50,682 nucleotides of DNA from Acidimicrobiia bacterium (GCA_029881355.1 JAOUMT010000002.1:1-50682), one strand, 5' to 3'; counted from the stretch's first letter, positions 1 through 50,682 are shown. Numbers and translations are program-made. The notes: generated from the letters alone by a model not told the origin.

Positions 1-26
1 TGTGGGTCGCGGTGCCGGAGACTGCT

Positions 27-1394
27 TTAAGCCAACAGGTGTTTGGCCCATGAGGTGTGGCGGTTACGAAGCTCGTCGCCTTCGAGGCCGACGACGTTGC
101 CGCCTTCGACGACCACCCGACCGTGCACCACCGACCAATCAACGCAGGCACGGTTCGCGAACACCAGACCCGCAACCGGGTCGGCGAACCCCGAATCTCC
201 CACCCGGCTCGTGACGTCGATGGCGATGACGTCGCAGGCCTTGCCGACCTCAAGGGATCCGAGGTCGCTCCTGCCGAGGACTTCTGCACTCCCCCGCGTC
301 GCCATCCGCAACGCATCCCTGGCTGACATGAGTGCGCCGCCCTCTCCTACGCCAGGTGCCACAGCGAGGCGGGCAACCAGCATCGCTTGACGCACCTCGG
401 CCAGCAGATTCGAGCTGTCGTTCGAGGCGCTGCCGTCGACTCCCAGACCCACCGGTACGCCTTGCTTGCGGTACCTGGCAATCGGGGCGATCCCAGACGC
501 GAGTCGCATGTTGGACGTCGGGCAATGGGCGACTCCGGTTTTGGTGCGGGCCATTTGTTCCGACTCTTCGGCCGAGATGTGCACGCCGTGGGCGAACCAC
601 ACATCGTCGCCGAGCCAATCGAGTTGTTCGGCATACTCAACCGGACGAGCGCCAAACCGTTCGAGACAGAACGCTTCCTCGTCGATGGTCTCGGCGATAT
701 GGGTGTGGAGTCGCACGCCTAGTTCTCTGGCGAGAGCCGCCGACTCTTTCATCAGTTCGCCGGTCACCGAGAACGGCGAGGCAGGAGCCAGAACCACCTG
801 TCGCATCGAGCCAGGATCGGGATCGTGCCAGCGGGCCACCGCCTCCTGGCTCGCCTCGAGAATGGATTCGTGGCCTTCGACGATCGCGTCTGGGGGAAGC
901 CCGCCCGAGGATTCACCCAGGCTCATCGAGCCGCGCGAGGCAATGAACCGGATCGGCACCTTCTCGGCACCCTCGAACTGGTCGTCGATCGTTGACCCGT
1001 TCGGCCAGAGATACTGGTGATCAAACGCGGTAGTACAACCAGACATCGCTAGTTCAGCTAGTCCCAGGGTGGTTGCATCCCGGATACTCTCGGAGGTCAG
1101 CCGGGCCCAGAGCGGATAAAGCGCAACCAGCCAGGTGAAGAGATCGGCATCTTGGGCCCGCGGAATCGCTCTCGTGAGGGTTTGATAGAGGTGATGATGG
1201 GTGTTGATCAGTCCGGGCACAACCACCATGCCATCGGCATCAATGACTGTGTCTGCGGTACCCGGCAGGTCGGACGACGCGCCAACCTGGGTGATCCAGC
1301 CATCTTCAGCCATCAAGCCGCCCCCGGCGATCTCGGTGCCGCCATCATCCATCGTCACCAGAACGAGGGCATTACGAATGAGCAGGCTGCTCAC
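27..1394 (-). CDS. Amidohydrolase-superfamily purine deaminase, 8-oxoguanine deaminase / guanine deaminase-like
   Basis: 455-aa ORF with metal motif PGLINTHHHLYQTLTR after an N-terminal beta-sandwich segment. GTG start overlaps the upstream stop (GTGA at 1391-1394). Confidence 0.8.
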   Translation of the reverse strand: MSSLLIRNALVLVTMDDGGTEIAGGGLMAEDGWITQVGASSDLPGTADTVIDADGMVVVPGLINTHHHLYQTLTRAIPRAQDADLFTWLVALYPLWARLTSESIRDATTLGLAELAMSGCTTAFDHQYLWPNGSTIDDQFEGAEKVPIRFIASRGSMSLGESSGGLPPDAIVEGHESILEASQEAVARWHDPDPGSMRQVVLAPASPFSVTGELMKESAALARELGVRLHTHIAETIDEEAFCLERFGARPVEYAEQLDWLGDDVWFAHGVHISAEESEQMARTKTGVAHCPTSNMRLASGIAPIARYRKQGVPVGLGVDGSASNDSSNLLAEVRQAMLVARLAVAPGVGEGGALMSARDALRMATRGSAEVLGRSDLGSLEVGKACDVIAIDVTSRVGDSGFADPVAGLVFANRACVDWSVVHGRVVVEGGNVVGLEGDELRNRHTSWAKHLLA

Positions 1395-3619
1395 TGCGAA
1401 AGGCCCGCCAGGACTCGCGATGGCGTCAGAGGGAAGCTGTCAAACCAGACGCCCGTGGCGTCATGTAGGGCGGCAATCACCGCGGCCGCATATGGGAGGT
1501 ACGGCATCTCAGCCATACCTCGGGCGGCGAACGGGCCGAGCGGATCGCCGTACTCACCGATCACCGTATCAACCTGGCGGGGAATATCGCCGATGCCCGG
1601 GATCAGGTACTGCGAGAGGCGGGGATTGGTAATCCTCCCGTCAGTACTTACCAGCAGTTCGGACAGCGCATACCCGTGCGCCTGCACGATGGCACCCTCG
1701 GATTGGGTAGTCACGAGCATCGGGTTGATCGCCTTGCCAACGTCTACCGCACTCACCACCCGATCGATGCGGATGTGCCCGGTTTCAACGTCGACGGACA
1801 GATCGACCGCCTGCGCCACGTACCCGTACGAGAAGTTCGGTACGGCCGGACCGCCCTCGGGATCCAGCATCTCCGTGGGTGGGGGCACATAACGAAAATC
1901 ACCAACCGCAGGTCTGTCTCCATTGAGCCACGACTTCTCCGCTTCCTCGGCGGCACCGAGAATCGAATTGCCTGCCATGAAGGTCATTCGTGACGCCGAC
2001 ACCGAACCCGAATCGCCGGTTCTGGCAGTATCAGAAAACACTGCGTCGACTGAGGCAACGTCCAAACCCAGAGCTTCGGCTGTCATCTGGATAAGCGCGG
2101 CATGAGTTCCCTGACCCACTTCCGCAGCAGAGTGAAACAAGGTGGCAGAAGTCGGGGATTCGCCATCTCCGTGCAGTTCGATGCGTGCCTCACATCGCTC
2201 CGGGAATCCAAAACTGAAGCCGACGTTTTTGAAAGCGCACGCGAACCCTCGACCGTGTTTCGTCGCCTGGTCCGACCCTGGCAGTGACCGAAATGCCTTC
2301 ACGGGTTGGTAGCTGACCGGCGGGTCACCCCAACCAGCCGATTCGGCGCAATCGTCGACGACTTCTTTGATCGATACCCCCTGGGGAAGTGGCGTATGGG
2401 TGGCTCCGAGGTCCCCGTCTCCAATGAGGTTGCGTCGCCGTACCTCGACCGGGTCCATGCCAAGGGCTTCGGCGAGTTTGTTGATCTGCGATTCGGAAAC
2501 AAACGTTCCCTGAGGCCCTCCAAAGCCGCGGAAGGCTCCGCCGGGTATCGAGGTCGTGTATACGGCGTGGCTGTCGACTCGGATGTTCGGCAGTAGATAC
2601 GGTCCGGCCAAAGTCATATGGAGGTTGCCAAGTACTTTGTTCGACGTGTAGTTGTACGAGCCGGCGTCAAGATAGGCATCGGCCTCGACGGCGACGATCT
2701 TGCCGTCGGCGGTCGCCCCCCAGCGGGTCGTCACCTGGGCCCGATGTCGCTTGTGGTGACCAACGATCGATTCCTCTCGGGACCATTGTGTGCGAATTGG
2801 GCGCCGCTCGCCGAGAGCCGCGCATTTCTGGGCCGCCAGCGCCAGCACGATCTGCAGGCTCATATCCTCGCGACCACCGAACGCCCCTCCGATCGCCGGA
2901 TAGATGATCCGGATCTGATCAGCCGGTACATCGAGGGCGTGAGCAATCTGCTCTTGATCCTCGTGGGTCCACTGGCCCCCAATCTCGACCGTCAAACGAC
3001 CTTCTTCGTCCACATAGGCAACCGCCGCTTCTGGCTGTAAGTAGGCGTGTTCTTGATGGGGCAGTTGGTAGGTGCCTTCGACAACCACCTCCGCTTGGGC
3101 CCAACCTTGCTCCATATCGCCTTTGCGAAACACGTACTGGTAATACGCGTTGGTGGGCTTTCCATTCTCGGGATGTATCAACGGGGCATCCGGCGCCAGA
3201 GCAGTATCGACGTCGGCAGCGAGAGGCAGCTCCTGCCATTGCACGTCGATGAGATCTGCCGCCTGGCGAGCGATGGCATCGGTTTCGGCAACGACGACGG
3301 CAATGTGATCCGCCTCCCACCTACTGATGTCCGAAGGGACGTTACTGCGGCCGGTTCCGTCAACACCGACCAGGACTGGTTGATCGAACATCGTCAAGCC
3401 GTACTCATTGAGCGGCACATCGGCCGCCGTAACAATGGTGACGACCCCGTCGAGTTCGGCCGCTCTCGACGTATCCATAGAGGTCATCCGGGCGTGGGGC
3501 TGATCTGAAAAGACGACAACCGCAGTGAGCATCTCCGACTCGCGTATGTCGCCGGGGTAGATGGCCGCTCCGGTGACCTTGGCTTCGGCATCGGGACGTT
3601 TGATCGACTCGCCAATCAT
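1391..3619 (-). CDS. Xanthine dehydrogenase family molybdopterin-binding large subunit
   Basis: Long ORF with aldehyde oxidase/xanthine dehydrogenase a/b-hammerhead and Moco-binding domains (GGAFGGRED, GFRGFGGPQG). I chose the ATG at 3619 (MIGESIKRPDAEAKVTG) because it forms an ATGA overlap with the upstream stop; the 16 codons further upstream look non-coding. Confidence 0.9.
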   Translation of the reverse strand: MIGESIKRPDAEAKVTGAAIYPGDIRESEMLTAVVVFSDQPHARMTSMDTSRAAELDGVVTIVTAADVPLNEYGLTMFDQPVLVGVDGTGRSNVPSDISRWEADHIAVVVAETDAIARQAADLIDVQWQELPLAADVDTALAPDAPLIHPENGKPTNAYYQYVFRKGDMEQGWAQAEVVVEGTYQLPHQEHAYLQPEAAVAYVDEEGRLTVEIGGQWTHEDQEQIAHALDVPADQIRIIYPAIGGAFGGREDMSLQIVLALAAQKCAALGERRPIRTQWSREESIVGHHKRHRAQVTTRWGATADGKIVAVEADAYLDAGSYNYTSNKVLGNLHMTLAGPYLLPNIRVDSHAVYTTSIPGGAFRGFGGPQGTFVSESQINKLAEALGMDPVEVRRRNLIGDGDLGATHTPLPQGVSIKEVVDDCAESAGWGDPPVSYQPVKAFRSLPGSDQATKHGRGFACAFKNVGFSFGFPERCEARIELHGDGESPTSATLFHSAAEVGQGTHAALIQMTAEALGLDVASVDAVFSDTARTGDSGSVSASRMTFMAGNSILGAAEEAEKSWLNGDRPAVGDFRYVPPPTEMLDPEGGPAVPNFSYGYVAQAVDLSVDVETGHIRIDRVVSAVDVGKAINPMLVTTQSEGAIVQAHGYALSELLVSTDGRITNPRLSQYLIPGIGDIPRQVDTVIGEYGDPLGPFAARGMAEMPYLPYAAAVIAALHDATGVWFDSFPLTPSRVLAGLSQ

Positions 3620-5016
3620 TGGCCGGCCGCCACAACCGCGTCGATGATCTTGTAATAGCCGGTACACCGGCAGAGATTGCCGGCCAGGCCTTCGATGACT
3701 GCGTCGGCGTCAGGGGTGGTCACCTCGTCGAGTAGTGAGGCACCGGCCACGATGAAGCCGGGGATGCAATATCCACATTGCACGGCGAACTTGTCGATGA
3801 ACGCTTGTTGGACGGGGTGGAGATCACCATTGGCGATACCCTCGACCGTCACTACCGACGCGCCTCCCACAGATAGGGCGGGTACCAGGCACGACATGAC
3901 GGCACTGCCGTTGAATTGCACGGTGCAGGCTCCGCACTCGCCCTCGGCGCATCCTTCCTTCGTTCCGGTTAGCGAGGCTCCGATGAGCGGACCTGCGACA
4001 TCGCGCAGCCAGTCAAGCAACGTCAATCCGGCGCCTCCGGCCACCTCGACTTCGTGCCCGTTGACGGTGGCCCAGTCGCCGCTCGAACCATGGGTCGACC
4101 CGCTCGCTCCAAGCAAGATCGGTGGTCGGTGGTCGGCCGGCGCCGACCGCAGTGACTGCAACCCTCGTTCGACGACTACCCGGACCGCCTCGGTACGGTA
4201 AGCCGCGGTGGCTCGGACATCGTCGATCGGGGTTACGGACGACATGGCTGCTAGCGCCGCGGCGCCAATCGCTTCGTCGTCAAGGGGTTTGCCGACCAAT
4301 GCCTCAACCGGGGCCTCGACGATGGTGGTAGCGACCGAACCCAAAGCGATTTTGGCGGACGACACGAGATCGCCGTCGGTCGCCACCACCATGGCCGCGT
4401 GAACAACCGAAATCGCTTGAGCAGCCCGCAGGCCGGCTTTGACGAACACTCCCCGTTCGTTGGCGGCAAGCTTGCGAAACGTTATGGAAGTGATGAGTTC
4501 GTCTGGCATCCGAAGGCTACGACGTACCCCCGTGTGGAACTCCTGGAGGGTTACCGTTCGCTCTCCCCGTACCGATCGCAAGGTCAACTCTGCATCAAGC
4601 ACTCGCAGCGCAGAAATCGTGTCGTTGGCGGGACTGGCGGTCGCGATGTTGCCAACGACGGTTGCTCGATTCCTTAGCTGAGGCGAGCCAATCTCAAAGC
4701 AGGCTTCGGCGAGCGGACGGGCGAAATCCCACAGCTGGGCCGAGGCCACGATCTGATTATGGGTCACCAGCATCCCGATCGTGACTCGCTTCTCGTCGAT
4801 CTGGATTTGCCCGCAGCCGGTGACGGCCGATAGGTCAATGAGTACCTCGACGCCGCCATGTTGATGGTGGGCGAACTCAAGAATGAGGTCCGTTCCACCC
4901 GCGATGAGGCGAGCCTTTTCGCCGTATTCGCCGAGCAGCTTCACCGCTTCGTCGATCGTCTTGGGGCGTAACACCTGATTCGGAAGCGGTCCACGCCGCT
5001 GAACTTCATGCATCAT
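3616..5016 (-). CDS. Fused FAD-binding (CoxM/XdhB-like) plus [2Fe-2S] (CoxS-like) subunit of xanthine dehydrogenase
   Basis: The N-terminal about 290 aa resemble the molybdopterin-dehydrogenase FAD-binding domain (LIAGGTDL). The C-terminal about 150 aa carry GCAEGECGACTV, QCGYCIPG and LCRCTGY cluster motifs. Confidence 0.9.
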   Translation of the reverse strand: MMHEVQRRGPLPNQVLRPKTIDEAVKLLGEYGEKARLIAGGTDLILEFAHHQHGGVEVLIDLSAVTGCGQIQIDEKRVTIGMLVTHNQIVASAQLWDFARPLAEACFEIGSPQLRNRATVVGNIATASPANDTISALRVLDAELTLRSVRGERTVTLQEFHTGVRRSLRMPDELITSITFRKLAANERGVFVKAGLRAAQAISVVHAAMVVATDGDLVSSAKIALGSVATTIVEAPVEALVGKPLDDEAIGAAALAAMSSVTPIDDVRATAAYRTEAVRVVVERGLQSLRSAPADHRPPILLGASGSTHGSSGDWATVNGHEVEVAGGAGLTLLDWLRDVAGPLIGASLTGTKEGCAEGECGACTVQFNGSAVMSCLVPALSVGGASVVTVEGIANGDLHPVQQAFIDKFAVQCGYCIPGFIVAGASLLDEVTTPDADAVIEGLAGNLCRCTGYYKIIDAVVAAGQ

Positions 5017-5587
5017 TGCGACCGTTATAGATGAGCGCTCCGGAGGCTGCGTACATGTCCAGTATTGCGGCGGCTTCCTCTCGCATGACGTCCACTTCGA
5101 CTTCGATGCCGCGGGACCTCAGGGCGTCCTGCCAGTCGGCGACCTTGGGGCCTTCGTCAAAACCGATAGAACGAGCGTCCTGGTCCCGGGCACCCGTGAC
5201 CAGCTTTCTCACCCCTGACCACACCGTGGCACCCATACAGAGCGCGCACGGTTCAGTCGACGCAACGAGTTCCATGGCCGGTAACCCTTCACCGCCGAGA
5301 TCGAAGACTCCGAGTCGCTGGTTGGCCAGGCCGATGGCGGTCGTTTCGGCATGGGCAAACGAAATGGCGGTCGGCACGACCCGGTTCACTCCCGGAGCCA
5401 CCAGGATGCCGCTGGCTGATTCGAATATGGCCGCCCCAAACGGGCCGCCGGTTTGCTCGACGACGTTGCGACGGGCCAGTTCGATGACGAACGGCATCCG
5501 ATCGGTCGGCTCGAATGAGACGCCCGGCGAGGCCATATCGTCGATCCAGTCGGGCGGATCGATCACGACTCTTCCCCACGAGCTCAC
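5006..5587 (-). CDS. CDA-fold (cytidine/deoxycytidylate deaminase family) guanine/nucleobase deaminase
   Basis: 193 aa with zinc motifs HAETTAI and PCALCMGA. GTGA overlap with the permease stop at 5584-5587. Confidence 0.85.
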   Translation of the reverse strand: MSSWGRVVIDPPDWIDDMASPGVSFEPTDRMPFVIELARRNVVEQTGGPFGAAIFESASGILVAPGVNRVVPTAISFAHAETTAIGLANQRLGVFDLGGEGLPAMELVASTEPCALCMGATVWSGVRKLVTGARDQDARSIGFDEGPKVADWQDALRSRGIEVEVDVMREEAAAILDMYAASGALIYNGRNDA

Positions 5588-6540
5588 GTTCGTTCCTCCC
5601 TGGCATACGGAATACCGAGGGCGGCTGGGGCACCAAGACGGCTACGCAACGATGATGCAGATGACACCAGCACGAGCACAACGATGGTCATGATGTAGGG
5701 AGCCATGTTCAGTAGGTTCGCCGAAATGGTCGTACCCGAGGCCTGTAATCGGAATTGAATTGCATTCACTCCCCCAAATAGGAGCGCACCGAAGAGAGCT
5801 CTCGTCGGACGCCAACTCGCAAAGATTACAAGGGCAACCGCGATCCAACCACGACCTCCGGTGAGGTTCTCTGACCAACCAGGTGTATAGGCCAGCGACA
5901 GGTGTGCGCCTCCGAGTCCCGCCAGAGCCCCTCCGACCATGGTGTAGATGTACCGGTACCGCAACACGGGGATCCCCATCGCCTCAACCGTGGCAGGGCT
6001 TTCTCCCATGGCTCTAAGTTGTTGGCCGAGCGTGGTGCGGTAGATGTAAAACGACACGAGCGGAATGAACAAGTACATGGAATACACGACGAGATCCTGA
6101 TTGAAGAGCGCTTCCCCAACGACGGGAATCGAGCTGAGTCCGGGTATCGCAACATCGCGAAAACGCGGCCCCTGTAAACCAACCAGCGGGCCGTTGTTCG
6201 GGCCCAAGCGCTCGCCGATGAAGCTGGCCAGGCCGGTCCCGGCCAGCGTCAACGCCAAACCGGAGACGATCTGATCAGCGCGCAGCGTGATCGTGACGAA
6301 GGCGTGCAGAAGCGCCATGAGCGACCCAATGGCCATCGCTACCAGGATGCCAATCGTCAGCGATCCCGAGTGGAATGCCGCTGCAAATCCGGTGACCGCC
6401 CCCATGATCATCATTCCCTCAACGCCCAGATTGAGGATTCCGGAGCGTTCGGTGATCGCTTCGCCGATGGTCGCATACGTCAGCGACGTACCGGCAAAGA
6501 CCGCAATTCCCAAGATGGAGGCAATCAGGTCCGCATTCAT
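5584..6540 (-). CDS. ABC transporter permease (BMP-family nucleoside/purine importer, second permease)
   Basis: Polytopic hydrophobic protein. Start set at the ATG at 6540 (MNADLIASILG), which forms an ATGA overlap with the upstream stop. The 64-codon extension of the tracked ORF is Arg/Pro-rich and overlaps the upstream gene. Confidence 0.85.
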   Translation of the reverse strand: MNADLIASILGIAVFAGTSLTYATIGEAITERSGILNLGVEGMMIMGAVTGFAAAFHSGSLTIGILVAMAIGSLMALLHAFVTITLRADQIVSGLALTLAGTGLASFIGERLGPNNGPLVGLQGPRFRDVAIPGLSSIPVVGEALFNQDLVVYSMYLFIPLVSFYIYRTTLGQQLRAMGESPATVEAMGIPVLRYRYIYTMVGGALAGLGGAHLSLAYTPGWSENLTGGRGWIAVALVIFASWRPTRALFGALLFGGVNAIQFRLQASGTTISANLLNMAPYIMTIVVLVLVSSASSLRSRLGAPAALGIPYAREERT

Positions 6541-7649
6541 GCCGGGGCCTCGACGTGCTGGCGGACCACCCGGATCCGATAGCGACTGAAGATGTCTCCG
6601 CCAAGCACAAAGAACAGCATGATGCCTTGCACGACCTGGGCGACGGAAGCAGGCAGACCCATGGTCATCTGTATTTGGTCTCCCCCCACGAATACGGCGG
6701 CCAGCAGGATCGACACGAGAACGATTGCCCACGGTTGCAGCTTGGCGACCCAGGCGACGATGATCGCCGTGAAGCCATTGTTGGCGGAGAGCCCTTGCTG
6801 GAGTTTGTGCGAAATCCCGGCCACTTCTCCCATGCCAGCCAGCCCGGCGAGACCGCCAGAGACGAGCATGACAAGAATGATGTTTCGGAACATCGATACT
6901 CCGGCAAACCGGGCTGCTTCGGGGTTATCGCCAAGCAGGCGAATCTCGTAGCCGGCCCGGGTTTTGGAAAGCAGCACCCAAACAAAGACGGCCGCCAGAA
7001 GCCCGATGAAGATCGCCAGGTTCACTCTCGTATTGAAAAACCTTGGTAGCCAGGTGTATTCGGGGAACAGTGCCGAACCGGGGAAACCGAAACCTGCGGG
7101 ATCTTTCCAAGAGGTCGTAAACAGCTGCGAGTACCACAAGATGGCGATGTAGTTCAGCATGAGCGTCACGATGATCTCGCTGACATTGAGGTAGGCCTTC
7201 AGAAGCGCAGGGATCAATGCCCACAACGCCCCGGCGAGAATGGCTGCACCTCCCATGAGCAGGCCATAAACCACCAGGTTCTGAGGTATACCGGGAGCGG
7301 CCTCGGGGAGAAAAAGCGCCACTCCCGACGCAGCAATCCCCCCCATGACCAGCTGACCCTCAGCGCCGATGTTCCAGAACTTCATCTTGAACGCCACCGC
7401 GACTGCCAAACCGGTCAATATGAGTGGAGTGGCCCGCACCAATGTTTCAGAAACGCTGTAAAACTCGCCCCCGAAGATATCCCCGAACGCCCCGTCCCAC
7501 ATCGCCGCGTAGGTCTCGATCGGATTGGCCCCGAATGCAAGAAGCAACAGCCCGCTTGCTACCAGTGCCAGCACCACCGAGACGACCGGTACTACCCAGC
7601 TGAGGTAGCCGGGCGGATCGAGGCGGCGCTCGAGACGCAGCCGGATCAT
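6537..7649 (-). CDS. ABC transporter permease (BMP-family nucleoside/purine importer, first permease)
   Basis: 370-aa polytopic membrane protein. ATGA overlap with the ATPase stop at 7646-7649. Confidence 0.9.
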   Translation of the reverse strand: MIRLRLERRLDPPGYLSWVVPVVSVVLALVASGLLLLAFGANPIETYAAMWDGAFGDIFGGEFYSVSETLVRATPLILTGLAVAVAFKMKFWNIGAEGQLVMGGIAASGVALFLPEAAPGIPQNLVVYGLLMGGAAILAGALWALIPALLKAYLNVSEIIVTLMLNYIAILWYSQLFTTSWKDPAGFGFPGSALFPEYTWLPRFFNTRVNLAIFIGLLAAVFVWVLLSKTRAGYEIRLLGDNPEAARFAGVSMFRNIILVMLVSGGLAGLAGMGEVAGISHKLQQGLSANNGFTAIIVAWVAKLQPWAIVLVSILLAAVFVGGDQIQMTMGLPASVAQVVQGIMLFFVLGGDIFSRYRIRVVRQHVEAPA

Positions 7650-9208
7650 TGGTGAACCGCCTCGCCGGCCATCATGAGGCCAACCCGTTCCTTAGTCGCT
7701 TGGTCCGCATCGACGACGCCCATGTTCTCGCCGCCGTGAAGAACCATGACCCGATCGGAGAGGACCAAAAGCTCGTCCAGGTCTTCGGAAATCAGAATGA
7801 TCGCCGACCCGCGCAATCGTTCGGCCAGCAGTGCCTCGCGCACCGCCTCGATCGCCCCGACGTCCAATCCGCGAGTCGGATAGGCGGCGACGATAAGTGG
7901 AGTCAGGCCGCTCTTGGCTCCCGCGTCGATCTCGCGGGCCAGGATCGCCTTCTGTTGATTACCGCCGGAGAGGTTTCGGGCCGGCGTCGACGACGAAGGC
8001 GTGGAAACGGCAAACTTCTTGATGTACTCGTCGGACAGCGTGGATATGGCCCGCTTACGAAGAAATCGACCCTTGGAGATCGGGGCAGACTTATAGCGCT
8101 TCATGATGAAGTTATCAGTGAGGGGCAGGCCGCCGGCCAAGCCCATCCCCAATCGGTCGGCCGGAACATGCGAAACGCCCCGGCGGATGAAACCTCGCGG
8201 TGACATCCCGGTCACATCGTCACCGTGGAGGTATATCCGGCCGCCTGTCAGGGACCGCAATCCGGTAATACATTCAGCCAACTCGAACTGTCCATTTCCG
8301 GCTACGCCGGCCACGCCGAGAATCTCCCCTGAGTGCACTTCGAACGAGACACCGGCCACCGCAGGCAATCCCCGGCTGTCGCTGGCCGATACGTTCTCGC
8401 AATTCAGGACGACGGCCCCGGCGTCATGGTCTTCCCGGTCGGAGTCGAACAAGACCTCGCGACCGACCATGAGTTTGGCCAGACCGGCTTTGTCGGCATC
8501 TTTGGTGTCGATGGTCGCCACGTTGCGTCCTCCCCGGAGCACGGTGACCCGATCGGAGAAGGCCAGCACCTCGTCCAGCTTGTGTGAGATGAAGATCACC
8601 GCCCGACCGTCGTCGGCCAGATGACGCAGCGTGACACCAAGTTCGGCGCTCTCCTGAGGAGTCAGGACCGCGGTTGGTTCATCGAGAATGAGGATCTCGG
8701 CTCCGCGGTACAGCAGTTTGAGAATCTCGACGCGCTGAAGCAACCCCACCGACAGCTGCCAGATCTCGGCTGTCGGATCGACTTTGAGTCCAAACCGTTC
8801 ACCAAGTGCGGCGACCTCCGCTTCGATCTTCTTCATATTCGGGACGAATCCCACCCCCTCAACACCGAGGATGACGTTCTCGGCAACCGTCTGGTTCGGA
8901 ACGAGCTTGAAGTGTTGGTAGACCATGCCGATGCCGAGGCGAATGGCATCGCGGGGCGAGTGGATCTCGACTCTGTGAAGCGGTTCGCCGCCCGTGGCAA
9001 GCTCGATGTGGCCTTCAGTCGGCCGGTATAGGCCCACCAGGCAACTCATCAGGGTGGACTTTCCGGCCCCGTTTTCCCCCAGCAAAGCGTGGATCTCACC
9101 ACGTCGCACGGTGAGATCCACGTTTTCATTCGCCAGAACACCCGGGAACCGCTTGGTGAGGCCGCGTATCGCGACGGCGACCTCACCTACCTCCGGATCC
9201 ACTGTCAT
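7646..9208 (-). CDS. ABC transporter ATP-binding protein, duplicated ABC domains (nucleoside/sugar type)
   Basis: Walker A GENGAGKST, signature LSVGLLQRVEI, Walker B ILILDEPT. The second domain has the degenerate P-loop GVAGNGQ and signature LSGGNQQK. Confidence 0.95.
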   Translation of the reverse strand: MTVDPEVGEVAVAIRGLTKRFPGVLANENVDLTVRRGEIHALLGENGAGKSTLMSCLVGLYRPTEGHIELATGGEPLHRVEIHSPRDAIRLGIGMVYQHFKLVPNQTVAENVILGVEGVGFVPNMKKIEAEVAALGERFGLKVDPTAEIWQLSVGLLQRVEILKLLYRGAEILILDEPTAVLTPQESAELGVTLRHLADDGRAVIFISHKLDEVLAFSDRVTVLRGGRNVATIDTKDADKAGLAKLMVGREVLFDSDREDHDAGAVVLNCENVSASDSRGLPAVAGVSFEVHSGEILGVAGVAGNGQFELAECITGLRSLTGGRIYLHGDDVTGMSPRGFIRRGVSHVPADRLGMGLAGGLPLTDNFIMKRYKSAPISKGRFLRKRAISTLSDEYIKKFAVSTPSSSTPARNLSGGNQQKAILAREIDAGAKSGLTPLIVAAYPTRGLDVGAIEAVREALLAERLRGSAIILISEDLDELLVLSDRVMVLHGGENMGVVDADQATKERVGLMMAGEAVHQ

Positions 9209-9217
9209 GGCTGGTTC

Positions 9218-10354
9218 CTATCCCTCGGGAATTTCGCCTACTACGCCTTGGACGAAGAAGAACATCCCGAGCATGGCACCATCATCCATGCAGGTACCTT
9301 CGGCAACCTGCTCGACGCCGGCCTGATCAACGATCGGGCCACAGAAGGGGTCGAAGTCCCCGGCGATCATCTCAGCCTTCTTGGCCTCAACGAGGTCAAT
9401 GGTCTCCTGGGTCACGGAGGGGCCGTACGACGCCAGGTCAACCAGCCCGGTCTCAAGGCCACCCCAGAACGACTCATCGCCGTCATAGGTGCCGGCCCGA
9501 ACCTCTTCAACGAGCGGAACGTATTTCGCCGCCCAATCCCAGATGGGAGCACTCAGGAGAGAATCGCCGACAAACGAACGGCTGTCGGTGTTGTAACCAA
9601 CCGAATACCCGCCCCGATCGGCGGCGGCCTTCTGGGGTTCGGTGGTGTCCTGATGCTGGGCGATAACATCGGCTCCGGCATCCAATAGAGCTTCAGCGGC
9701 TTCCTTTTCTTCTGGAGGGCCGAACCAGGTATTGGTCCAAACGACACGGACTTCGGCATCTGGATTGACAGCCTGGACGCCAAGGGTGAAGGCGTTGATC
9801 CCGCGAATCACCTCAGGGATCGGAAAGGCGGCGACGTATCCGATAATGTTCGATTCCGTCTGGGCCCCGGCGATCATGCCGGTCAGGTAGCGCGGCTGGT
9901 ACATACGGCCAAAGACGTTGGACATGTTCGGTGCATTCTTGAAGCCTGAGATGTGCACGAACTGGACGTCTGGGAACTCACCGGCAACCGCCAGGGTTGG
10001 GTCCATGTAGCCAAACGAAGTAGTGATGATGATGTCGTTACCGGCCTGGGCGAACTCGCGGATCACCCGCTCGGCATCAGGTCCTTCCTCGACGTTCTCG
10101 ATGAAGGTGGTTTCGACACCGTCGAGCGCTTCAACAGCCAACCGACCCTGTTCATGCGAATACGTCCAACCCAGGTCGCCGATCGGAGCCACGTAGACAA
10201 ACGCCACCTTGGTGATCTCATCTGTTGCGCCAGTGTCGGTTGGGGCTTGTGTGTCGTCCGTACCCGCCACGGTCGTGGTGGCGGTGTCGCCCCCGCATGC
10301 CGCTACTGCCAGTAACAGCGCCAAAAGTAGGGCGCTTAGCCGTCCAGTTCTCAC
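9218..10354 (-). CDS. BMP-family (PnrA/Med-like) ABC substrate-binding lipoprotein
   Basis: Signal peptide with lipobox LLAVAAC, then KVAFVYVAPIGDLGWTYSHEQG, typical of basic membrane protein purine-nucleoside binders. GTG start with GGAGG about 8 nt upstream. Confidence 0.9.
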   Translation of the reverse strand: MRTGRLSALLLALLLAVAACGGDTATTTVAGTDDTQAPTDTGATDEITKVAFVYVAPIGDLGWTYSHEQGRLAVEALDGVETTFIENVEEGPDAERVIREFAQAGNDIIITTSFGYMDPTLAVAGEFPDVQFVHISGFKNAPNMSNVFGRMYQPRYLTGMIAGAQTESNIIGYVAAFPIPEVIRGINAFTLGVQAVNPDAEVRVVWTNTWFGPPEEKEAAEALLDAGADVIAQHQDTTEPQKAAADRGGYSVGYNTDSRSFVGDSLLSAPIWDWAAKYVPLVEEVRAGTYDGDESFWGGLETGLVDLASYGPSVTQETIDLVEAKKAEMIAGDFDPFCGPIVDQAGVEQVAEGTCMDDGAMLGMFFFVQGVVGEIPEG

Positions 10355-10377
10355 GATATGTCCTCCAGTAATGAATA

Positions 10378-10434
10378 CATCGGTGTTCCAGTTTTCGCAT
10401 CGGTGTGACGCGCGTCAGCCAGATTGCCACACCG
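10378..10434. promoter_or_regulatory. Repeated CATCGGTGT / ACACCG motif in the leader of the transporter genes (possible operator)
   Basis: CATCGGTGT occurs at 10378-10386 and 10398-10406 (20-nt period). An inverted ACACCGA occurs at 10429-10435. The outer copies can form an 8-bp stem (TCGGTGTG/CACACCGA). Confidence 0.3.
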
Positions 10435-10463
10435 ACGGGCCACGTAACGAGTCAGGGGCGGAT

Positions 10464-12236
10464 TCATTTGAGCGGAATAGGCCACCCTTCTTCAGCGTGA
10501 AAGATCTCGGCGAGGCGAGTCACATCCGATTCATGACCCTCGGAGGCCGTGATGGTGAAGCCGGTACCCGATGGGGCGACCAGAAAACCCTGGTCAACGG
10601 CTGCGGCGAACCGAGCCGGGTCGAGGTAGATCTTCGGCTTGATCTGGGCAGGATCACCGACCTCGGGACAAAAGACCATACAGTTGCCGCACTCATTACA
10701 GGCCTCGGCGAGCACGAAGTACTGCTGTCTCCCCGGCACATCCATCGATTTCGGCGTGGGGAGCCGGAAAAAGGCGTCATTAGGACACACGGTCACACAG
10801 AAGTTGCAGGCGACGCACCCCCACATTTCAAGGTTGTGATCCACATGGCGCGGAAGTTTCTCGTTGCCGGTCAGGTGGTACGTCGGGTTCAGATCACCGG
10901 TGAGCATGGCCGCCATATGGGCATGAGCGGCTCCGCGGAATCCGGCTGCCCTGGCCACGTTCCACTCATGCGTGCGCCAGCTCTTCAGGGAAAAGGCGCC
11001 AACCGCTCGCATGTCATCGGCCAACCGTGACAGCATCGGGGCTATCCGACCGTAGCCACCGGGTTTCAAGAGATCCGAGCAAACCGTCGCCGGACGAACC
11101 CCCATGCCGATCGCCTGGGAGAGGTTCTCCTTCGTGATTCCGGCAGAAAAGCTCACCTGGACGTCACCGTCATGACCTTCGACCATGAACGTGTTCGGAA
11201 GCGCCGAAATGAGTTCATCAAGCAAGGTGGTCGCCAGCACGTGCAATGGCGCGCCGGAAAGATACATCGGGTCGTCGCCAAGGAAACCCTTATGATTCTC
11301 GACGACGAGGGTATTCGTGAGCTTGACCCCGAACCTCCGGCCCCTGGCCTGTGCATAGGAGCGAAGCTCCTCGATGAGTGCGACGCCCCGATCGAATTGC
11401 AGGTCGTCGGTGAACGATTGCCGGTTGAGGCGGATGTGTTCGTAGCCCAACTGCTGTTGGACGATCTCGCAAACTCGTCCGAATCCGAGAAGGGTGGGGT
11501 TGAGCGTGACGATCACGTCGAGGCCGTGGTGATCCATGAGATATTTGGTGATCGATTCGATCTCGTCGGGTGGGCAGCCGTGAAACGTCGAGAGCGTAAC
11601 GGTATCGGCAATACGCGTTCCGAACTCGATCTCGCGCATGGCACCAAAAGCCTCGGGGATCAAGGGCCGCAGTCGTTCGATCTCGTTCGAGGCGTCCATC
11701 ATGGCGGTGATGAATCCTTCGACCTTCGGACTCGAGATCCCCGCCAGGTCGTAACCAACTGACATGTCGAAGACGAACGGGCCGGTGTCGCGGCCCAGAT
11801 ACGGGCGAAGCGGCTCCCATCGTTTGAGGATCTCGATGATCATCCAGGCTTTGACGTACTCTTCGAGTGATTCGCCGATTTTGAGCTCCTGGCTCCACTC
11901 GGTGTTGAATCCCACCGTCTCCATGTCGATACATGGTCGGGCGATCTCCAGGTCGTCGATGATCTGGACCGTCTTCAACTCGAACAAGCGAGCCCCTGCC
12001 AACCACGACAGCACAATGTTTTGAGCTAGCTGGCTGTGGGGTCCGGCAGCCGGGCCGACGGGCGTCGCGGCGAGTCTTCCAAGAAACTCGAACGACAGAT
12101 CGACATCAGGATCCGGTTTCCAATATCGGGCGGTTGGCAGATCGTAGATCCGATTGCGTGTCTCGAACTCGAATGCGATCCGCCGCAACAGCACATCCAG
12201 AGGAAACGGGGTAAGTGGCGGGACGTCGTTGGCCAT
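10464..12236 (-). CDS. YgfK-like protein, N-terminal half only: DHOD/DPD-like TIM barrel plus 2x[4Fe-4S] ferredoxin domain
   Basis: 590 aa. The N-terminus (FEFETRNRIYDLP...PVGPAAGPHSQLAQNI..AGARLFELKTVQ) resembles the YgfK/putative selenate reductase subunit. Cluster motifs CVACNFCVTVCP and CNECGNCMVFCPE lie near the C-terminus. No GltD-like FAD/NAD half is present. Confidence 0.8.
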   Translation of the reverse strand: MANDVPPLTPFPLDVLLRRIAFEFETRNRIYDLPTARYWKPDPDVDLSFEFLGRLAATPVGPAAGPHSQLAQNIVLSWLAGARLFELKTVQIIDDLEIARPCIDMETVGFNTEWSQELKIGESLEEYVKAWMIIEILKRWEPLRPYLGRDTGPFVFDMSVGYDLAGISSPKVEGFITAMMDASNEIERLRPLIPEAFGAMREIEFGTRIADTVTLSTFHGCPPDEIESITKYLMDHHGLDVIVTLNPTLLGFGRVCEIVQQQLGYEHIRLNRQSFTDDLQFDRGVALIEELRSYAQARGRRFGVKLTNTLVVENHKGFLGDDPMYLSGAPLHVLATTLLDELISALPNTFMVEGHDGDVQVSFSAGITKENLSQAIGMGVRPATVCSDLLKPGGYGRIAPMLSRLADDMRAVGAFSLKSWRTHEWNVARAAGFRGAAHAHMAAMLTGDLNPTYHLTGNEKLPRHVDHNLEMWGCVACNFCVTVCPNDAFFRLPTPKSMDVPGRQQYFVLAEACNECGNCMVFCPEVGDPAQIKPKIYLDPARFAAAVDQGFLVAPSGTGFTITASEGHESDVTRLAEIFHAEEGWPIPLK

Positions 12237-12247
12237 GGGTTCCTCTC

Positions 12248-13267
12248 CTAGAGCCGGGCGTGGAGTCTGGCAGCCTGTTCGGATGCCTTGGCGCGTATCT
12301 CGTCTGGATCAACCATCGTGGGGACGCCTGCGTCCAGAACCACCTGACCATCGACCTCGACCCGGAGCGGTCGTACCCCTGGGGTGAAGGCGAGGTGCCA
12401 CGGGTCCATGGGCTGGTACGACCAGGTCACCAGGTCTTCCTTGGCTTGGGGAAACAGGCTCCAACCGGTCTCCAACCAGCTCCAGGCTGATTCGGGAGAG
12501 GCCGTCACATCGACTGATCGGTGGAGAACGTATGCCAGTCGGAACGACTCGATCACGTTGGCTCCAATGCCATCGGTTCCCAGCGCCACTGGATTCTTGA
12601 AACGGATTGGATTGGCATAACCGACCGCATTGTTCAAGTTCGACATGGGGTTGTGAAGGATCGTTCCGCGTAAGTCGTGCGAGTCGGGAAGATGGACGCA
12701 ATGGGCCAGGAGCCAGCTGTCGCTGGTGAGACCGGCCAACTTGTCCGGTGCCTCGTAGTCCTCGGGGCCTTCACAAACATGGATGTGTACCCCAACCCCC
12801 AACTCGTCGGCCAGGGCGGCCGCCCCTTCAAGCGTTTCGCGTGAACATGTAAAAGCCGCGTGAATGCCGACGAGGCCGTCGCCGCCTTCTGAGATAAACC
12901 GACGATTCTCTTCCAGGCCACGTTGGGCGCCGTCTGGCCCGTGGCGGTCGGTAATCCCGTAGGCGGTTTTGACTCGCACGCCTACCTCTGCACACGCCTT
13001 CGCAATGACCGACAGACTCCCTTCGATCGCGTTCGGCGACTCGTGATGGTCGATGATCGCAGTCGTTCCCGATTCGAGGGCTTCGAGCGCCGCCAGCTTG
13101 GCGGACCACTCGATCATGTCAAGATCAAGGGCGGTATCAAGGCGCCACCACACCTGTTCGAGGATCTCTTGGAAGGTAGTCGCGGTCTTCGGGGGGGCCG
13201 GCATCCCTCTCGCCAGCGACGAATAGAGGTGATGATGGGCACAGACCAGGCCGGGCGTTGTGTCCAC
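12248..13267 (-). CDS. SsnA-like amidohydrolase, N-terminally short
   Basis: 339 aa starting MDTTPGLVCAHHHLYSSLARGMP, so the HxH metal motif is only about 10 residues from the start. There is an in-frame stop immediately upstream (13268-13270), and the upstream gene ends at 13291. Confidence 0.8.
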   Translation of the reverse strand: MDTTPGLVCAHHHLYSSLARGMPAPPKTATTFQEILEQVWWRLDTALDLDMIEWSAKLAALEALESGTTAIIDHHESPNAIEGSLSVIAKACAEVGVRVKTAYGITDRHGPDGAQRGLEENRRFISEGGDGLVGIHAAFTCSRETLEGAAALADELGVGVHIHVCEGPEDYEAPDKLAGLTSDSWLLAHCVHLPDSHDLRGTILHNPMSNLNNAVGYANPIRFKNPVALGTDGIGANVIESFRLAYVLHRSVDVTASPESAWSWLETGWSLFPQAKEDLVTWSYQPMDPWHLAFTPGVRPLRVEVDGQVVLDAGVPTMVDPDEIRAKASEQAARLHARL

Positions 13268-13290
13268 TTATCGGCCCTCTGCCCGGCGGA

Positions 13291-15888
13291 TCATCCGACG
13301 TCCACCGGCGAGTACGTATTGAACGGCAACTGATTTCTCCGGGTCCCATCAACCTCAAACAACGCCTGGGCCACGGCACCGGCCGTGGGGACGAGACCGA
13401 TCTCGCCCACGCCCTTGATGCCATACGGCGCCCGTGGCTGGGGTGCCTCGACCAGGAGAACCTCGATTTCGGGAACATCCTTGGGACGCAAGATGCCGAG
13501 ACTCCTCAGCGTCATATTGGTGGGCCGGCCGTTTTCGTCGGTCGGGAAGTCCTCGGTGAGCGCATAGCCGAGGCCCATGTGAACCGATCCCTCGACTTGC
13601 CCCCTGCAGAGCAGCGGATTGACCGCCCGTCCGACGTCGTGGGCTGCTACGACCTTTTCGATCTTTCCCGTTTCCTTGTCGGCGATGACGACCTGAGCGG
13701 CGTATCCAAACGCCGAATGCAGAATCGGGTTCTCAAGGCCATCGGACAGTTTGTTCGTCCAGTCGACCCGATACTCACCCTCATAGTCCACTCCGACTCG
13801 GCAGCCGTCGGCGATCGCAGCCTGACAGGCCGCCTGCACCGACCCGGCTCCCATGAGTGTGCCACGCGACCCGGTGGTTTGACCGGCGCCGAGTTCCCGA
13901 GATGTGTCAACCACCACCCGGATCCGACCCGCATCGATGCCCAACTCTTCGGAAGCGACCTGGAGTGCGACCGTGTGAACCCCCTGACCCATCTCGGTCC
14001 AGCAATGGCGAACCTCAACGACGCCATCCTCCTCAAAGCGCACGACCGCCCTGGCGATTTCGAGGAACCCGTTGCCCAAACCCGAATTCTTGAGAGCCAG
14101 ACCGAGACCAACCGCCTTGCCCGCTTGGCGGGCGGCGTCATAGGGAGCCTTGATGGCGTCAAGGCACATCCGTACCCCGGCCGAACCGTCGTCCATGATC
14201 TGCCCGGGACCCCACACGACTCCTGGTTCTATGGCGTTGCGGCTGCGCATCTCCCAACCGGTGATCCCGACCTTTTCGGCAAGCCGATCCATGACACCTT
14301 CCATGGCGAACTGCGCCTGATTGGCACCAAACCCTCGAAATGCCCCACAGACGGAGTTGTTGGTCCGAACCGCCGTTGCCTTCACGTCGATGTTGGGAAC
14401 CACGTAAGGACCGCTCGCATGACCGGCGGCCCGCTCAAGCACCTTCATCCCGACAGACGCATACGGACCGGAATCCCCGATCATCCGGACCCTCAGCCCG
14501 ACCAGTCTGCCGTCGGCGTCGCACCCGGCCCTGGTTTCGATGCGGATCGGATGTCGTTTGGCGTGTATAAAAAAACTCTGTTCGCGCGTAATCGTGCACT
14601 TCACCGGGCGACCCGACAGATGAGCAGCCAGGGCGGTCTGCGCCTGATTGGACATGTCCTCTTTGCCGCCGAAGGCTCCTCCATTCGAAACGAGCTGCAC
14701 GGTGATCGCGGCCTGCTCGACGCCCAACACCGCGGCGATCTGATCACGGTCATCCCACACGCCCTGCCCTCCCGAGTAAACGTGCAGTCCGGCATCGGTC
14801 GGCACGGCCAGGGTCGACTCCGGCTCAAGAAACGCGTGCTCGATCCGTTGGGTCACAAAGACTTCATCGACCGTATGGGTCGCACCGGCCAGCGCTTGTT
14901 CAACGTCACCGCGTGCATATTCCGAGATTGACAGCTGATTGCCATCCAACTCCCACACGGCATCTTCAGACTCAAGCGCAGTCAACGGATCGGTGATCGG
15001 CGTCAGAACGTTGTAGGTGACCTCAACGAGTTCGGCAGCTTCCCGAGCGGTCTGCTGGTCTTCGGCCACCACGATCGCCAGGACATCACCGAGATAGGAA
15101 GTACGACCGCCCACCGGTATGAACACCGGCCAGTCTTTGTAGATGATCCCTACCCGCAGATCACCCGGCACATCGGCAGCGGTATACACAGCAATGACGC
15201 CGGGCACCGCTAAAGCGGGAGCGGTATCGATCCCCAGAATGTCAGCCCGTGCGTGGTCGGATAGCCGTAACGCGCCGTGGACCATTCCGGGCACCCGCAA
15301 ATCGTCTACGTAGCCGCGATCTCCCAGGGCCAAGGCTTCGGCTTCGTACTTGACGCTCGAAGTCCCGATACCACCCTCGACATGGACCTCGGGAATCTCT
15401 TCACCGGAGGCGAGCAACTCGATGGCGTCGACGATGCCGACATACCCAGTGCACCGGCACAAATGAGCACCGAGCCGACCTTCGATGGTGGTTCGGTCGA
15501 GGTCCTTGCCCTTTTGGTCAATGAGCGCCTTGGCACGAACCAGGATCCCGGGCGTGCAAAAGCCACATTGAAGCGCACCCTTGGCGGCGAACCCGCGAGC
15601 CAGTCGATCGCGTTCGGCCTCGTCGAACCCCTCGAGGGTGACAACCTCTTTGCCTGCCGCCTTCTCCATCGATACCAGACACGCCTGAATGGCCTTACCA
15701 TCGAGCAGAACCGTGCAGCACCCACACTGACCTTGCGGCGCACAGCCGTCTTTGGCAGATGTCACGCCCACTTCTTCGCGTAGTGCCGCCAACAAATGCG
15801 GGTGGTGCATCCCGACCTCGATCGCCTGACCGTTGACCACAAGGTTGGTCTTCTCGGTGGTTCGAACGTACACCGGGGTTGCCGTCAT
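13291..15888 (-). CDS. XdhD-like fused [2Fe-2S] plus molybdopterin-binding hydroxylase
   Basis: 865 aa. The N-terminus has GCAPQGQCGCCTV, CGFCTPG and CRCTGY Fe-S motifs. The rest is a Moco-binding aldehyde oxidase/xanthine dehydrogenase domain (GGAFGGKED, GAFRGFGANQ). ATGA overlap at 15885-15888. Confidence 0.9.
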   Translation of the reverse strand: MTATPVYVRTTEKTNLVVNGQAIEVGMHHPHLLAALREEVGVTSAKDGCAPQGQCGCCTVLLDGKAIQACLVSMEKAAGKEVVTLEGFDEAERDRLARGFAAKGALQCGFCTPGILVRAKALIDQKGKDLDRTTIEGRLGAHLCRCTGYVGIVDAIELLASGEEIPEVHVEGGIGTSSVKYEAEALALGDRGYVDDLRVPGMVHGALRLSDHARADILGIDTAPALAVPGVIAVYTAADVPGDLRVGIIYKDWPVFIPVGGRTSYLGDVLAIVVAEDQQTAREAAELVEVTYNVLTPITDPLTALESEDAVWELDGNQLSISEYARGDVEQALAGATHTVDEVFVTQRIEHAFLEPESTLAVPTDAGLHVYSGGQGVWDDRDQIAAVLGVEQAAITVQLVSNGGAFGGKEDMSNQAQTALAAHLSGRPVKCTITREQSFFIHAKRHPIRIETRAGCDADGRLVGLRVRMIGDSGPYASVGMKVLERAAGHASGPYVVPNIDVKATAVRTNNSVCGAFRGFGANQAQFAMEGVMDRLAEKVGITGWEMRSRNAIEPGVVWGPGQIMDDGSAGVRMCLDAIKAPYDAARQAGKAVGLGLALKNSGLGNGFLEIARAVVRFEEDGVVEVRHCWTEMGQGVHTVALQVASEELGIDAGRIRVVVDTSRELGAGQTTGSRGTLMGAGSVQAACQAAIADGCRVGVDYEGEYRVDWTNKLSDGLENPILHSAFGYAAQVVIADKETGKIEKVVAAHDVGRAVNPLLCRGQVEGSVHMGLGYALTEDFPTDENGRPTNMTLRSLGILRPKDVPEIEVLLVEAPQPRAPYGIKGVGEIGLVPTAGAVAQALFEVDGTRRNQLPFNTYSPVDVG

Positions 15889-16814
15889 GAATTCTCTCCT
15901 GGGCGAGACACTCCGCGCTGTTCGGTGATCCGTCGATAGGCGGCGGGAACCCGATATCGCTCAAAATCGAACAGTGTGGTCTTGTAAAACCGGGTGTAGT
16001 CGAGATCGATTCTGGCCACGATGACCTCATCTCCGGTGGTAATCGCCTGGGCAATTATTTGGCCCGACGGAGCAATGATCACCGATTGGGCCAGGGATTC
16101 GACTCCCTCTTCGAACCCGCCTTTGGCGACCCCAACCACGTAGGTGCCGTTCTGATAGGCACCGGCCTGCATCACCAGATGATTATGAAAGGCCTGCAAA
16201 GGATTCTGAGTCGGATCGGGCGCATACGCCAACGGCGTGTTGTAGCCGATGAGGATCAGTTCAACACCTTGCAGGCCCATGACCCGATACGTCTCTGACC
16301 ACCGGCGGTCATTGCAAAGGGCCATACCGACGACCCCCCCAAAAGCATCCGCCACCGGAAAATCCTCTCCTGGCTCGAAATAGTGCCGCTCCGCATGCTG
16401 AAACTGTCGCCAGGGTTCATGGGCTGCATGGCCGGGGATATGGACCTTCTCGAACACGTTCACCGTCTCGCCTTCTCGGTCGACCAGGTGATACACGTTG
16501 TGGCGTCGGCCGTCGGCGCCGAGTCGGGCATAACCCAACGCGAAACCGATACCGAGCCGACGCGCCTCATCCCACAGCGGCTTGGTATGCCGGTTCGGCA
16601 TCTCGTGCTCATAGAAATGGTCCGCTTCCTCGAACGGCATATGCCATCTCGGGAAAAAAGTGGTGAGGGCAAGCTCGGGAAAGGCGACGAGTTCGCCTCC
16701 CAGCTCTGAAGCTTCCTGAAGCATGACGATGAGGCGTTCCACGACTTCATCACGTGGAGTATCTCGCTGAACGGGGCCCATCTGGGCTGCGGCAAGGGTC
16801 AGTAGACGAGGCAT
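15885..16814 (-). CDS. Nitrilase-superfamily N-carbamoyl-amino-acid amidohydrolase (D-carbamoylase-like)
   Basis: Glu-Lys-Cys triad context: AFPELALT, KVHIPG, GMALCNDRRW. Start set at the ATG at 16814 (MPRLLTLAAAQMGP). The 26 upstream codons of the tracked ORF lie in an AT-rich promoter-like region. Confidence 0.85.
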   Translation of the reverse strand: MPRLLTLAAAQMGPVQRDTPRDEVVERLIVMLQEASELGGELVAFPELALTTFFPRWHMPFEEADHFYEHEMPNRHTKPLWDEARRLGIGFALGYARLGADGRRHNVYHLVDREGETVNVFEKVHIPGHAAHEPWRQFQHAERHYFEPGEDFPVADAFGGVVGMALCNDRRWSETYRVMGLQGVELILIGYNTPLAYAPDPTQNPLQAFHNHLVMQAGAYQNGTYVVGVAKGGFEEGVESLAQSVIIAPSGQIIAQAITTGDEVIVARIDLDYTRFYKTTLFDFERYRVPAAYRRITEQRGVSRPGENS

Positions 16815-16892
16815 GCCGGGATTATACCCAACTCGGGCGGACGAACTTATACAAAACGTAAAGTTTGATCGGTAGTCTCGTGCTGCGATCAA
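16815..16892 (-). promoter_or_regulatory. AT-rich intergenic region with TATAAT -10 box placed for a leaderless transcript
   Basis: The minus strand reads ...TTTACGTTTTGTATAAGTTCGTCCGCCCGAGTTGGGTATAATCCCGGCATG. The TATAAT (plus-strand 16821-16826) ends 6 nt before the ATG. Confidence 0.35.
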
Positions 16893-17834
16893 TCAACGAG
16901 TAAACCGAGTGCCCGCCCGACCGGCAATGGCATCTTCGATGGCCTTCGGAGACGTCACAATGGCCTCGCCCCCACCCGCCTCGAGAAAAGCCAGGATCGC
17001 CCGAATCTTTGGTTCCATGCTGCCCGGCCGAAAGTGGGTGCCTTCCTCCAGATACCGGCGGGCATCGTCGCTCGATAGGTGATCAACCCAACGCTGATCA
17101 GGTTGCCCGAAGTTCAAAGCCACCTGGTCGACCGAGGTTGAAATCAGCAGAAGGTCGGCGCGGAGTTCGGCGGCCAGCAACGCCGACGCATGATCCTTGT
17201 CGATCACTGCCGGGACGCCGACCAAACATCCCTGATCATCCGCCACGACCGGAATGCCGCCACCACCGGCCGCTATCACCACGTATCCGGCTTTAAGCAG
17301 TCGATCGACGGCATCGAGTTCCACAATCCGGAGTGGATACGGCGAGGCGACGACTCGCCGCCACCCTCGACCGGAATCTTCCATCACGTCCCAACCGTCA
17401 ACCGTCCGTCGCTCGGACGCCTCAGCTTCCGTCATGAACCCGCCGATGGGTTTGGTCGGATGCTGAAACGCCGGATCATCAGAACCGACCTCCACCTGGG
17501 TCACGAGAGTCACGACTCGCTCGGGAAGCCCCATCCGTTTGAAGTCGTTGAGGAGGTTTTGCTGAAGGAGATACCCGATCGCCCCTTGCGTATCTGCACC
17601 GCACACTTCCAGCGGCACCTCGTGCAGTTCGTTACGGGCTAATTCGGAACGCCTCAGGATGAATCCAATCTGGGGACCGTTGCCATGGGTGACCACTACG
17701 CTCCAACCAGAAGCCACCATGTTGGCGATGTGATGGTCGGTCTCTGCGGCTGCGAGATATTGATCTTGCACCGACTGGTGCTCGGGATCGGTGATGAGAC
17801 TGTTCCCACCAATGGCTACGACGGCAACTGGCAT
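16893..17834 (-). CDS. arcC: Carbamate kinase
   Basis: 313 aa with VVAIGGNSL and THGNGPQIG signatures and typical length. Confidence 0.9.
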   Translation of the reverse strand: MPVAVVAIGGNSLITDPEHQSVQDQYLAAAETDHHIANMVASGWSVVVTHGNGPQIGFILRRSELARNELHEVPLEVCGADTQGAIGYLLQQNLLNDFKRMGLPERVVTLVTQVEVGSDDPAFQHPTKPIGGFMTEAEASERRTVDGWDVMEDSGRGWRRVVASPYPLRIVELDAVDRLLKAGYVVIAAGGGGIPVVADDQGCLVGVPAVIDKDHASALLAAELRADLLLISTSVDQVALNFGQPDQRWVDHLSSDDARRYLEEGTHFRPGSMEPKIRAILAFLEAGGGEAIVTSPKAIEDAIAGRAGTRFTR

Positions 17835-17841
17835 TGGTCCC

Positions 17842-18813
17842 TCACATCGTCAAGGCCATAGCGGCCTTCTGGACGTGAAGGCGGTTCTCGGCCTGGTCGT
17901 ATACGACGCTTTGAGGTCCGTCGATGACCTCGTCGCTCACTTCGAGGTTCCGGTCGGCCGGAAGTGGGTGCATGTAGATGGCGCCACGACCCGCTTTTTC
18001 CATCTGCCCGATATCGACCATCCAATGCGTGTAGCGACGGCCGATGTCGGCCGATTCCTCCTCGGTGGCGGTGGTGAGCGCTCCCCACGACTTGGCGTAC
18101 ACGACGTCGGCGCCTGCCAGCCCCTCCTCGAAGGACTCGACGACGTCCAACGTGCCCCCGCCGACTCGAGCGTTCTCGCCCGCCTGGCGCATGACTTCGT
18201 CCTCAAGCGCAAACTCGGGAGGCCGGGCCAAACGGACGTTCATCCCGAACCGGGTGGCAAGGAGCAGAAGGCTCTGGGCCACTGAGATCGGCTTCTGATA
18301 GCTCGACGCGTGGGCATAGCTGATGTTGAGCGTCAGCTGTCGGGGGTCTCCCTTCTTTTCCATGATTGTCAGCAAGTCGGCCAGGGCTTGGAATGGATGG
18401 TACCGATCACACTGCATATTCAGGACCGGCACCCTCGCAGCTTTGGCCACTTCGTTGATGTAGTGGTTTCCAACCCCCCAATCGACATTCCGGATCGCCA
18501 AGCCGGCGGTATACCGACCAAGGATGTCGCCGATTTCTTTGGCAGTGTCGCCATGTGCAATCTGCGTGGTCTGGGCCTCCATGAACATCGCATGGCCGCC
18601 CAGCTGCGCCATCCCGGCTTCAAAACTCGCCCGGGTCCTCGTCGATGAGAAAAAGAACAGCATGGCCAGGACTTTGTCACGAAGGAGGGGATGGGGTTCG
18701 CCCATCGCTTGCTGAAGTTTGAGGTGTTTGGCAACCGCCAACAAGGTCTCAAGCTCTTCGACCGACCAGTCCTGGGTGGTGATCAAATCGCGCCCACGAA
18801 GGTCGGTGATCAT
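17842..18813 (-). CDS. Ornithine-carbamoyltransferase-like transcarbamylase with non-canonical second-substrate motifs
   Basis: STRTR and HPFQ carbamoyl-phosphate motifs are present. KSWGAL replaces DxxxSMG and HPLP replaces HCLP. ATGA overlap with the upstream gene at 18810-18813. Confidence 0.85.
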   Translation of the reverse strand: MITDLRGRDLITTQDWSVEELETLLAVAKHLKLQQAMGEPHPLLRDKVLAMLFFFSSTRTRASFEAGMAQLGGHAMFMEAQTTQIAHGDTAKEIGDILGRYTAGLAIRNVDWGVGNHYINEVAKAARVPVLNMQCDRYHPFQALADLLTIMEKKGDPRQLTLNISYAHASSYQKPISVAQSLLLLATRFGMNVRLARPPEFALEDEVMRQAGENARVGGGTLDVVESFEEGLAGADVVYAKSWGALTTATEEESADIGRRYTHWMVDIGQMEKAGRGAIYMHPLPADRNLEVSDEVIDGPQSVVYDQAENRLHVQKAAMALTM

Positions 18814-19832
18814 GGCGTTGCGCCCAGGACGAGCGCCAACAGTGCCATTCGAATCACCAAACCGTTGTACGCCTCCTGCCAGTAGCGGGCATAGTGCGTG
18901 TCATCGACGTTCGTCGACAACTCGTCCATCCTCGGTAACGAGTGCAACACGATCGCTGATCGCTTCGCTTTTGTGGCGAGTAATTCGGCGGTGACCTGAT
19001 AACGAGAATCGGTCGTTGCGACAGAGTCACCACGCTCATCTCGCCCCTTGCCATAGTCGGCCTGGACGACCGGCTCAATGAAGATCACGTCGGCTTCGTT
19101 TACCACTTCGGCTACATGCTCGGCCCTTCGAATCTGAAGACCGCGACCACGAACCGACTTGATCAATCCTTCATCGGGCTCCTCGTCGGACGGGCAGACA
19201 TAAATGAGATCTGCGTCGAACTGGGTCAAGGCATACGCCAGCGAATGCATCGTGCGCATCCGCCAGTCACCAACAGCGACGAACGTCAACCCATCGACCT
19301 TCCCGAGTTCCTTGCGGACTGTGAACAGGTCTGTGAGTACTTGCGTCGGGTGTTCACCCCATCCATCACCACCGTTGATGACTGGAATCGACGCCCAGCG
19401 CGCCATCTCGTGGGGAGCGCCTATCTGGGGATGCCGCATCACGATGACGTCGCCGTAGTACTCCAACATGTGGGCCGTGTCCTTCAACGATTCCTGATAG
19501 AAGTCCCCGGCTCGAGTCATCTTCGCGTCGGCAAAGCCGGTGACTTGACCGCCGAGACGCAACATCGCCGACTCGTGAGCGAGCCGAGTTCGCGTCGATG
19601 CCTGAAAGAAAGCACTGACCAGGATCTGGCCTGCCAACAGATCGATGCTGCGCCGACTCTTGGCGACAGGATCGAACCGATCACCGGCTTCGAATACGGA
19701 CTCGAAGTCCGCCCGGCTGAAGTCCTCCAGAGACAGAATGTCTCGTCCTGCAAACTCTCGCATGACACGCTCCCGGTCGTAATCGTTCCACTGTGCAATC
19801 GGCTGCCCGCTGGCGCTAGTGGCGTTGGTCAT
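18810..19832 (-). CDS. Aspartate-carbamoyltransferase-like transcarbamylase, divergent
   Basis: STRTR, HPTQ and HSLPR motifs. The region equivalent to RxQxER is altered (PVVQADYGKGRDER). Start set at the ATG at 19832; the tracked ORF extends to a TTG at 19862, so the start is uncertain. Confidence 0.8.
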   Translation of the reverse strand: MTNATSASGQPIAQWNDYDRERVMREFAGRDILSLEDFSRADFESVFEAGDRFDPVAKSRRSIDLLAGQILVSAFFQASTRTRLAHESAMLRLGGQVTGFADAKMTRAGDFYQESLKDTAHMLEYYGDVIVMRHPQIGAPHEMARWASIPVINGGDGWGEHPTQVLTDLFTVRKELGKVDGLTFVAVGDWRMRTMHSLAYALTQFDADLIYVCPSDEEPDEGLIKSVRGRGLQIRRAEHVAEVVNEADVIFIEPVVQADYGKGRDERGDSVATTDSRYQVTAELLATKAKRSAIVLHSLPRMDELSTNVDDTHYARYWQEAYNGLVIRMALLALVLGATP

Positions 19833-19888
19833 ATTCCTGCGACGGCCGGCCAGGGAGTACAATGTTGTGGCCTAAGCGAGGAGCAACG

Positions 19889-20728
19889 ATGTCGATGAAT
19901 GTGCGAGCTGCCCTGGTCCAGTCCGAATGGACCGGCGACACCGAGTCGATGATCGAAAAGAACCTCGGATACGCCCGGGATGCCGCCGAACAAGGCGCTC
20001 AGGTGCTCAGCTTCCAGGAGATCTTCTCAGCTCCATATTTCTGCACCGTTCAGGACCGGAGCTACTTCAGCTACGCCGAAGAAATGCCGGGACCTACCAC
20101 GAACCGGATGGTCGCCCTCGCCAAGGAGACAGGCATGGTCTTGGTCGTCCCCATGTTCGAGAAGGTTGACGACGGGACCTACTACAACACGGCGGCGGTC
20201 ATCGATGCCGACGGAACCTTCCTCGGCAAGTACCGCAAAAACCACATTCCCCAGGTCCAGGGGTTCTGGGAGAAGTTCTACTTTCGCCCAGGGAACCTCG
20301 GGTATCCCGTCTTCGATACTGCTGTCGGGAAAGTCGGCGTCTACATATGTTACGACCGCCACTTTCCCGAGGGTTGGCGGGAACTCGGCCTCAACGGCGC
20401 CAAAATCGTATTCAATCCGTCAGCGACGACGCGTGGCCACTCCAAGTATCTCTGGCAACTCGAACAACCAGCCGCAGCGGTAGCGAACGAGTACTTTGTA
20501 GGAGCCATCAACCGGGTGGGGCCCGAACCCGCCGAAAACACCGACTACTACGGGTCCTCCTACTTCGTCGACCCCCGCGCCCGTATTGTTGGCGAGGCCG
20601 CCTCAGACGAAAAGGACGAGGTAGTCGTGCGCGACCTCGACATGGCGATGATCGAGGAAACCCGCAATTACTGGCAGTTCTTCCGGGACCGGCGCCCCGA
20701 CACGTACACCCAGACCGGGGCTATCTAG
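19889..20728 (+). CDS. Nitrilase-superfamily beta-ureidopropionase-like decarbamoylase
   Basis: SFQEIF (Glu), YRKNHIP (Lys), VYICYDRHFPE (Cys). Start set at the ATG at 19889, with GAGGAG 6 nt upstream. Confidence 0.85.
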   Translation: MSMNVRAALVQSEWTGDTESMIEKNLGYARDAAEQGAQVLSFQEIFSAPYFCTVQDRSYFSYAEEMPGPTTNRMVALAKETGMVLVVPMFEKVDDGTYYNTAAVIDADGTFLGKYRKNHIPQVQGFWEKFYFRPGNLGYPVFDTAVGKVGVYICYDRHFPEGWRELGLNGAKIVFNPSATTRGHSKYLWQLEQPAAAVANEYFVGAINRVGPEPAENTDYYGSSYFVDPRARIVGEAASDEKDEVVVRDLDMAMIEETRNYWQFFRDRRPDTYTQTGAI

Positions 20729-20743
20729 CCAACCCGATGGCGC

Positions 20744-21553
20744 CTACGGGGCGATGAAGGCCAGGCCGGCGGTAAGCACGACAAAAAGCCCAAGCACGAC
20801 TTGCTGCGCCCCAATGACGGGGACCGACGGCGGTGGCCGGCGAGCGAGCCAAGAGTGCACGATCGCCAGAACGACGATCGAACCCCACGCCACCCACGGG
20901 ACCAGACCGACCACCGCCCCAACTGTCACGGCTACTACTGCCAGGGTCTGTCCCGCGCCGGCATGCTTGTATGGCTGCTGCTTGGCTCTGCGCAGTTGAA
21001 GGCGAACGAACATCACGGCCGCGACCGACCTCGCTGCAATTACCAGCCACAGGCCGGCTGCGACCGACGCCGAGACACCACCGATCAAGGCAATGGCCGC
21101 GGCCACCGAACCGACACCCACGGTTCCTGCCAGTTCCGGGACCAGCCGTCGACTGCGTGATCTGATGTCGTACCAAAACTCGATCGCTACCAGCGGAACC
21201 GCCACCAAGAGCGGAACAACAAACCGAAGATCTGGACCCATCGCCAACACGCTGAACAGACCGATCAGCATCGCGACCTCAACGGTCGCTGCGTTACGTG
21301 CCATGACCGTACGCCGAAGACTCCGGCGACGCCGGCGATCGACCATGACCGTTTTCAGCGGAGTTCTCAGCAGAAAGCCGAGCAGCGCAATAAGGCCGAG
21401 CAAGACCCCACGCCACGAATAGGCCACCAGCAGACCAAGGAGGACCGGCTCGAGCGTAAACGCCCATCCTCCATGTTCGGACGGCACTACTACGGCCGAC
21501 CACGTCGAGTGGGGCTGCGAAGCACCGGTTCGCGCTGCCGGATCAGGAGACAC
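20744..21553 (-). CDS. YwiC-like integral membrane protein
   Basis: 269 aa, multiple TM helices. The N-terminal PSEHGGWAFTLEPVLLGLL resembles the YwiC-like family. Confidence 0.65.
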   Translation of the reverse strand: MSPDPAARTGASQPHSTWSAVVVPSEHGGWAFTLEPVLLGLLVAYSWRGVLLGLIALLGFLLRTPLKTVMVDRRRRRSLRRTVMARNAATVEVAMLIGLFSVLAMGPDLRFVVPLLVAVPLVAIEFWYDIRSRSRRLVPELAGTVGVGSVAAAIALIGGVSASVAAGLWLVIAARSVAAVMFVRLQLRRAKQQPYKHAGAGQTLAVVAVTVGAVVGLVPWVAWGSIVVLAIVHSWLARRPPPSVPVIGAQQVVLGLFVVLTAGLAFIAP

Positions 21554-21608
21554 CCGGCAAGTCTACAAATCCAATAAGCTGTATCGTTCAAAGCAGAACA
21601 GGTGCGTC

Positions 21609-22616
21609 ATGGACCCATTCATCCGAACTCTCCCCAAGGCCGAACTGCACTTGCACATCGAGGGTACCCTCGAGCCTGAGATGCTGTTCTCGCTAGCGAA
21701 ACGCAACGGCGCCGCATTGGGCTACGCGTCAGTGGATGAACTTCGCGCCGCCTACGACTTCACGGACCTCCAGTCGTTCCTCGACATCTATTACGAGGGC
21801 GCCGCCGTCCTCCGGACCGAACAGGACTTCCACGACTTGACCTGGGCGTATCTGCAGCGAGCAGCTCGTGACGGTGTTCGCCGGGCTGAGATCTTCTTTG
21901 ATCCCCAGACGCACATTGAGCGCGGCGTCGCCATGGGCACGGTGATCGATGGCATCTCCTCCGCCCTCGACCGGGGACCCGAGATCGGCATCAACGGTGG
22001 CCTGATCATGTGCTTCCTCCGACACCTTCCCGAATCCAGCGCGCTTGAGACGCTCGAAGCGGCCCTACCGCACCGTTCCCGCTTACTGGGCGTCGGACTC
22101 GACTCCTCCGAACTCGGACATCCGCCCACCGAATTCACGGCCGTGTTCAACCTGGCCCGACAGGAAGGACTCCACCTCGTCGCCCACGCCGGCGAGGAAG
22201 GCCCACCTGATTACGTCTGGCAGGCACTCGATGTCCTCGGGGTCGAAAGGATCGACCACGGCGTGCGGGCCATCGAAGACGACGCACTCGTCGCTCGTCT
22301 GGCTGCCGATCGCATCCCGCTAACGATGTGCCCCCTGTCGAACCTCAAGTTGAAAGTTGTCGACAACCTCGCTCACCATCCTCTCCGCCGGCTGTTGCAT
22401 TCGGGGGTAAAGGTGACGATCAACTCTGACGATCCGGCGTACTTCGGCGGCTACCTCGGTGATAACTACAGTGCCATCACGAGCGCCCTCGGACTCGAAC
22501 GTGAAGAACTGGTAGATCTCGCCCGCCACAGTCTGGAAGCGGCCTTCCTTCCTGAAACCGACCCGGTCTTCGCCGACTTCGAGCACCAGGTCGGTGCCTC
22601 GAGACTGATCGATTGA
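21609..22616 (+). CDS. Adenine/adenosine deaminase (cog1816 type)
   Basis: 335 aa with LPKAELHLHIEGTLEPE and the INSDDPAYF metal/active-site motifs. Confidence 0.9.
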   Translation: MDPFIRTLPKAELHLHIEGTLEPEMLFSLAKRNGAALGYASVDELRAAYDFTDLQSFLDIYYEGAAVLRTEQDFHDLTWAYLQRAARDGVRRAEIFFDPQTHIERGVAMGTVIDGISSALDRGPEIGINGGLIMCFLRHLPESSALETLEAALPHRSRLLGVGLDSSELGHPPTEFTAVFNLARQEGLHLVAHAGEEGPPDYVWQALDVLGVERIDHGVRAIEDDALVARLAADRIPLTMCPLSNLKLKVVDNLAHHPLRRLLHSGVKVTINSDDPAYFGGYLGDNYSAITSALGLEREELVDLARHSLEAAFLPETDPVFADFEHQVGASRLID

Positions 22617-22619
22617 TCG

Positions 22620-22913
22620 ATGGACCTCAACATAACCCCGGCCGCCATCGCCCTGGTACGCAAGAAGGGCGGCGTCATGGCCATCGACTTCATCCCGCCT
22701 ATCAGTTGAGGCGGCACGCTGGAGGTGTCGGTCGACACCTATCTCAAAGGCAAAGACCTCAGCCCGTACCAGCAGCTGACCGTCGACGACGTCGAATTGC
22801 ATGTTTCCCCAGCCTTATCCACTTGGGCAGATCATGCCACCGTGGCGGTCAGGTCGACGCGGCTGGGTAAGAAGCTTGAAGTCCTGGCCGACCACAAACA
22901 CCAGCCGACCTGA
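22620..22913 (+). CDS. Candidate selenoprotein, 97 aa with Sec (UGA) at codon 30, HesB/IscA-like
   Basis: The ATG at 22620 is 3 nt after the deaminase stop. There are 29 sense codons with strong G/C third-position bias, then TGA at 22707-22709. The same frame continues into the tracked 62-aa ORF at 22725-22913. A hairpin lies 14 nt downstream of the TGA. Confidence 0.55.
22723..22740 (+). promoter_or_regulatory. Putative bacterial SECIS upper stem-loop
   Basis: AGGUGUC-GGUC-GACACCU: a 7-bp stem with a GGUC loop. The loop starts 21 nt after the UGA. It resembles the E. coli fdhF minimal SECIS GGUUGCAGGUCUGCACC. Confidence 0.45.
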
Positions 22914-22984
22914 ACTCACTAATCCCTGGTACCCGGTGGGCGCCAGTTCGATGATGCGATCCCTGAAGCTCCCTCGCCGCACAT

Positions 22985-23008
22985 CAACGTTTACAATCCG
23001 TAAAGTTG
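22985..23008. promoter_or_regulatory. AT-rich imperfect palindrome upstream of the DUF77 operon (possible operator)
   Basis: CAACGTTTAC-AATCC-GTAAAGTTG. The arms pair as CAAC/GTTG and TTTAC/GTAAA with one bulged G. It sits about 10 nt before the ATG at 23019. Confidence 0.25.
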
Positions 23009-23018
23009 AACCGAAGGG

Positions 23019-23273
23019 ATGTCCGTGCAAGTAGCTGCTGAGTTCCTCATCGAACCGTTCTCGGAAGGACGCCCGGGCCCGCACGTGAAGACGGCGGTGG
23101 AAGCCGTGGAGCGAGCCGGCCTTACGGTGGACGTCGGGCCGTTTGGAAACGTGACCACGGGCGAGGCTGCCACGGTTCTCGATGCAATTGCAGATGCCCT
23201 GACAGCAGCCCTCGACCACGGCGCCACCCGTGTCAGCCTCAGCATCGCTCGCCTAGAAACGTCGGACACGTGA
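23019..23273 (+). CDS. MTH1187/YkoF-like (DUF77) thiamine-binding-fold protein
   Basis: 84 aa. VAAEFLIEPFSEG...GLTVDVGPFGNVTTGE matches the DUF77 pattern. The start could instead be the GTG at 23025. Confidence 0.75.
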   Translation: MSVQVAAEFLIEPFSEGRPGPHVKTAVEAVERAGLTVDVGPFGNVTTGEAATVLDAIADALTAALDHGATRVSLSIARLETSDT

Positions 23274-23632
23274 CCCAGCGATCAGAGCTCGGAGTAGCTC
23301 TCGAACCTTTACTCCGGGTGCTCGGGGCCGCAACCGTCGACGTTGACGACGCCACCGATTCGGATGTGGTGCTGAGTTGGGCGGGATCCCCCGCGATCGC
23401 CATCCGGTTGGACTTCTCAGAAACCACCGCCGCCCAGGTTCGTTCGGTGGAAACCGAGATGGGCGCCAAACTATCCGACCTTTCGCGCGAGCAAAAACAG
23501 GCGGCAATCAGGATTCTGGACGAACGAGGAGCCTTCGCGCTGCGCAAAGCCATCGAGGATGTGGCAGATGCCATGAGTGTCAGCCGGATCACGATCTATA
23601 ACTACCTCAACGCGATTCGTGACTCCCGATGA
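23270..23632 (+). CDS. HTH transcriptional regulator (YheO-type C-terminal HTH)
   Basis: 120 aa. The C-terminal AIEDVADAMSVSRITIYNYLNAIR is a clear helix-turn-helix. GTGA overlap with the DUF77 stop. Confidence 0.7.
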   Translation: MTQRSELGVALEPLLRVLGAATVDVDDATDSDVVLSWAGSPAIAIRLDFSETTAAQVRSVETEMGAKLSDLSREQKQAAIRILDERGAFALRKAIEDVADAMSVSRITIYNYLNAIRDSR

Positions 23633-23684
23633 GCCCGATATCGATTGTCTGGTTTTCTAGAATCAATCCACCCGAAGGAGCAGC

Positions 23685-25172
23685 GTGACAAGTTCAATCA
23701 TGGGTCTCTTCGACGACGTAGTCGACGAACAAGCCCTCACCAACACCGTCGACCGGTTCCGCGAACGAGAAATCGCACTCCCGACTTTTGCTCAGCTGGC
23801 CGACCCTTCGACCATGCCCGCCGGCGTAATGGATGTTCTGGCGAACGTAGGACCGGACGATCCTGATCCGCGCAACCTATGGCGGGTGAACTGGTACAAC
23901 GATGCCAGCCGAACCATGAGGACCGACGTCCCGGCCTATCTCGAAATCCCTTCGGCCCTCAGCGGCGTCGACGCCAAGATCCTGCTCGCCCTCGGCAACA
24001 AATTCCCGATGATCCGCGCACACAAGGTGCTGGCCGCCTACTCCTGCCTCGCTCCCAGGATCGTCACCGGAGCGTTCGATCCCACTACTCATCGCGCGGT
24101 GTGGCCTTCCACCGGCAATTACGCCAGAGGTGGCGTAGCGATAAGTCGGATCATGGGCTGTCGCGGCATGGCCGTGCTGCCTGAAGGAATGAGCCAGGAG
24201 CGATTCGACTGGCTCAACGAATGGACGGCGGGCCCCGAAGACATCATTCGAACCACCGGAACCGAGTCGAACGTCAAAGAAATCTACGACGCCTGCAACG
24301 AACTCGCCAAGGACAGCACCAACGTGATCCTCAACCAGTTCTCGGAGTTCGCCAATCACCTCGGCCACTACTTCGTGACCGGCAGAGCTCTCGAACACAT
24401 CGTGGAAGCTGCCGGTGGTGGGAACCTGGTTTCGTTCGTGTCGGCCTCCGGGTCCGGAGGAACCATCGCCGCCGGCGATTACTTGAAGGAGCGGCACGGC
24501 TCTCGCATCGTGGCAGTCGAGGCGCTGGAGTGCCCGACCATGTTGTACAACGGGTACGGCGAACACAATATTCAGGGCATCGGCGACAAGCACATCCCAC
24601 TGATCCAGAATGTGATGAACACCGACGACGTCGTTGCCATATCGGACCAAGCAACGGACACGCTCCTGTTGCTGTTCAACACCGAAGCCGGCAAGCAGTA
24701 CCTGATGAGCCGGGGTTTCGATGCGACATTTGTCGAGCAGCTGCAGCACCTCGGCTTCTCGTCCATCGCCAACATGTTGGCGGCGATCAAAGTTGCCAAA
24801 CTCCACAACTACGGAGCAGGCGATGTCATCGTGACCGTTGCCACCGACGGATTCGAGCTGTATAGATCGGAAGTCGACAAGATCACGTCACGTGATCATC
24901 CCGGCGGGTTCGACGAAACGGCGGCCGCCGCCGCGTATGCCCGGTTCCTCCAAGGCATCGACACCGACCATACGGTCGATCTGGGAACGATCGGACGGAC
25001 CCGGATCTTCAACCTTGGCTATTACACCTGGGTCGAGCAGCAGGGCGTAGATTTCGAATCGTTCGAGGCTCGCCGGTCACAATCCTTCTGGACGGACTTG
25101 CACGGCCACGTCACGCGTTGGGACGCTCAGATCGCCGAGTTCAACCATAGGACCGGAGTTTCGATTGGCTGA
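23685..25172 (+). CDS. Fold-type-II (TrpB/cysteine-synthase-like) PLP-dependent enzyme, long form
   Basis: 495 aa. Candidate PLP lysine in KFPMIRAHKVLAAY (TrpB-like AHK). Glycine-rich loop SASGSGGTIAG. GTG start with GAAGGAG 4 nt upstream. Confidence 0.8.
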   Translation: MTSSIMGLFDDVVDEQALTNTVDRFREREIALPTFAQLADPSTMPAGVMDVLANVGPDDPDPRNLWRVNWYNDASRTMRTDVPAYLEIPSALSGVDAKILLALGNKFPMIRAHKVLAAYSCLAPRIVTGAFDPTTHRAVWPSTGNYARGGVAISRIMGCRGMAVLPEGMSQERFDWLNEWTAGPEDIIRTTGTESNVKEIYDACNELAKDSTNVILNQFSEFANHLGHYFVTGRALEHIVEAAGGGNLVSFVSASGSGGTIAAGDYLKERHGSRIVAVEALECPTMLYNGYGEHNIQGIGDKHIPLIQNVMNTDDVVAISDQATDTLLLLFNTEAGKQYLMSRGFDATFVEQLQHLGFSSIANMLAAIKVAKLHNYGAGDVIVTVATDGFELYRSEVDKITSRDHPGGFDETAAAAAYARFLQGIDTDHTVDLGTIGRTRIFNLGYYTWVEQQGVDFESFEARRSQSFWTDLHGHVTRWDAQIAEFNHRTGVSIG

Positions 25173-26283
25173 AAACCCGTTCCTGACATATCGCACTCGA
25201 CTCGATTCCTACCAGCGAGCAGCAGCCAATGGATGGAGCGACAGCCAATTCGTAGAGCTCGTTGATCGACTCGACATGTCGATCGCGACCGTGGAGGGAC
25301 ATGGTTTCGAGACGACTCCCCTGACTCCGTTCCCCGAGCTGCATCCGGGCGGTGCCGACCTATGGGTCAAGGACGACACCGGCAATGTCGGAGGCTCGCA
25401 TAAATCCCGACACCTGTTCGGCGTCATCCTGGCCGAGGCAGTAGACGGGCCGGCCCAAGGCGATCTGGCCATCGCCTCGTGCGGCAACGCCGCCATCGCT
25501 GCGTCGGTGATAGCCAAGGCGATCGACCGTCCCTTGCATGTCTTCATTCCCACATGGGCCGACCAGGCAATCGTCGACGTACTTCAATCCAACGGTGCAC
25601 TCATTGAGGTTTGCCCCCGACGACCGGGCGAATCCGGCGATCCTACCTACCTGCGTTTCCTCGAAGCCGTGTCCAACGGTGCCACCCCGTTCTCAGTTCA
25701 AAGTCCGGCGACCCCCACCACACTCGACGGTGGCCGAACGATGGGCTGGGAACTCGCCGACCAACTCGTATCGGTCCAAGCCACCGGAACGATCAACGTG
25801 TTCATTCAGGTTGGCGGCGGTGCGCTGGCTAGCGCAACCTGGGCAGGCCTCACGGAAGCGCTCGCTTCGACGTCGACCATCGAACCGGTGCTATTTCCCG
25901 TTCAGACCGAAGCATGCGCCCCTCTGGCGCGAGCATGGAATGAACTCAAGGCGTCGGGATTGTCGGCGGCCAAAACTCTCGATCTGGCAACGGCCGACCC
26001 GGACCGGTTCATGCGACCGTGGGAGCCGATCGGACAGTCGGAAGCGACTGGCATCCTTGATGACGTAACCTATGACTGGTTGCCCGTACTCTCGGGCATG
26101 CTGACGTCCGGTGGCGAACCAGTTGTCGTGGATGAGACCACCGTCGTTGCCGCACACCAGCGAGGTCGGGCGATAACCCACCTCGACGTCGAACCGACCG
26201 GAACGGCCGGATATGCCGGATTGCTGGCCTCACGACGACCCGAACCAGCCGTGGTTCTGTTCACCGGCGTCTCGCGTTTCTAA
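25165..26283 (+). CDS. Fold-type-II PLP-dependent enzyme (threonine-synthase/TrpB-like)
   Basis: 372 aa. KDDTGNVGGSHKSRH candidate PLP-lysine motif, ASCGNAAIA, QVGGGALA loop. TTG start with GGAG 6 nt upstream. Overlaps the previous gene by 8 nt. Confidence 0.75.
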   Translation: MAENPFLTYRTRLDSYQRAAANGWSDSQFVELVDRLDMSIATVEGHGFETTPLTPFPELHPGGADLWVKDDTGNVGGSHKSRHLFGVILAEAVDGPAQGDLAIASCGNAAIAASVIAKAIDRPLHVFIPTWADQAIVDVLQSNGALIEVCPRRPGESGDPTYLRFLEAVSNGATPFSVQSPATPTTLDGGRTMGWELADQLVSVQATGTINVFIQVGGGALASATWAGLTEALASTSTIEPVLFPVQTEACAPLARAWNELKASGLSAAKTLDLATADPDRFMRPWEPIGQSEATGILDDVTYDWLPVLSGMLTSGGEPVVVDETTVVAAHQRGRAITHLDVEPTGTAGYAGLLASRRPEPAVVLFTGVSRF

Positions 26284-26305
26284 CCAACGAGGTAACGTCG
26301 TTTCG

Positions 26306-26896
26306 ATGGAGTTCTCCGAAACGCTCGCCAGGCGCCGCATGGTCCGCAACTACACCGACGAACCGGTCACCCGCGATCAACTGGAGCGAATTGCTCTGGC
26401 AGGCGCACGAGCACCGAGCGCTGGGAACACCCGGGGCCAATCGTTCGTCATAGTCACGGACGCGCCGACCCGCCGGGCGATTGCCGGGCTGGCCGGTGAG
26501 TCGCACTACGTCGATATGGGATTCGACCCGTGGATCTCGCGGGCTCCTGCTCATATCATTATCGGTGCGTCAGAAGCTGCCTATCACGACCGCTATCAAG
26601 AAGCCGACAAGCTCGGTCCCGAGGGAGAAATCGACTGGCCGGTTCCGTACTGGTGGGTCGATGCGGGCGCATCACTCATGGCAATCTTGCTGGCCGCCAT
26701 CGACGAAGGTTTGGCGGCAGGATTTCTCGGTGTACACGCATTCGACGAACTCGAGTCACTCGTTGGCATGCCAGACGAAGTATCGGCGATCGGCATCGTT
26801 ACGATCGGCCATCCGGCCCCCGATCGCCGTTCGGGGTCGTTGAATCGGAGCGCCCCCACCGGGATTCATTGGGACCGATGGACCGCCCGAACCTGA
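26306..26896 (+). CDS. Nitroreductase-family flavoprotein
   Basis: 196 aa. RRMVRNYTDEPV...APSAGNTRGQSFVIV is typical of the nitroreductase fold. Start set at the ATG at 26306, after the stop of the previous gene. Confidence 0.85.
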   Translation: MEFSETLARRRMVRNYTDEPVTRDQLERIALAGARAPSAGNTRGQSFVIVTDAPTRRAIAGLAGESHYVDMGFDPWISRAPAHIIIGASEAAYHDRYQEADKLGPEGEIDWPVPYWWVDAGASLMAILLAAIDEGLAAGFLGVHAFDELESLVGMPDEVSAIGIVTIGHPAPDRRSGSLNRSAPTGIHWDRWTART

Positions 26897-26906
26897 GCAC
26901 CCGGCA

Positions 26907-27980
26907 ATGGTGATCGATTCGGTCACTCTGTATACGGTCGGGATGACACTGCGTGACCCGTTCGTGACCGCCACCGATGCCCAGCCGACGAGAACGCTCC
27001 TCCTGGTTTCGATCACCAGCGGCAATTTCGTCGGATGGGCCGAATGCAGCGCGGACGGTTCCACATACTGCCGGGGAGAAAGTGCCGAGACAGCCCGGTT
27101 GGCATTGGGCCAGGTCGCCCCCGCCCTACTCGGATCACCGGTCGTGGAACCGCAGTCGAACCGTGAGCTGGTTCCTTCTCCGATGGCGGCCACCGCCCTC
27201 GAAGGAGCCAGATGGGATCTCTACGCCAAGTCCAACCGCCTTCCGCTGGCCATCGCCCTAAAGGGAAAACTGGACGGCGTGCCCTCGCGAGCAGTCCTCG
27301 GTCGTTCGGACCATCTCCTTGACCGCGCCGAACAAGCGATCGAGCAGGGTTATCGGTCCCTAAAGATCAAACTGACTCCCTCCGACGACCTGGCCGGACT
27401 CCGCTCGGTTCGGGCCGGCTACCCCGACGTCGGGATCGCCGTCGATTTCAACGGCTCGGCAAGCCACGGCCCCGAGTATCCGAGCTACTGGGATCAACTA
27501 GACGACCTCGATCTCGAGTTCATCGAGCAGCCGTTCCAACCAGCAGACCATCTTCTCAGCGAACAACTGCTGAAGCGATCCCGAACCCCGATCTGTCTCG
27601 ATGAAAGTGTCCGCGACCGTCACCAGGCCGCCCGGGCGGCCAATCAAGGGTTCTTGATCAACCTGAAGGCAGCCAAGTTCGGAGGAGCCGTCGAAGCCCG
27701 AACGATCTGGCGGGATCTTCCTGCCGGTCAAGGCTGGTGGGGGGGAATGCTTGAGACCGGTATCGGGCGAGCCCATTCGGTGGCTTTGGCGACCCTCCCG
27801 GGCGCCACGCTGGCCAGTGATCTGGCCGCATCGGATCGTTACTACACAGAGGACCTCACCGAACCGTTCACATTGAGCGAAGGAAGGATTACGCCTGCCG
27901 ATCGCCCGGGGATCGGCGTCGAGGTCGACCTGGCTGTCCTTGACCGTCTAAACACCCGACCACCTGACCGATTTCTCTAA
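26907..27980 (+). CDS. Enolase-superfamily o-succinylbenzoate synthase / N-succinylamino-acid racemase-like enzyme
   Basis: 357 aa. KxK (LKIKL), AVDFNGS, IEQP, CLDES and INLKAAK motifs of the MLE/OSBS subgroup. Confidence 0.85.
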   Translation: MVIDSVTLYTVGMTLRDPFVTATDAQPTRTLLLVSITSGNFVGWAECSADGSTYCRGESAETARLALGQVAPALLGSPVVEPQSNRELVPSPMAATALEGARWDLYAKSNRLPLAIALKGKLDGVPSRAVLGRSDHLLDRAEQAIEQGYRSLKIKLTPSDDLAGLRSVRAGYPDVGIAVDFNGSASHGPEYPSYWDQLDDLDLEFIEQPFQPADHLLSEQLLKRSRTPICLDESVRDRHQAARAANQGFLINLKAAKFGGAVEARTIWRDLPAGQGWWGGMLETGIGRAHSVALATLPGATLASDLAASDRYYTEDLTEPFTLSEGRITPADRPGIGVEVDLAVLDRLNTRPPDRFL

Positions 27981-28039
27981 GATTTGTTGTAACACTTGCC
28001 CACTACCAGGCACTTCTTGGTTGGAGGCTGAGATACACC

Positions 28040-28747
28040 ATGAGTACATCCCCGATGGATGACCTGAAAGCATATGCCGCATCATTGACGGATTCCGTCT
28101 CTGTTGAAGAGACCGACACCGTAGTTGCGAGCGTTCTCCGCGCCCCCCGTGGAGGCCGCCTGCCGCTCAAACAGCGAGTAACCGCTGTCGGTGCCGTGAT
28201 CGCAACATTTCTTTCAGCGAACGTGGGGTTGGCGGCTGCTGCGCAGAACGCCGCCCCCGGGGATGCTCTCTACGGGGTTGACCGTGCCTACGAACGGATT
28301 GCTGCGTTTGTGGGAATCAGCAATCCACGTGCCGAGGAACGCCTCCAGGAGGCGAACGTCTTGGCCGAGAGAGGTGACGCATCTGCTGCGTTGGCTGCGG
28401 CGTCAGCTGCTCTCGATGCCTTGAGTTCGTCCCTGGAGGACCCCGGTTCAGGAGCTGACGACCAGTCGGCCGCCTCCATCCGGGAAGCTTCATCGGAACT
28501 GGTTCAGGCCATTCCTCAAAACGGCAATTCACGACCCGAGTTTGTGAACGACATGATGGCCGAGACCCGAATGATTGTTCAGCTGGCCCAAGAGATGCGC
28601 GAAGCGGCCGCCAACGGCGATGCCGCAGAGGCCGCCAAGAAACTCAAGGATCAAGCCAAGAAGATTGCCGAAAGGGCCAAGCAGGAAAAGGCCAGCAACG
28701 CGGACAAGGACAAGCCAAAGAACAACAGCGGCAACAGCACTCCCTAG
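28040..28747 (+). CDS. DUF5667-like membrane-anchored protein (possible anti-sigma partner), Ala/Lys-rich C-terminus
   Basis: 235 aa with a single TM (VTAVGAVIATFLSANVGLAAAA) followed by PGDALYGVDRAYERI, typical of DUF5667. Sits just upstream of an ECF sigma gene. Confidence 0.6.
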   Translation: MSTSPMDDLKAYAASLTDSVSVEETDTVVASVLRAPRGGRLPLKQRVTAVGAVIATFLSANVGLAAAAQNAAPGDALYGVDRAYERIAAFVGISNPRAEERLQEANVLAERGDASAALAAASAALDALSSSLEDPGSGADDQSAASIREASSELVQAIPQNGNSRPEFVNDMMAETRMIVQLAQEMREAAANGDAAEAAKKLKDQAKKIAERAKQEKASNADKDKPKNNSGNSTP

Positions 28748-28804
28748 TCGGATCGCCCCGTCTGTCGCCAGTTGAGGTCGCGATACCGTTAGAGTTGCCG
28801 GGCC

Positions 28805-29371
28805 ATGACAGAATCCGCCGGGGACAGATCATCGACATGGCCGCCCTCCCTGGAGGCGATCGATCAAGCCCGCAACGGCAACAACTCCGCTCTCGCTGAC
28901 ATCCTTCGGGCCGGACATCCCCGCCTCGTCGCCTATTTCTCCGGCGCCGGCCCCCAGCGAGCCGACGCCGAAGACCTGGCCGCTCACACCCTCGAAGCCG
29001 TCGTCACGTCAATCCACCGACTCAAGAACCCCCACGCCTTCGAGGGTTGGTTCTGGCAGATAGCTCGCTATTCATTCCGCGGTTGGATTCGGAAAACCCG
29101 TCGACCGGACCGATTTGAGCCAACCTACATCCCCGAGCGGAACGCCGAGGACACCGTCGAGTTGAGCGATGAGCACACGCAGATCCGCCAGGCACTCGCC
29201 GCCCTAAGTCCCAAAGACCGCAGCCTGTTATGGCTCCGCGACGTCGAGGACCTGTCGTATGAGGAGATCGGTGGGCGCCTCGGTTCCGCAGTCGGAACCG
29301 TGCGAGTCGCCTGCCACCGAGCCCGCAAACGCCTCGAAGAGGCGTACGCTGCGCTGGACCAAGATGCGTGA
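28805..29371 (+). CDS. ECF-type sigma-70 family RNA polymerase sigma factor
   Basis: 188 aa. Region 2 (DAEDLAAHTLEAV...FEGWFWQIARY) and region 4 HTH (LSYEEIGGRLGSAVGTVRVACHRARKRL). Confidence 0.85.
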   Translation: MTESAGDRSSTWPPSLEAIDQARNGNNSALADILRAGHPRLVAYFSGAGPQRADAEDLAAHTLEAVVTSIHRLKNPHAFEGWFWQIARYSFRGWIRKTRRPDRFEPTYIPERNAEDTVELSDEHTQIRQALAALSPKDRSLLWLRDVEDLSYEEIGGRLGSAVGTVRVACHRARKRLEEAYAALDQDA

Positions 29372-30134
29372 AATCACTTCGCCAACCAACCCCCTCATCA
29401 AGTCGATTGTTCGTCTGCGCGATCGCCACCGACGCGACGATACGCACATGTTCATCATCGAAGGCTTCGACGAGTTGGATCGCGCCCGTTTACGACCTGA
29501 CCTGGTCATCGATACGGTTCTCACTTCCCAAGGCGAGTCGTACACACCTCTGGCCAACGAAGAGATCATCTCGGTCACAGATGCCGTTTTCGAGAAAGTG
29601 GCCGTGCGAGGTCCGGCCGCCAGACTTCTCGCTGTCGCCCGACAGTTCGACACGTCGCTCGCCGCGCTACCTCACACAAACGATCTCGTCCTCATTGCTG
29701 AGGGCATCGAGAAGCCGGGCAACCTTGGAACGATGCTCCGCACCGCTGACGCCGTCGGGGCGGCGGTTGTCGTCTGCGACCCGCTTGTCGACGTTTTCAA
29801 CCCGTCGGTGGTCCGGGCATCACTCGGTTGTCTTTTTTCCGTTCCAATTGCCACTGGGTCAGTAAATGAAATCGTGGCCTGGGCGTCCGGTCACACGACT
29901 GTGGTGGCTACGCCTGAGGCACCTCGGACCCTTTTTGAGCTCGACCTAACCGGACCGACTGCCGTGGTCATCGGATCGGAGCACAGCGGAGTTTCGGCGG
30001 CATGGAAGCGCTCCGCCAACGTGCTTTGTTCGATACCGATGGCCGGCCACGCCGACAGCTTGAACGCGGCTACCTCGGCGGCGGTGATGCTGTACGAAGC
30101 GGTTCGCCAGCGCCAATTGCCGAAGAATCGTTGA
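29364..30134 (+). CDS. TrmH/SpoU-family RNA 2'-O-methyltransferase
   Basis: Start set at the ATG at 29364 (MREITSPTNPLIKSI). SpoU motifs GIEKPGNLGTMLRTADAVG, VVIGSEHSGVS and IPMAGHADSLNAA. Confidence 0.85.
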   Translation: MREITSPTNPLIKSIVRLRDRHRRDDTHMFIIEGFDELDRARLRPDLVIDTVLTSQGESYTPLANEEIISVTDAVFEKVAVRGPAARLLAVARQFDTSLAALPHTNDLVLIAEGIEKPGNLGTMLRTADAVGAAVVVCDPLVDVFNPSVVRASLGCLFSVPIATGSVNEIVAWASGHTTVVATPEAPRTLFELDLTGPTAVVIGSEHSGVSAAWKRSANVLCSIPMAGHADSLNAATSAAVMLYEAVRQRQLPKNR

Positions 30135-30143
30135 ATCGAACAC

Positions 30144-31811
30144 ATGTTCGGGCTAGGCTCTCTCCCCGCCACCGAAGGGGACGCCGAGCCAGTGGATCTA
30201 CTGCAGCGAAGTTTCGACGACCTGGGCGCCCCCCTGGCCGCAGTTCCCTTTTGTGTATTCGACGTTGAGACCACGGGAGGGTCGCCAACCACCGATTCGC
30301 TCACGGAGATTGGGGCGGTCAAGTACCTTGGTGGCGAGGTCATCGGTGAGTTCCAAACCCTCATCAACCCGGGCCGGGAGATCCCACCGTTCATTACGAT
30401 CCTCACCGGGATCACTCACGCGATGGTCGTCGAGGCACCCCGGGTCGAAACCGTCCTCCCTTCTTTCCTTGAGTTCATCGGCGAGTCGGTCCTGGTTGGC
30501 CATAACGTCCGCTTCGACATCGGCTTCCTCAACGCGGCGGCGCTCCAGTGTGGGTATAGCCGCGTTACAAATCGGTCGATCGACACGCTCGGGTTGGCCA
30601 GGCGGCTGGTTCGCAACGAGATACGAAACCTGAAGCTCGAATCGTTGGCCGCCCACTTCCGGTCGCCGGTGAAACCAACCCACCGCGCCCTCGAAGACGC
30701 CAGGGCGACCGGCCATGTATTGCACGCGCTTCTCGAACGGGCAGGCACCTTGGGGGTGACGGCGCTTGAAGACCTCCTCCAGTTGCCGACGGCCCGCGGT
30801 TCGACGAACTATCCGAAGATGCGTTTGGCCGATGAACTTCCCAGGCGGCCGGGTGTCTATCTATTTAAGGATCGCCAGGACAACGTCATCTACGTGGGGA
30901 AGGCCAAGAACCTTCGCACCCGGGTCCGGTCCTATTTCTACGGAGACACCAGACGGTCGATCGCGAATCTGCTGAATGAACTCGACTCGATCGAAGGGCG
31001 AGTGTGCGAGACCGAACTTGAGGCCTCGATCACGGAACTTCGACTTATCCACACGTTTCGACCTCGATACAACCGCCGCTCCAAGCCCCCCAAGGCAAGC
31101 CACTGGGTGAAGCTGACCAAAGAAGAGTTTCCTCGACTGTCGCTCGTTCGGACCCTGCGCGACGACGGCCTCGCCTACCTCGGTCCGTTCCGGAGCCGCA
31201 AGGCAGCCGAGCTCGTCATGACGGCGATTTGGGATGCCGTCCCCATCAGACGATGCCTGACGAAACCCGGCAGCCGCTCGGCGGCCTGCGCGTTCGCGCA
31301 GCTCGGGGTGGCTCGCTGCCCATGTGATGGCAGCCTGACTGCCGACGAATACGGCAACGTTATCCGGCAGTTCATGAGCGCACTCAACGGAGACCCCGCC
31401 CTTCTGCTGACGCCGATCCGGCACAAGATGGTCGACCTCGCAGCCTCCCAACGATACGAGGAAGCAGGCTGGATGCGGGATCGCTACCGGGCGCTCGCCC
31501 GTGCCATGGACCGAAGGTTCGCCTGGCAATCGATGCTTTCGGCCGGAGCAATACGCGCCGAACACGGCCACGAAGGCGCGTTCATCGAGGATGGGCGTTT
31601 CGTCATGGGATGGCTGGTACCCCATCAGCCGCTCCTGCCGGTCGACGCCGAGTCCCCGTCAAGAACCGTGGCCGACAGCGTCCCCCCGTCGGTTCTGGCC
31701 GCCGAAGAAGCCCATCTGATCTGGTCATGGCTATCGCAGTTCGATACAGCCATCATCCACACTTCCCATCCGTTTCATCGCCCGGCCCAGGTTCCGGAAC
31801 TGGCCGCCTAG
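30144..31811 (+). CDS. DEDD 3'-5' exonuclease domain fused to GIY-YIG (UvrC/Cho-like) nuclease domain
   Basis: FCVFDVETTG (ExoI), HNVRFD, HRALEDA. Then GVYLFKD...VIYVGKAKNLRTRVRSY (GIY-YIG). Confidence 0.9.
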   Translation: MFGLGSLPATEGDAEPVDLLQRSFDDLGAPLAAVPFCVFDVETTGGSPTTDSLTEIGAVKYLGGEVIGEFQTLINPGREIPPFITILTGITHAMVVEAPRVETVLPSFLEFIGESVLVGHNVRFDIGFLNAAALQCGYSRVTNRSIDTLGLARRLVRNEIRNLKLESLAAHFRSPVKPTHRALEDARATGHVLHALLERAGTLGVTALEDLLQLPTARGSTNYPKMRLADELPRRPGVYLFKDRQDNVIYVGKAKNLRTRVRSYFYGDTRRSIANLLNELDSIEGRVCETELEASITELRLIHTFRPRYNRRSKPPKASHWVKLTKEEFPRLSLVRTLRDDGLAYLGPFRSRKAAELVMTAIWDAVPIRRCLTKPGSRSAACAFAQLGVARCPCDGSLTADEYGNVIRQFMSALNGDPALLLTPIRHKMVDLAASQRYEEAGWMRDRYRALARAMDRRFAWQSMLSAGAIRAEHGHEGAFIEDGRFVMGWLVPHQPLLPVDAESPSRTVADSVPPSVLAAEEAHLIWSWLSQFDTAIIHTSHPFHRPAQVPELAA

Positions 31812-31896
31812 CCATCCCACCAGTCCCTCCTACGTCGGGGTGAACCTCCCGGGCCGACGCCGACCCGCCGGGCGGCTCAGGCGATAACATGGCCGG

Positions 31897-33849
31897 ATGC
31901 GTTTTATCGTTCGTGACGGCACCGATCCGATCGCCATTGCCGACTCAACCATGCTGGCGGCGATGGGAATGCCAGGCGGAGGGGTTCTGGCCGTGGGTGA
32001 CAGCCACATACGCGTCAAGGCCGGGCGGGTCGGGGAATCCTCGGCTCTGTCCGTAGGCGAACTCGCCAGATCGAATGCCGGCATTACCCTCGGTTCAACC
32101 GTCGATGGCACCCGAGCGATATTGACGAGCGCTCAAGAAGTTTGGTTGTCCGAACCGGTCTCGGGCGACCTGGTTCGATCACTTGCATCGCATCCGGTTA
32201 CCACCGGCGACCGACTCGCGATTGATGGCAAACTCGTCACCGTCGAAAACGTGAGCCCCCAGAATGCCGGCATTATCAGCGCCGGTACCCGGTTCCAGGC
32301 CGGCGACACCCAGCTGACCCCCGCCCGCGTACCGACCGTCACCACCGATCCGTCCAAACCTGCCGCTCCCACGACGGCCGAGGCCCTCCTGGCAGGCCTC
32401 GACACCGAGCGAGACCTTCTCACCGGGTGGCTCTCGCTCCTGACCGGCCACGGCGACCTTCCTACTGCGTGGGGCCTGCCGTCGGTGGCAGGCGTCGTGC
32501 TCGAAGGACCCCACGGATGTGGAAAATCCGAGTTGGTAGCTGCGGCCGCCCATGACGCCGGTTGTAGCGTCAAGGCGATCGATCTCAATCTCATTTTCAA
32601 ACCGGCCCGACTCCTGGATCTGCTCGAATCTGCCGTCAAGACCGCTCCGGCCTCGACCGTCATCTACGTCGATCGGTTCGAAGCGGTCGCCGGGGAAGAA
32701 GGCCTCACTCCGTTCAAGACCCAGGTGGCCGCCATCATGCGTTGGTTTCTCGACGCAGTCGCCGAACGTCCAACCATTGCCTGCGTCGTAGGTATCACTT
32801 CGCACACCTCGGTTGAGGCCCTGCAGTCGCCGCTGCTCCCGCGCACGCTTCAGGTACCGCCACCGGACGCCCGGAGACGGACCTTGCTCTTCGAAGCTGC
32901 CCTGGCCAAAGTACCGACCGACGAGATCGACTACCCACAACTCGCCGGGAGGAGCGCCGGGTTCTCCGGCGCCGACATTCTCGGTGCGGTGCTGCAAGCG
33001 TCGACCGAAGTTGCCAGACTCGGCGAGCCGCTCACCACCGAGCGAGTGGCCGCCGCCATCGACGCCACTACTCCGTCGCTGGGATCGGTCGGTTCCGGCG
33101 AAGTTCCCTCTTACGGGTTCGAACGGGTGGCAGGGCTCAAAGACGTCAAGCAACGACTCACCGAAGCTGTCATCTGGCCGATGACCCAACCCGAACGGTT
33201 CCGAAAACTCGGAATCGAGCCACCGCGGGGGATTCTTCTCTACGGCCCGCCAGGAACCGGTAAAACGTTCGTCGTTCGAGCACTCGCTCACGAGGCCGGC
33301 GCCGCCTTCTTCCCGATCAAAGGAGCTGAACTCCTCGACAAGTTCGTCGGCGAATCGGAACGCGGCGTGCGCGAGGTATTCGCAAGAGCCCGGGCGGCCG
33401 CACCGTCGCTCATGTTTTTCGACGAAATCGACGCTTTGGCTCCGGTCCGAGGCACCTCGTCGTCGTCGGTAACCGACTCGGTCGTCGCTGCCCTCCTGAC
33501 CGAACTTGACGGCTTCGGTGGACGAGGCGACGTCGTGGTGATCGGAGCGACCAATCGCAAGGATCTCATCGATCCTGCCCTCCTGCGTTCTGGCCGGTTC
33601 GAGGTGCACATCGAACTCGGCCTCCCCGAGATAGAAGCCCGTCGGGCACTCTTGAATATCGTTGACGTTCCCTTCAGCAAGGACGTCGACTTGGATCAGA
33701 TCGCTGCCGACACGGACGGTTTGTCGTTTGCCGACATGACAGGCATGTTGCGCGAAGCCGCGCTGAACACGCTCAGAAGCGACGACCATGCCCTCACCGT
33801 CGGCCCGGAGCACATCGAACAAGCCCTCAAGCGGTTCCTCAACCGCTGA
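31897..33849 (+). CDS. Cdc48/VCP-like AAA+ ATPase with two AAA modules
   Basis: First module GPHGCGKS. Second, canonical module GILLYGPPGTGKT with LMFFDEIDAL and ATNRKDLIDPALLRSGRF. Confidence 0.9.
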   Translation: MRFIVRDGTDPIAIADSTMLAAMGMPGGGVLAVGDSHIRVKAGRVGESSALSVGELARSNAGITLGSTVDGTRAILTSAQEVWLSEPVSGDLVRSLASHPVTTGDRLAIDGKLVTVENVSPQNAGIISAGTRFQAGDTQLTPARVPTVTTDPSKPAAPTTAEALLAGLDTERDLLTGWLSLLTGHGDLPTAWGLPSVAGVVLEGPHGCGKSELVAAAAHDAGCSVKAIDLNLIFKPARLLDLLESAVKTAPASTVIYVDRFEAVAGEEGLTPFKTQVAAIMRWFLDAVAERPTIACVVGITSHTSVEALQSPLLPRTLQVPPPDARRRTLLFEAALAKVPTDEIDYPQLAGRSAGFSGADILGAVLQASTEVARLGEPLTTERVAAAIDATTPSLGSVGSGEVPSYGFERVAGLKDVKQRLTEAVIWPMTQPERFRKLGIEPPRGILLYGPPGTGKTFVVRALAHEAGAAFFPIKGAELLDKFVGESERGVREVFARARAAAPSLMFFDEIDALAPVRGTSSSSVTDSVVAALLTELDGFGGRGDVVVIGATNRKDLIDPALLRSGRFEVHIELGLPEIEARRALLNIVDVPFSKDVDLDQIAADTDGLSFADMTGMLREAALNTLRSDDHALTVGPEHIEQALKRFLNR

Positions 33850-34552
33850 CCGCGTTGATGGCTTCCTGAAGCGAGAACACCCCCTCGTATAGGGCTTTGC
33901 CGACCACCACACCGGAGGCGCCACATCCGGCCAGCGCCACCAGGTCGGCAAGCGAACCCACTCCCCCGGACCCGATCACCCCGGCGTTCCCAGCTTGTTC
34001 AACGGCGGATCTGGTGAGCCCCAGGTCGGGGCCGGCCATGGTTCCGTCTTGGGAGATTCCTGTGGTCAGAATCCATCCGACGCCGGTCGCGGCTACCCCG
34101 GCGATCACCTCCAGGTACGGACGCCCCGCGTCGAGCCAGCCGGACCCGGTGGCCAGACCGGCCTTGACATCAACTGCCGCAACCATCCGATCGGCCCCGT
34201 AGGCACCAACCAACTCCGCCAGCACCTCGGGCTGCCACACGGCCACTGATCCCAGCACCACTCGCTGTGCCCCGGCCTCGATCACCCGACGAGCGGCCTG
34301 CACGGAGCGCACGCCTCCGCCGATTTGAAAGGGCACGTTGGTCGACGCGATCTGCTCCACCAAACCAAGGGAAGGCGATCCAAGGCGAGCACCCTCCAGA
34401 TCTACGACATGCACCAGGCTCGCTCCGGCGGCTGCCCAGGAGCGGGCCGCTTCTGCCGGAGCAGAGCCATAGGTGGTCGACTGGCGGTAATCGCCCTTCA
34501 GAAGACGGACGACCTGACCATCGAGAACGTCGACGGCGGGGATGATCTGCAT
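33839..34552 (-). CDS. hisA: HisA/PriA (ProFAR isomerase, possibly bifunctional with PRA isomerase)
   Basis: MQIIPAVDVLDGQVVRL...GGGVRS...IGSGGV motifs. ATG at 34552 with GAGG 7 nt upstream. The tracked ORF starts 12 nt earlier at a TTG. Confidence 0.9.
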   Translation of the reverse strand: MQIIPAVDVLDGQVVRLLKGDYRQSTTYGSAPAEAARSWAAAGASLVHVVDLEGARLGSPSLGLVEQIASTNVPFQIGGGVRSVQAARRVIEAGAQRVVLGSVAVWQPEVLAELVGAYGADRMVAAVDVKAGLATGSGWLDAGRPYLEVIAGVAATGVGWILTTGISQDGTMAGPDLGLTRSAVEQAGNAGVIGSGGVGSLADLVALAGCGASGVVVGKALYEGVFSLQEAINAVSG

Positions 34553-34577
34553 GGGTAACCTCAACTTGCCAAGCGGT

Positions 34578-34607
34578 TTTAGTGTTGTAGCATGTTACAA
34601 CACTAAA
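34578..34607. promoter_or_regulatory. Perfect 12-bp inverted repeat (putative operator of the YerC/TrpR-like regulator)
   Basis: TTTAGTGTTGTA-GCATGT-TACAACACTAAA. It is AT-rich against the GC-rich background and lies between divergent hisA/priA and the yerC-like-hisG operon. Confidence 0.5.
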
Positions 34608-34629
34608 TCGCGATCAAACCGGATGCGTT

Positions 34630-34926
34630 ATGACAACAGATGATTGGAGAACTGAAACCGTACTCGCCCTGAGCGAGGCGATCGCCTCGCTCGACGACGC
34701 CAACGAAGTTGCCGGGCTGCTGCGCGACCTCTGTACCCGGCGCGAAATCACCGAGATGGCCAGTCGATGGCAGATCGTTCGCTTGCTCGATTCCGGTCTC
34801 TCCTACCGCGACATCGCCCAGCAGACCGGTGCGTCTACCGCCACGGTAACGCGGGTCAGTCAGTGGCTCAATCACGGAACCGGGGGTTATCAGATGACCC
34901 TCGCTCGCATAAAGGAACAATCATGA
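34630..34926 (+). CDS. YerC/YecD-family TrpR-related DNA-binding protein
   Basis: 98 aa. CTRREITEMASRWQIVRLLDSGLSYRDIAQQTGASTATVTRVSQWLNHGTGGY matches the YerC/YecD pattern. ATGA overlap with hisG. Confidence 0.85.
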   Translation: MTTDDWRTETVLALSEAIASLDDANEVAGLLRDLCTRREITEMASRWQIVRLLDSGLSYRDIAQQTGASTATVTRVSQWLNHGTGGYQMTLARIKEQS

Positions 34927-35783
34927 CCCGGACGCTGCGACTGGCCATACCCAACAAGGGCCGCCTGCGAGACACGACTTCCTCGTTGCTGTCTGATGCC
35001 GGGCTCGACTTCGAGAAGTCGGATCGCACCCTTTCGGTTTCGGTACGAAACGTTGATCTGGATCTCCTCTTCGTCCGGACGGAAGACATCGCCGAACTCG
35101 TCTCGGACGGCACGGCCGACTTGGGGATAACCGGGCAGGACCTTCTGGCCGAAAACGGCGTTGACCTTCCAGTGCTCGCCGAACTCGGATACGGACATTG
35201 CCGGCTGGTAGCCGCCGTGCCGAAGGCGTCACTCGCCGAAAAGCTGGAGGATCTCGCCGGGACCCGGGTGGCCACTGCCCACCCCAACGCCACCCGGCGT
35301 ATCTTCGAAGAGCGCGGCATCGCCGCCGACATCGTCACGCTACGGGGGTCGGTGGAAGTGGCACCAAAACTGGGCGTTGCCGATGCGATCGTCGACCTTG
35401 TATCGACGGGTTCGACCATGCTCGTGAATGGCCTTCGGCAACTGGATACGATCCTCGTGTCTCAAGCCGTTCTTATCGGCTCCCAGACTTCCCTCGACTC
35501 ACGATCAACCGAAGCGGACGCCGTGGTGACCGCACTGACCGCCGTGACGGAAGGCCGCCGCAAGCGGTACTTGCTCCTCAACGCCCCGTCTAGCTCAGTG
35601 GGTGCCATACAGAGGATCATCCCGGGGTTGGGCGCACCCACCGTTGTCCCACTCGCTGACGACACGATGGTGGCGGTGCATTCGGTCGTCGATGCCGGTT
35701 CGATTTGGAACCTGCTCCCGGACCTGAAGGCGGCCGGCGCCCGCGACATTCTTGTTTTGCGTATAGAACAACTCATCCCGTAA
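34923..35783 (+). CDS. hisG: ATP phosphoribosyltransferase, long form
   Basis: Start at the ATG at 34923 (MTRTLRLAIPNKGRL). 286 aa including the C-terminal regulatory domain. Confidence 0.9.
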   Translation: MTRTLRLAIPNKGRLRDTTSSLLSDAGLDFEKSDRTLSVSVRNVDLDLLFVRTEDIAELVSDGTADLGITGQDLLAENGVDLPVLAELGYGHCRLVAAVPKASLAEKLEDLAGTRVATAHPNATRRIFEERGIAADIVTLRGSVEVAPKLGVADAIVDLVSTGSTMLVNGLRQLDTILVSQAVLIGSQTSLDSRSTEADAVVTALTAVTEGRRKRYLLLNAPSSSVGAIQRIIPGLGAPTVVPLADDTMVAVHSVVDAGSIWNLLPDLKAAGARDILVLRIEQLIP

Positions 35784-35796
35784 GGAAGCCGAACTC

Positions 35797-36381
35797 ATGC
35801 CACGTATTGCAACCATTGAACGCACCACCCTCGAGACCAAGGTTTCGGTCACCGTCAACCTGGACGGGACCGGTGTCACCACCGTGACAACCGGAGTCGG
35901 CTTCTTCGACCACCTGCTTACTTCGCTGGGTCACCACAGCCTCTTCGACCTGTCCATCTCGTGCGAAGGAGACCTGCACATCGACGACCACCACAGCGTC
36001 GAAGACACGATGCTGGTACTCGGAGAGGCCTTTGCGACCGCTCTCGGCGAACGGACCGGTATCTCGCGCTACGGCAACGCCACGGTCCCCATGGACGAAG
36101 CACTCGGAACGTGTGCCATCGACGTGGGCGGGCGACCCTTCTCGTCGATCCGGGCGACCCTCCAGGGTCCCAGCATAGGGAACTTCACCACACAGAACTT
36201 TGAACATGGACTCGAAGCTCTCGCCCGCACCGGAGGGTTCACATTGCACCTCACCGCCACCGGTAATAACGATCACCATGTTGCCGAGGCAGGTATCAAA
36301 TCTGTGGCGCGGGCGTTGCGAATGGCAGTCGCCGTCGACGATCGTCGGGTCGGAATCGCCTCGACCAAAGGGACCACGTGA
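35797..36381 (+). CDS. hisB: Imidazoleglycerol-phosphate dehydratase
   Basis: 194 aa. RTTLETKVSV...GVGFFDHLL...DDHHSVEDT...GNNDHHVAEA motifs. RBS AAGGAAG upstream. Confidence 0.95.
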   Translation: MPRIATIERTTLETKVSVTVNLDGTGVTTVTTGVGFFDHLLTSLGHHSLFDLSISCEGDLHIDDHHSVEDTMLVLGEAFATALGERTGISRYGNATVPMDEALGTCAIDVGGRPFSSIRATLQGPSIGNFTTQNFEHGLEALARTGGFTLHLTATGNNDHHVAEAGIKSVARALRMAVAVDDRRVGIASTKGTT

Positions 36382-36974
36382 CGACGATCGCCGTCATCGA
36401 TCACGGGGCCGGCAACCTGGTGTCGATCGCCCAAAGCTTGGCGCGGGTTGGGGCGGACGTCATCGTCGCTAGCGAGCCATCGGACATCGCCAAAGCCGAC
36501 GGACTGGTGCTTCCGGGCGTCGGAACCACGGGTGGCGTCATGCACGGGATCGATGAGGCCGGGTTCCGGCCGGCGATTACACAGTGGGATCGACCCCTGC
36601 TCGGCATATGTGTCGGCTTGCAGGTGTTGTTTGAGTCCTCTCACGAGGATGACGCCAAGTGCTTCGGATTTGTTCCCGGATCCGTCGAGCGACTCCGGGA
36701 CGCCCCTCGACTCCCCCACATCGGATGGAATGACGTGTCCATGAACCATGACCCCCTATTCGCCGATATCGGACCTGAGGCGACGTTCTATTTCGTCCAC
36801 TCGTACGCCCCCCGGCCGTCCACGAGCGACACTGTGATCGGCACGAGCACCTACGGCGAAACGTTCGTTTCGGCAGTTCGCTCTGGCCGTCGGGTCGGCA
36901 CTCAGTTTCATCCAGAACGGTCCGGCAACAACGGTCTCCAGTTGCTTGCCAACTTCGTGGCGATGGCTGCATGA
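36378..36974 (+). CDS. hisH: Imidazole glycerol phosphate synthase, glutamine amidotransferase subunit
   Basis: [18 protein letters not shown] (catalytic Cys), FHPERS. GTGA overlap with hisB. Confidence 0.95.
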
Positions 36975-37735
36975 CCCTGCGAACTCGGATCATTCCTTGC
37001 TTGGACGTCAAAGACGGTCGCGTCGTAAAAGGCGTGAACTTCGTAAACCTCGCCGACGCGGGAGATCCGGTGGAACTGGCGACTCGTTACGCCGACGAAG
37101 GTGCCGACGAGATTTGCTATCTCGACATTTCCGCTTCGCCAGAGGGACGCGGCACGTTGCTCGATGTGGTCCGTCGGACCGCTTCCAATGTCTTCGTACC
37201 GCTCACCGTCGGAGGTGGGGTCAGAACCGCCGACGACATGCGAGCCGTGTTGCGGGCGGGCGCCGACAAGGTCGCGGTCAACACCGCCGCAGTTGCCGAC
37301 CCCTCCCTCCTGGAATCGTGCGCAACCCGCTTTGGCCGACAATGCGTAGTCATCGCAATCGACACCAAGCGACGCGATGGCTGGTTCGAGGTCGTCGTCA
37401 ATGGAGGTCGCCGACCCACCGGCATCGACGCGATCGACTGGGCGCGCCAGGCCACCAAACTCGGCGCTGGTGAGATCCTCCTCACGTCGATGGACGCTGA
37501 CGGGACCAAGGCGGGATTCGATCTCGCAGTCACCAGAGCGGTAACCGCCGCAGTCGACGTTCCAGTCATCGCTTCGGGTGGCGCCGGAACCGTGGATCAC
37601 TGCATCGATGTGGTCCTCGAAGCCGACGCCAGCGCCGTTCTGGCAGCTTCCATCTTTCACCGGCGCGAAATCGAGATCTCATCGCTCAAGTCGGCGATGG
37701 CGGCCGCCGGAATCCCCGTGCGGGAACTGGTCTGA
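36971..37735 (+). CDS. hisF: Imidazole glycerol phosphate synthase, cyclase subunit
   Basis: [16 protein letters not shown]...GGGVRT...ASGGAG. ATGA overlap with hisH. Confidence 0.95.
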
Positions 37736-38331
37736 TGGTCACCTTCAACGCAGAAGGCCTGATACCCGCCACCATCCAGAATGCCGACACTGGCCAGGTG
37801 CTCATGATGGCCTGGATGAACGAGGAATCACTCGATGCAACCCGGACGAGCGGTTTGGTCACCTTCTGGTCGCGCAGCCGCCAAGAGCTGTGGCAGAAAG
37901 GTGCGACGTCTGGCAACGAGCTGCGGCTGGTAGAACTGCATCCGGACTGCGATGGCGATGCCCTACTGGTTCTCGCCCGACCGGCGGGACCGGCTTGTCA
38001 CAACGGGACCACATCGTGCTTCGACAATTCCCCTCCCCCCGACTTCTCTGAGTTCGGCCACCTATGGGCCACTATCAGCGAACGGATCAAAACCCGGCCG
38101 AACGGTTCATACACGACGACCCTCGCCGACGACCACGACCTGGCAGCCCGCAAAGTTCTTGAAGAGGCCGGCGAAGTCTCCTTCGCCTCCAAGGATCTGG
38201 ACGCCGGACGTGGAGACAAACAGCGACTCATCGAAGAGATGGCCGATCTGGTCTATCACACGCTGGCGCTGGCAGCCGCCCAGGAAATCTCGGTTGTTGA
38301 AATCGGCGCAGAGCTGAATCGACGCAGCTAG
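37735..38331 (+). CDS. hisI: Bifunctional phosphoribosyl-AMP cyclohydrolase / phosphoribosyl-ATP pyrophosphatase
   Basis: The N-terminal half has [17 protein letters not shown] and CDGDALL. The C-terminal half has the HisE-like LEEAGE...[14 protein letters not shown] overlap with hisF. Confidence 0.9.
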
Positions 38332-39353
38332 CCGAGGAGCCCGGGAAGCACCCGCAACAACTCAGGTGGCCCCTGAACGAGCATCGTCGTGATCACCGTT
38401 TCGGACCACCGGGCCATCTCGTCCCGGACCTTCTCTGGCGGTCCGACGAGCGCGACATCTTCGACCATGGCCAGAGGAATCGAGGCGATTGCCTCCGCTT
38501 TCCTCCCCTCGAGGTACAGATCCTGGATGCGATGCGCCTCAGCCTCGTACCCCATCCTGGCTACCACGTCGAAGTGGAAGTTGGCCCCTTTGGCACCCAT
38601 TCCCCCGACATAGAGCGCCAGCATCGGACGGATTACGTTTGCGGCTTGCTCCGGGTCGGGGTTGATGATCACCGGGACCGGACAGGCCACCTCAAAATCA
38701 GCCAGCGTTCGGCGAGCGCCAGGTCGAGCGAAACCGTCCGCCAACGCGTTCCGGTAAAACTCGTCTGACCTTGGCGAAAACCAGAAAGGCAGCCAACCAT
38801 CGGCTATCTCGGCGGCCAGAGCCACATTCTTCGGACCCTCTGCCGCCAGGAAGATCGGTAACTCCGGTCGCCGCGGGTGAATCGTGACTTTGAGCGGTTT
38901 ACCGAGGCCACTGCCACCCTCGAGCGGCAGTTGATAATGCTCACCGGCGAAGGCAACCGGACCTTCACGGGCGATCACCTGCCGGACGATGTCGATGTAC
39001 TCACGGGTCCTCGCCAACGGCTTCGGATACGGTTGGCCGTACCAGCCTTCGACGACCTGCGGGCCAGAGACTCCGAGCCCGAGCACGAACCTCCCCTGCG
39101 AAAGATGGTCCATCGTCATGGCGGCCATCGCCGTCGCCGTCGGAGTCCTGGCCGCCATCTGCATGATGGCAGTCCCCAGCCGCATCGTCTTGGTGTTCGA
39201 TCCCCACCAGGCGAGCGGGGTCAGCGCGTCCGATCCGTATGCTTCGGCCGTCCACACGCTGTCGTAGCCAAGGTCTTCGGCCTCGGTCAGCAGCTCAGTC
39301 ATTCCGGTAGGTGGCTGCGCACTCCAGTAGCCGATCGACAAACCCAACTTCAT
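38328..39353 (-). CDS. LLM-class (luciferase-like) F420-dependent oxidoreductase
   Basis: 341 aa. [10 protein letters not shown]...[15 protein letters not shown]...RLGTAI...[18 protein letters not shown] is typical of the family. Confidence 0.85.
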
Positions 39354-39415
39354 CGTATTAGCCCTTATCGCTGGTGGTTTATCGAGGCTAGCCGCCCGCG
39401 ATTAGGCTGCCGAAC

Positions 39416-40747
39416 ATGGGGAACGAATTCACGTGGGGCGTCGCGACATCCGCCTATCAAATCGAAGGTGGTCGCTTCGAAGACGGGAAGGTTGATTCGA
39501 TCTGGGACACCTTCTCCGACAAGGGTCAGCTCCCGGAATCGGGTGATGTGGCGTGCGACCATTATCACCGCTACCCCGACGATATCGCCCTCATGTCGCA
39601 GCTCGGGGTCGATGCCTATCGGATGTCGATCGCCTGGACCAGGGTCGTGGACAACTCTGGGCGGGTCAATCCTGCGGGTTTGGCGTTCTATGACGGGATC
39701 ATCGATGCCCTCCTCGCAGCCGGCATCTCCCCGTGGATAACCATCTATCACTGGGACCTTCCTCAGTCGCTTGAGGACGCGGGCGGATGGCCCGATCGCC
39801 ACACCATTGACGCCTTTGACCACTACACCAACATCGTGAGCAACCACTTCGGCAATCGGGTCAAGAACTGGATCACCATCAATGAACCCTGGGTAGCGGC
39901 GATGCTCGGTTATCGCGAGGGGGTGTTCGCTCCCGGCCGAACCTCGATGGCCGATGCCCTCGCCGCCGGCCACCACTTGCTGCTCGCCCATGGACGGGCC
40001 GTCGCCACTATTCGCGCCAACGTGCCGGATGCTCGGGTTGGGATCGCCCTGGATTGTCGACCGAGTCGACCCGCCAGCGCAAACGAAGCGGACGTTGCAG
40101 CCAACCGGCACTTCGACGGTTTCAGGAATCGGTGGTTTTTCGATCCCGTATTCGGGCTCGGATACCCTCAGGACATGTTGAATGCCTATGCGACTGCCGG
40201 GTATCTCCCATCGACCCGTCCGGACTGGCTCAAGGATGGCGACCTCGAAACGATTGCCGCCGATATCGACTTTCTCGGGCTCAACTATTACACCTCCCAG
40301 ACGATCGCTGCCGGCGGCGAAGAGGTGGAGACGGCCACCATCCAACCAGGTCCGAATCCGCCCGCCGGCTACACGGACATGGGATGGGCGATCACGCCCG
40401 ACGGTCTCCGCCAATACCTGGGCCATCTCAACGACACGTACGCGCCGCCCTCGATCATCATCACCGAGAACGGCGCCAGTTTCGCAGACGCGCCCGGGCC
40501 GGATGGTCAGGTCCGAGATCTGCGCCGCCAACGATATCTCGAATCACATATCGAGGCGATCGACCAAGCCATCAGGGAGGGAGTAGCGGTCGATGGGTAT
40601 TTCTTGTGGAGCTTCCTCGACAACCTCGAATGGACGTCGGGCTATGCCCAGCGTTTCGGAATCGTGCACGTTGATCACACCAGCCAGACCCGCACCCGCA
40701 AAGAGTCGTTTGACTGGTATCGCCGCCGGATCAGCCGTCCGCGCTAG
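39416..40747 (+). CDS. GH1 beta-glucosidase
   Basis: FTWGVATSAYQIEG, ITINEPW (acid/base Glu), IIITENGAS (nucleophile Glu). Confidence 0.95.
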   Translation: MGNEFTWGVATSAYQIEGGRFEDGKVDSIWDTFSDKGQLPESGDVACDHYHRYPDDIALMSQLGVDAYRMSIAWTRVVDNSGRVNPAGLAFYDGIIDALLAAGISPWITIYHWDLPQSLEDAGGWPDRHTIDAFDHYTNIVSNHFGNRVKNWITINEPWVAAMLGYREGVFAPGRTSMADALAAGHHLLLAHGRAVATIRANVPDARVGIALDCRPSRPASANEADVAANRHFDGFRNRWFFDPVFGLGYPQDMLNAYATAGYLPSTRPDWLKDGDLETIAADIDFLGLNYYTSQTIAAGGEEVETATIQPGPNPPAGYTDMGWAITPDGLRQYLGHLNDTYAPPSIIITENGASFADAPGPDGQVRDLRRQRYLESHIEAIDQAIREGVAVDGYFLWSFLDNLEWTSGYAQRFGIVHVDHTSQTRTRKESFDWYRRRISRPR

Positions 40748-40900
40748 ACCGACGCACGATCCTTCACCGCCACCCTGCGACGATCAGCGAAGCCTGGCTG
40801 GGGTTCCTGAATACTTACGGACGACCCGACACTCACTCGGAAACATCCCTGAAGGCTGCGCGAACCGGTCCCCATCGTTGACTACCCTGCGTCCCGTCTG

Positions 40901-43288
40901 ATGCCGATTGCCACCATTCCCTCCGAGGGACTCACCAGCGAGCAAGTTGCCGAGCGCTTCGCATCAGGCAAACGCAACGTGCGCCCGTCTGGGCCCGATC
41001 GTACGACTTCGGACATCATCAAAGCGAACACGCTCACGCGCTTCAATCTCTTGATCGCCGTACTCGTCGTCGTAATCGTCTTCGTAGCACCAATACAAGA
41101 TGCCCTGTTCGGCCTCGTCATGGTTATCAACTCAGTGATAGGCATCGTCCAGGAACTCCGTGCCAAGATCACTTTGGACCGTCTTCGCCTCATCGAAGCA
41201 CCGCATGTTCGCGTTATCCGGGATGGAATCGAGACCTCGGTTCCCGTCGAAGACGTGGTCGAGGACGACACGGTTGTGTTGCATTCGGGTGACCAGGTGG
41301 TCGTGGATGGCACCGTAAGTAGCAGCCACGGACTCGAGATAGACGAGAGCCTCCTGACAGGTGAAGCCGATGCGGTACCAAAAGAGCCTGGCAATTGGGC
41401 GAGGTCAGGCAGTTTCGTGGTTGCCGGCTCGGGTCACATGATCGCCGAACGGGTCGGCGCAGCGTCTTTTGCGGCTCAACTGGCCGTCGAGGCTCGCAAA
41501 TTCACGCTCGTCAACTCTGAGATCCGGTCGGGAATCGACACCGTGTTGACGATCATCGGCTGGATGCTCATTCCGATCGGGTCGATCCTCGTGATCGGTC
41601 AGCTCACGCAAGGATTCGCACAAGCTGCAACTGGTGCGGTTGCCGGCATGGTTGCGATGATTCCCCAGGGTCTGGTTTTGCTGACGTCAGTTGCATTCGC
41701 CGTTGCGGTAGTGCGCCTCGGACGCCATCGGGTCCTGGTGCAGGAGCTTCCTGCAGTCGAAACCCTGGCGAGAGTCGACGTGGTCTGCTTCGACAAAACC
41801 GGAACCCTGACTGAGGGCACCTTGCGACTGATCGCCACCCAGTTGATATCGGGAGACAAGGACACCGTTCGCCAGGCACTCGGCGCACTATCTCGCGTCG
41901 AGGACGAACCCAACGCCACCGCCCAGCTACTGGTTGGTGCGACTTCGGACCCGGGCTGGCGACTTGCGCGGTCAGTGGCTTTCTCCTCGGCCCGGAAATG
42001 GTCCGCGGCGAGTTTTCACCAACGCGGCACTTGGGTCTTGGGTGCCCCGGACGTCGTTGCACCCCTCACGAAGAGTCTCGCCGCCACCGTCGCCAAGCAC
42101 GCCAAGGCCGGGCGACGAGTGATCGCCCTCGCCTACACGGATGCGCTGCTGACTGGCGCCGACCTGCCACCGGGGCTAGCCACCTGGGCTCTGGTGATCG
42201 TTGGTGACACGGTGCGGCCCGATGCCGAAGCGGCCCTGGCTTATTTTGCCGAACAAAGTGTCGCGGTCAAAGTGATCTCGGGGGACGACCCGAGGACAGT
42301 CGCAGCAATCGCCCATGCCGCCGGCGTGGCCGGTTCCAACCGGGTAGTGGACGGACGACGACTCCCAACGGACCCCGCCCGTCTCCAGGCAATCGCTGAA
42401 CGGGGGGTGGTCTTTGGTCGGATCACGCCGCACCAAAAACGGGACCTGGTTCAAGCGCTCCAGGCCAAAGGACACACGGTGGCGATGACCGGGGATGGCG
42501 TCAACGACGTGCTGGCACTTAAAGAGGCAGATATCGGAGTGGCTATGGGTGGGGGTAGTGCCGCGTCACGGGCGGTATCTCAACTCGTCCTACTCGACGG
42601 TACTTTCGACGCGCTACCTCAGGTGGTTGCAGAAGGACGCCGGATCATCGGGAACATCGAACGAGTCTCCAACCTTTTTTTGACGAAAACGGTGTATGCC
42701 ATGGCCCTGGCAGTTTCAACTGCCTTTGCACAAGTCGCGTTTCCATTTCTACCCCGGCAACTCAGCCTGGTCGGTGCCCTCACCATCGGGATTCCGGGTT
42801 TCTTTCTGGCCCTCCAACCCTCATCTACGCCGGTCCGGCCCGGGTTCCTCCTCCGGGCGTTCCGCTTCGCCATCCCCACCGGCCTCATCGCCGCGGCAGC
42901 CACCTACGGGGCCTACGGGCTAGCTCGTAGTCAGGGAGTTGGACTCGCCGAAGCACGCACAACCGCAACGCTGGTGCTCGTGGCAGTCAGCCTGTTTGCC
43001 CTGCTCGTCGTAAGCCGGCCTCTGACCACCGCCCGCCAGGTGCTCGTTATGGCCATGACCTTCGTATTTGTCCTGACGGTCGCCTTCGAACCCCCACGGG
43101 TTTTCTACGAATTGCCACTGCCGTCGGCCATCGTCATTTGGGCATCTGTGGGAATTGCTGCAGCAACCGGCACGGTGATGTACGCCGCCTGGCAGTTGTC
43201 AGGTTGGATCCTCCAGGGCGGGGTGCACTCCTTCGTGGAAGCCGCGGTGAGGACGTTCACCCGCAAACCGATCGATTATGAGAGCTAG
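40901..43288 (+). CDS. Cation-transporting P-type ATPase (HAD-IC)
   Basis: LTGEA, CFDKTGTLT and MTGDGVNDVLALKEADIGVAMG motifs, with TM segments at both ends. Confidence 0.9.
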   Translation: MPIATIPSEGLTSEQVAERFASGKRNVRPSGPDRTTSDIIKANTLTRFNLLIAVLVVVIVFVAPIQDALFGLVMVINSVIGIVQELRAKITLDRLRLIEAPHVRVIRDGIETSVPVEDVVEDDTVVLHSGDQVVVDGTVSSSHGLEIDESLLTGEADAVPKEPGNWARSGSFVVAGSGHMIAERVGAASFAAQLAVEARKFTLVNSEIRSGIDTVLTIIGWMLIPIGSILVIGQLTQGFAQAATGAVAGMVAMIPQGLVLLTSVAFAVAVVRLGRHRVLVQELPAVETLARVDVVCFDKTGTLTEGTLRLIATQLISGDKDTVRQALGALSRVEDEPNATAQLLVGATSDPGWRLARSVAFSSARKWSAASFHQRGTWVLGAPDVVAPLTKSLAATVAKHAKAGRRVIALAYTDALLTGADLPPGLATWALVIVGDTVRPDAEAALAYFAEQSVAVKVISGDDPRTVAAIAHAAGVAGSNRVVDGRRLPTDPARLQAIAERGVVFGRITPHQKRDLVQALQAKGHTVAMTGDGVNDVLALKEADIGVAMGGGSAASRAVSQLVLLDGTFDALPQVVAEGRRIIGNIERVSNLFLTKTVYAMALAVSTAFAQVAFPFLPRQLSLVGALTIGIPGFFLALQPSSTPVRPGFLLRAFRFAIPTGLIAAAATYGAYGLARSQGVGLAEARTTATLVLVAVSLFALLVVSRPLTTARQVLVMAMTFVFVLTVAFEPPRVFYELPLPSAIVIWASVGIAAATGTVMYAAWQLSGWILQGGVHSFVEAAVRTFTRKPIDYES

Positions 43289-44189
43289 GACTCAAAGGCT
43301 CATTCTGGTGCTCGGGGTGATCGCCGGTGGGTGCATCGCCGAGCCTCTGGATCAATCCCCACTCAACACGTACCCTCCGCCCGGTTCGATCCCCTTTTCC
43401 GTGACCACCATTGCCGCCAGCCCCCCAACTTCGGGCGGCGGCGATGCGGTCGACAGCTCAGTCGACGTAATCACCCTTGCCAAAGATCGTCCGTTCGCCG
43501 GGCGGTTTCGCTATGACGTGTACGGCCCCGACTCAGCACTCAACACGCCGGTGGTCATACTCGTGCATGACCTCGGCGGTGTCGCCGAAGTGGCCCACCT
43601 CGCCCGAGTTCTGGCCGAAACCCGCATCGTGATCGTCCCCCACTACGACAGTCCCGTGCGCGGTGGACGTTTCCCGGACCCCATGTCCGCTACCGCGTGT
43701 GCCCTGGCCATGGCCTCCGAATCCGACGTATACGGCGCCAATCCAACCGACGTGGCTGTTCTCGGCGTCGGGTTCGGAGCTTTGGCAGGGTTCATCGTCG
43801 CGAATACCGGCGAGCTCTACCTCCCGGCAGAGTGCGAATACGACGAGATGGCCGCGCCGGAGCGGTTGGTTGCCCTTGGCGGAAGTTGGAGTCCTGACGC
43901 TCTCGCCAACGACTCATTCGACGCGATGGCCACGTTCATGGGGGGTACTCCTCAGCAAGTACCGGCCACCTGGGCGCTGCTCGACCCAGCCCAATACGGC
44001 TCGCCGACTCCCATCGAGATAACCCTCATCCGCGGCGCCCACGATCTCGACGGCTCGGTCACCGACGGGTTCGCAGGGCAGCTGCTCGCCAAGGGATGGC
44101 CGGTGGTCGCCGGCATCATCGCCGGGCACACGAGCCGGAGTGCCCTATCTGGTGCTGAAGCAGAAATCGCCGGCTACCTGGAGCCCTAG
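43278..44189 (+). CDS. Putative lipoprotein, alpha/beta-hydrolase-like
   Basis: Signal/lipobox [20 protein letters not shown] and a GVGFGA nucleophile-elbow-like motif. Overlaps the ATPase gene by 11 nt. The product call is weak. Confidence 0.6.
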
Positions 44190-45412
44190 TCGAGCCTGTC
44201 GTTCTTCCCGATCACGACAATGCCATTGTCCGACACGGTGAACCGCTCGCGATCTGCGTCAAGATCAACGCCAATCTCCATGTTGGCAGGCACCCGAACG
44301 TTCTTGTCGATGATGGCATTGCGGATGATGGCCCCCCGACCAATATCGACGTTCTCAAGAAGGATCGAGCCCTGAATGTCGGCGTATGAGTTCACTCGAA
44401 CCAGCGGCGAGAGTATCGATTGCACGACGTGCCCGCCGGAGACGACCGATCCCGACGACACCATCGAATTGATCGCCTCACCACGCCGCTCCTCCTCGTT
44501 GTGAATGAATTTGGCCGGCGGATATGTCGGTTGCCACGTCCGGATCGGCCATTCGGCGTTGTACAGGTCGAAGACCGGATCAAGTGAGATCAAGTCCATC
44601 GACGCCTCGTAATAGGAGTCAATCGTTCCAACATCGCGCCAGTACCCCACCTCACGAGGACTCTGACCCGGCACGTTGTTATCGGCATAGTCGTATACGT
44701 AGGCGTCGCCTTCTCCAACCAATGTCGGAATAATGTTTCCGCCGAGGTCATGACGCGAATCTTCGAGTTCAGCGTCGGCCCTGATCACCCGTTCAAGGAC
44801 GTCGGCCTTGAAGATATAGCTGCCCATCGAAGCAAAGGCCTTGGTGGGGTCACCGGGCAGCGGCGGCGGCACGGCTGGCTTCTCCACGAACGCCCGGATG
44901 CGTCCGCCGGCGTCAGAATCGATCACCCCGAATTCGGTGGCATCGGCGACCGGGACCTGGATGCCGGCGACCGTTACCCCTGCGCCCGATGCGATATGGG
45001 CGTCGAGCATCTGGCGAGGGTCCATCCGATAGATGTGGTCAGCGCCGAAGACGATCACATGTTCGGGCCGCTCATCATCGAGGATGTTGAGATTCTGGAA
45101 AATGGCATCGGCAGATCCGGAATACCACTGTGGACCTCGTCGCATCTGGGCCGGTACGGCCGTGACGTAGTTCCCGAGGATCGGAGACAGTCGCCAGGTT
45201 TGGCTCAGATGCTTGTCAAGGCTGTGGCTTTTGTACTGCGTCAATACGGCAATGTGATGGAACTGGGCGTTCGTCAGGTTGGACAGTACAAAGTCAATCA
45301 GCCGGTAGTGACCACCAAAAGGTACGGCTGGTTTGGCTCTCGATCGGGTCAACGGGTGTAGACGTTTACCCTCGCCACCGGCCAGGACCATGGTCATAAT
45401 TCGTGGGCTCAT
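44186..45412 (-). CDS. glgC: Glucose-1-phosphate adenylyltransferase
   Basis: [24 protein letters not shown], and a C-terminal left-handed beta-helix region. The start may be one of the internal Met codons at 45397/45391. Confidence 0.9.
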
Positions 45413-45415
45413 AGC

Positions 45416-45934
45416 GTGAAACTAGTCGGGTCGCTTTTTCTCTGTCAGACTGCGCGGGTGAAGAATCGACTTCTAGTGGGGCTGATCCTGGTTTTGTCCG
45501 CCTGTTCGACACAGGCAATTCCAGACGATGTCGACCCGCTCCCGGTGATTACCGCTGCCGAGTTCCAGCAACGACTCGACGGATCAACTCGACCGATGGT
45601 CGTGAACGTATGGGCATCGTGGTGTTTACCGTGCCGGGCCGAGGCGCCATTGTTACGAGAGGCTGCCCTTCATTATGAGGGTCAGGTGACGTTTATCGGG
45701 GTGGACGTTCAAGACCGACCGGCGCAAGCCGCAGCGTTCATCGCTGAATTCGGATTGGATACTTTTGATCATGTGGCAGATCCCGACCGTGCGATCCCGG
45801 CGCGGCTGGGTGGTTCGGGCGTCCCGATCACCTACTTTGTTGCCTCTGGTGGCGAAATCGTCGCCACGCACCTTGGCATCATCGACGAACGATCACTCGT
45901 GTCTGGCATCGACGCCCTCCTGGCGCTTCCGTAG
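45416..45934 (+). CDS. TlpA/ResA-like thiol:disulfide oxidoreductase (thioredoxin fold), probable lipoprotein
   Basis: WASWCLPC active site. LILVLSAC lipobox-like signal. An alternative GTG start is at 45458. Confidence 0.8.
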
Positions 45935-46557
45935 TGGAATTCACGCTCCTCTGGGCGGCGCTCGCCGGCGTCGGGACGATATGGGCGACCGACCGATGGC
46001 TCAACGAAGCCGATCGTCGCTTCGACGACCTCTTGGGCGCCGCTCTCATCGGGTTGGCCGTTGGACGCCTGGCCACCATGATTGGCGATGGTTCGTATCC
46101 GTGGGAGCATCCCGGACTCATCCTCCTTGTTCGAGCGGGAGTCCACCCTGGCTGGGCCTCCGCGGCTGCCCTCGGCTGGTTGGCCGTTCGGTTCCGATCG
46201 TCGCAAATCACACTCGAAGCCATGGCGGTTCCCGCACTTATGGGTTTGAGCGGCTGGGAGGCGGGATGTGTGTTCCGATCTGCCTGTGGTGGCGTAATGG
46301 TCGGCTCGTCGGCCCTCCCGATCGGCCTCATTGCCGCGGCCGCCTTCGTAGGCGCTGCCGTGCTCGTCCACCGCTTCCCCCCTCCAACCAAAGCCGGGGC
46401 GGCTCTCCTGGCGGCCGGGGCTATCCGATCGATGAGCGAACCATTTCGCAGCGCACTGACACATTCGATTATTTGGTGGTATCTCGTGGCGATCGTTGTC
46501 GGATCGATCGTTGTGGTTCGTCAAAGAAGACATCCGGCAAGTTTTGGCACGGGGTAG
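45934..46557 (+). CDS. Hypothetical integral membrane protein
   Basis: 207 aa with several hydrophobic helices and a TAGTG overlap with the TlpA-like gene. No family recognised with confidence (faint Lgt-like GRLATMIGDG). Confidence 0.5.
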   Translation: MEFTLLWAALAGVGTIWATDRWLNEADRRFDDLLGAALIGLAVGRLATMIGDGSYPWEHPGLILLVRAGVHPGWASAAALGWLAVRFRSSQITLEAMAVPALMGLSGWEAGCVFRSACGGVMVGSSALPIGLIAAAAFVGAAVLVHRFPPPTKAGAALLAAGAIRSMSEPFRSALTHSIIWWYLVAIVVGSIVVVRQRRHPASFGTG

Positions 46558-46588
46558 AGTTACCAGAGCGACGAACAAAGAAGGTCAC

Positions 46589-47488
46589 ATGCCTGCCAGC
46601 GAAGTCTATGAGCTTCTGGACGCCATCACCCCGTCCATCAAGACTTTGATGGATGACCACCGCGAGCGCCGTGAGCACTGGTACGCCCACGAGATTGTCC
46701 CATGGGAACTGGGCCGCAACTTCAAAGCTGAACCCTGGGACGAATCCCAGTGCACGATTTCGCCAGAGGCCCGTACTTCACTGGTTTTGAACCTCCTCAC
46801 CGAAGACAACCTGCCCTACTACCACAGCGAAATCGAGCTTCACTCGAAAGATCATGAACTCCTCGCCGAATGGAACCGCCAGTGGACCGCTGAAGAGGGT
46901 CAGCATGCCATCGCCCTCCGGTCGTATCTGCTGACCTCACGCAACTGCGACCCACGCGAACTAGAGGATGACCGATTGGCGACGATGACTACCGGCTATT
47001 CGACCGGTCTACCCAATCCGATCGCTCTCTTCGCCTACACGTCTGCGCAGGAACTAGCGACCCGCGTATCGCATCGCAACGCCGGACGAATCACCGACGA
47101 CCCGGTTGCCTACGAAATCATGTCGCGTATCGCGGTCGACGAGAACCATCATTTCATGTTCTATCGCGGAGCCGTGGCCGCCATGCTCGCTGAGAATCCT
47201 TCGCTGGTTCTCCCCGAGATCTACCGGGTCCTTTCCAATTTTGAAATGCCAGGCGTCGGCATGCCGAAGTATATGCGCCGGGCCATCCAGATGGCCAAGG
47301 CCGGTGTGTACAACATGCGAATCCATCACGACCGGGTGCTGATTCCTCTCATCCGTGACTGGAAGATCGAGTCGCTGGAGGGCCTGACGGCGAAAGCTCA
47401 GGAATTCCAGGAGAAGATCATGGGCGTTCCTGCGCTCGCAAACCTCCAGGCCGAAAGCTTTGAAAAACGCTACGGTTTGGCGACCTGA
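46589..47488 (+). CDS. Acyl-ACP desaturase (DesA-type di-iron)
   Basis: Start at the ATG at 46589 with AAGAAGG upstream. Di-iron motifs EEGQHAIAL and DENHHFMFY. Confidence 0.9.
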   Translation: MPASEVYELLDAITPSIKTLMDDHRERREHWYAHEIVPWELGRNFKAEPWDESQCTISPEARTSLVLNLLTEDNLPYYHSEIELHSKDHELLAEWNRQWTAEEGQHAIALRSYLLTSRNCDPRELEDDRLATMTTGYSTGLPNPIALFAYTSAQELATRVSHRNAGRITDDPVAYEIMSRIAVDENHHFMFYRGAVAAMLAENPSLVLPEIYRVLSNFEMPGVGMPKYMRRAIQMAKAGVYNMRIHHDRVLIPLIRDWKIESLEGLTAKAQEFQEKIMGVPALANLQAESFEKRYGLAT

Positions 47489-48660
47489 CCTGCCGCTGGT
47501 AGCTCGAACCGGACCAGTCCCCCGGGACCCTCACCGATTCCGATGGTTCCGTGGTGAGCATCAATTACCGATTTGGCGATAGCCAGGCCGAGACCCGATC
47601 CCGAATCGCTTCGCGACGGATCGCTGGTTGTGAACCGGTCAAACGCAACGAGTTCGAAGTCCGGGTCGAATCCCGGACCGTGATCGGCCACCTCGACCAC
47701 ACCACCTAGGCCGCCGGAAGAGACCCGAATCTGCACGGCTGAGCCGGCCGGAGCGTACCGGATGGCATTGTCAACCAGGTTTCTGATAAGCCGTCCAACG
47801 GCACTCGGATCGGCGTCGACCATCACCGGGTCAGCAGCCTCGACTTTGAGCCGCACTTTCGATGCTTCGGCGATCGTTACCAGGCTGTCGACGGTCTCGT
47901 CGGCCAGTTCGACAAGATCAATGGCCACAGGAACCACCCCGCCTGCCTCTACCCGGCCCAGGATCGATAGATCATCTACGAGACGCTCAAGAGTTCGCAC
48001 GTTGCTGGCTAATCGCACCAACATGACCGACTCATCTTCGACCAGGTCATCCTGGAGCGCCTCGATTCCGGCTCGCAATCCCGAGAGCGGAGTGCGCAGA
48101 TCGTGACCTACCGCTGCCAGGAAGTCGCGTCGCCCTTGATCATCACGTTCCCGCTGACGTTTGGCCGCATCCAGGTGGGTAACCATCTCATCGACGGCCC
48201 TGGCTGTCGTACCGACCTCGTCGGGCCGCGAGACATTCGTCCTGACCGAGGTATCGCCGGCGGCTACCAGCTCGGCCGTCTTGGCGATCTGGGCGAGGTC
48301 ATCGGTTACCGAACCGGCCACATTGAGGGCCAACGTCAAGCCGAGAGCAACCCCGAGACCCAACTCGACGAACATCAGACGCAAATCATGGGGGGTAAGA
48401 AACATTGGCGACGCCATGACCGCTCCGAGAGCGGCGACCAGAACTGCGGATACGGCAACAATCTGGATGGTGAGCGTAATGGATGTCAACCGTTGGGCGA
48501 ACCGCCTCAATACCCATCCGGCCAGGACCGTCACCAGAGTCACCGCTCCGAATATGCCGTACAGGGCAAGTCGCTCAGGAGCGGTGGGCTGCATAGCCGC
48601 CTCGCTGACGGCTACCCAGACGGTGGCGATCCCCACGGCGACGATGACGAGACGGGTCAT
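47470..48660 (-). CDS. Sensor histidine kinase (2 TM, HAMP, HisKA, HATPase_c)
   Basis: H-box AAVGHDLRTPL, N-box LVDNAIRY, G-boxes DHGPGF and GSGLGLAI. Confidence 0.9.
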   Translation of the reverse strand: MTRLVIVAVGIATVWVAVSEAAMQPTAPERLALYGIFGAVTLVTVLAGWVLRRFAQRLTSITLTIQIVAVSAVLVAALGAVMASPMFLTPHDLRLMFVELGLGVALGLTLALNVAGSVTDDLAQIAKTAELVAAGDTSVRTNVSRPDEVGTTARAVDEMVTHLDAAKRQRERDDQGRRDFLAAVGHDLRTPLSGLRAGIEALQDDLVEDESVMLVRLASNVRTLERLVDDLSILGRVEAGGVVPVAIDLVELADETVDSLVTIAEASKVRLKVEAADPVMVDADPSAVGRLIRNLVDNAIRYAPAGSAVQIRVSSGGLGGVVEVADHGPGFDPDFELVAFDRFTTSDPSRSDSGSGLGLAIAKSVIDAHHGTIGIGEGPGGLVRFELPAAGQVAKP

Positions 48661-49349
48661 CCTTCGAACCTGTAGCCGACGCCGCGCACGGTGATCAGTC
48701 GATCAGGCCGCTCGGGATCTCGCTCGATCTTGTGGCGGATCCGTCGCACATGAACGGTCACGGTTGATGTGTCTTGCCATTCGGCCGATGAGTGCCAAAC
48801 GTGGTCAAGTAGCTGCGACCGTGAAAAAACCTGGCGAGGGGACGAGGCGAGGAACACCAACAGATCGAACTCGCGGGCGGTAAGTGTCACGATTTCACCA
48901 TTGATCGTGACCTCCCGGCTGTTCGTATCGATCATCAACCCGTCAAACTCCAGAACTTCGACACCGGGGGTTGGCTCGGTGGTGGCTCGACGGAGGACCG
49001 ACTTGACTCGCGCCACCAACTCGCGCGGCGAAAACGGCTTCGACACATAATCATCCGCTCCAAGCTCGAGACCGATGATGCGGTCTGCTTCTTCGGTTCG
49101 GGCCGTCAAAACAATCACCGGCACATTCGAGTTGGCTCGAAGCTCCTTGAGGATGTTCAGACCACCCACTCCAGGCAGCATGAGGTCCAGAATCAGCAGG
49201 TCAGGCAACCCGCGTCGCAACATTTCGACAGCTTCGGTCCCGGTGGATGCGGTCTCAACCCGGAACCCATCGCGCTGCAGATAGGTGGTCATGACTTCGC
49301 GTATGGTTGGCTCGTCATCGACGACCATAACTCGCGGCTGCTGGTTCAT
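48657..49349 (-). CDS. OmpR/PhoB-family response regulator
   Basis: VMVVDDEP, DLLILDLMLPG, KPF. C-terminal winged helix (LTAREFDLLVFL...TVRGVGYRF). ATGA-type overlap with the kinase gene. Confidence 0.95.
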   Translation of the reverse strand: MNQQPRVMVVDDEPTIREVMTTYLQRDGFRVETASTGTEAVEMLRRGLPDLLILDLMLPGVGGLNILKELRANSNVPVIVLTARTEEADRIIGLELGADDYVSKPFSPRELVARVKSVLRRATTEPTPGVEVLEFDGLMIDTNSREVTINGEIVTLTAREFDLLVFLASSPRQVFSRSQLLDHVWHSSAEWQDTSTVTVHVRRIRHKIERDPERPDRLITVRGVGYRFEG

Positions 49350-49387
49350 GTTGCCATCGTACGGCAGCAGCCAGCCGCCGCAACCCG

Positions 49388-49426
49388 TGTTCCTGGCGTG
49401 TTCACCGTTCTGTTCCCAGCCGTTCT
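49388..49426. promoter_or_regulatory. Four phased GTTC-containing direct repeats (possible response-regulator binding sites)
   Basis: TGTTCC at 49388, TGTTCA at 49399, TGTTCC at 49411 and CGTTCT at 49421. The spacing is 10-12 bp. They lie in the divergent region between the regulator gene and a secreted-protein gene. Confidence 0.35.
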
Positions 49427-49477
49427 TCTGTAGCCGGCACAGTGATACCCAACGCTTCTCACAAGGAGGACATACTT

Positions 49478-49891
49478 ATGAGGCGAATCATGATCCTGGG
49501 CATCGCAGTTCTGATGGCGGTGGCGACAGCTGCACCGGCCTTTGCGGACAAACCGGAAAGCGGGCCGATCACCCCGGACTTCATCTATGCCGACGGCGAG
49601 TTGTACGGGACGATCCTGCAGGGCTCACTCCCATACAACGGAAAGAACAAGTCCTTCGACCTGCTGTTCCTGGTGCCAGACCAGCAACCGGTTGCTGAGG
49701 CCGCTCCTGGCCCGGGTTACAACGGCGGTCGCTGGCTTCCGACTCCGGTCACCAAGACCGCGTACTTTCCGTCGGGCCACATGATTACTTCGGCTGCCGA
49801 ACTTGCGTATGCCGAGTCGATGGGCTGGGTGACGATCGGCGCACCGAATACCGAAGCGGCGTTCCTATGCCCGCTCATTCCCAACCACTGA
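49478..49891 (+). CDS. Secreted hypothetical protein
   Basis: ATG at 49478 with AAGGAGGA 7 nt upstream. Signal peptide MRRIMILGIAVLMAVATAAPAFA. Followed by a strong terminator. Confidence 0.65.
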   Translation: MRRIMILGIAVLMAVATAAPAFADKPESGPITPDFIYADGELYGTILQGSLPYNGKNKSFDLLFLVPDQQPVAEAAPGPGYNGGRWLPTPVTKTAYFPSGHMITSAAELAYAESMGWVTIGAPNTEAAFLCPLIPNH

Positions 49892-49907
49892 CCCATAAAC
49901 AAGCAAA

Positions 49908-49948
49908 CGAGGGCTGGTCCGGCAACATGCCGGACCAGCCCTCGTTTT
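49908..49948 (+). terminator. Rho-independent terminator
   Basis: CGAGGGCTGGTCCGGC-AACAT-GCCGGACCAGCCCTCG: a perfect 16-bp stem followed by TTTT. Confidence 0.8.
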
Positions 49949-49968
49949 GAGGTTTCTACACTCCCGGT

Positions 49969-50583
49969 GTGCCACACATTGAAATTCTCGGGGCTTCGGT
50001 CCGATTTGGACTCGTGCCAATCCTGTCGGACATCTCCCTGTCGCTGGGAGCAGGGGAAGTCGCCTGGCTCCGGGGGCCCAACGGCGCCGGGAAGTCAACG
50101 CTTCTCCGACTCATGGCCGGACTCGTCCGCCCGTCCAGCGGACAAGTACAAGTATTCGGCCAAACCCCCGACCCGTCGACGAGAAAGCGAACGGGTCTCG
50201 TGGCCCATCACCCGGCGTTGTACGACGAACTCACCCTTGAAGAAAACCTGGCCTTCTTCGCCGATCTGACCGCCACACCTCATCTCCGCGTCGATGAAGC
50301 ACTCGAGGCGGTAGGTCTCGCTGGCGCGCGAACTAGAAAGGCCAGGGACTCATCGGAAGGAATGCGCCGCCGGGCCGATCTGGCCAGGCTTTTGCTTGCT
50401 GACCATGACTTGCTTCTCCTGGATGAGGCACACTCGGGTCTCGATCGCCAGGCCGGCGGCCTCGTCGAGGCGTTGGTCGAGCGCACCGTTGGTAGGGGCG
50501 GAGCCTGCGTGCTGGTGTCGCACGCCACCGAGATAGCGTTTGCCACCAGGGCCATCGAGCTTAACGAAGGGAGCCTTCTGTGA
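49969..50583 (+). CDS. ccmA: ABC exporter ATP-binding protein, CcmA-like (heme exporter)
   Basis: GPNGAGKSTLLRLMAGL Walker A, degenerate signature SEGMRRR and LLLLDEA Walker B. About 200 aa, as for CcmA. GTG start. Confidence 0.75.
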   Translation: MPHIEILGASVRFGLVPILSDISLSLGAGEVAWLRGPNGAGKSTLLRLMAGLVRPSSGQVQVFGQTPDPSTRKRTGLVAHHPALYDELTLEENLAFFADLTATPHLRVDEALEAVGLAGARTRKARDSSEGMRRRADLARLLLADHDLLLLDEAHSGLDRQAGGLVEALVERTVGRGGACVLVSHATEIAFATRAIELNEGSLL

Positions 50584-50682
50584 CCTTTCGACGCCAGGCC
50601 CTCGTCATTTTTCGTCGCGATTTACGAATTGAAGGTCGCACCGGCGAAGCGCTGCTGATCACGCTTCCGTTCGGACTCGCAG
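50580..50682 (+). CDS. ccmB: CcmB-like heme exporter permease, 5' partial (runs off the window)
   Basis: GTGA overlap with ccmA. The N-terminal VTFRRQALVIFRRDLRIEGRTGEALLITLPFGLA resembles CcmB N-termini. Confidence 0.5.
   Translation, partial: MTFRRQALVIFRRDLRIEGRTGEALLITLPFGLA

Follow-up and report, generated by a model that had tools for sequence, protein, structure and literature searches.

The window analyzed here is the whole 50.7-kb stretch of DNA (50,682 nucleotides) from a metagenome-assembled genome (MAG) of an uncultured, environmental member of the Acidimicrobiia, an origin in agreement with the actinobacterial host proposed in a first-pass annotation of the sequence. That annotation had described positions 27 to 20728 as a variant of the ygeW-ygfK-ssnA-xdhD cluster with an embedded importer. 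We assigned gene types with Pfam and NCBIfam profiles, compared the E. coli proteins by tblastn over the whole window and examined 80 related loci, 41 of which have the full 21 kb of sequence (full loci). All of the gene types listed earlier were recovered at their positions by Pfam and NCBIfam. The array, reported as lying on the minus strand, does so nearly throughout, with the second CN-hydrolase divergent on the plus strand; its end had been drawn at 20728, but the functional cluster goes on to 26283. Gene junctions in the array are tight or overlapping, and several gene starts, as called, lie inside maximal ORFs, the real starts being shorter. The window also encodes a desaturase of the O2-dependent type.

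The left part of the cluster, on the minus strand, contains genes putatively involved in the supply of urate. An amidohydrolase of 455 aa (27..1394) belongs to the 8-oxoguanine deaminase family (NF006055, 625.2 bits, cutoff 532) and would act as a feeder, converting 8-oxoguanine to urate; homologues (~59% identity) occur in 5 of the 41 full loci. It is followed by a xanthine dehydrogenase (XDH). The molybdopterin subunit (1391..3619, 742 aa as called, maximal ORF to 3667) has the Pfam domains Ald_Xan_dh_C and MoCoBD_1/2, finds its best NCBIfam match in pucD (501 bits, under the cutoff of 784) and keeps the equivalents of E802, R880 and E1261 of bovine XOR. In the FAD and 2x[2Fe-2S] subunit (3616..5016), FAD_binding_5 (14-179) and CO_deh_flav_C (193-288) form the N-terminal FAD part, followed by C-terminal Fe-S domains (Fer2 and Fer2_2, 317-461). 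A guanine deaminase-like protein of 193 aa with a CDA fold (5006..5587) has NE0047 as its best PDB match (2g84, E 4e-51), and also matches guanine deaminase from B. subtilis (1wkq, E 9e-13).

A BMP-family ABC importer (5584-10354, minus strand) comprises two permeases with BPD_transp_2 domains (5584..6540, 318 aa as called, and 6537..7649), an ATPase with two ABC domains (7646..9208, ABC_tran in two stretches) and a substrate-binding protein (9218..10354, Pfam Bmp). The nearest PDB entries to the latter are 3s99 (E 3e-95) and AtzT (6pi5, E 4e-90), and AtzT kept guanine in its binding site (PMC6834077). Purine bases are probably the ligand of the substrate-binding protein. Further to the right, an adenosine deaminase (21609..22616, plus strand; NF006850, 520 bits, cutoff 419) represents a possible feeder step, tied only loosely to the cluster.

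Reduced SsnA and YgfK proteins and a FeS-Moco enzyme

The SsnA-like and YgfK-like proteins named in the first-pass annotation do fall in these families, both as strongly reduced forms. The short SsnA (339 aa, 12248..13267, minus strand) matched SsnA best, although truncation left its scores under the family cutoffs (NF005540, 254 versus 444 bits, covering 58-341 of the 444 model positions; TIGR03314, 240 versus 455.5 bits). It is 33% identical to residues 46-438 of E. coli SsnA and lacks ~70 N-terminal residues, yet all catalytic motifs are present (HxH, DHHxSP, HIHxxE, SNxNN and LGTDGIG). The next-best family, chlorohydrolase/TRZ-ATZ, scored at most 85 bits against the 254 for SsnA and was rejected. 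The best 120 homologues of the short SsnA measure 318-346 aa and share 76-100% identity, and ~600 matches were retrieved from a one-genome-per-species collection. The short SsnA defines a conserved clade.

The neighbouring mini-YgfK (590 aa, 10464..12236, minus strand) begins 11 nt downstream of the short SsnA. YgfK was its sole NCBIfam family match (TIGR03315, 434 bits at model positions 5-396, cutoff 835), with the central ~490 residues missing: the protein corresponds to residues 1-405 plus 898-978 of E. coli YgfK, at 40% identity in each part. From sequence and an AF2 model (pLDDT 80), whose closest folds are pig DPD and DHODHs, it is predicted to consist of a DPD-like FMN TIM-barrel with 2x[4Fe-4S] and to be devoid of the FAD/NADPH module. 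Family length is 576-638 aa among the best 120 matches, and the Fe-S cysteines are invariant in the family. An assignment to PreA was rejected, as no PreA or DHO_dh model matched. Mini-YgfK occurs alongside full-length YgfK in two related loci (L019 and L021), so its role may be a different one.

Upstream of the short SsnA lies a fused 2Fe-2S/Moco hydroxylase of 865 aa that has no FAD domain (13291..15888, minus strand). It had been called XdhD-like, which holds for its architecture but not for its family: it scored 195.8 bits on the E. coli XdhD model TIGR03313, against a cutoff of 1101.9, and is 23% identical to E. coli XdhD. By sequence it belongs instead to the selenium-dependent XDH family, with a borderline pass on TIGR03311 (Se_dep_XDH, 830.6 bits versus 830.45, model positions 2-842 of 848). 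Its active-site set is Glu/Arg/Glu as in classical XDH, compared with Gln/Gln/Glu in E. coli XdhD, and this purine-hydroxylase set is kept in both molybdenum enzymes of the cluster. Aldehyde oxidoreductase was discarded as an assignment (416 bits, with 1100 required). The family-HMM comparison, named in the first-pass annotation as a refuting test, placed none of the 865-, 339- and 590-aa proteins in an unrelated subfamily.

This arrangement recurs. Of the 41 full loci, 38 have a YgfK-type gene together with the short SsnA, and 33 have a Moco enzyme of either the 865-aa or the XdhD type no more than 10 kb away from it, which is of the 865-aa type in 30. The gene arrangement is not due to chance.

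Candidate ureido-group enzymes, PLP enzymes and missing steps

For the cleavage of ureido groups the cluster offers four candidates of the right chemistry, drawn from non-orthologous families except for the YgeW-like enzyme. CNh1 (15885..16814, maximal ORF to 16892, minus strand) resembles N-carbamoyl-D-amino-acid hydrolases (PDB 6lei, E 3e-110), while CNh2 (19889..20728, maximal ORF from 19862, plus strand) is a CN-hydrolase similar to beta-ureidopropionase and N-carbamoylputrescine amidase (PDB 2vhh, E 6e-54; second match 5h8i, E 2e-52). Between them on the minus strand lie a carbamate kinase and two transcarbamylases. The kinase (16893..17834), equivalent to YqeA with 51% identity to the E. 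coli protein, scored 385.3 bits on NF009007 (cutoff 266) and 349.2 bits on TIGR00746, slightly under the cutoff of 358.25. OTCl (17842..18813), a YgeW/AOTC-like transcarbamylase 30% identical to E. coli YgeW (E 1e-41), carries YgeW motifs rather than the DxxxSMG and HCLP motifs of OTC; it remained under the cutoffs of the YgeW models TIGR03316 (141 versus 500 bits) and NF005538 (149.5 versus 453 bits). ATCl (18810..19763, maximal ORF to 19862) matched PDB 1ml4 (E 3e-70) and passed the cutoff of TIGR00670 (244.3 versus 236.95 bits). It retains the carbamoyl-phosphate ligands but not the aspartate-binding residues K84, R229 and Q231. In 13 of 14 aligned family members these are replaced (K84 to Y, R229 to P, Q231 to R) and HPLP reads HSLP, while in the remaining one (L044) H stands in place of Q231. 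ATCl is an ATCase-derived transcarbamylase with a changed aspartate site. Among the full loci, 18 have a transcarbamylase of any type, accompanied by carbamate kinase in 14 and by CN-hydrolases in 5.

The first-pass annotation had reported YgeX as lacking; no YgeX match was indeed obtained, but two PLP enzymes at 23685-26283 (plus strand) had been overlooked. PALP1 (495 aa, 23685..25172, PF00291) has the CysK/CBS fold, the nearest structures to its AF2 model (pLDDT 84.5) being cysteine synthases and CBS, and conserves the AHK lysine, the STGN loop and the GSGGT loop. PALP2 (372 aa, 25165..26283, PF00291) overlaps it by 8 nt and is remotely similar to threonine synthase/dehydratase, with a weak best PDB match (E 6e-6). 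PALP1 is present in 17 of the 41 full loci (21 of all 80) and never together with YgeX; either PALP1 or YgeX occurs in 21 of the 41, and PALP2 or a ThrC-like paralogue adjoins PALP1 in 20 of 21 loci. From sequence and context, the PALP1/PALP2 pair probably substitutes for YgeX. Immediately upstream are genes for a small Thiamine_BP/MTH1187-like protein (ThiBP, 23019..23273, plus strand, PF01910) and a DNA-binding HTH_22 protein (23270..23632, plus strand), the latter identified by PF13309 (E 1e-18) and synteny. This pair recurs in ~22-25 of the 80 related loci, and two compact clusters (L091 and L092) have CNh2, ThiBP, HTH_22, PALP1 and PALP2 beside the core genes. The ThiBP/HTH_22 pair and the two linked PLP enzymes are conserved members of the cluster; the HTH_22 protein is a candidate cluster regulator and the ThiBP-like protein its candidate ligand-sensing partner.

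Tblastn with the E. coli proteins gave no match (E <= 1e-3) in the 50.7-kb window to HyuA, YgeX, YgeY, YgfM, YqeB or YqeC, whose absence had been noted before, nor to MocA. SelD, like YqeB and YqeC, was not found in the window. Nor did the 10 kb adjoining the window on the left contain a HyuA-type hydantoinase, and of the 80 related loci L039 alone has HyuA, the other 79 lacking it. The Se-cofactor markers YqeB and YqeC are present in 7-8 related loci. Some sister loci have true YgeX (four loci), true YgeW and YgeY (L077) or E. coli-type XdhD plus YgfM in place of the 865-aa type (L054 and L063). Together with the HyuA-bearing locus, they show the clade to be embedded in the known pathway.

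A putative route from purines to pyruvate and its alternatives

The first-pass annotation had regarded the reactions of this gene set as largely unassigned, a statement now outdated, as the pathway was reconstituted in 2025: urate is converted to 2,8-dioxopurine, and ring reduction and ring opening lead to 2,3-diureidopropionate, diaminopropionate and pyruvate (PMC12507026; bioRxiv 10.1101/2025.04.24.650524). The 26-kb cluster (27-26283) looks like a stripped-down, rewired form of this oxygen-independent uric-acid pathway of gut bacteria. The core of the first-pass interpretation is supported: the genes are a variant of the E. coli ygeW-ygfK-ssnA-xdhD urate cluster with an importer inside it. 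By analogy, they probably form a purine-to-pyruvate catabolic island built on the reductive uric-acid (2,8-dioxopurine) pathway. We infer every function from homology to the E. coli, C. sporogenes and C. difficile enzymes and from synteny, and what is described would be a new variant of a known pathway.

In the proposed route, the BMP-type ABC importer would bring in purine bases, and the CDA-fold guanine deaminase, the 8-oxoguanine and adenosine deaminases and the Mo/FAD/FeS XDH would convert purines to urate. The 865-aa enzyme would strip the 6-oxo group from urate, giving 2,8-dioxopurine; this interconversion (DOPDH type) is a proposal, and the sequence does not give regiospecificity. Acting as 2,8-dioxopurine reductase, mini-YgfK would then reduce the pyrimidine ring, with electrons passing through its two 4Fe-4S clusters from a separate donor and not directly from NADPH. 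The short SsnA would open one ring of the reduced purine hydrolytically, at the amidine carbon, and the chemistry demands a second ring opening, the HyuA step. From 2,3-diureidopropionate, a phosphorolytic route would employ ATCl on the 2-ureido group and OTCl on the 3-ureido group (primary carbon), with carbamate kinase converting each carbamoyl phosphate to ATP. In the alternative, hydrolytic route the two CN-hydrolases are proposed to divide the work, CNh1 taking the 2-ureido and CNh2 the 3-ureido group, in keeping with the earlier suggestion that CN-hydrolases stand in for missing enzymes. Taking over from YgeX, the PALP1/PALP2 pair would turn diaminopropionate into pyruvate and ammonia, PALP1 perhaps by beta-elimination on diaminopropionate or ureidoalanine to yield pyruvate. 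The ThiBP-like/HTH_22 pair probably regulates the genes.

Several points count against a urate pathway. With no HyuA-type hydantoinase found, one chemically required step is left without an enzyme, and no electron donor for mini-YgfK is visible. The SsnA-, YgfK- and YgeW-like proteins score under the curated family cutoffs, mini-YgfK occurs beside full-length YgfK in L019 and L021, and the window does not contain YqeB, YqeC or SelD. TIGR03311 bears the name xanthine dehydrogenase, and C6-dehydroxylating and xanthine- or purine-oxidising enzymes are not separable by sequence. The window encodes the O2-dependent-type desaturase mentioned above, and the host may be an aerobe, while the pathway has been described from anaerobes only.

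The FeS-Moco enzyme is where a different reading enters most readily. If it worked in the oxidative direction, as a second xanthine or purine hydroxylase dependent on selenium, SsnA and mini-YgfK would act on some other purine-derived intermediate, in a pathway related but not identical to the known one. The 'selenium-dependent xanthine dehydrogenase' annotation of TIGR03311 and the Glu/Arg/Glu set shared with classical XDH, as opposed to the Gln/Gln/Glu of E. coli XdhD, are in its favour, and a gene set without HyuA but with an additional PLP enzyme hints at other chemistry in the lower pathway. The same operon, however, already has a conventional XDH, the FAD-less FeS-Moco layout (Mo domain at ~307-839) fits the DOPDH of C. 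sporogenes (bioRxiv 10.1101/2025.04.24.650524) and some sister loci have E. coli-type XdhD-YgfM instead; we regard an oxidative role as unlikely.

The right half of the array could alternatively be a module for reductive pyrimidine (uracil/thymine) or hydantoin breakdown that merely sits beside purine-oxidising genes, with mini-YgfK serving as analogue of PreA, the short SsnA acting as ring amidohydrolase and CNh2 as beta-ureidopropionase. Dihydropyrimidine dehydrogenase is the best match of the mini-YgfK model, CNh2 is nearest to beta-ureidopropionase, CNh1 groups with the D-carbamoylases of the hydantoinase process and nucleosides are frequent cargo of BMP importers. Yet the 590-aa protein resembles both ends of E. 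coli YgfK (40% identity) and matches no PreA or DHO_dh model, the amidohydrolase is SsnA-like, of the deaminase type, and not dihydropyrimidinase-like, 33 of 41 loci carry a purine-type Moco enzyme no further than 10 kb from the short SsnA, and genuine YgeW, YgeY, YgeX and XdhD-YgfM occur in sister loci, making a pyrimidine module highly improbable. Least credible of all is a decaying cluster in which the truncated SsnA and YgfK are pseudogene remnants and their co-location is historical: neither approaches the length of its E. coli counterpart or reaches the family cutoff, but each is a length-conserved family under strong constraint (best 120 matches each), with invariant catalytic motifs and Fe-S cysteines and tight or overlapping junctions.

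Building on the reductive urate pathway, a bolder and rather doubtful version can be put forward, in which oxygen-exposed environmental bacteria would run a hydantoinase-independent 2,8-dioxopurine pathway. The PLP pair would then do more than replace YgeX and would cover part of the lower pathway, ATCl would let both ureido groups be cleaved phosphorolytically, for two ATP per urate, and XDH would pass its electrons to the Moco enzyme and mini-YgfK, so that hypoxanthine would be dismutated with no net redox input.

Relation to known systems and environmental relevance

The E. coli K-12 uricolytic cluster comprises xdhD-ygfM, ygfK, ssnA, hyuA, ygeW, yqeA, ygeY and ygeX (Li et al. 2025, PMC12507026). 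Its core logic is shared, with homologues of SsnA (33% identity), the YgfK ends (40%), YqeA (51%) and YgeW (30%), and XDH, guanine deaminase and purine uptake genes are likewise nearby. In contrast, the Moco enzyme here comes from another family and has no YgfM, YgfK and SsnA are trimmed, and HyuA, YgeY, YgeX, YqeB/C and MocA are missing from the window, which adds two CN-hydrolases, the ATCase-derived transcarbamylase and two novel PLP enzymes. Permeases give way to an ABC importer, an amidohydrolase-fold guanine deaminase to one with a CDA fold and YgeV to the ThiBP/HTH_22 pair.

In the 2,8-dioxopurine pathway of C. sporogenes, XdhAC is the DOPDH and YgfK the DOPOR (Liu et al. 2025, bioRxiv 10.1101/2025.04.24.650524). 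Both systems have a FAD-less fused FeS-Moco enzyme of ~850 aa that would not use NAD(P)H, together with a separate XDH as source of urate and a transcarbamylase plus carbamate kinase for making ATP. The C. sporogenes DOPOR, however, is full length and NADPH-dependent, and its pathway has HyuA, YgeY and YgeX; selenium dependence was shown there, whereas here it is suggested by YqeB/YqeC in sister loci. The C. difficile variant, with UacX for YgfK and UacY for YgeW/YqeA (PMC12507026), also has a reductase free of the FAD/NADPH domain, with a ferredoxin-type donor presumed, and can decarbamoylate by hydrolysis where others use phosphorolysis, the substrate being a D-configured N-acyl amino acid. 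Its reductase UacX is nevertheless of the PydA/DHO_dh type and not a shortened YgfK, its UacY belongs to the amidohydrolases of the D-aminoacylase type and not to the CN-hydrolases, and C. difficile retains the HyuA, YgeY and YgeX that the window lacks.

The reductive pyrimidine pathway (PreT/PreA or DPD, dihydropyrimidinase and beta-ureidopropionase) offers a parallel in its chemistry, in which a uracil-like ring is reduced with flavin/Fe-S, then hydrolysed and decarbamoylated. Mini-YgfK is to YgfK what PreA is to mammalian DPD, and CNh2 is beta-ureidopropionase-like, but neither PreA nor dihydropyrimidinase has an orthologue among these proteins, whose context is specific to purines. CNh1 is close to the crystallised N-carbamoyl-D-amino-acid hydrolases of D-hydantoinase/D-carbamoylase systems (E 3e-110) but has no hydantoinase partner; its position inside a purine cluster suggests 2-ureido-3-amino- or 2,3-diureidopropionate as natural substrate.

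As described in 2025, the reductive urate pathway belongs to Bacillota and Enterobacteria that are anaerobic and for the most part host-associated (PMC12507026; bioRxiv 10.1101/2025.04.24.650524). Uncultured Acidimicrobiia, as well as MAGs with a Chloroflexota label, have a compact, strongly conserved derivative, and the ~600 matches come from MAGs with isolate labels that indicate a variety of origins other than the gut. Clusters of this type are common beyond the gut. If functional, it would make oxygen-independent purine mineralisation a common environmental trait and provide a plausible natural role for D-carbamoylases. Four uncharacterised families (PALP1, PALP2, the ATCase-derived transcarbamylase and the ThiBP/HTH_22 pair) would become concrete candidates, and the second ring opening and the electron donor of mini-YgfK would turn into directly testable questions. 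The minimal SsnA and YgfK could help to delimit the catalytic cores of these enzymes and may serve the engineering of uricolytic strains.

Gene array and flanking DNA

The minus strand at 27-19862 holds 15 tightly packed ORFs, with frequent overlaps of 4-11 nt and a largest gap of 109 nt ahead of the importer genes; G+C content is about 0.60 and uniform throughout the window. Pfam and NCBIfam scans gave the order of transcription as two transcarbamylases (ATCl, 18810-19763; OTCl, 17842-18813), carbamate kinase, a CN-hydrolase (CNh1, 15885-16814), an 865-aa 2Fe-2S/Moco fusion (13291-15888), a 339-aa amidohydrolase (the short SsnA, 12248-13267) and a 590-aa protein with two 4Fe-4S motifs (mini-YgfK, 10464-12236), followed by a BMP-family substrate-binding protein, an ABC ATPase and two permeases and, at the end, a CDA-fold deaminase, an FAD + 2Fe-2S protein, a Moco subunit and an amidohydrolase that scores above the 8-oxoguanine deaminase cutoff (625 vs 532 bits). 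The second CN-hydrolase, CNh2 (19889-20728, plus strand), is divergent from this array. The gene inventory of the first-pass annotation is therefore correct. It was also right to call the cluster actinobacterial, because the named homologs of the cluster proteins come from Acidimicrobiia MAGs; an identical 339-aa protein is also present on a MAG contig of GCA_029882115.1 and in several metagenome assemblies.

Among the genes presumed to feed the pathway, the CDA-fold deaminase matches NE0047 (2g84, E 4e-51) and the Bacillus subtilis guanine deaminase. In the small subunit of the conventional xanthine dehydrogenase (3616-5016, minus strand), the FAD domains come first and both 2Fe-2S domains follow towards the C-terminus, an unusual arrangement that reverses the common FeS-then-FAD order. 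The closest PDB entries to the substrate-binding protein are 3s99 and AtzT, and the guanine retained in the AtzT binding site (PMC6834077) suggests that bases, not nucleosides, are taken up.

The 10 kb to the left of the window carry a 120-aa ORF, pntAB, a CBS protein, a HAD hydrolase, a tricorn protease and thyA. Closest to the left edge of the window, past the 8-oxoguanine deaminase gene, are the 120-aa ORF, which lacks a Pfam match, and, on the other strand, the NAD(P) transhydrogenase operon pntAB (13655-16798 of locus L088). On the right, 26213-50682 is unrelated housekeeping DNA. It includes a nitroreductase (26213-26896) and an enolase-superfamily enzyme (26907-27980), both rejected as cluster members (0 of 41 related loci with full flanks), an ECF sigma factor with a DUF5667 protein, a SpoU methylase, a DnaQ-GIY-YIG fusion (30144-31811), a double-AAA ATPase, a histidine biosynthesis operon (33839-38331), a luciferase-like oxidoreductase (38328-39353), a P-type ATPase, a nucleotidyltransferase with a GlmU-like C-terminal domain, a two-component system and a diiron acyl-ACP-type desaturase (46496-47488), the last of which suggests O2 exposure and gives a hint of an aerobic host. 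No Rfam family, riboswitches included, reached the gathering threshold in the window, the five intergenic regions scanned yielded no convincing operator-like inverted repeats, and a promoter/terminator scan stayed at background level.

Comparison with the reconstituted urate route

The individual reactions of the Escherichia coli ygeW-ygfK-ssnA-xdhD urate cluster had been described as largely unassigned in the first-pass annotation, a view that is now outdated. Two papers from 2025 reconstituted the route, in which urate is dehydroxylated at C6 to 2,8-dioxopurine, the ring is reduced by YgfK (DOPOR) and opened by SsnA to ureidomethylhydantoin or 5-ureidodihydrouracil, a second ring opening by HyuA yields 2,3-diureidopropionate, YgeW phosphorolyses one ureido group while YqeA turns the carbamoyl phosphate into ATP, YgeY removes the other and YgeX converts diaminopropionate to pyruvate (PMC12507026; bioRxiv 10.1101/2025.04.24.650524). 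The first step is catalysed by XdhD-YgfM (NADH) in E. coli (PMC12507026) and by an FAD-less, selenium-dependent XdhAC, named DOPDH, in C. sporogenes (bioRxiv 10.1101/2025.04.24.650524), and C. difficile uses hydrolysis by UacY instead of phosphorolysis by YgeW (PMC12507026). SsnA homologs and cluster variants have already been noted in Actinomycetota and Chloroflexota (Li et al., PMC12507026); none of the papers searched describes the present variant.

We used the proteins of the E. coli MG1655 locus as tblastn queries against the window. YqeA matched the carbamate kinase at 51% identity and YgeW matched OTCl at 30%, while residues 46-438 of SsnA aligned to the 339-aa protein at 33%. HyuA, YgeX, YgeY, YgfM, YqeB, YqeC and MocA gave no match anywhere in the window, which bears out the earlier statement that all of these except MocA, on which it was silent, are missing here. 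YgfK matched the 590-aa protein in two pieces, residues 5-405 and 898-978 (40% each), and this protein thus corresponds to YgfK without the central GltD-like FAD/NADPH part of ~490 residues.

A pseudogene reading of the short SsnA and mini-YgfK was rejected, as lengths and motifs are kept in hundreds of homologs. The best 120 homologs of the short SsnA span 318-346 aa at 76-100% identity, and its HxH, DHHxSP, HIHxxE, SNxNN and LGTDGIG motifs align with those of E. coli SsnA; the best 120 homologs of mini-YgfK are 576-638 aa long, with both CxxCxxCxxxCP motifs invariant. The two proteins thus represent conserved families and not debris. The AlphaFold model of mini-YgfK (pLDDT 80, pTM 0.85) is closest to pig dihydropyrimidine dehydrogenase and dihydroorotate dehydrogenases, from which we infer that this protein, a YgfK by sequence, would work like the FMN barrel and Fe-S domain of dihydropyrimidine dehydrogenase (PreA-like). 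Library-wide, family members come in two size classes, a short one of about 590-760 aa and a long one of about 1000-1220 aa. Both occur together in loci L019 (3848-14838) and L021, where the long YgfK adjoins the short SsnA and mini-YgfK adjoins the Moco gene and YgeX, so mini-YgfK is perhaps not a simple replacement of the long form and the roles of the two may differ.

The 865-aa protein had been called XdhD-like, with fused FeS and Moco domains. The fusion, which has no FAD domain, stands and the family assignment does not: against the XdhD family model the protein scored just 196 of the 1102 bits required, it shares only 23% identity with E. coli XdhD (tblastn), and it narrowly reaches the cutoff of TIGR03311, 'selenium-dependent xanthine dehydrogenase' (830.6 vs 830.45). 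Equivalents of the bovine XOR active-site residues Glu802, Arg880 and Glu1261 are kept in both Moco proteins of the window; E. coli XdhD has Gln/Gln/Glu at these positions.

Predicted ureido-group enzymes and genes beyond 20728

CNh1 is close to N-carbamoyl-D-amino-acid hydrolases (E 3e-110), which act on alpha-ureido groups. For CNh2 the nearest matches are beta-ureidopropionase and N-carbamoylputrescine amidase, whose targets are ureido groups at a primary carbon. ATCl just passes the aspartate carbamoyltransferase HMM cutoff. An alignment of 14 family members showed that it keeps all carbamoyl-phosphate ligands and Arg167; it is nevertheless predicted not to be a normal aspartate transcarbamylase, because Lys84 is replaced by Tyr, Arg229 by Pro, Gln231 by Arg (His in one member) and HPLP by HSLP. 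OTCl lacks the DxxxSMG and HCLP motifs of OTC and shares several motifs with YgeW. The cluster could accordingly be pictured as holding two parallel decarbamoylation routes, one phosphorolytic and ATP-yielding and one hydrolytic, each with an alpha- and a beta-specific enzyme, a layout that resembles the alternatives seen in E. coli (YgeW) and C. difficile (UacY).

The cluster does not end at 20728, where the first-pass annotation had placed its limit, since a PLP-enzyme pair and a pair of small genes recur in sister loci. The small genes (23019-23632, plus strand) encode a Thiamine_BP/MTH1187-like product of 84 aa (ThiBP) and an HTH_22 protein of 120 aa. About 22-25 of the 80 loci have this pair, which as a rule is oriented divergently to the Moco gene; it may form a split sensor/regulator specific to the pathway. 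Two further loci on Mb-scale contigs, L091 and L092, are compact: the core genes for mini-YgfK, short SsnA and the Moco enzyme, joined in L091 by CNh1 and a BMP gene, face CNh2, ThiBP and HTH_22 (the regulator pair at 9394-9983 and 5137-5735, respectively). PALP1-PALP2, the PLP pair, directly follows HTH_22 in L091, and CNh1 and transcarbamylase/kinase genes lie between them in L092. In the window, a YwiC-like membrane protein (20744-21553, minus strand), an adenosine deaminase and a 62-aa ORF without a family match (22725-22913, plus strand) separate CNh2 from the regulator pair; these genes are absent from L091 and L092 and so look like insertions into the cluster.

PALP1 (23685-25172, 495 aa) has homologs in 17 of the 41 full loci and 21 of 80 overall. 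It adjoins a second PLP enzyme, PALP2 or a ThrC-like paralog, in 20 of those 21, and never occurs together with YgeX in the 80 loci. An AlphaFold-type model (pLDDT 84.5) has a CysK/CBS-type fold (Foldseek TM about 0.75, normalised to the target), and the Schiff-base lysine context, the STGN loop and the GSGGT phosphate loop are kept; in cysteine synthases the STGN Asn-loop binds the substrate carboxylate. This fold and these motifs would fit beta-elimination on a beta-substituted alanine, for example diaminopropionate or ureidoalanine. PALP2 (25165-26283) is nearly an orphan, its best PDB match reaching only E 6e-6. The two genes (23685-26283, plus strand) are translationally coupled and have no close characterised relative; PALP1 carries extensions of about 110 aa (N-terminal) and 100 aa (C-terminal), and source annotations frequently call its homologs 'cysteine synthase'.

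Related loci and the hydantoinase step

A scan for the short SsnA with one genome per species gave at least 600 stretches, and 595 of those listed were confirmed. The best 80 loci among the matches listed are all from MAGs, labelled mostly Acidimicrobiia or Chloroflexota/Limnocylindria; some of the labels (Gemmatimonadales, Kiloniellaceae, Boseongicola) look like binning errors. Across loci L006-L085, short SsnA proteins from Acidimicrobiia-labelled and Chloroflexota-labelled MAGs share 75-80% identity, and the adjacent Moco enzyme falls into two identity groups (about 70-75% and about 49%), which suggests either unusually strong constraint on SsnA or lateral transfer.

Within the 41 of these 80 loci with full ±10 kb around the short SsnA, a YgfK-type gene was found in 38 (9 of 392-692 aa, about 27 long), a Moco enzyme of the 865-aa or XdhD type in 33, ATCl in 17, OTCl in 15, carbamate kinase in 14, CNh1 in five and CNh2 in four; sister loci carry the phosphorolytic set, the hydrolytic set or both. 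The clade is tied to the known pathway because canonical genes occur in single sister loci: XdhD and YgfM with an XdhC-like gene, YqeB and YqeC (L054, L063, L070), YgeW and YgeY (L077), YgeX (L019, L021, L044, L046) and HyuA (L039). YqeC (TIGR03172) was confirmed in eight loci and YqeB (TIGR03309) in seven.

An F420-type reductase (LLM) has been described as a replacement of YgfK in Chloroflexota (Li et al., PMC12507026). Five loci, L010, L016, L033, L038 and L056, four of them labelled Chloroflexia, have a TIGR03842-type F420-dependent LLM oxidoreductase gene immediately upstream of the short SsnA (at about 7.2-10.0 kb in each locus); a YgfK-like ORF directly follows SsnA in all five (full length in three, split in two). 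This LLM has no match in the window, and the luciferase-like gene at 38328-39353 was rejected as such a reductase, having no homolog near the short SsnA in the 41 full loci.

HyuA was found neither in the window (tblastn with the E. coli protein), nor in the 10 kb to its left, nor in 79 of the 80 related loci (0 of the 41 full ones), and the compact clusters of L091 and L092 contain no hydantoinase; the second ring opening has no candidate enzyme among the cluster genes. L039 is the only one of all these loci with HyuA, so some members of the clade do use it. The present variant has no hydantoinase at the locus, and a distant copy in the genome is possible. With the corrections made here, homology and synteny, from which every functional assignment is read, support the proposal that the cluster is a variant of the E. 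coli-type urate cluster. This variant would combine minimal forms of SsnA and YgfK and a TIGR03311-type Moco enzyme with CN-hydrolases standing in for YgeY/UacY, an additional transcarbamylase of ATCase origin, a new PLP-enzyme pair substituting for YgeX, a BMP importer and the ThiBP/HTH_22 pair.
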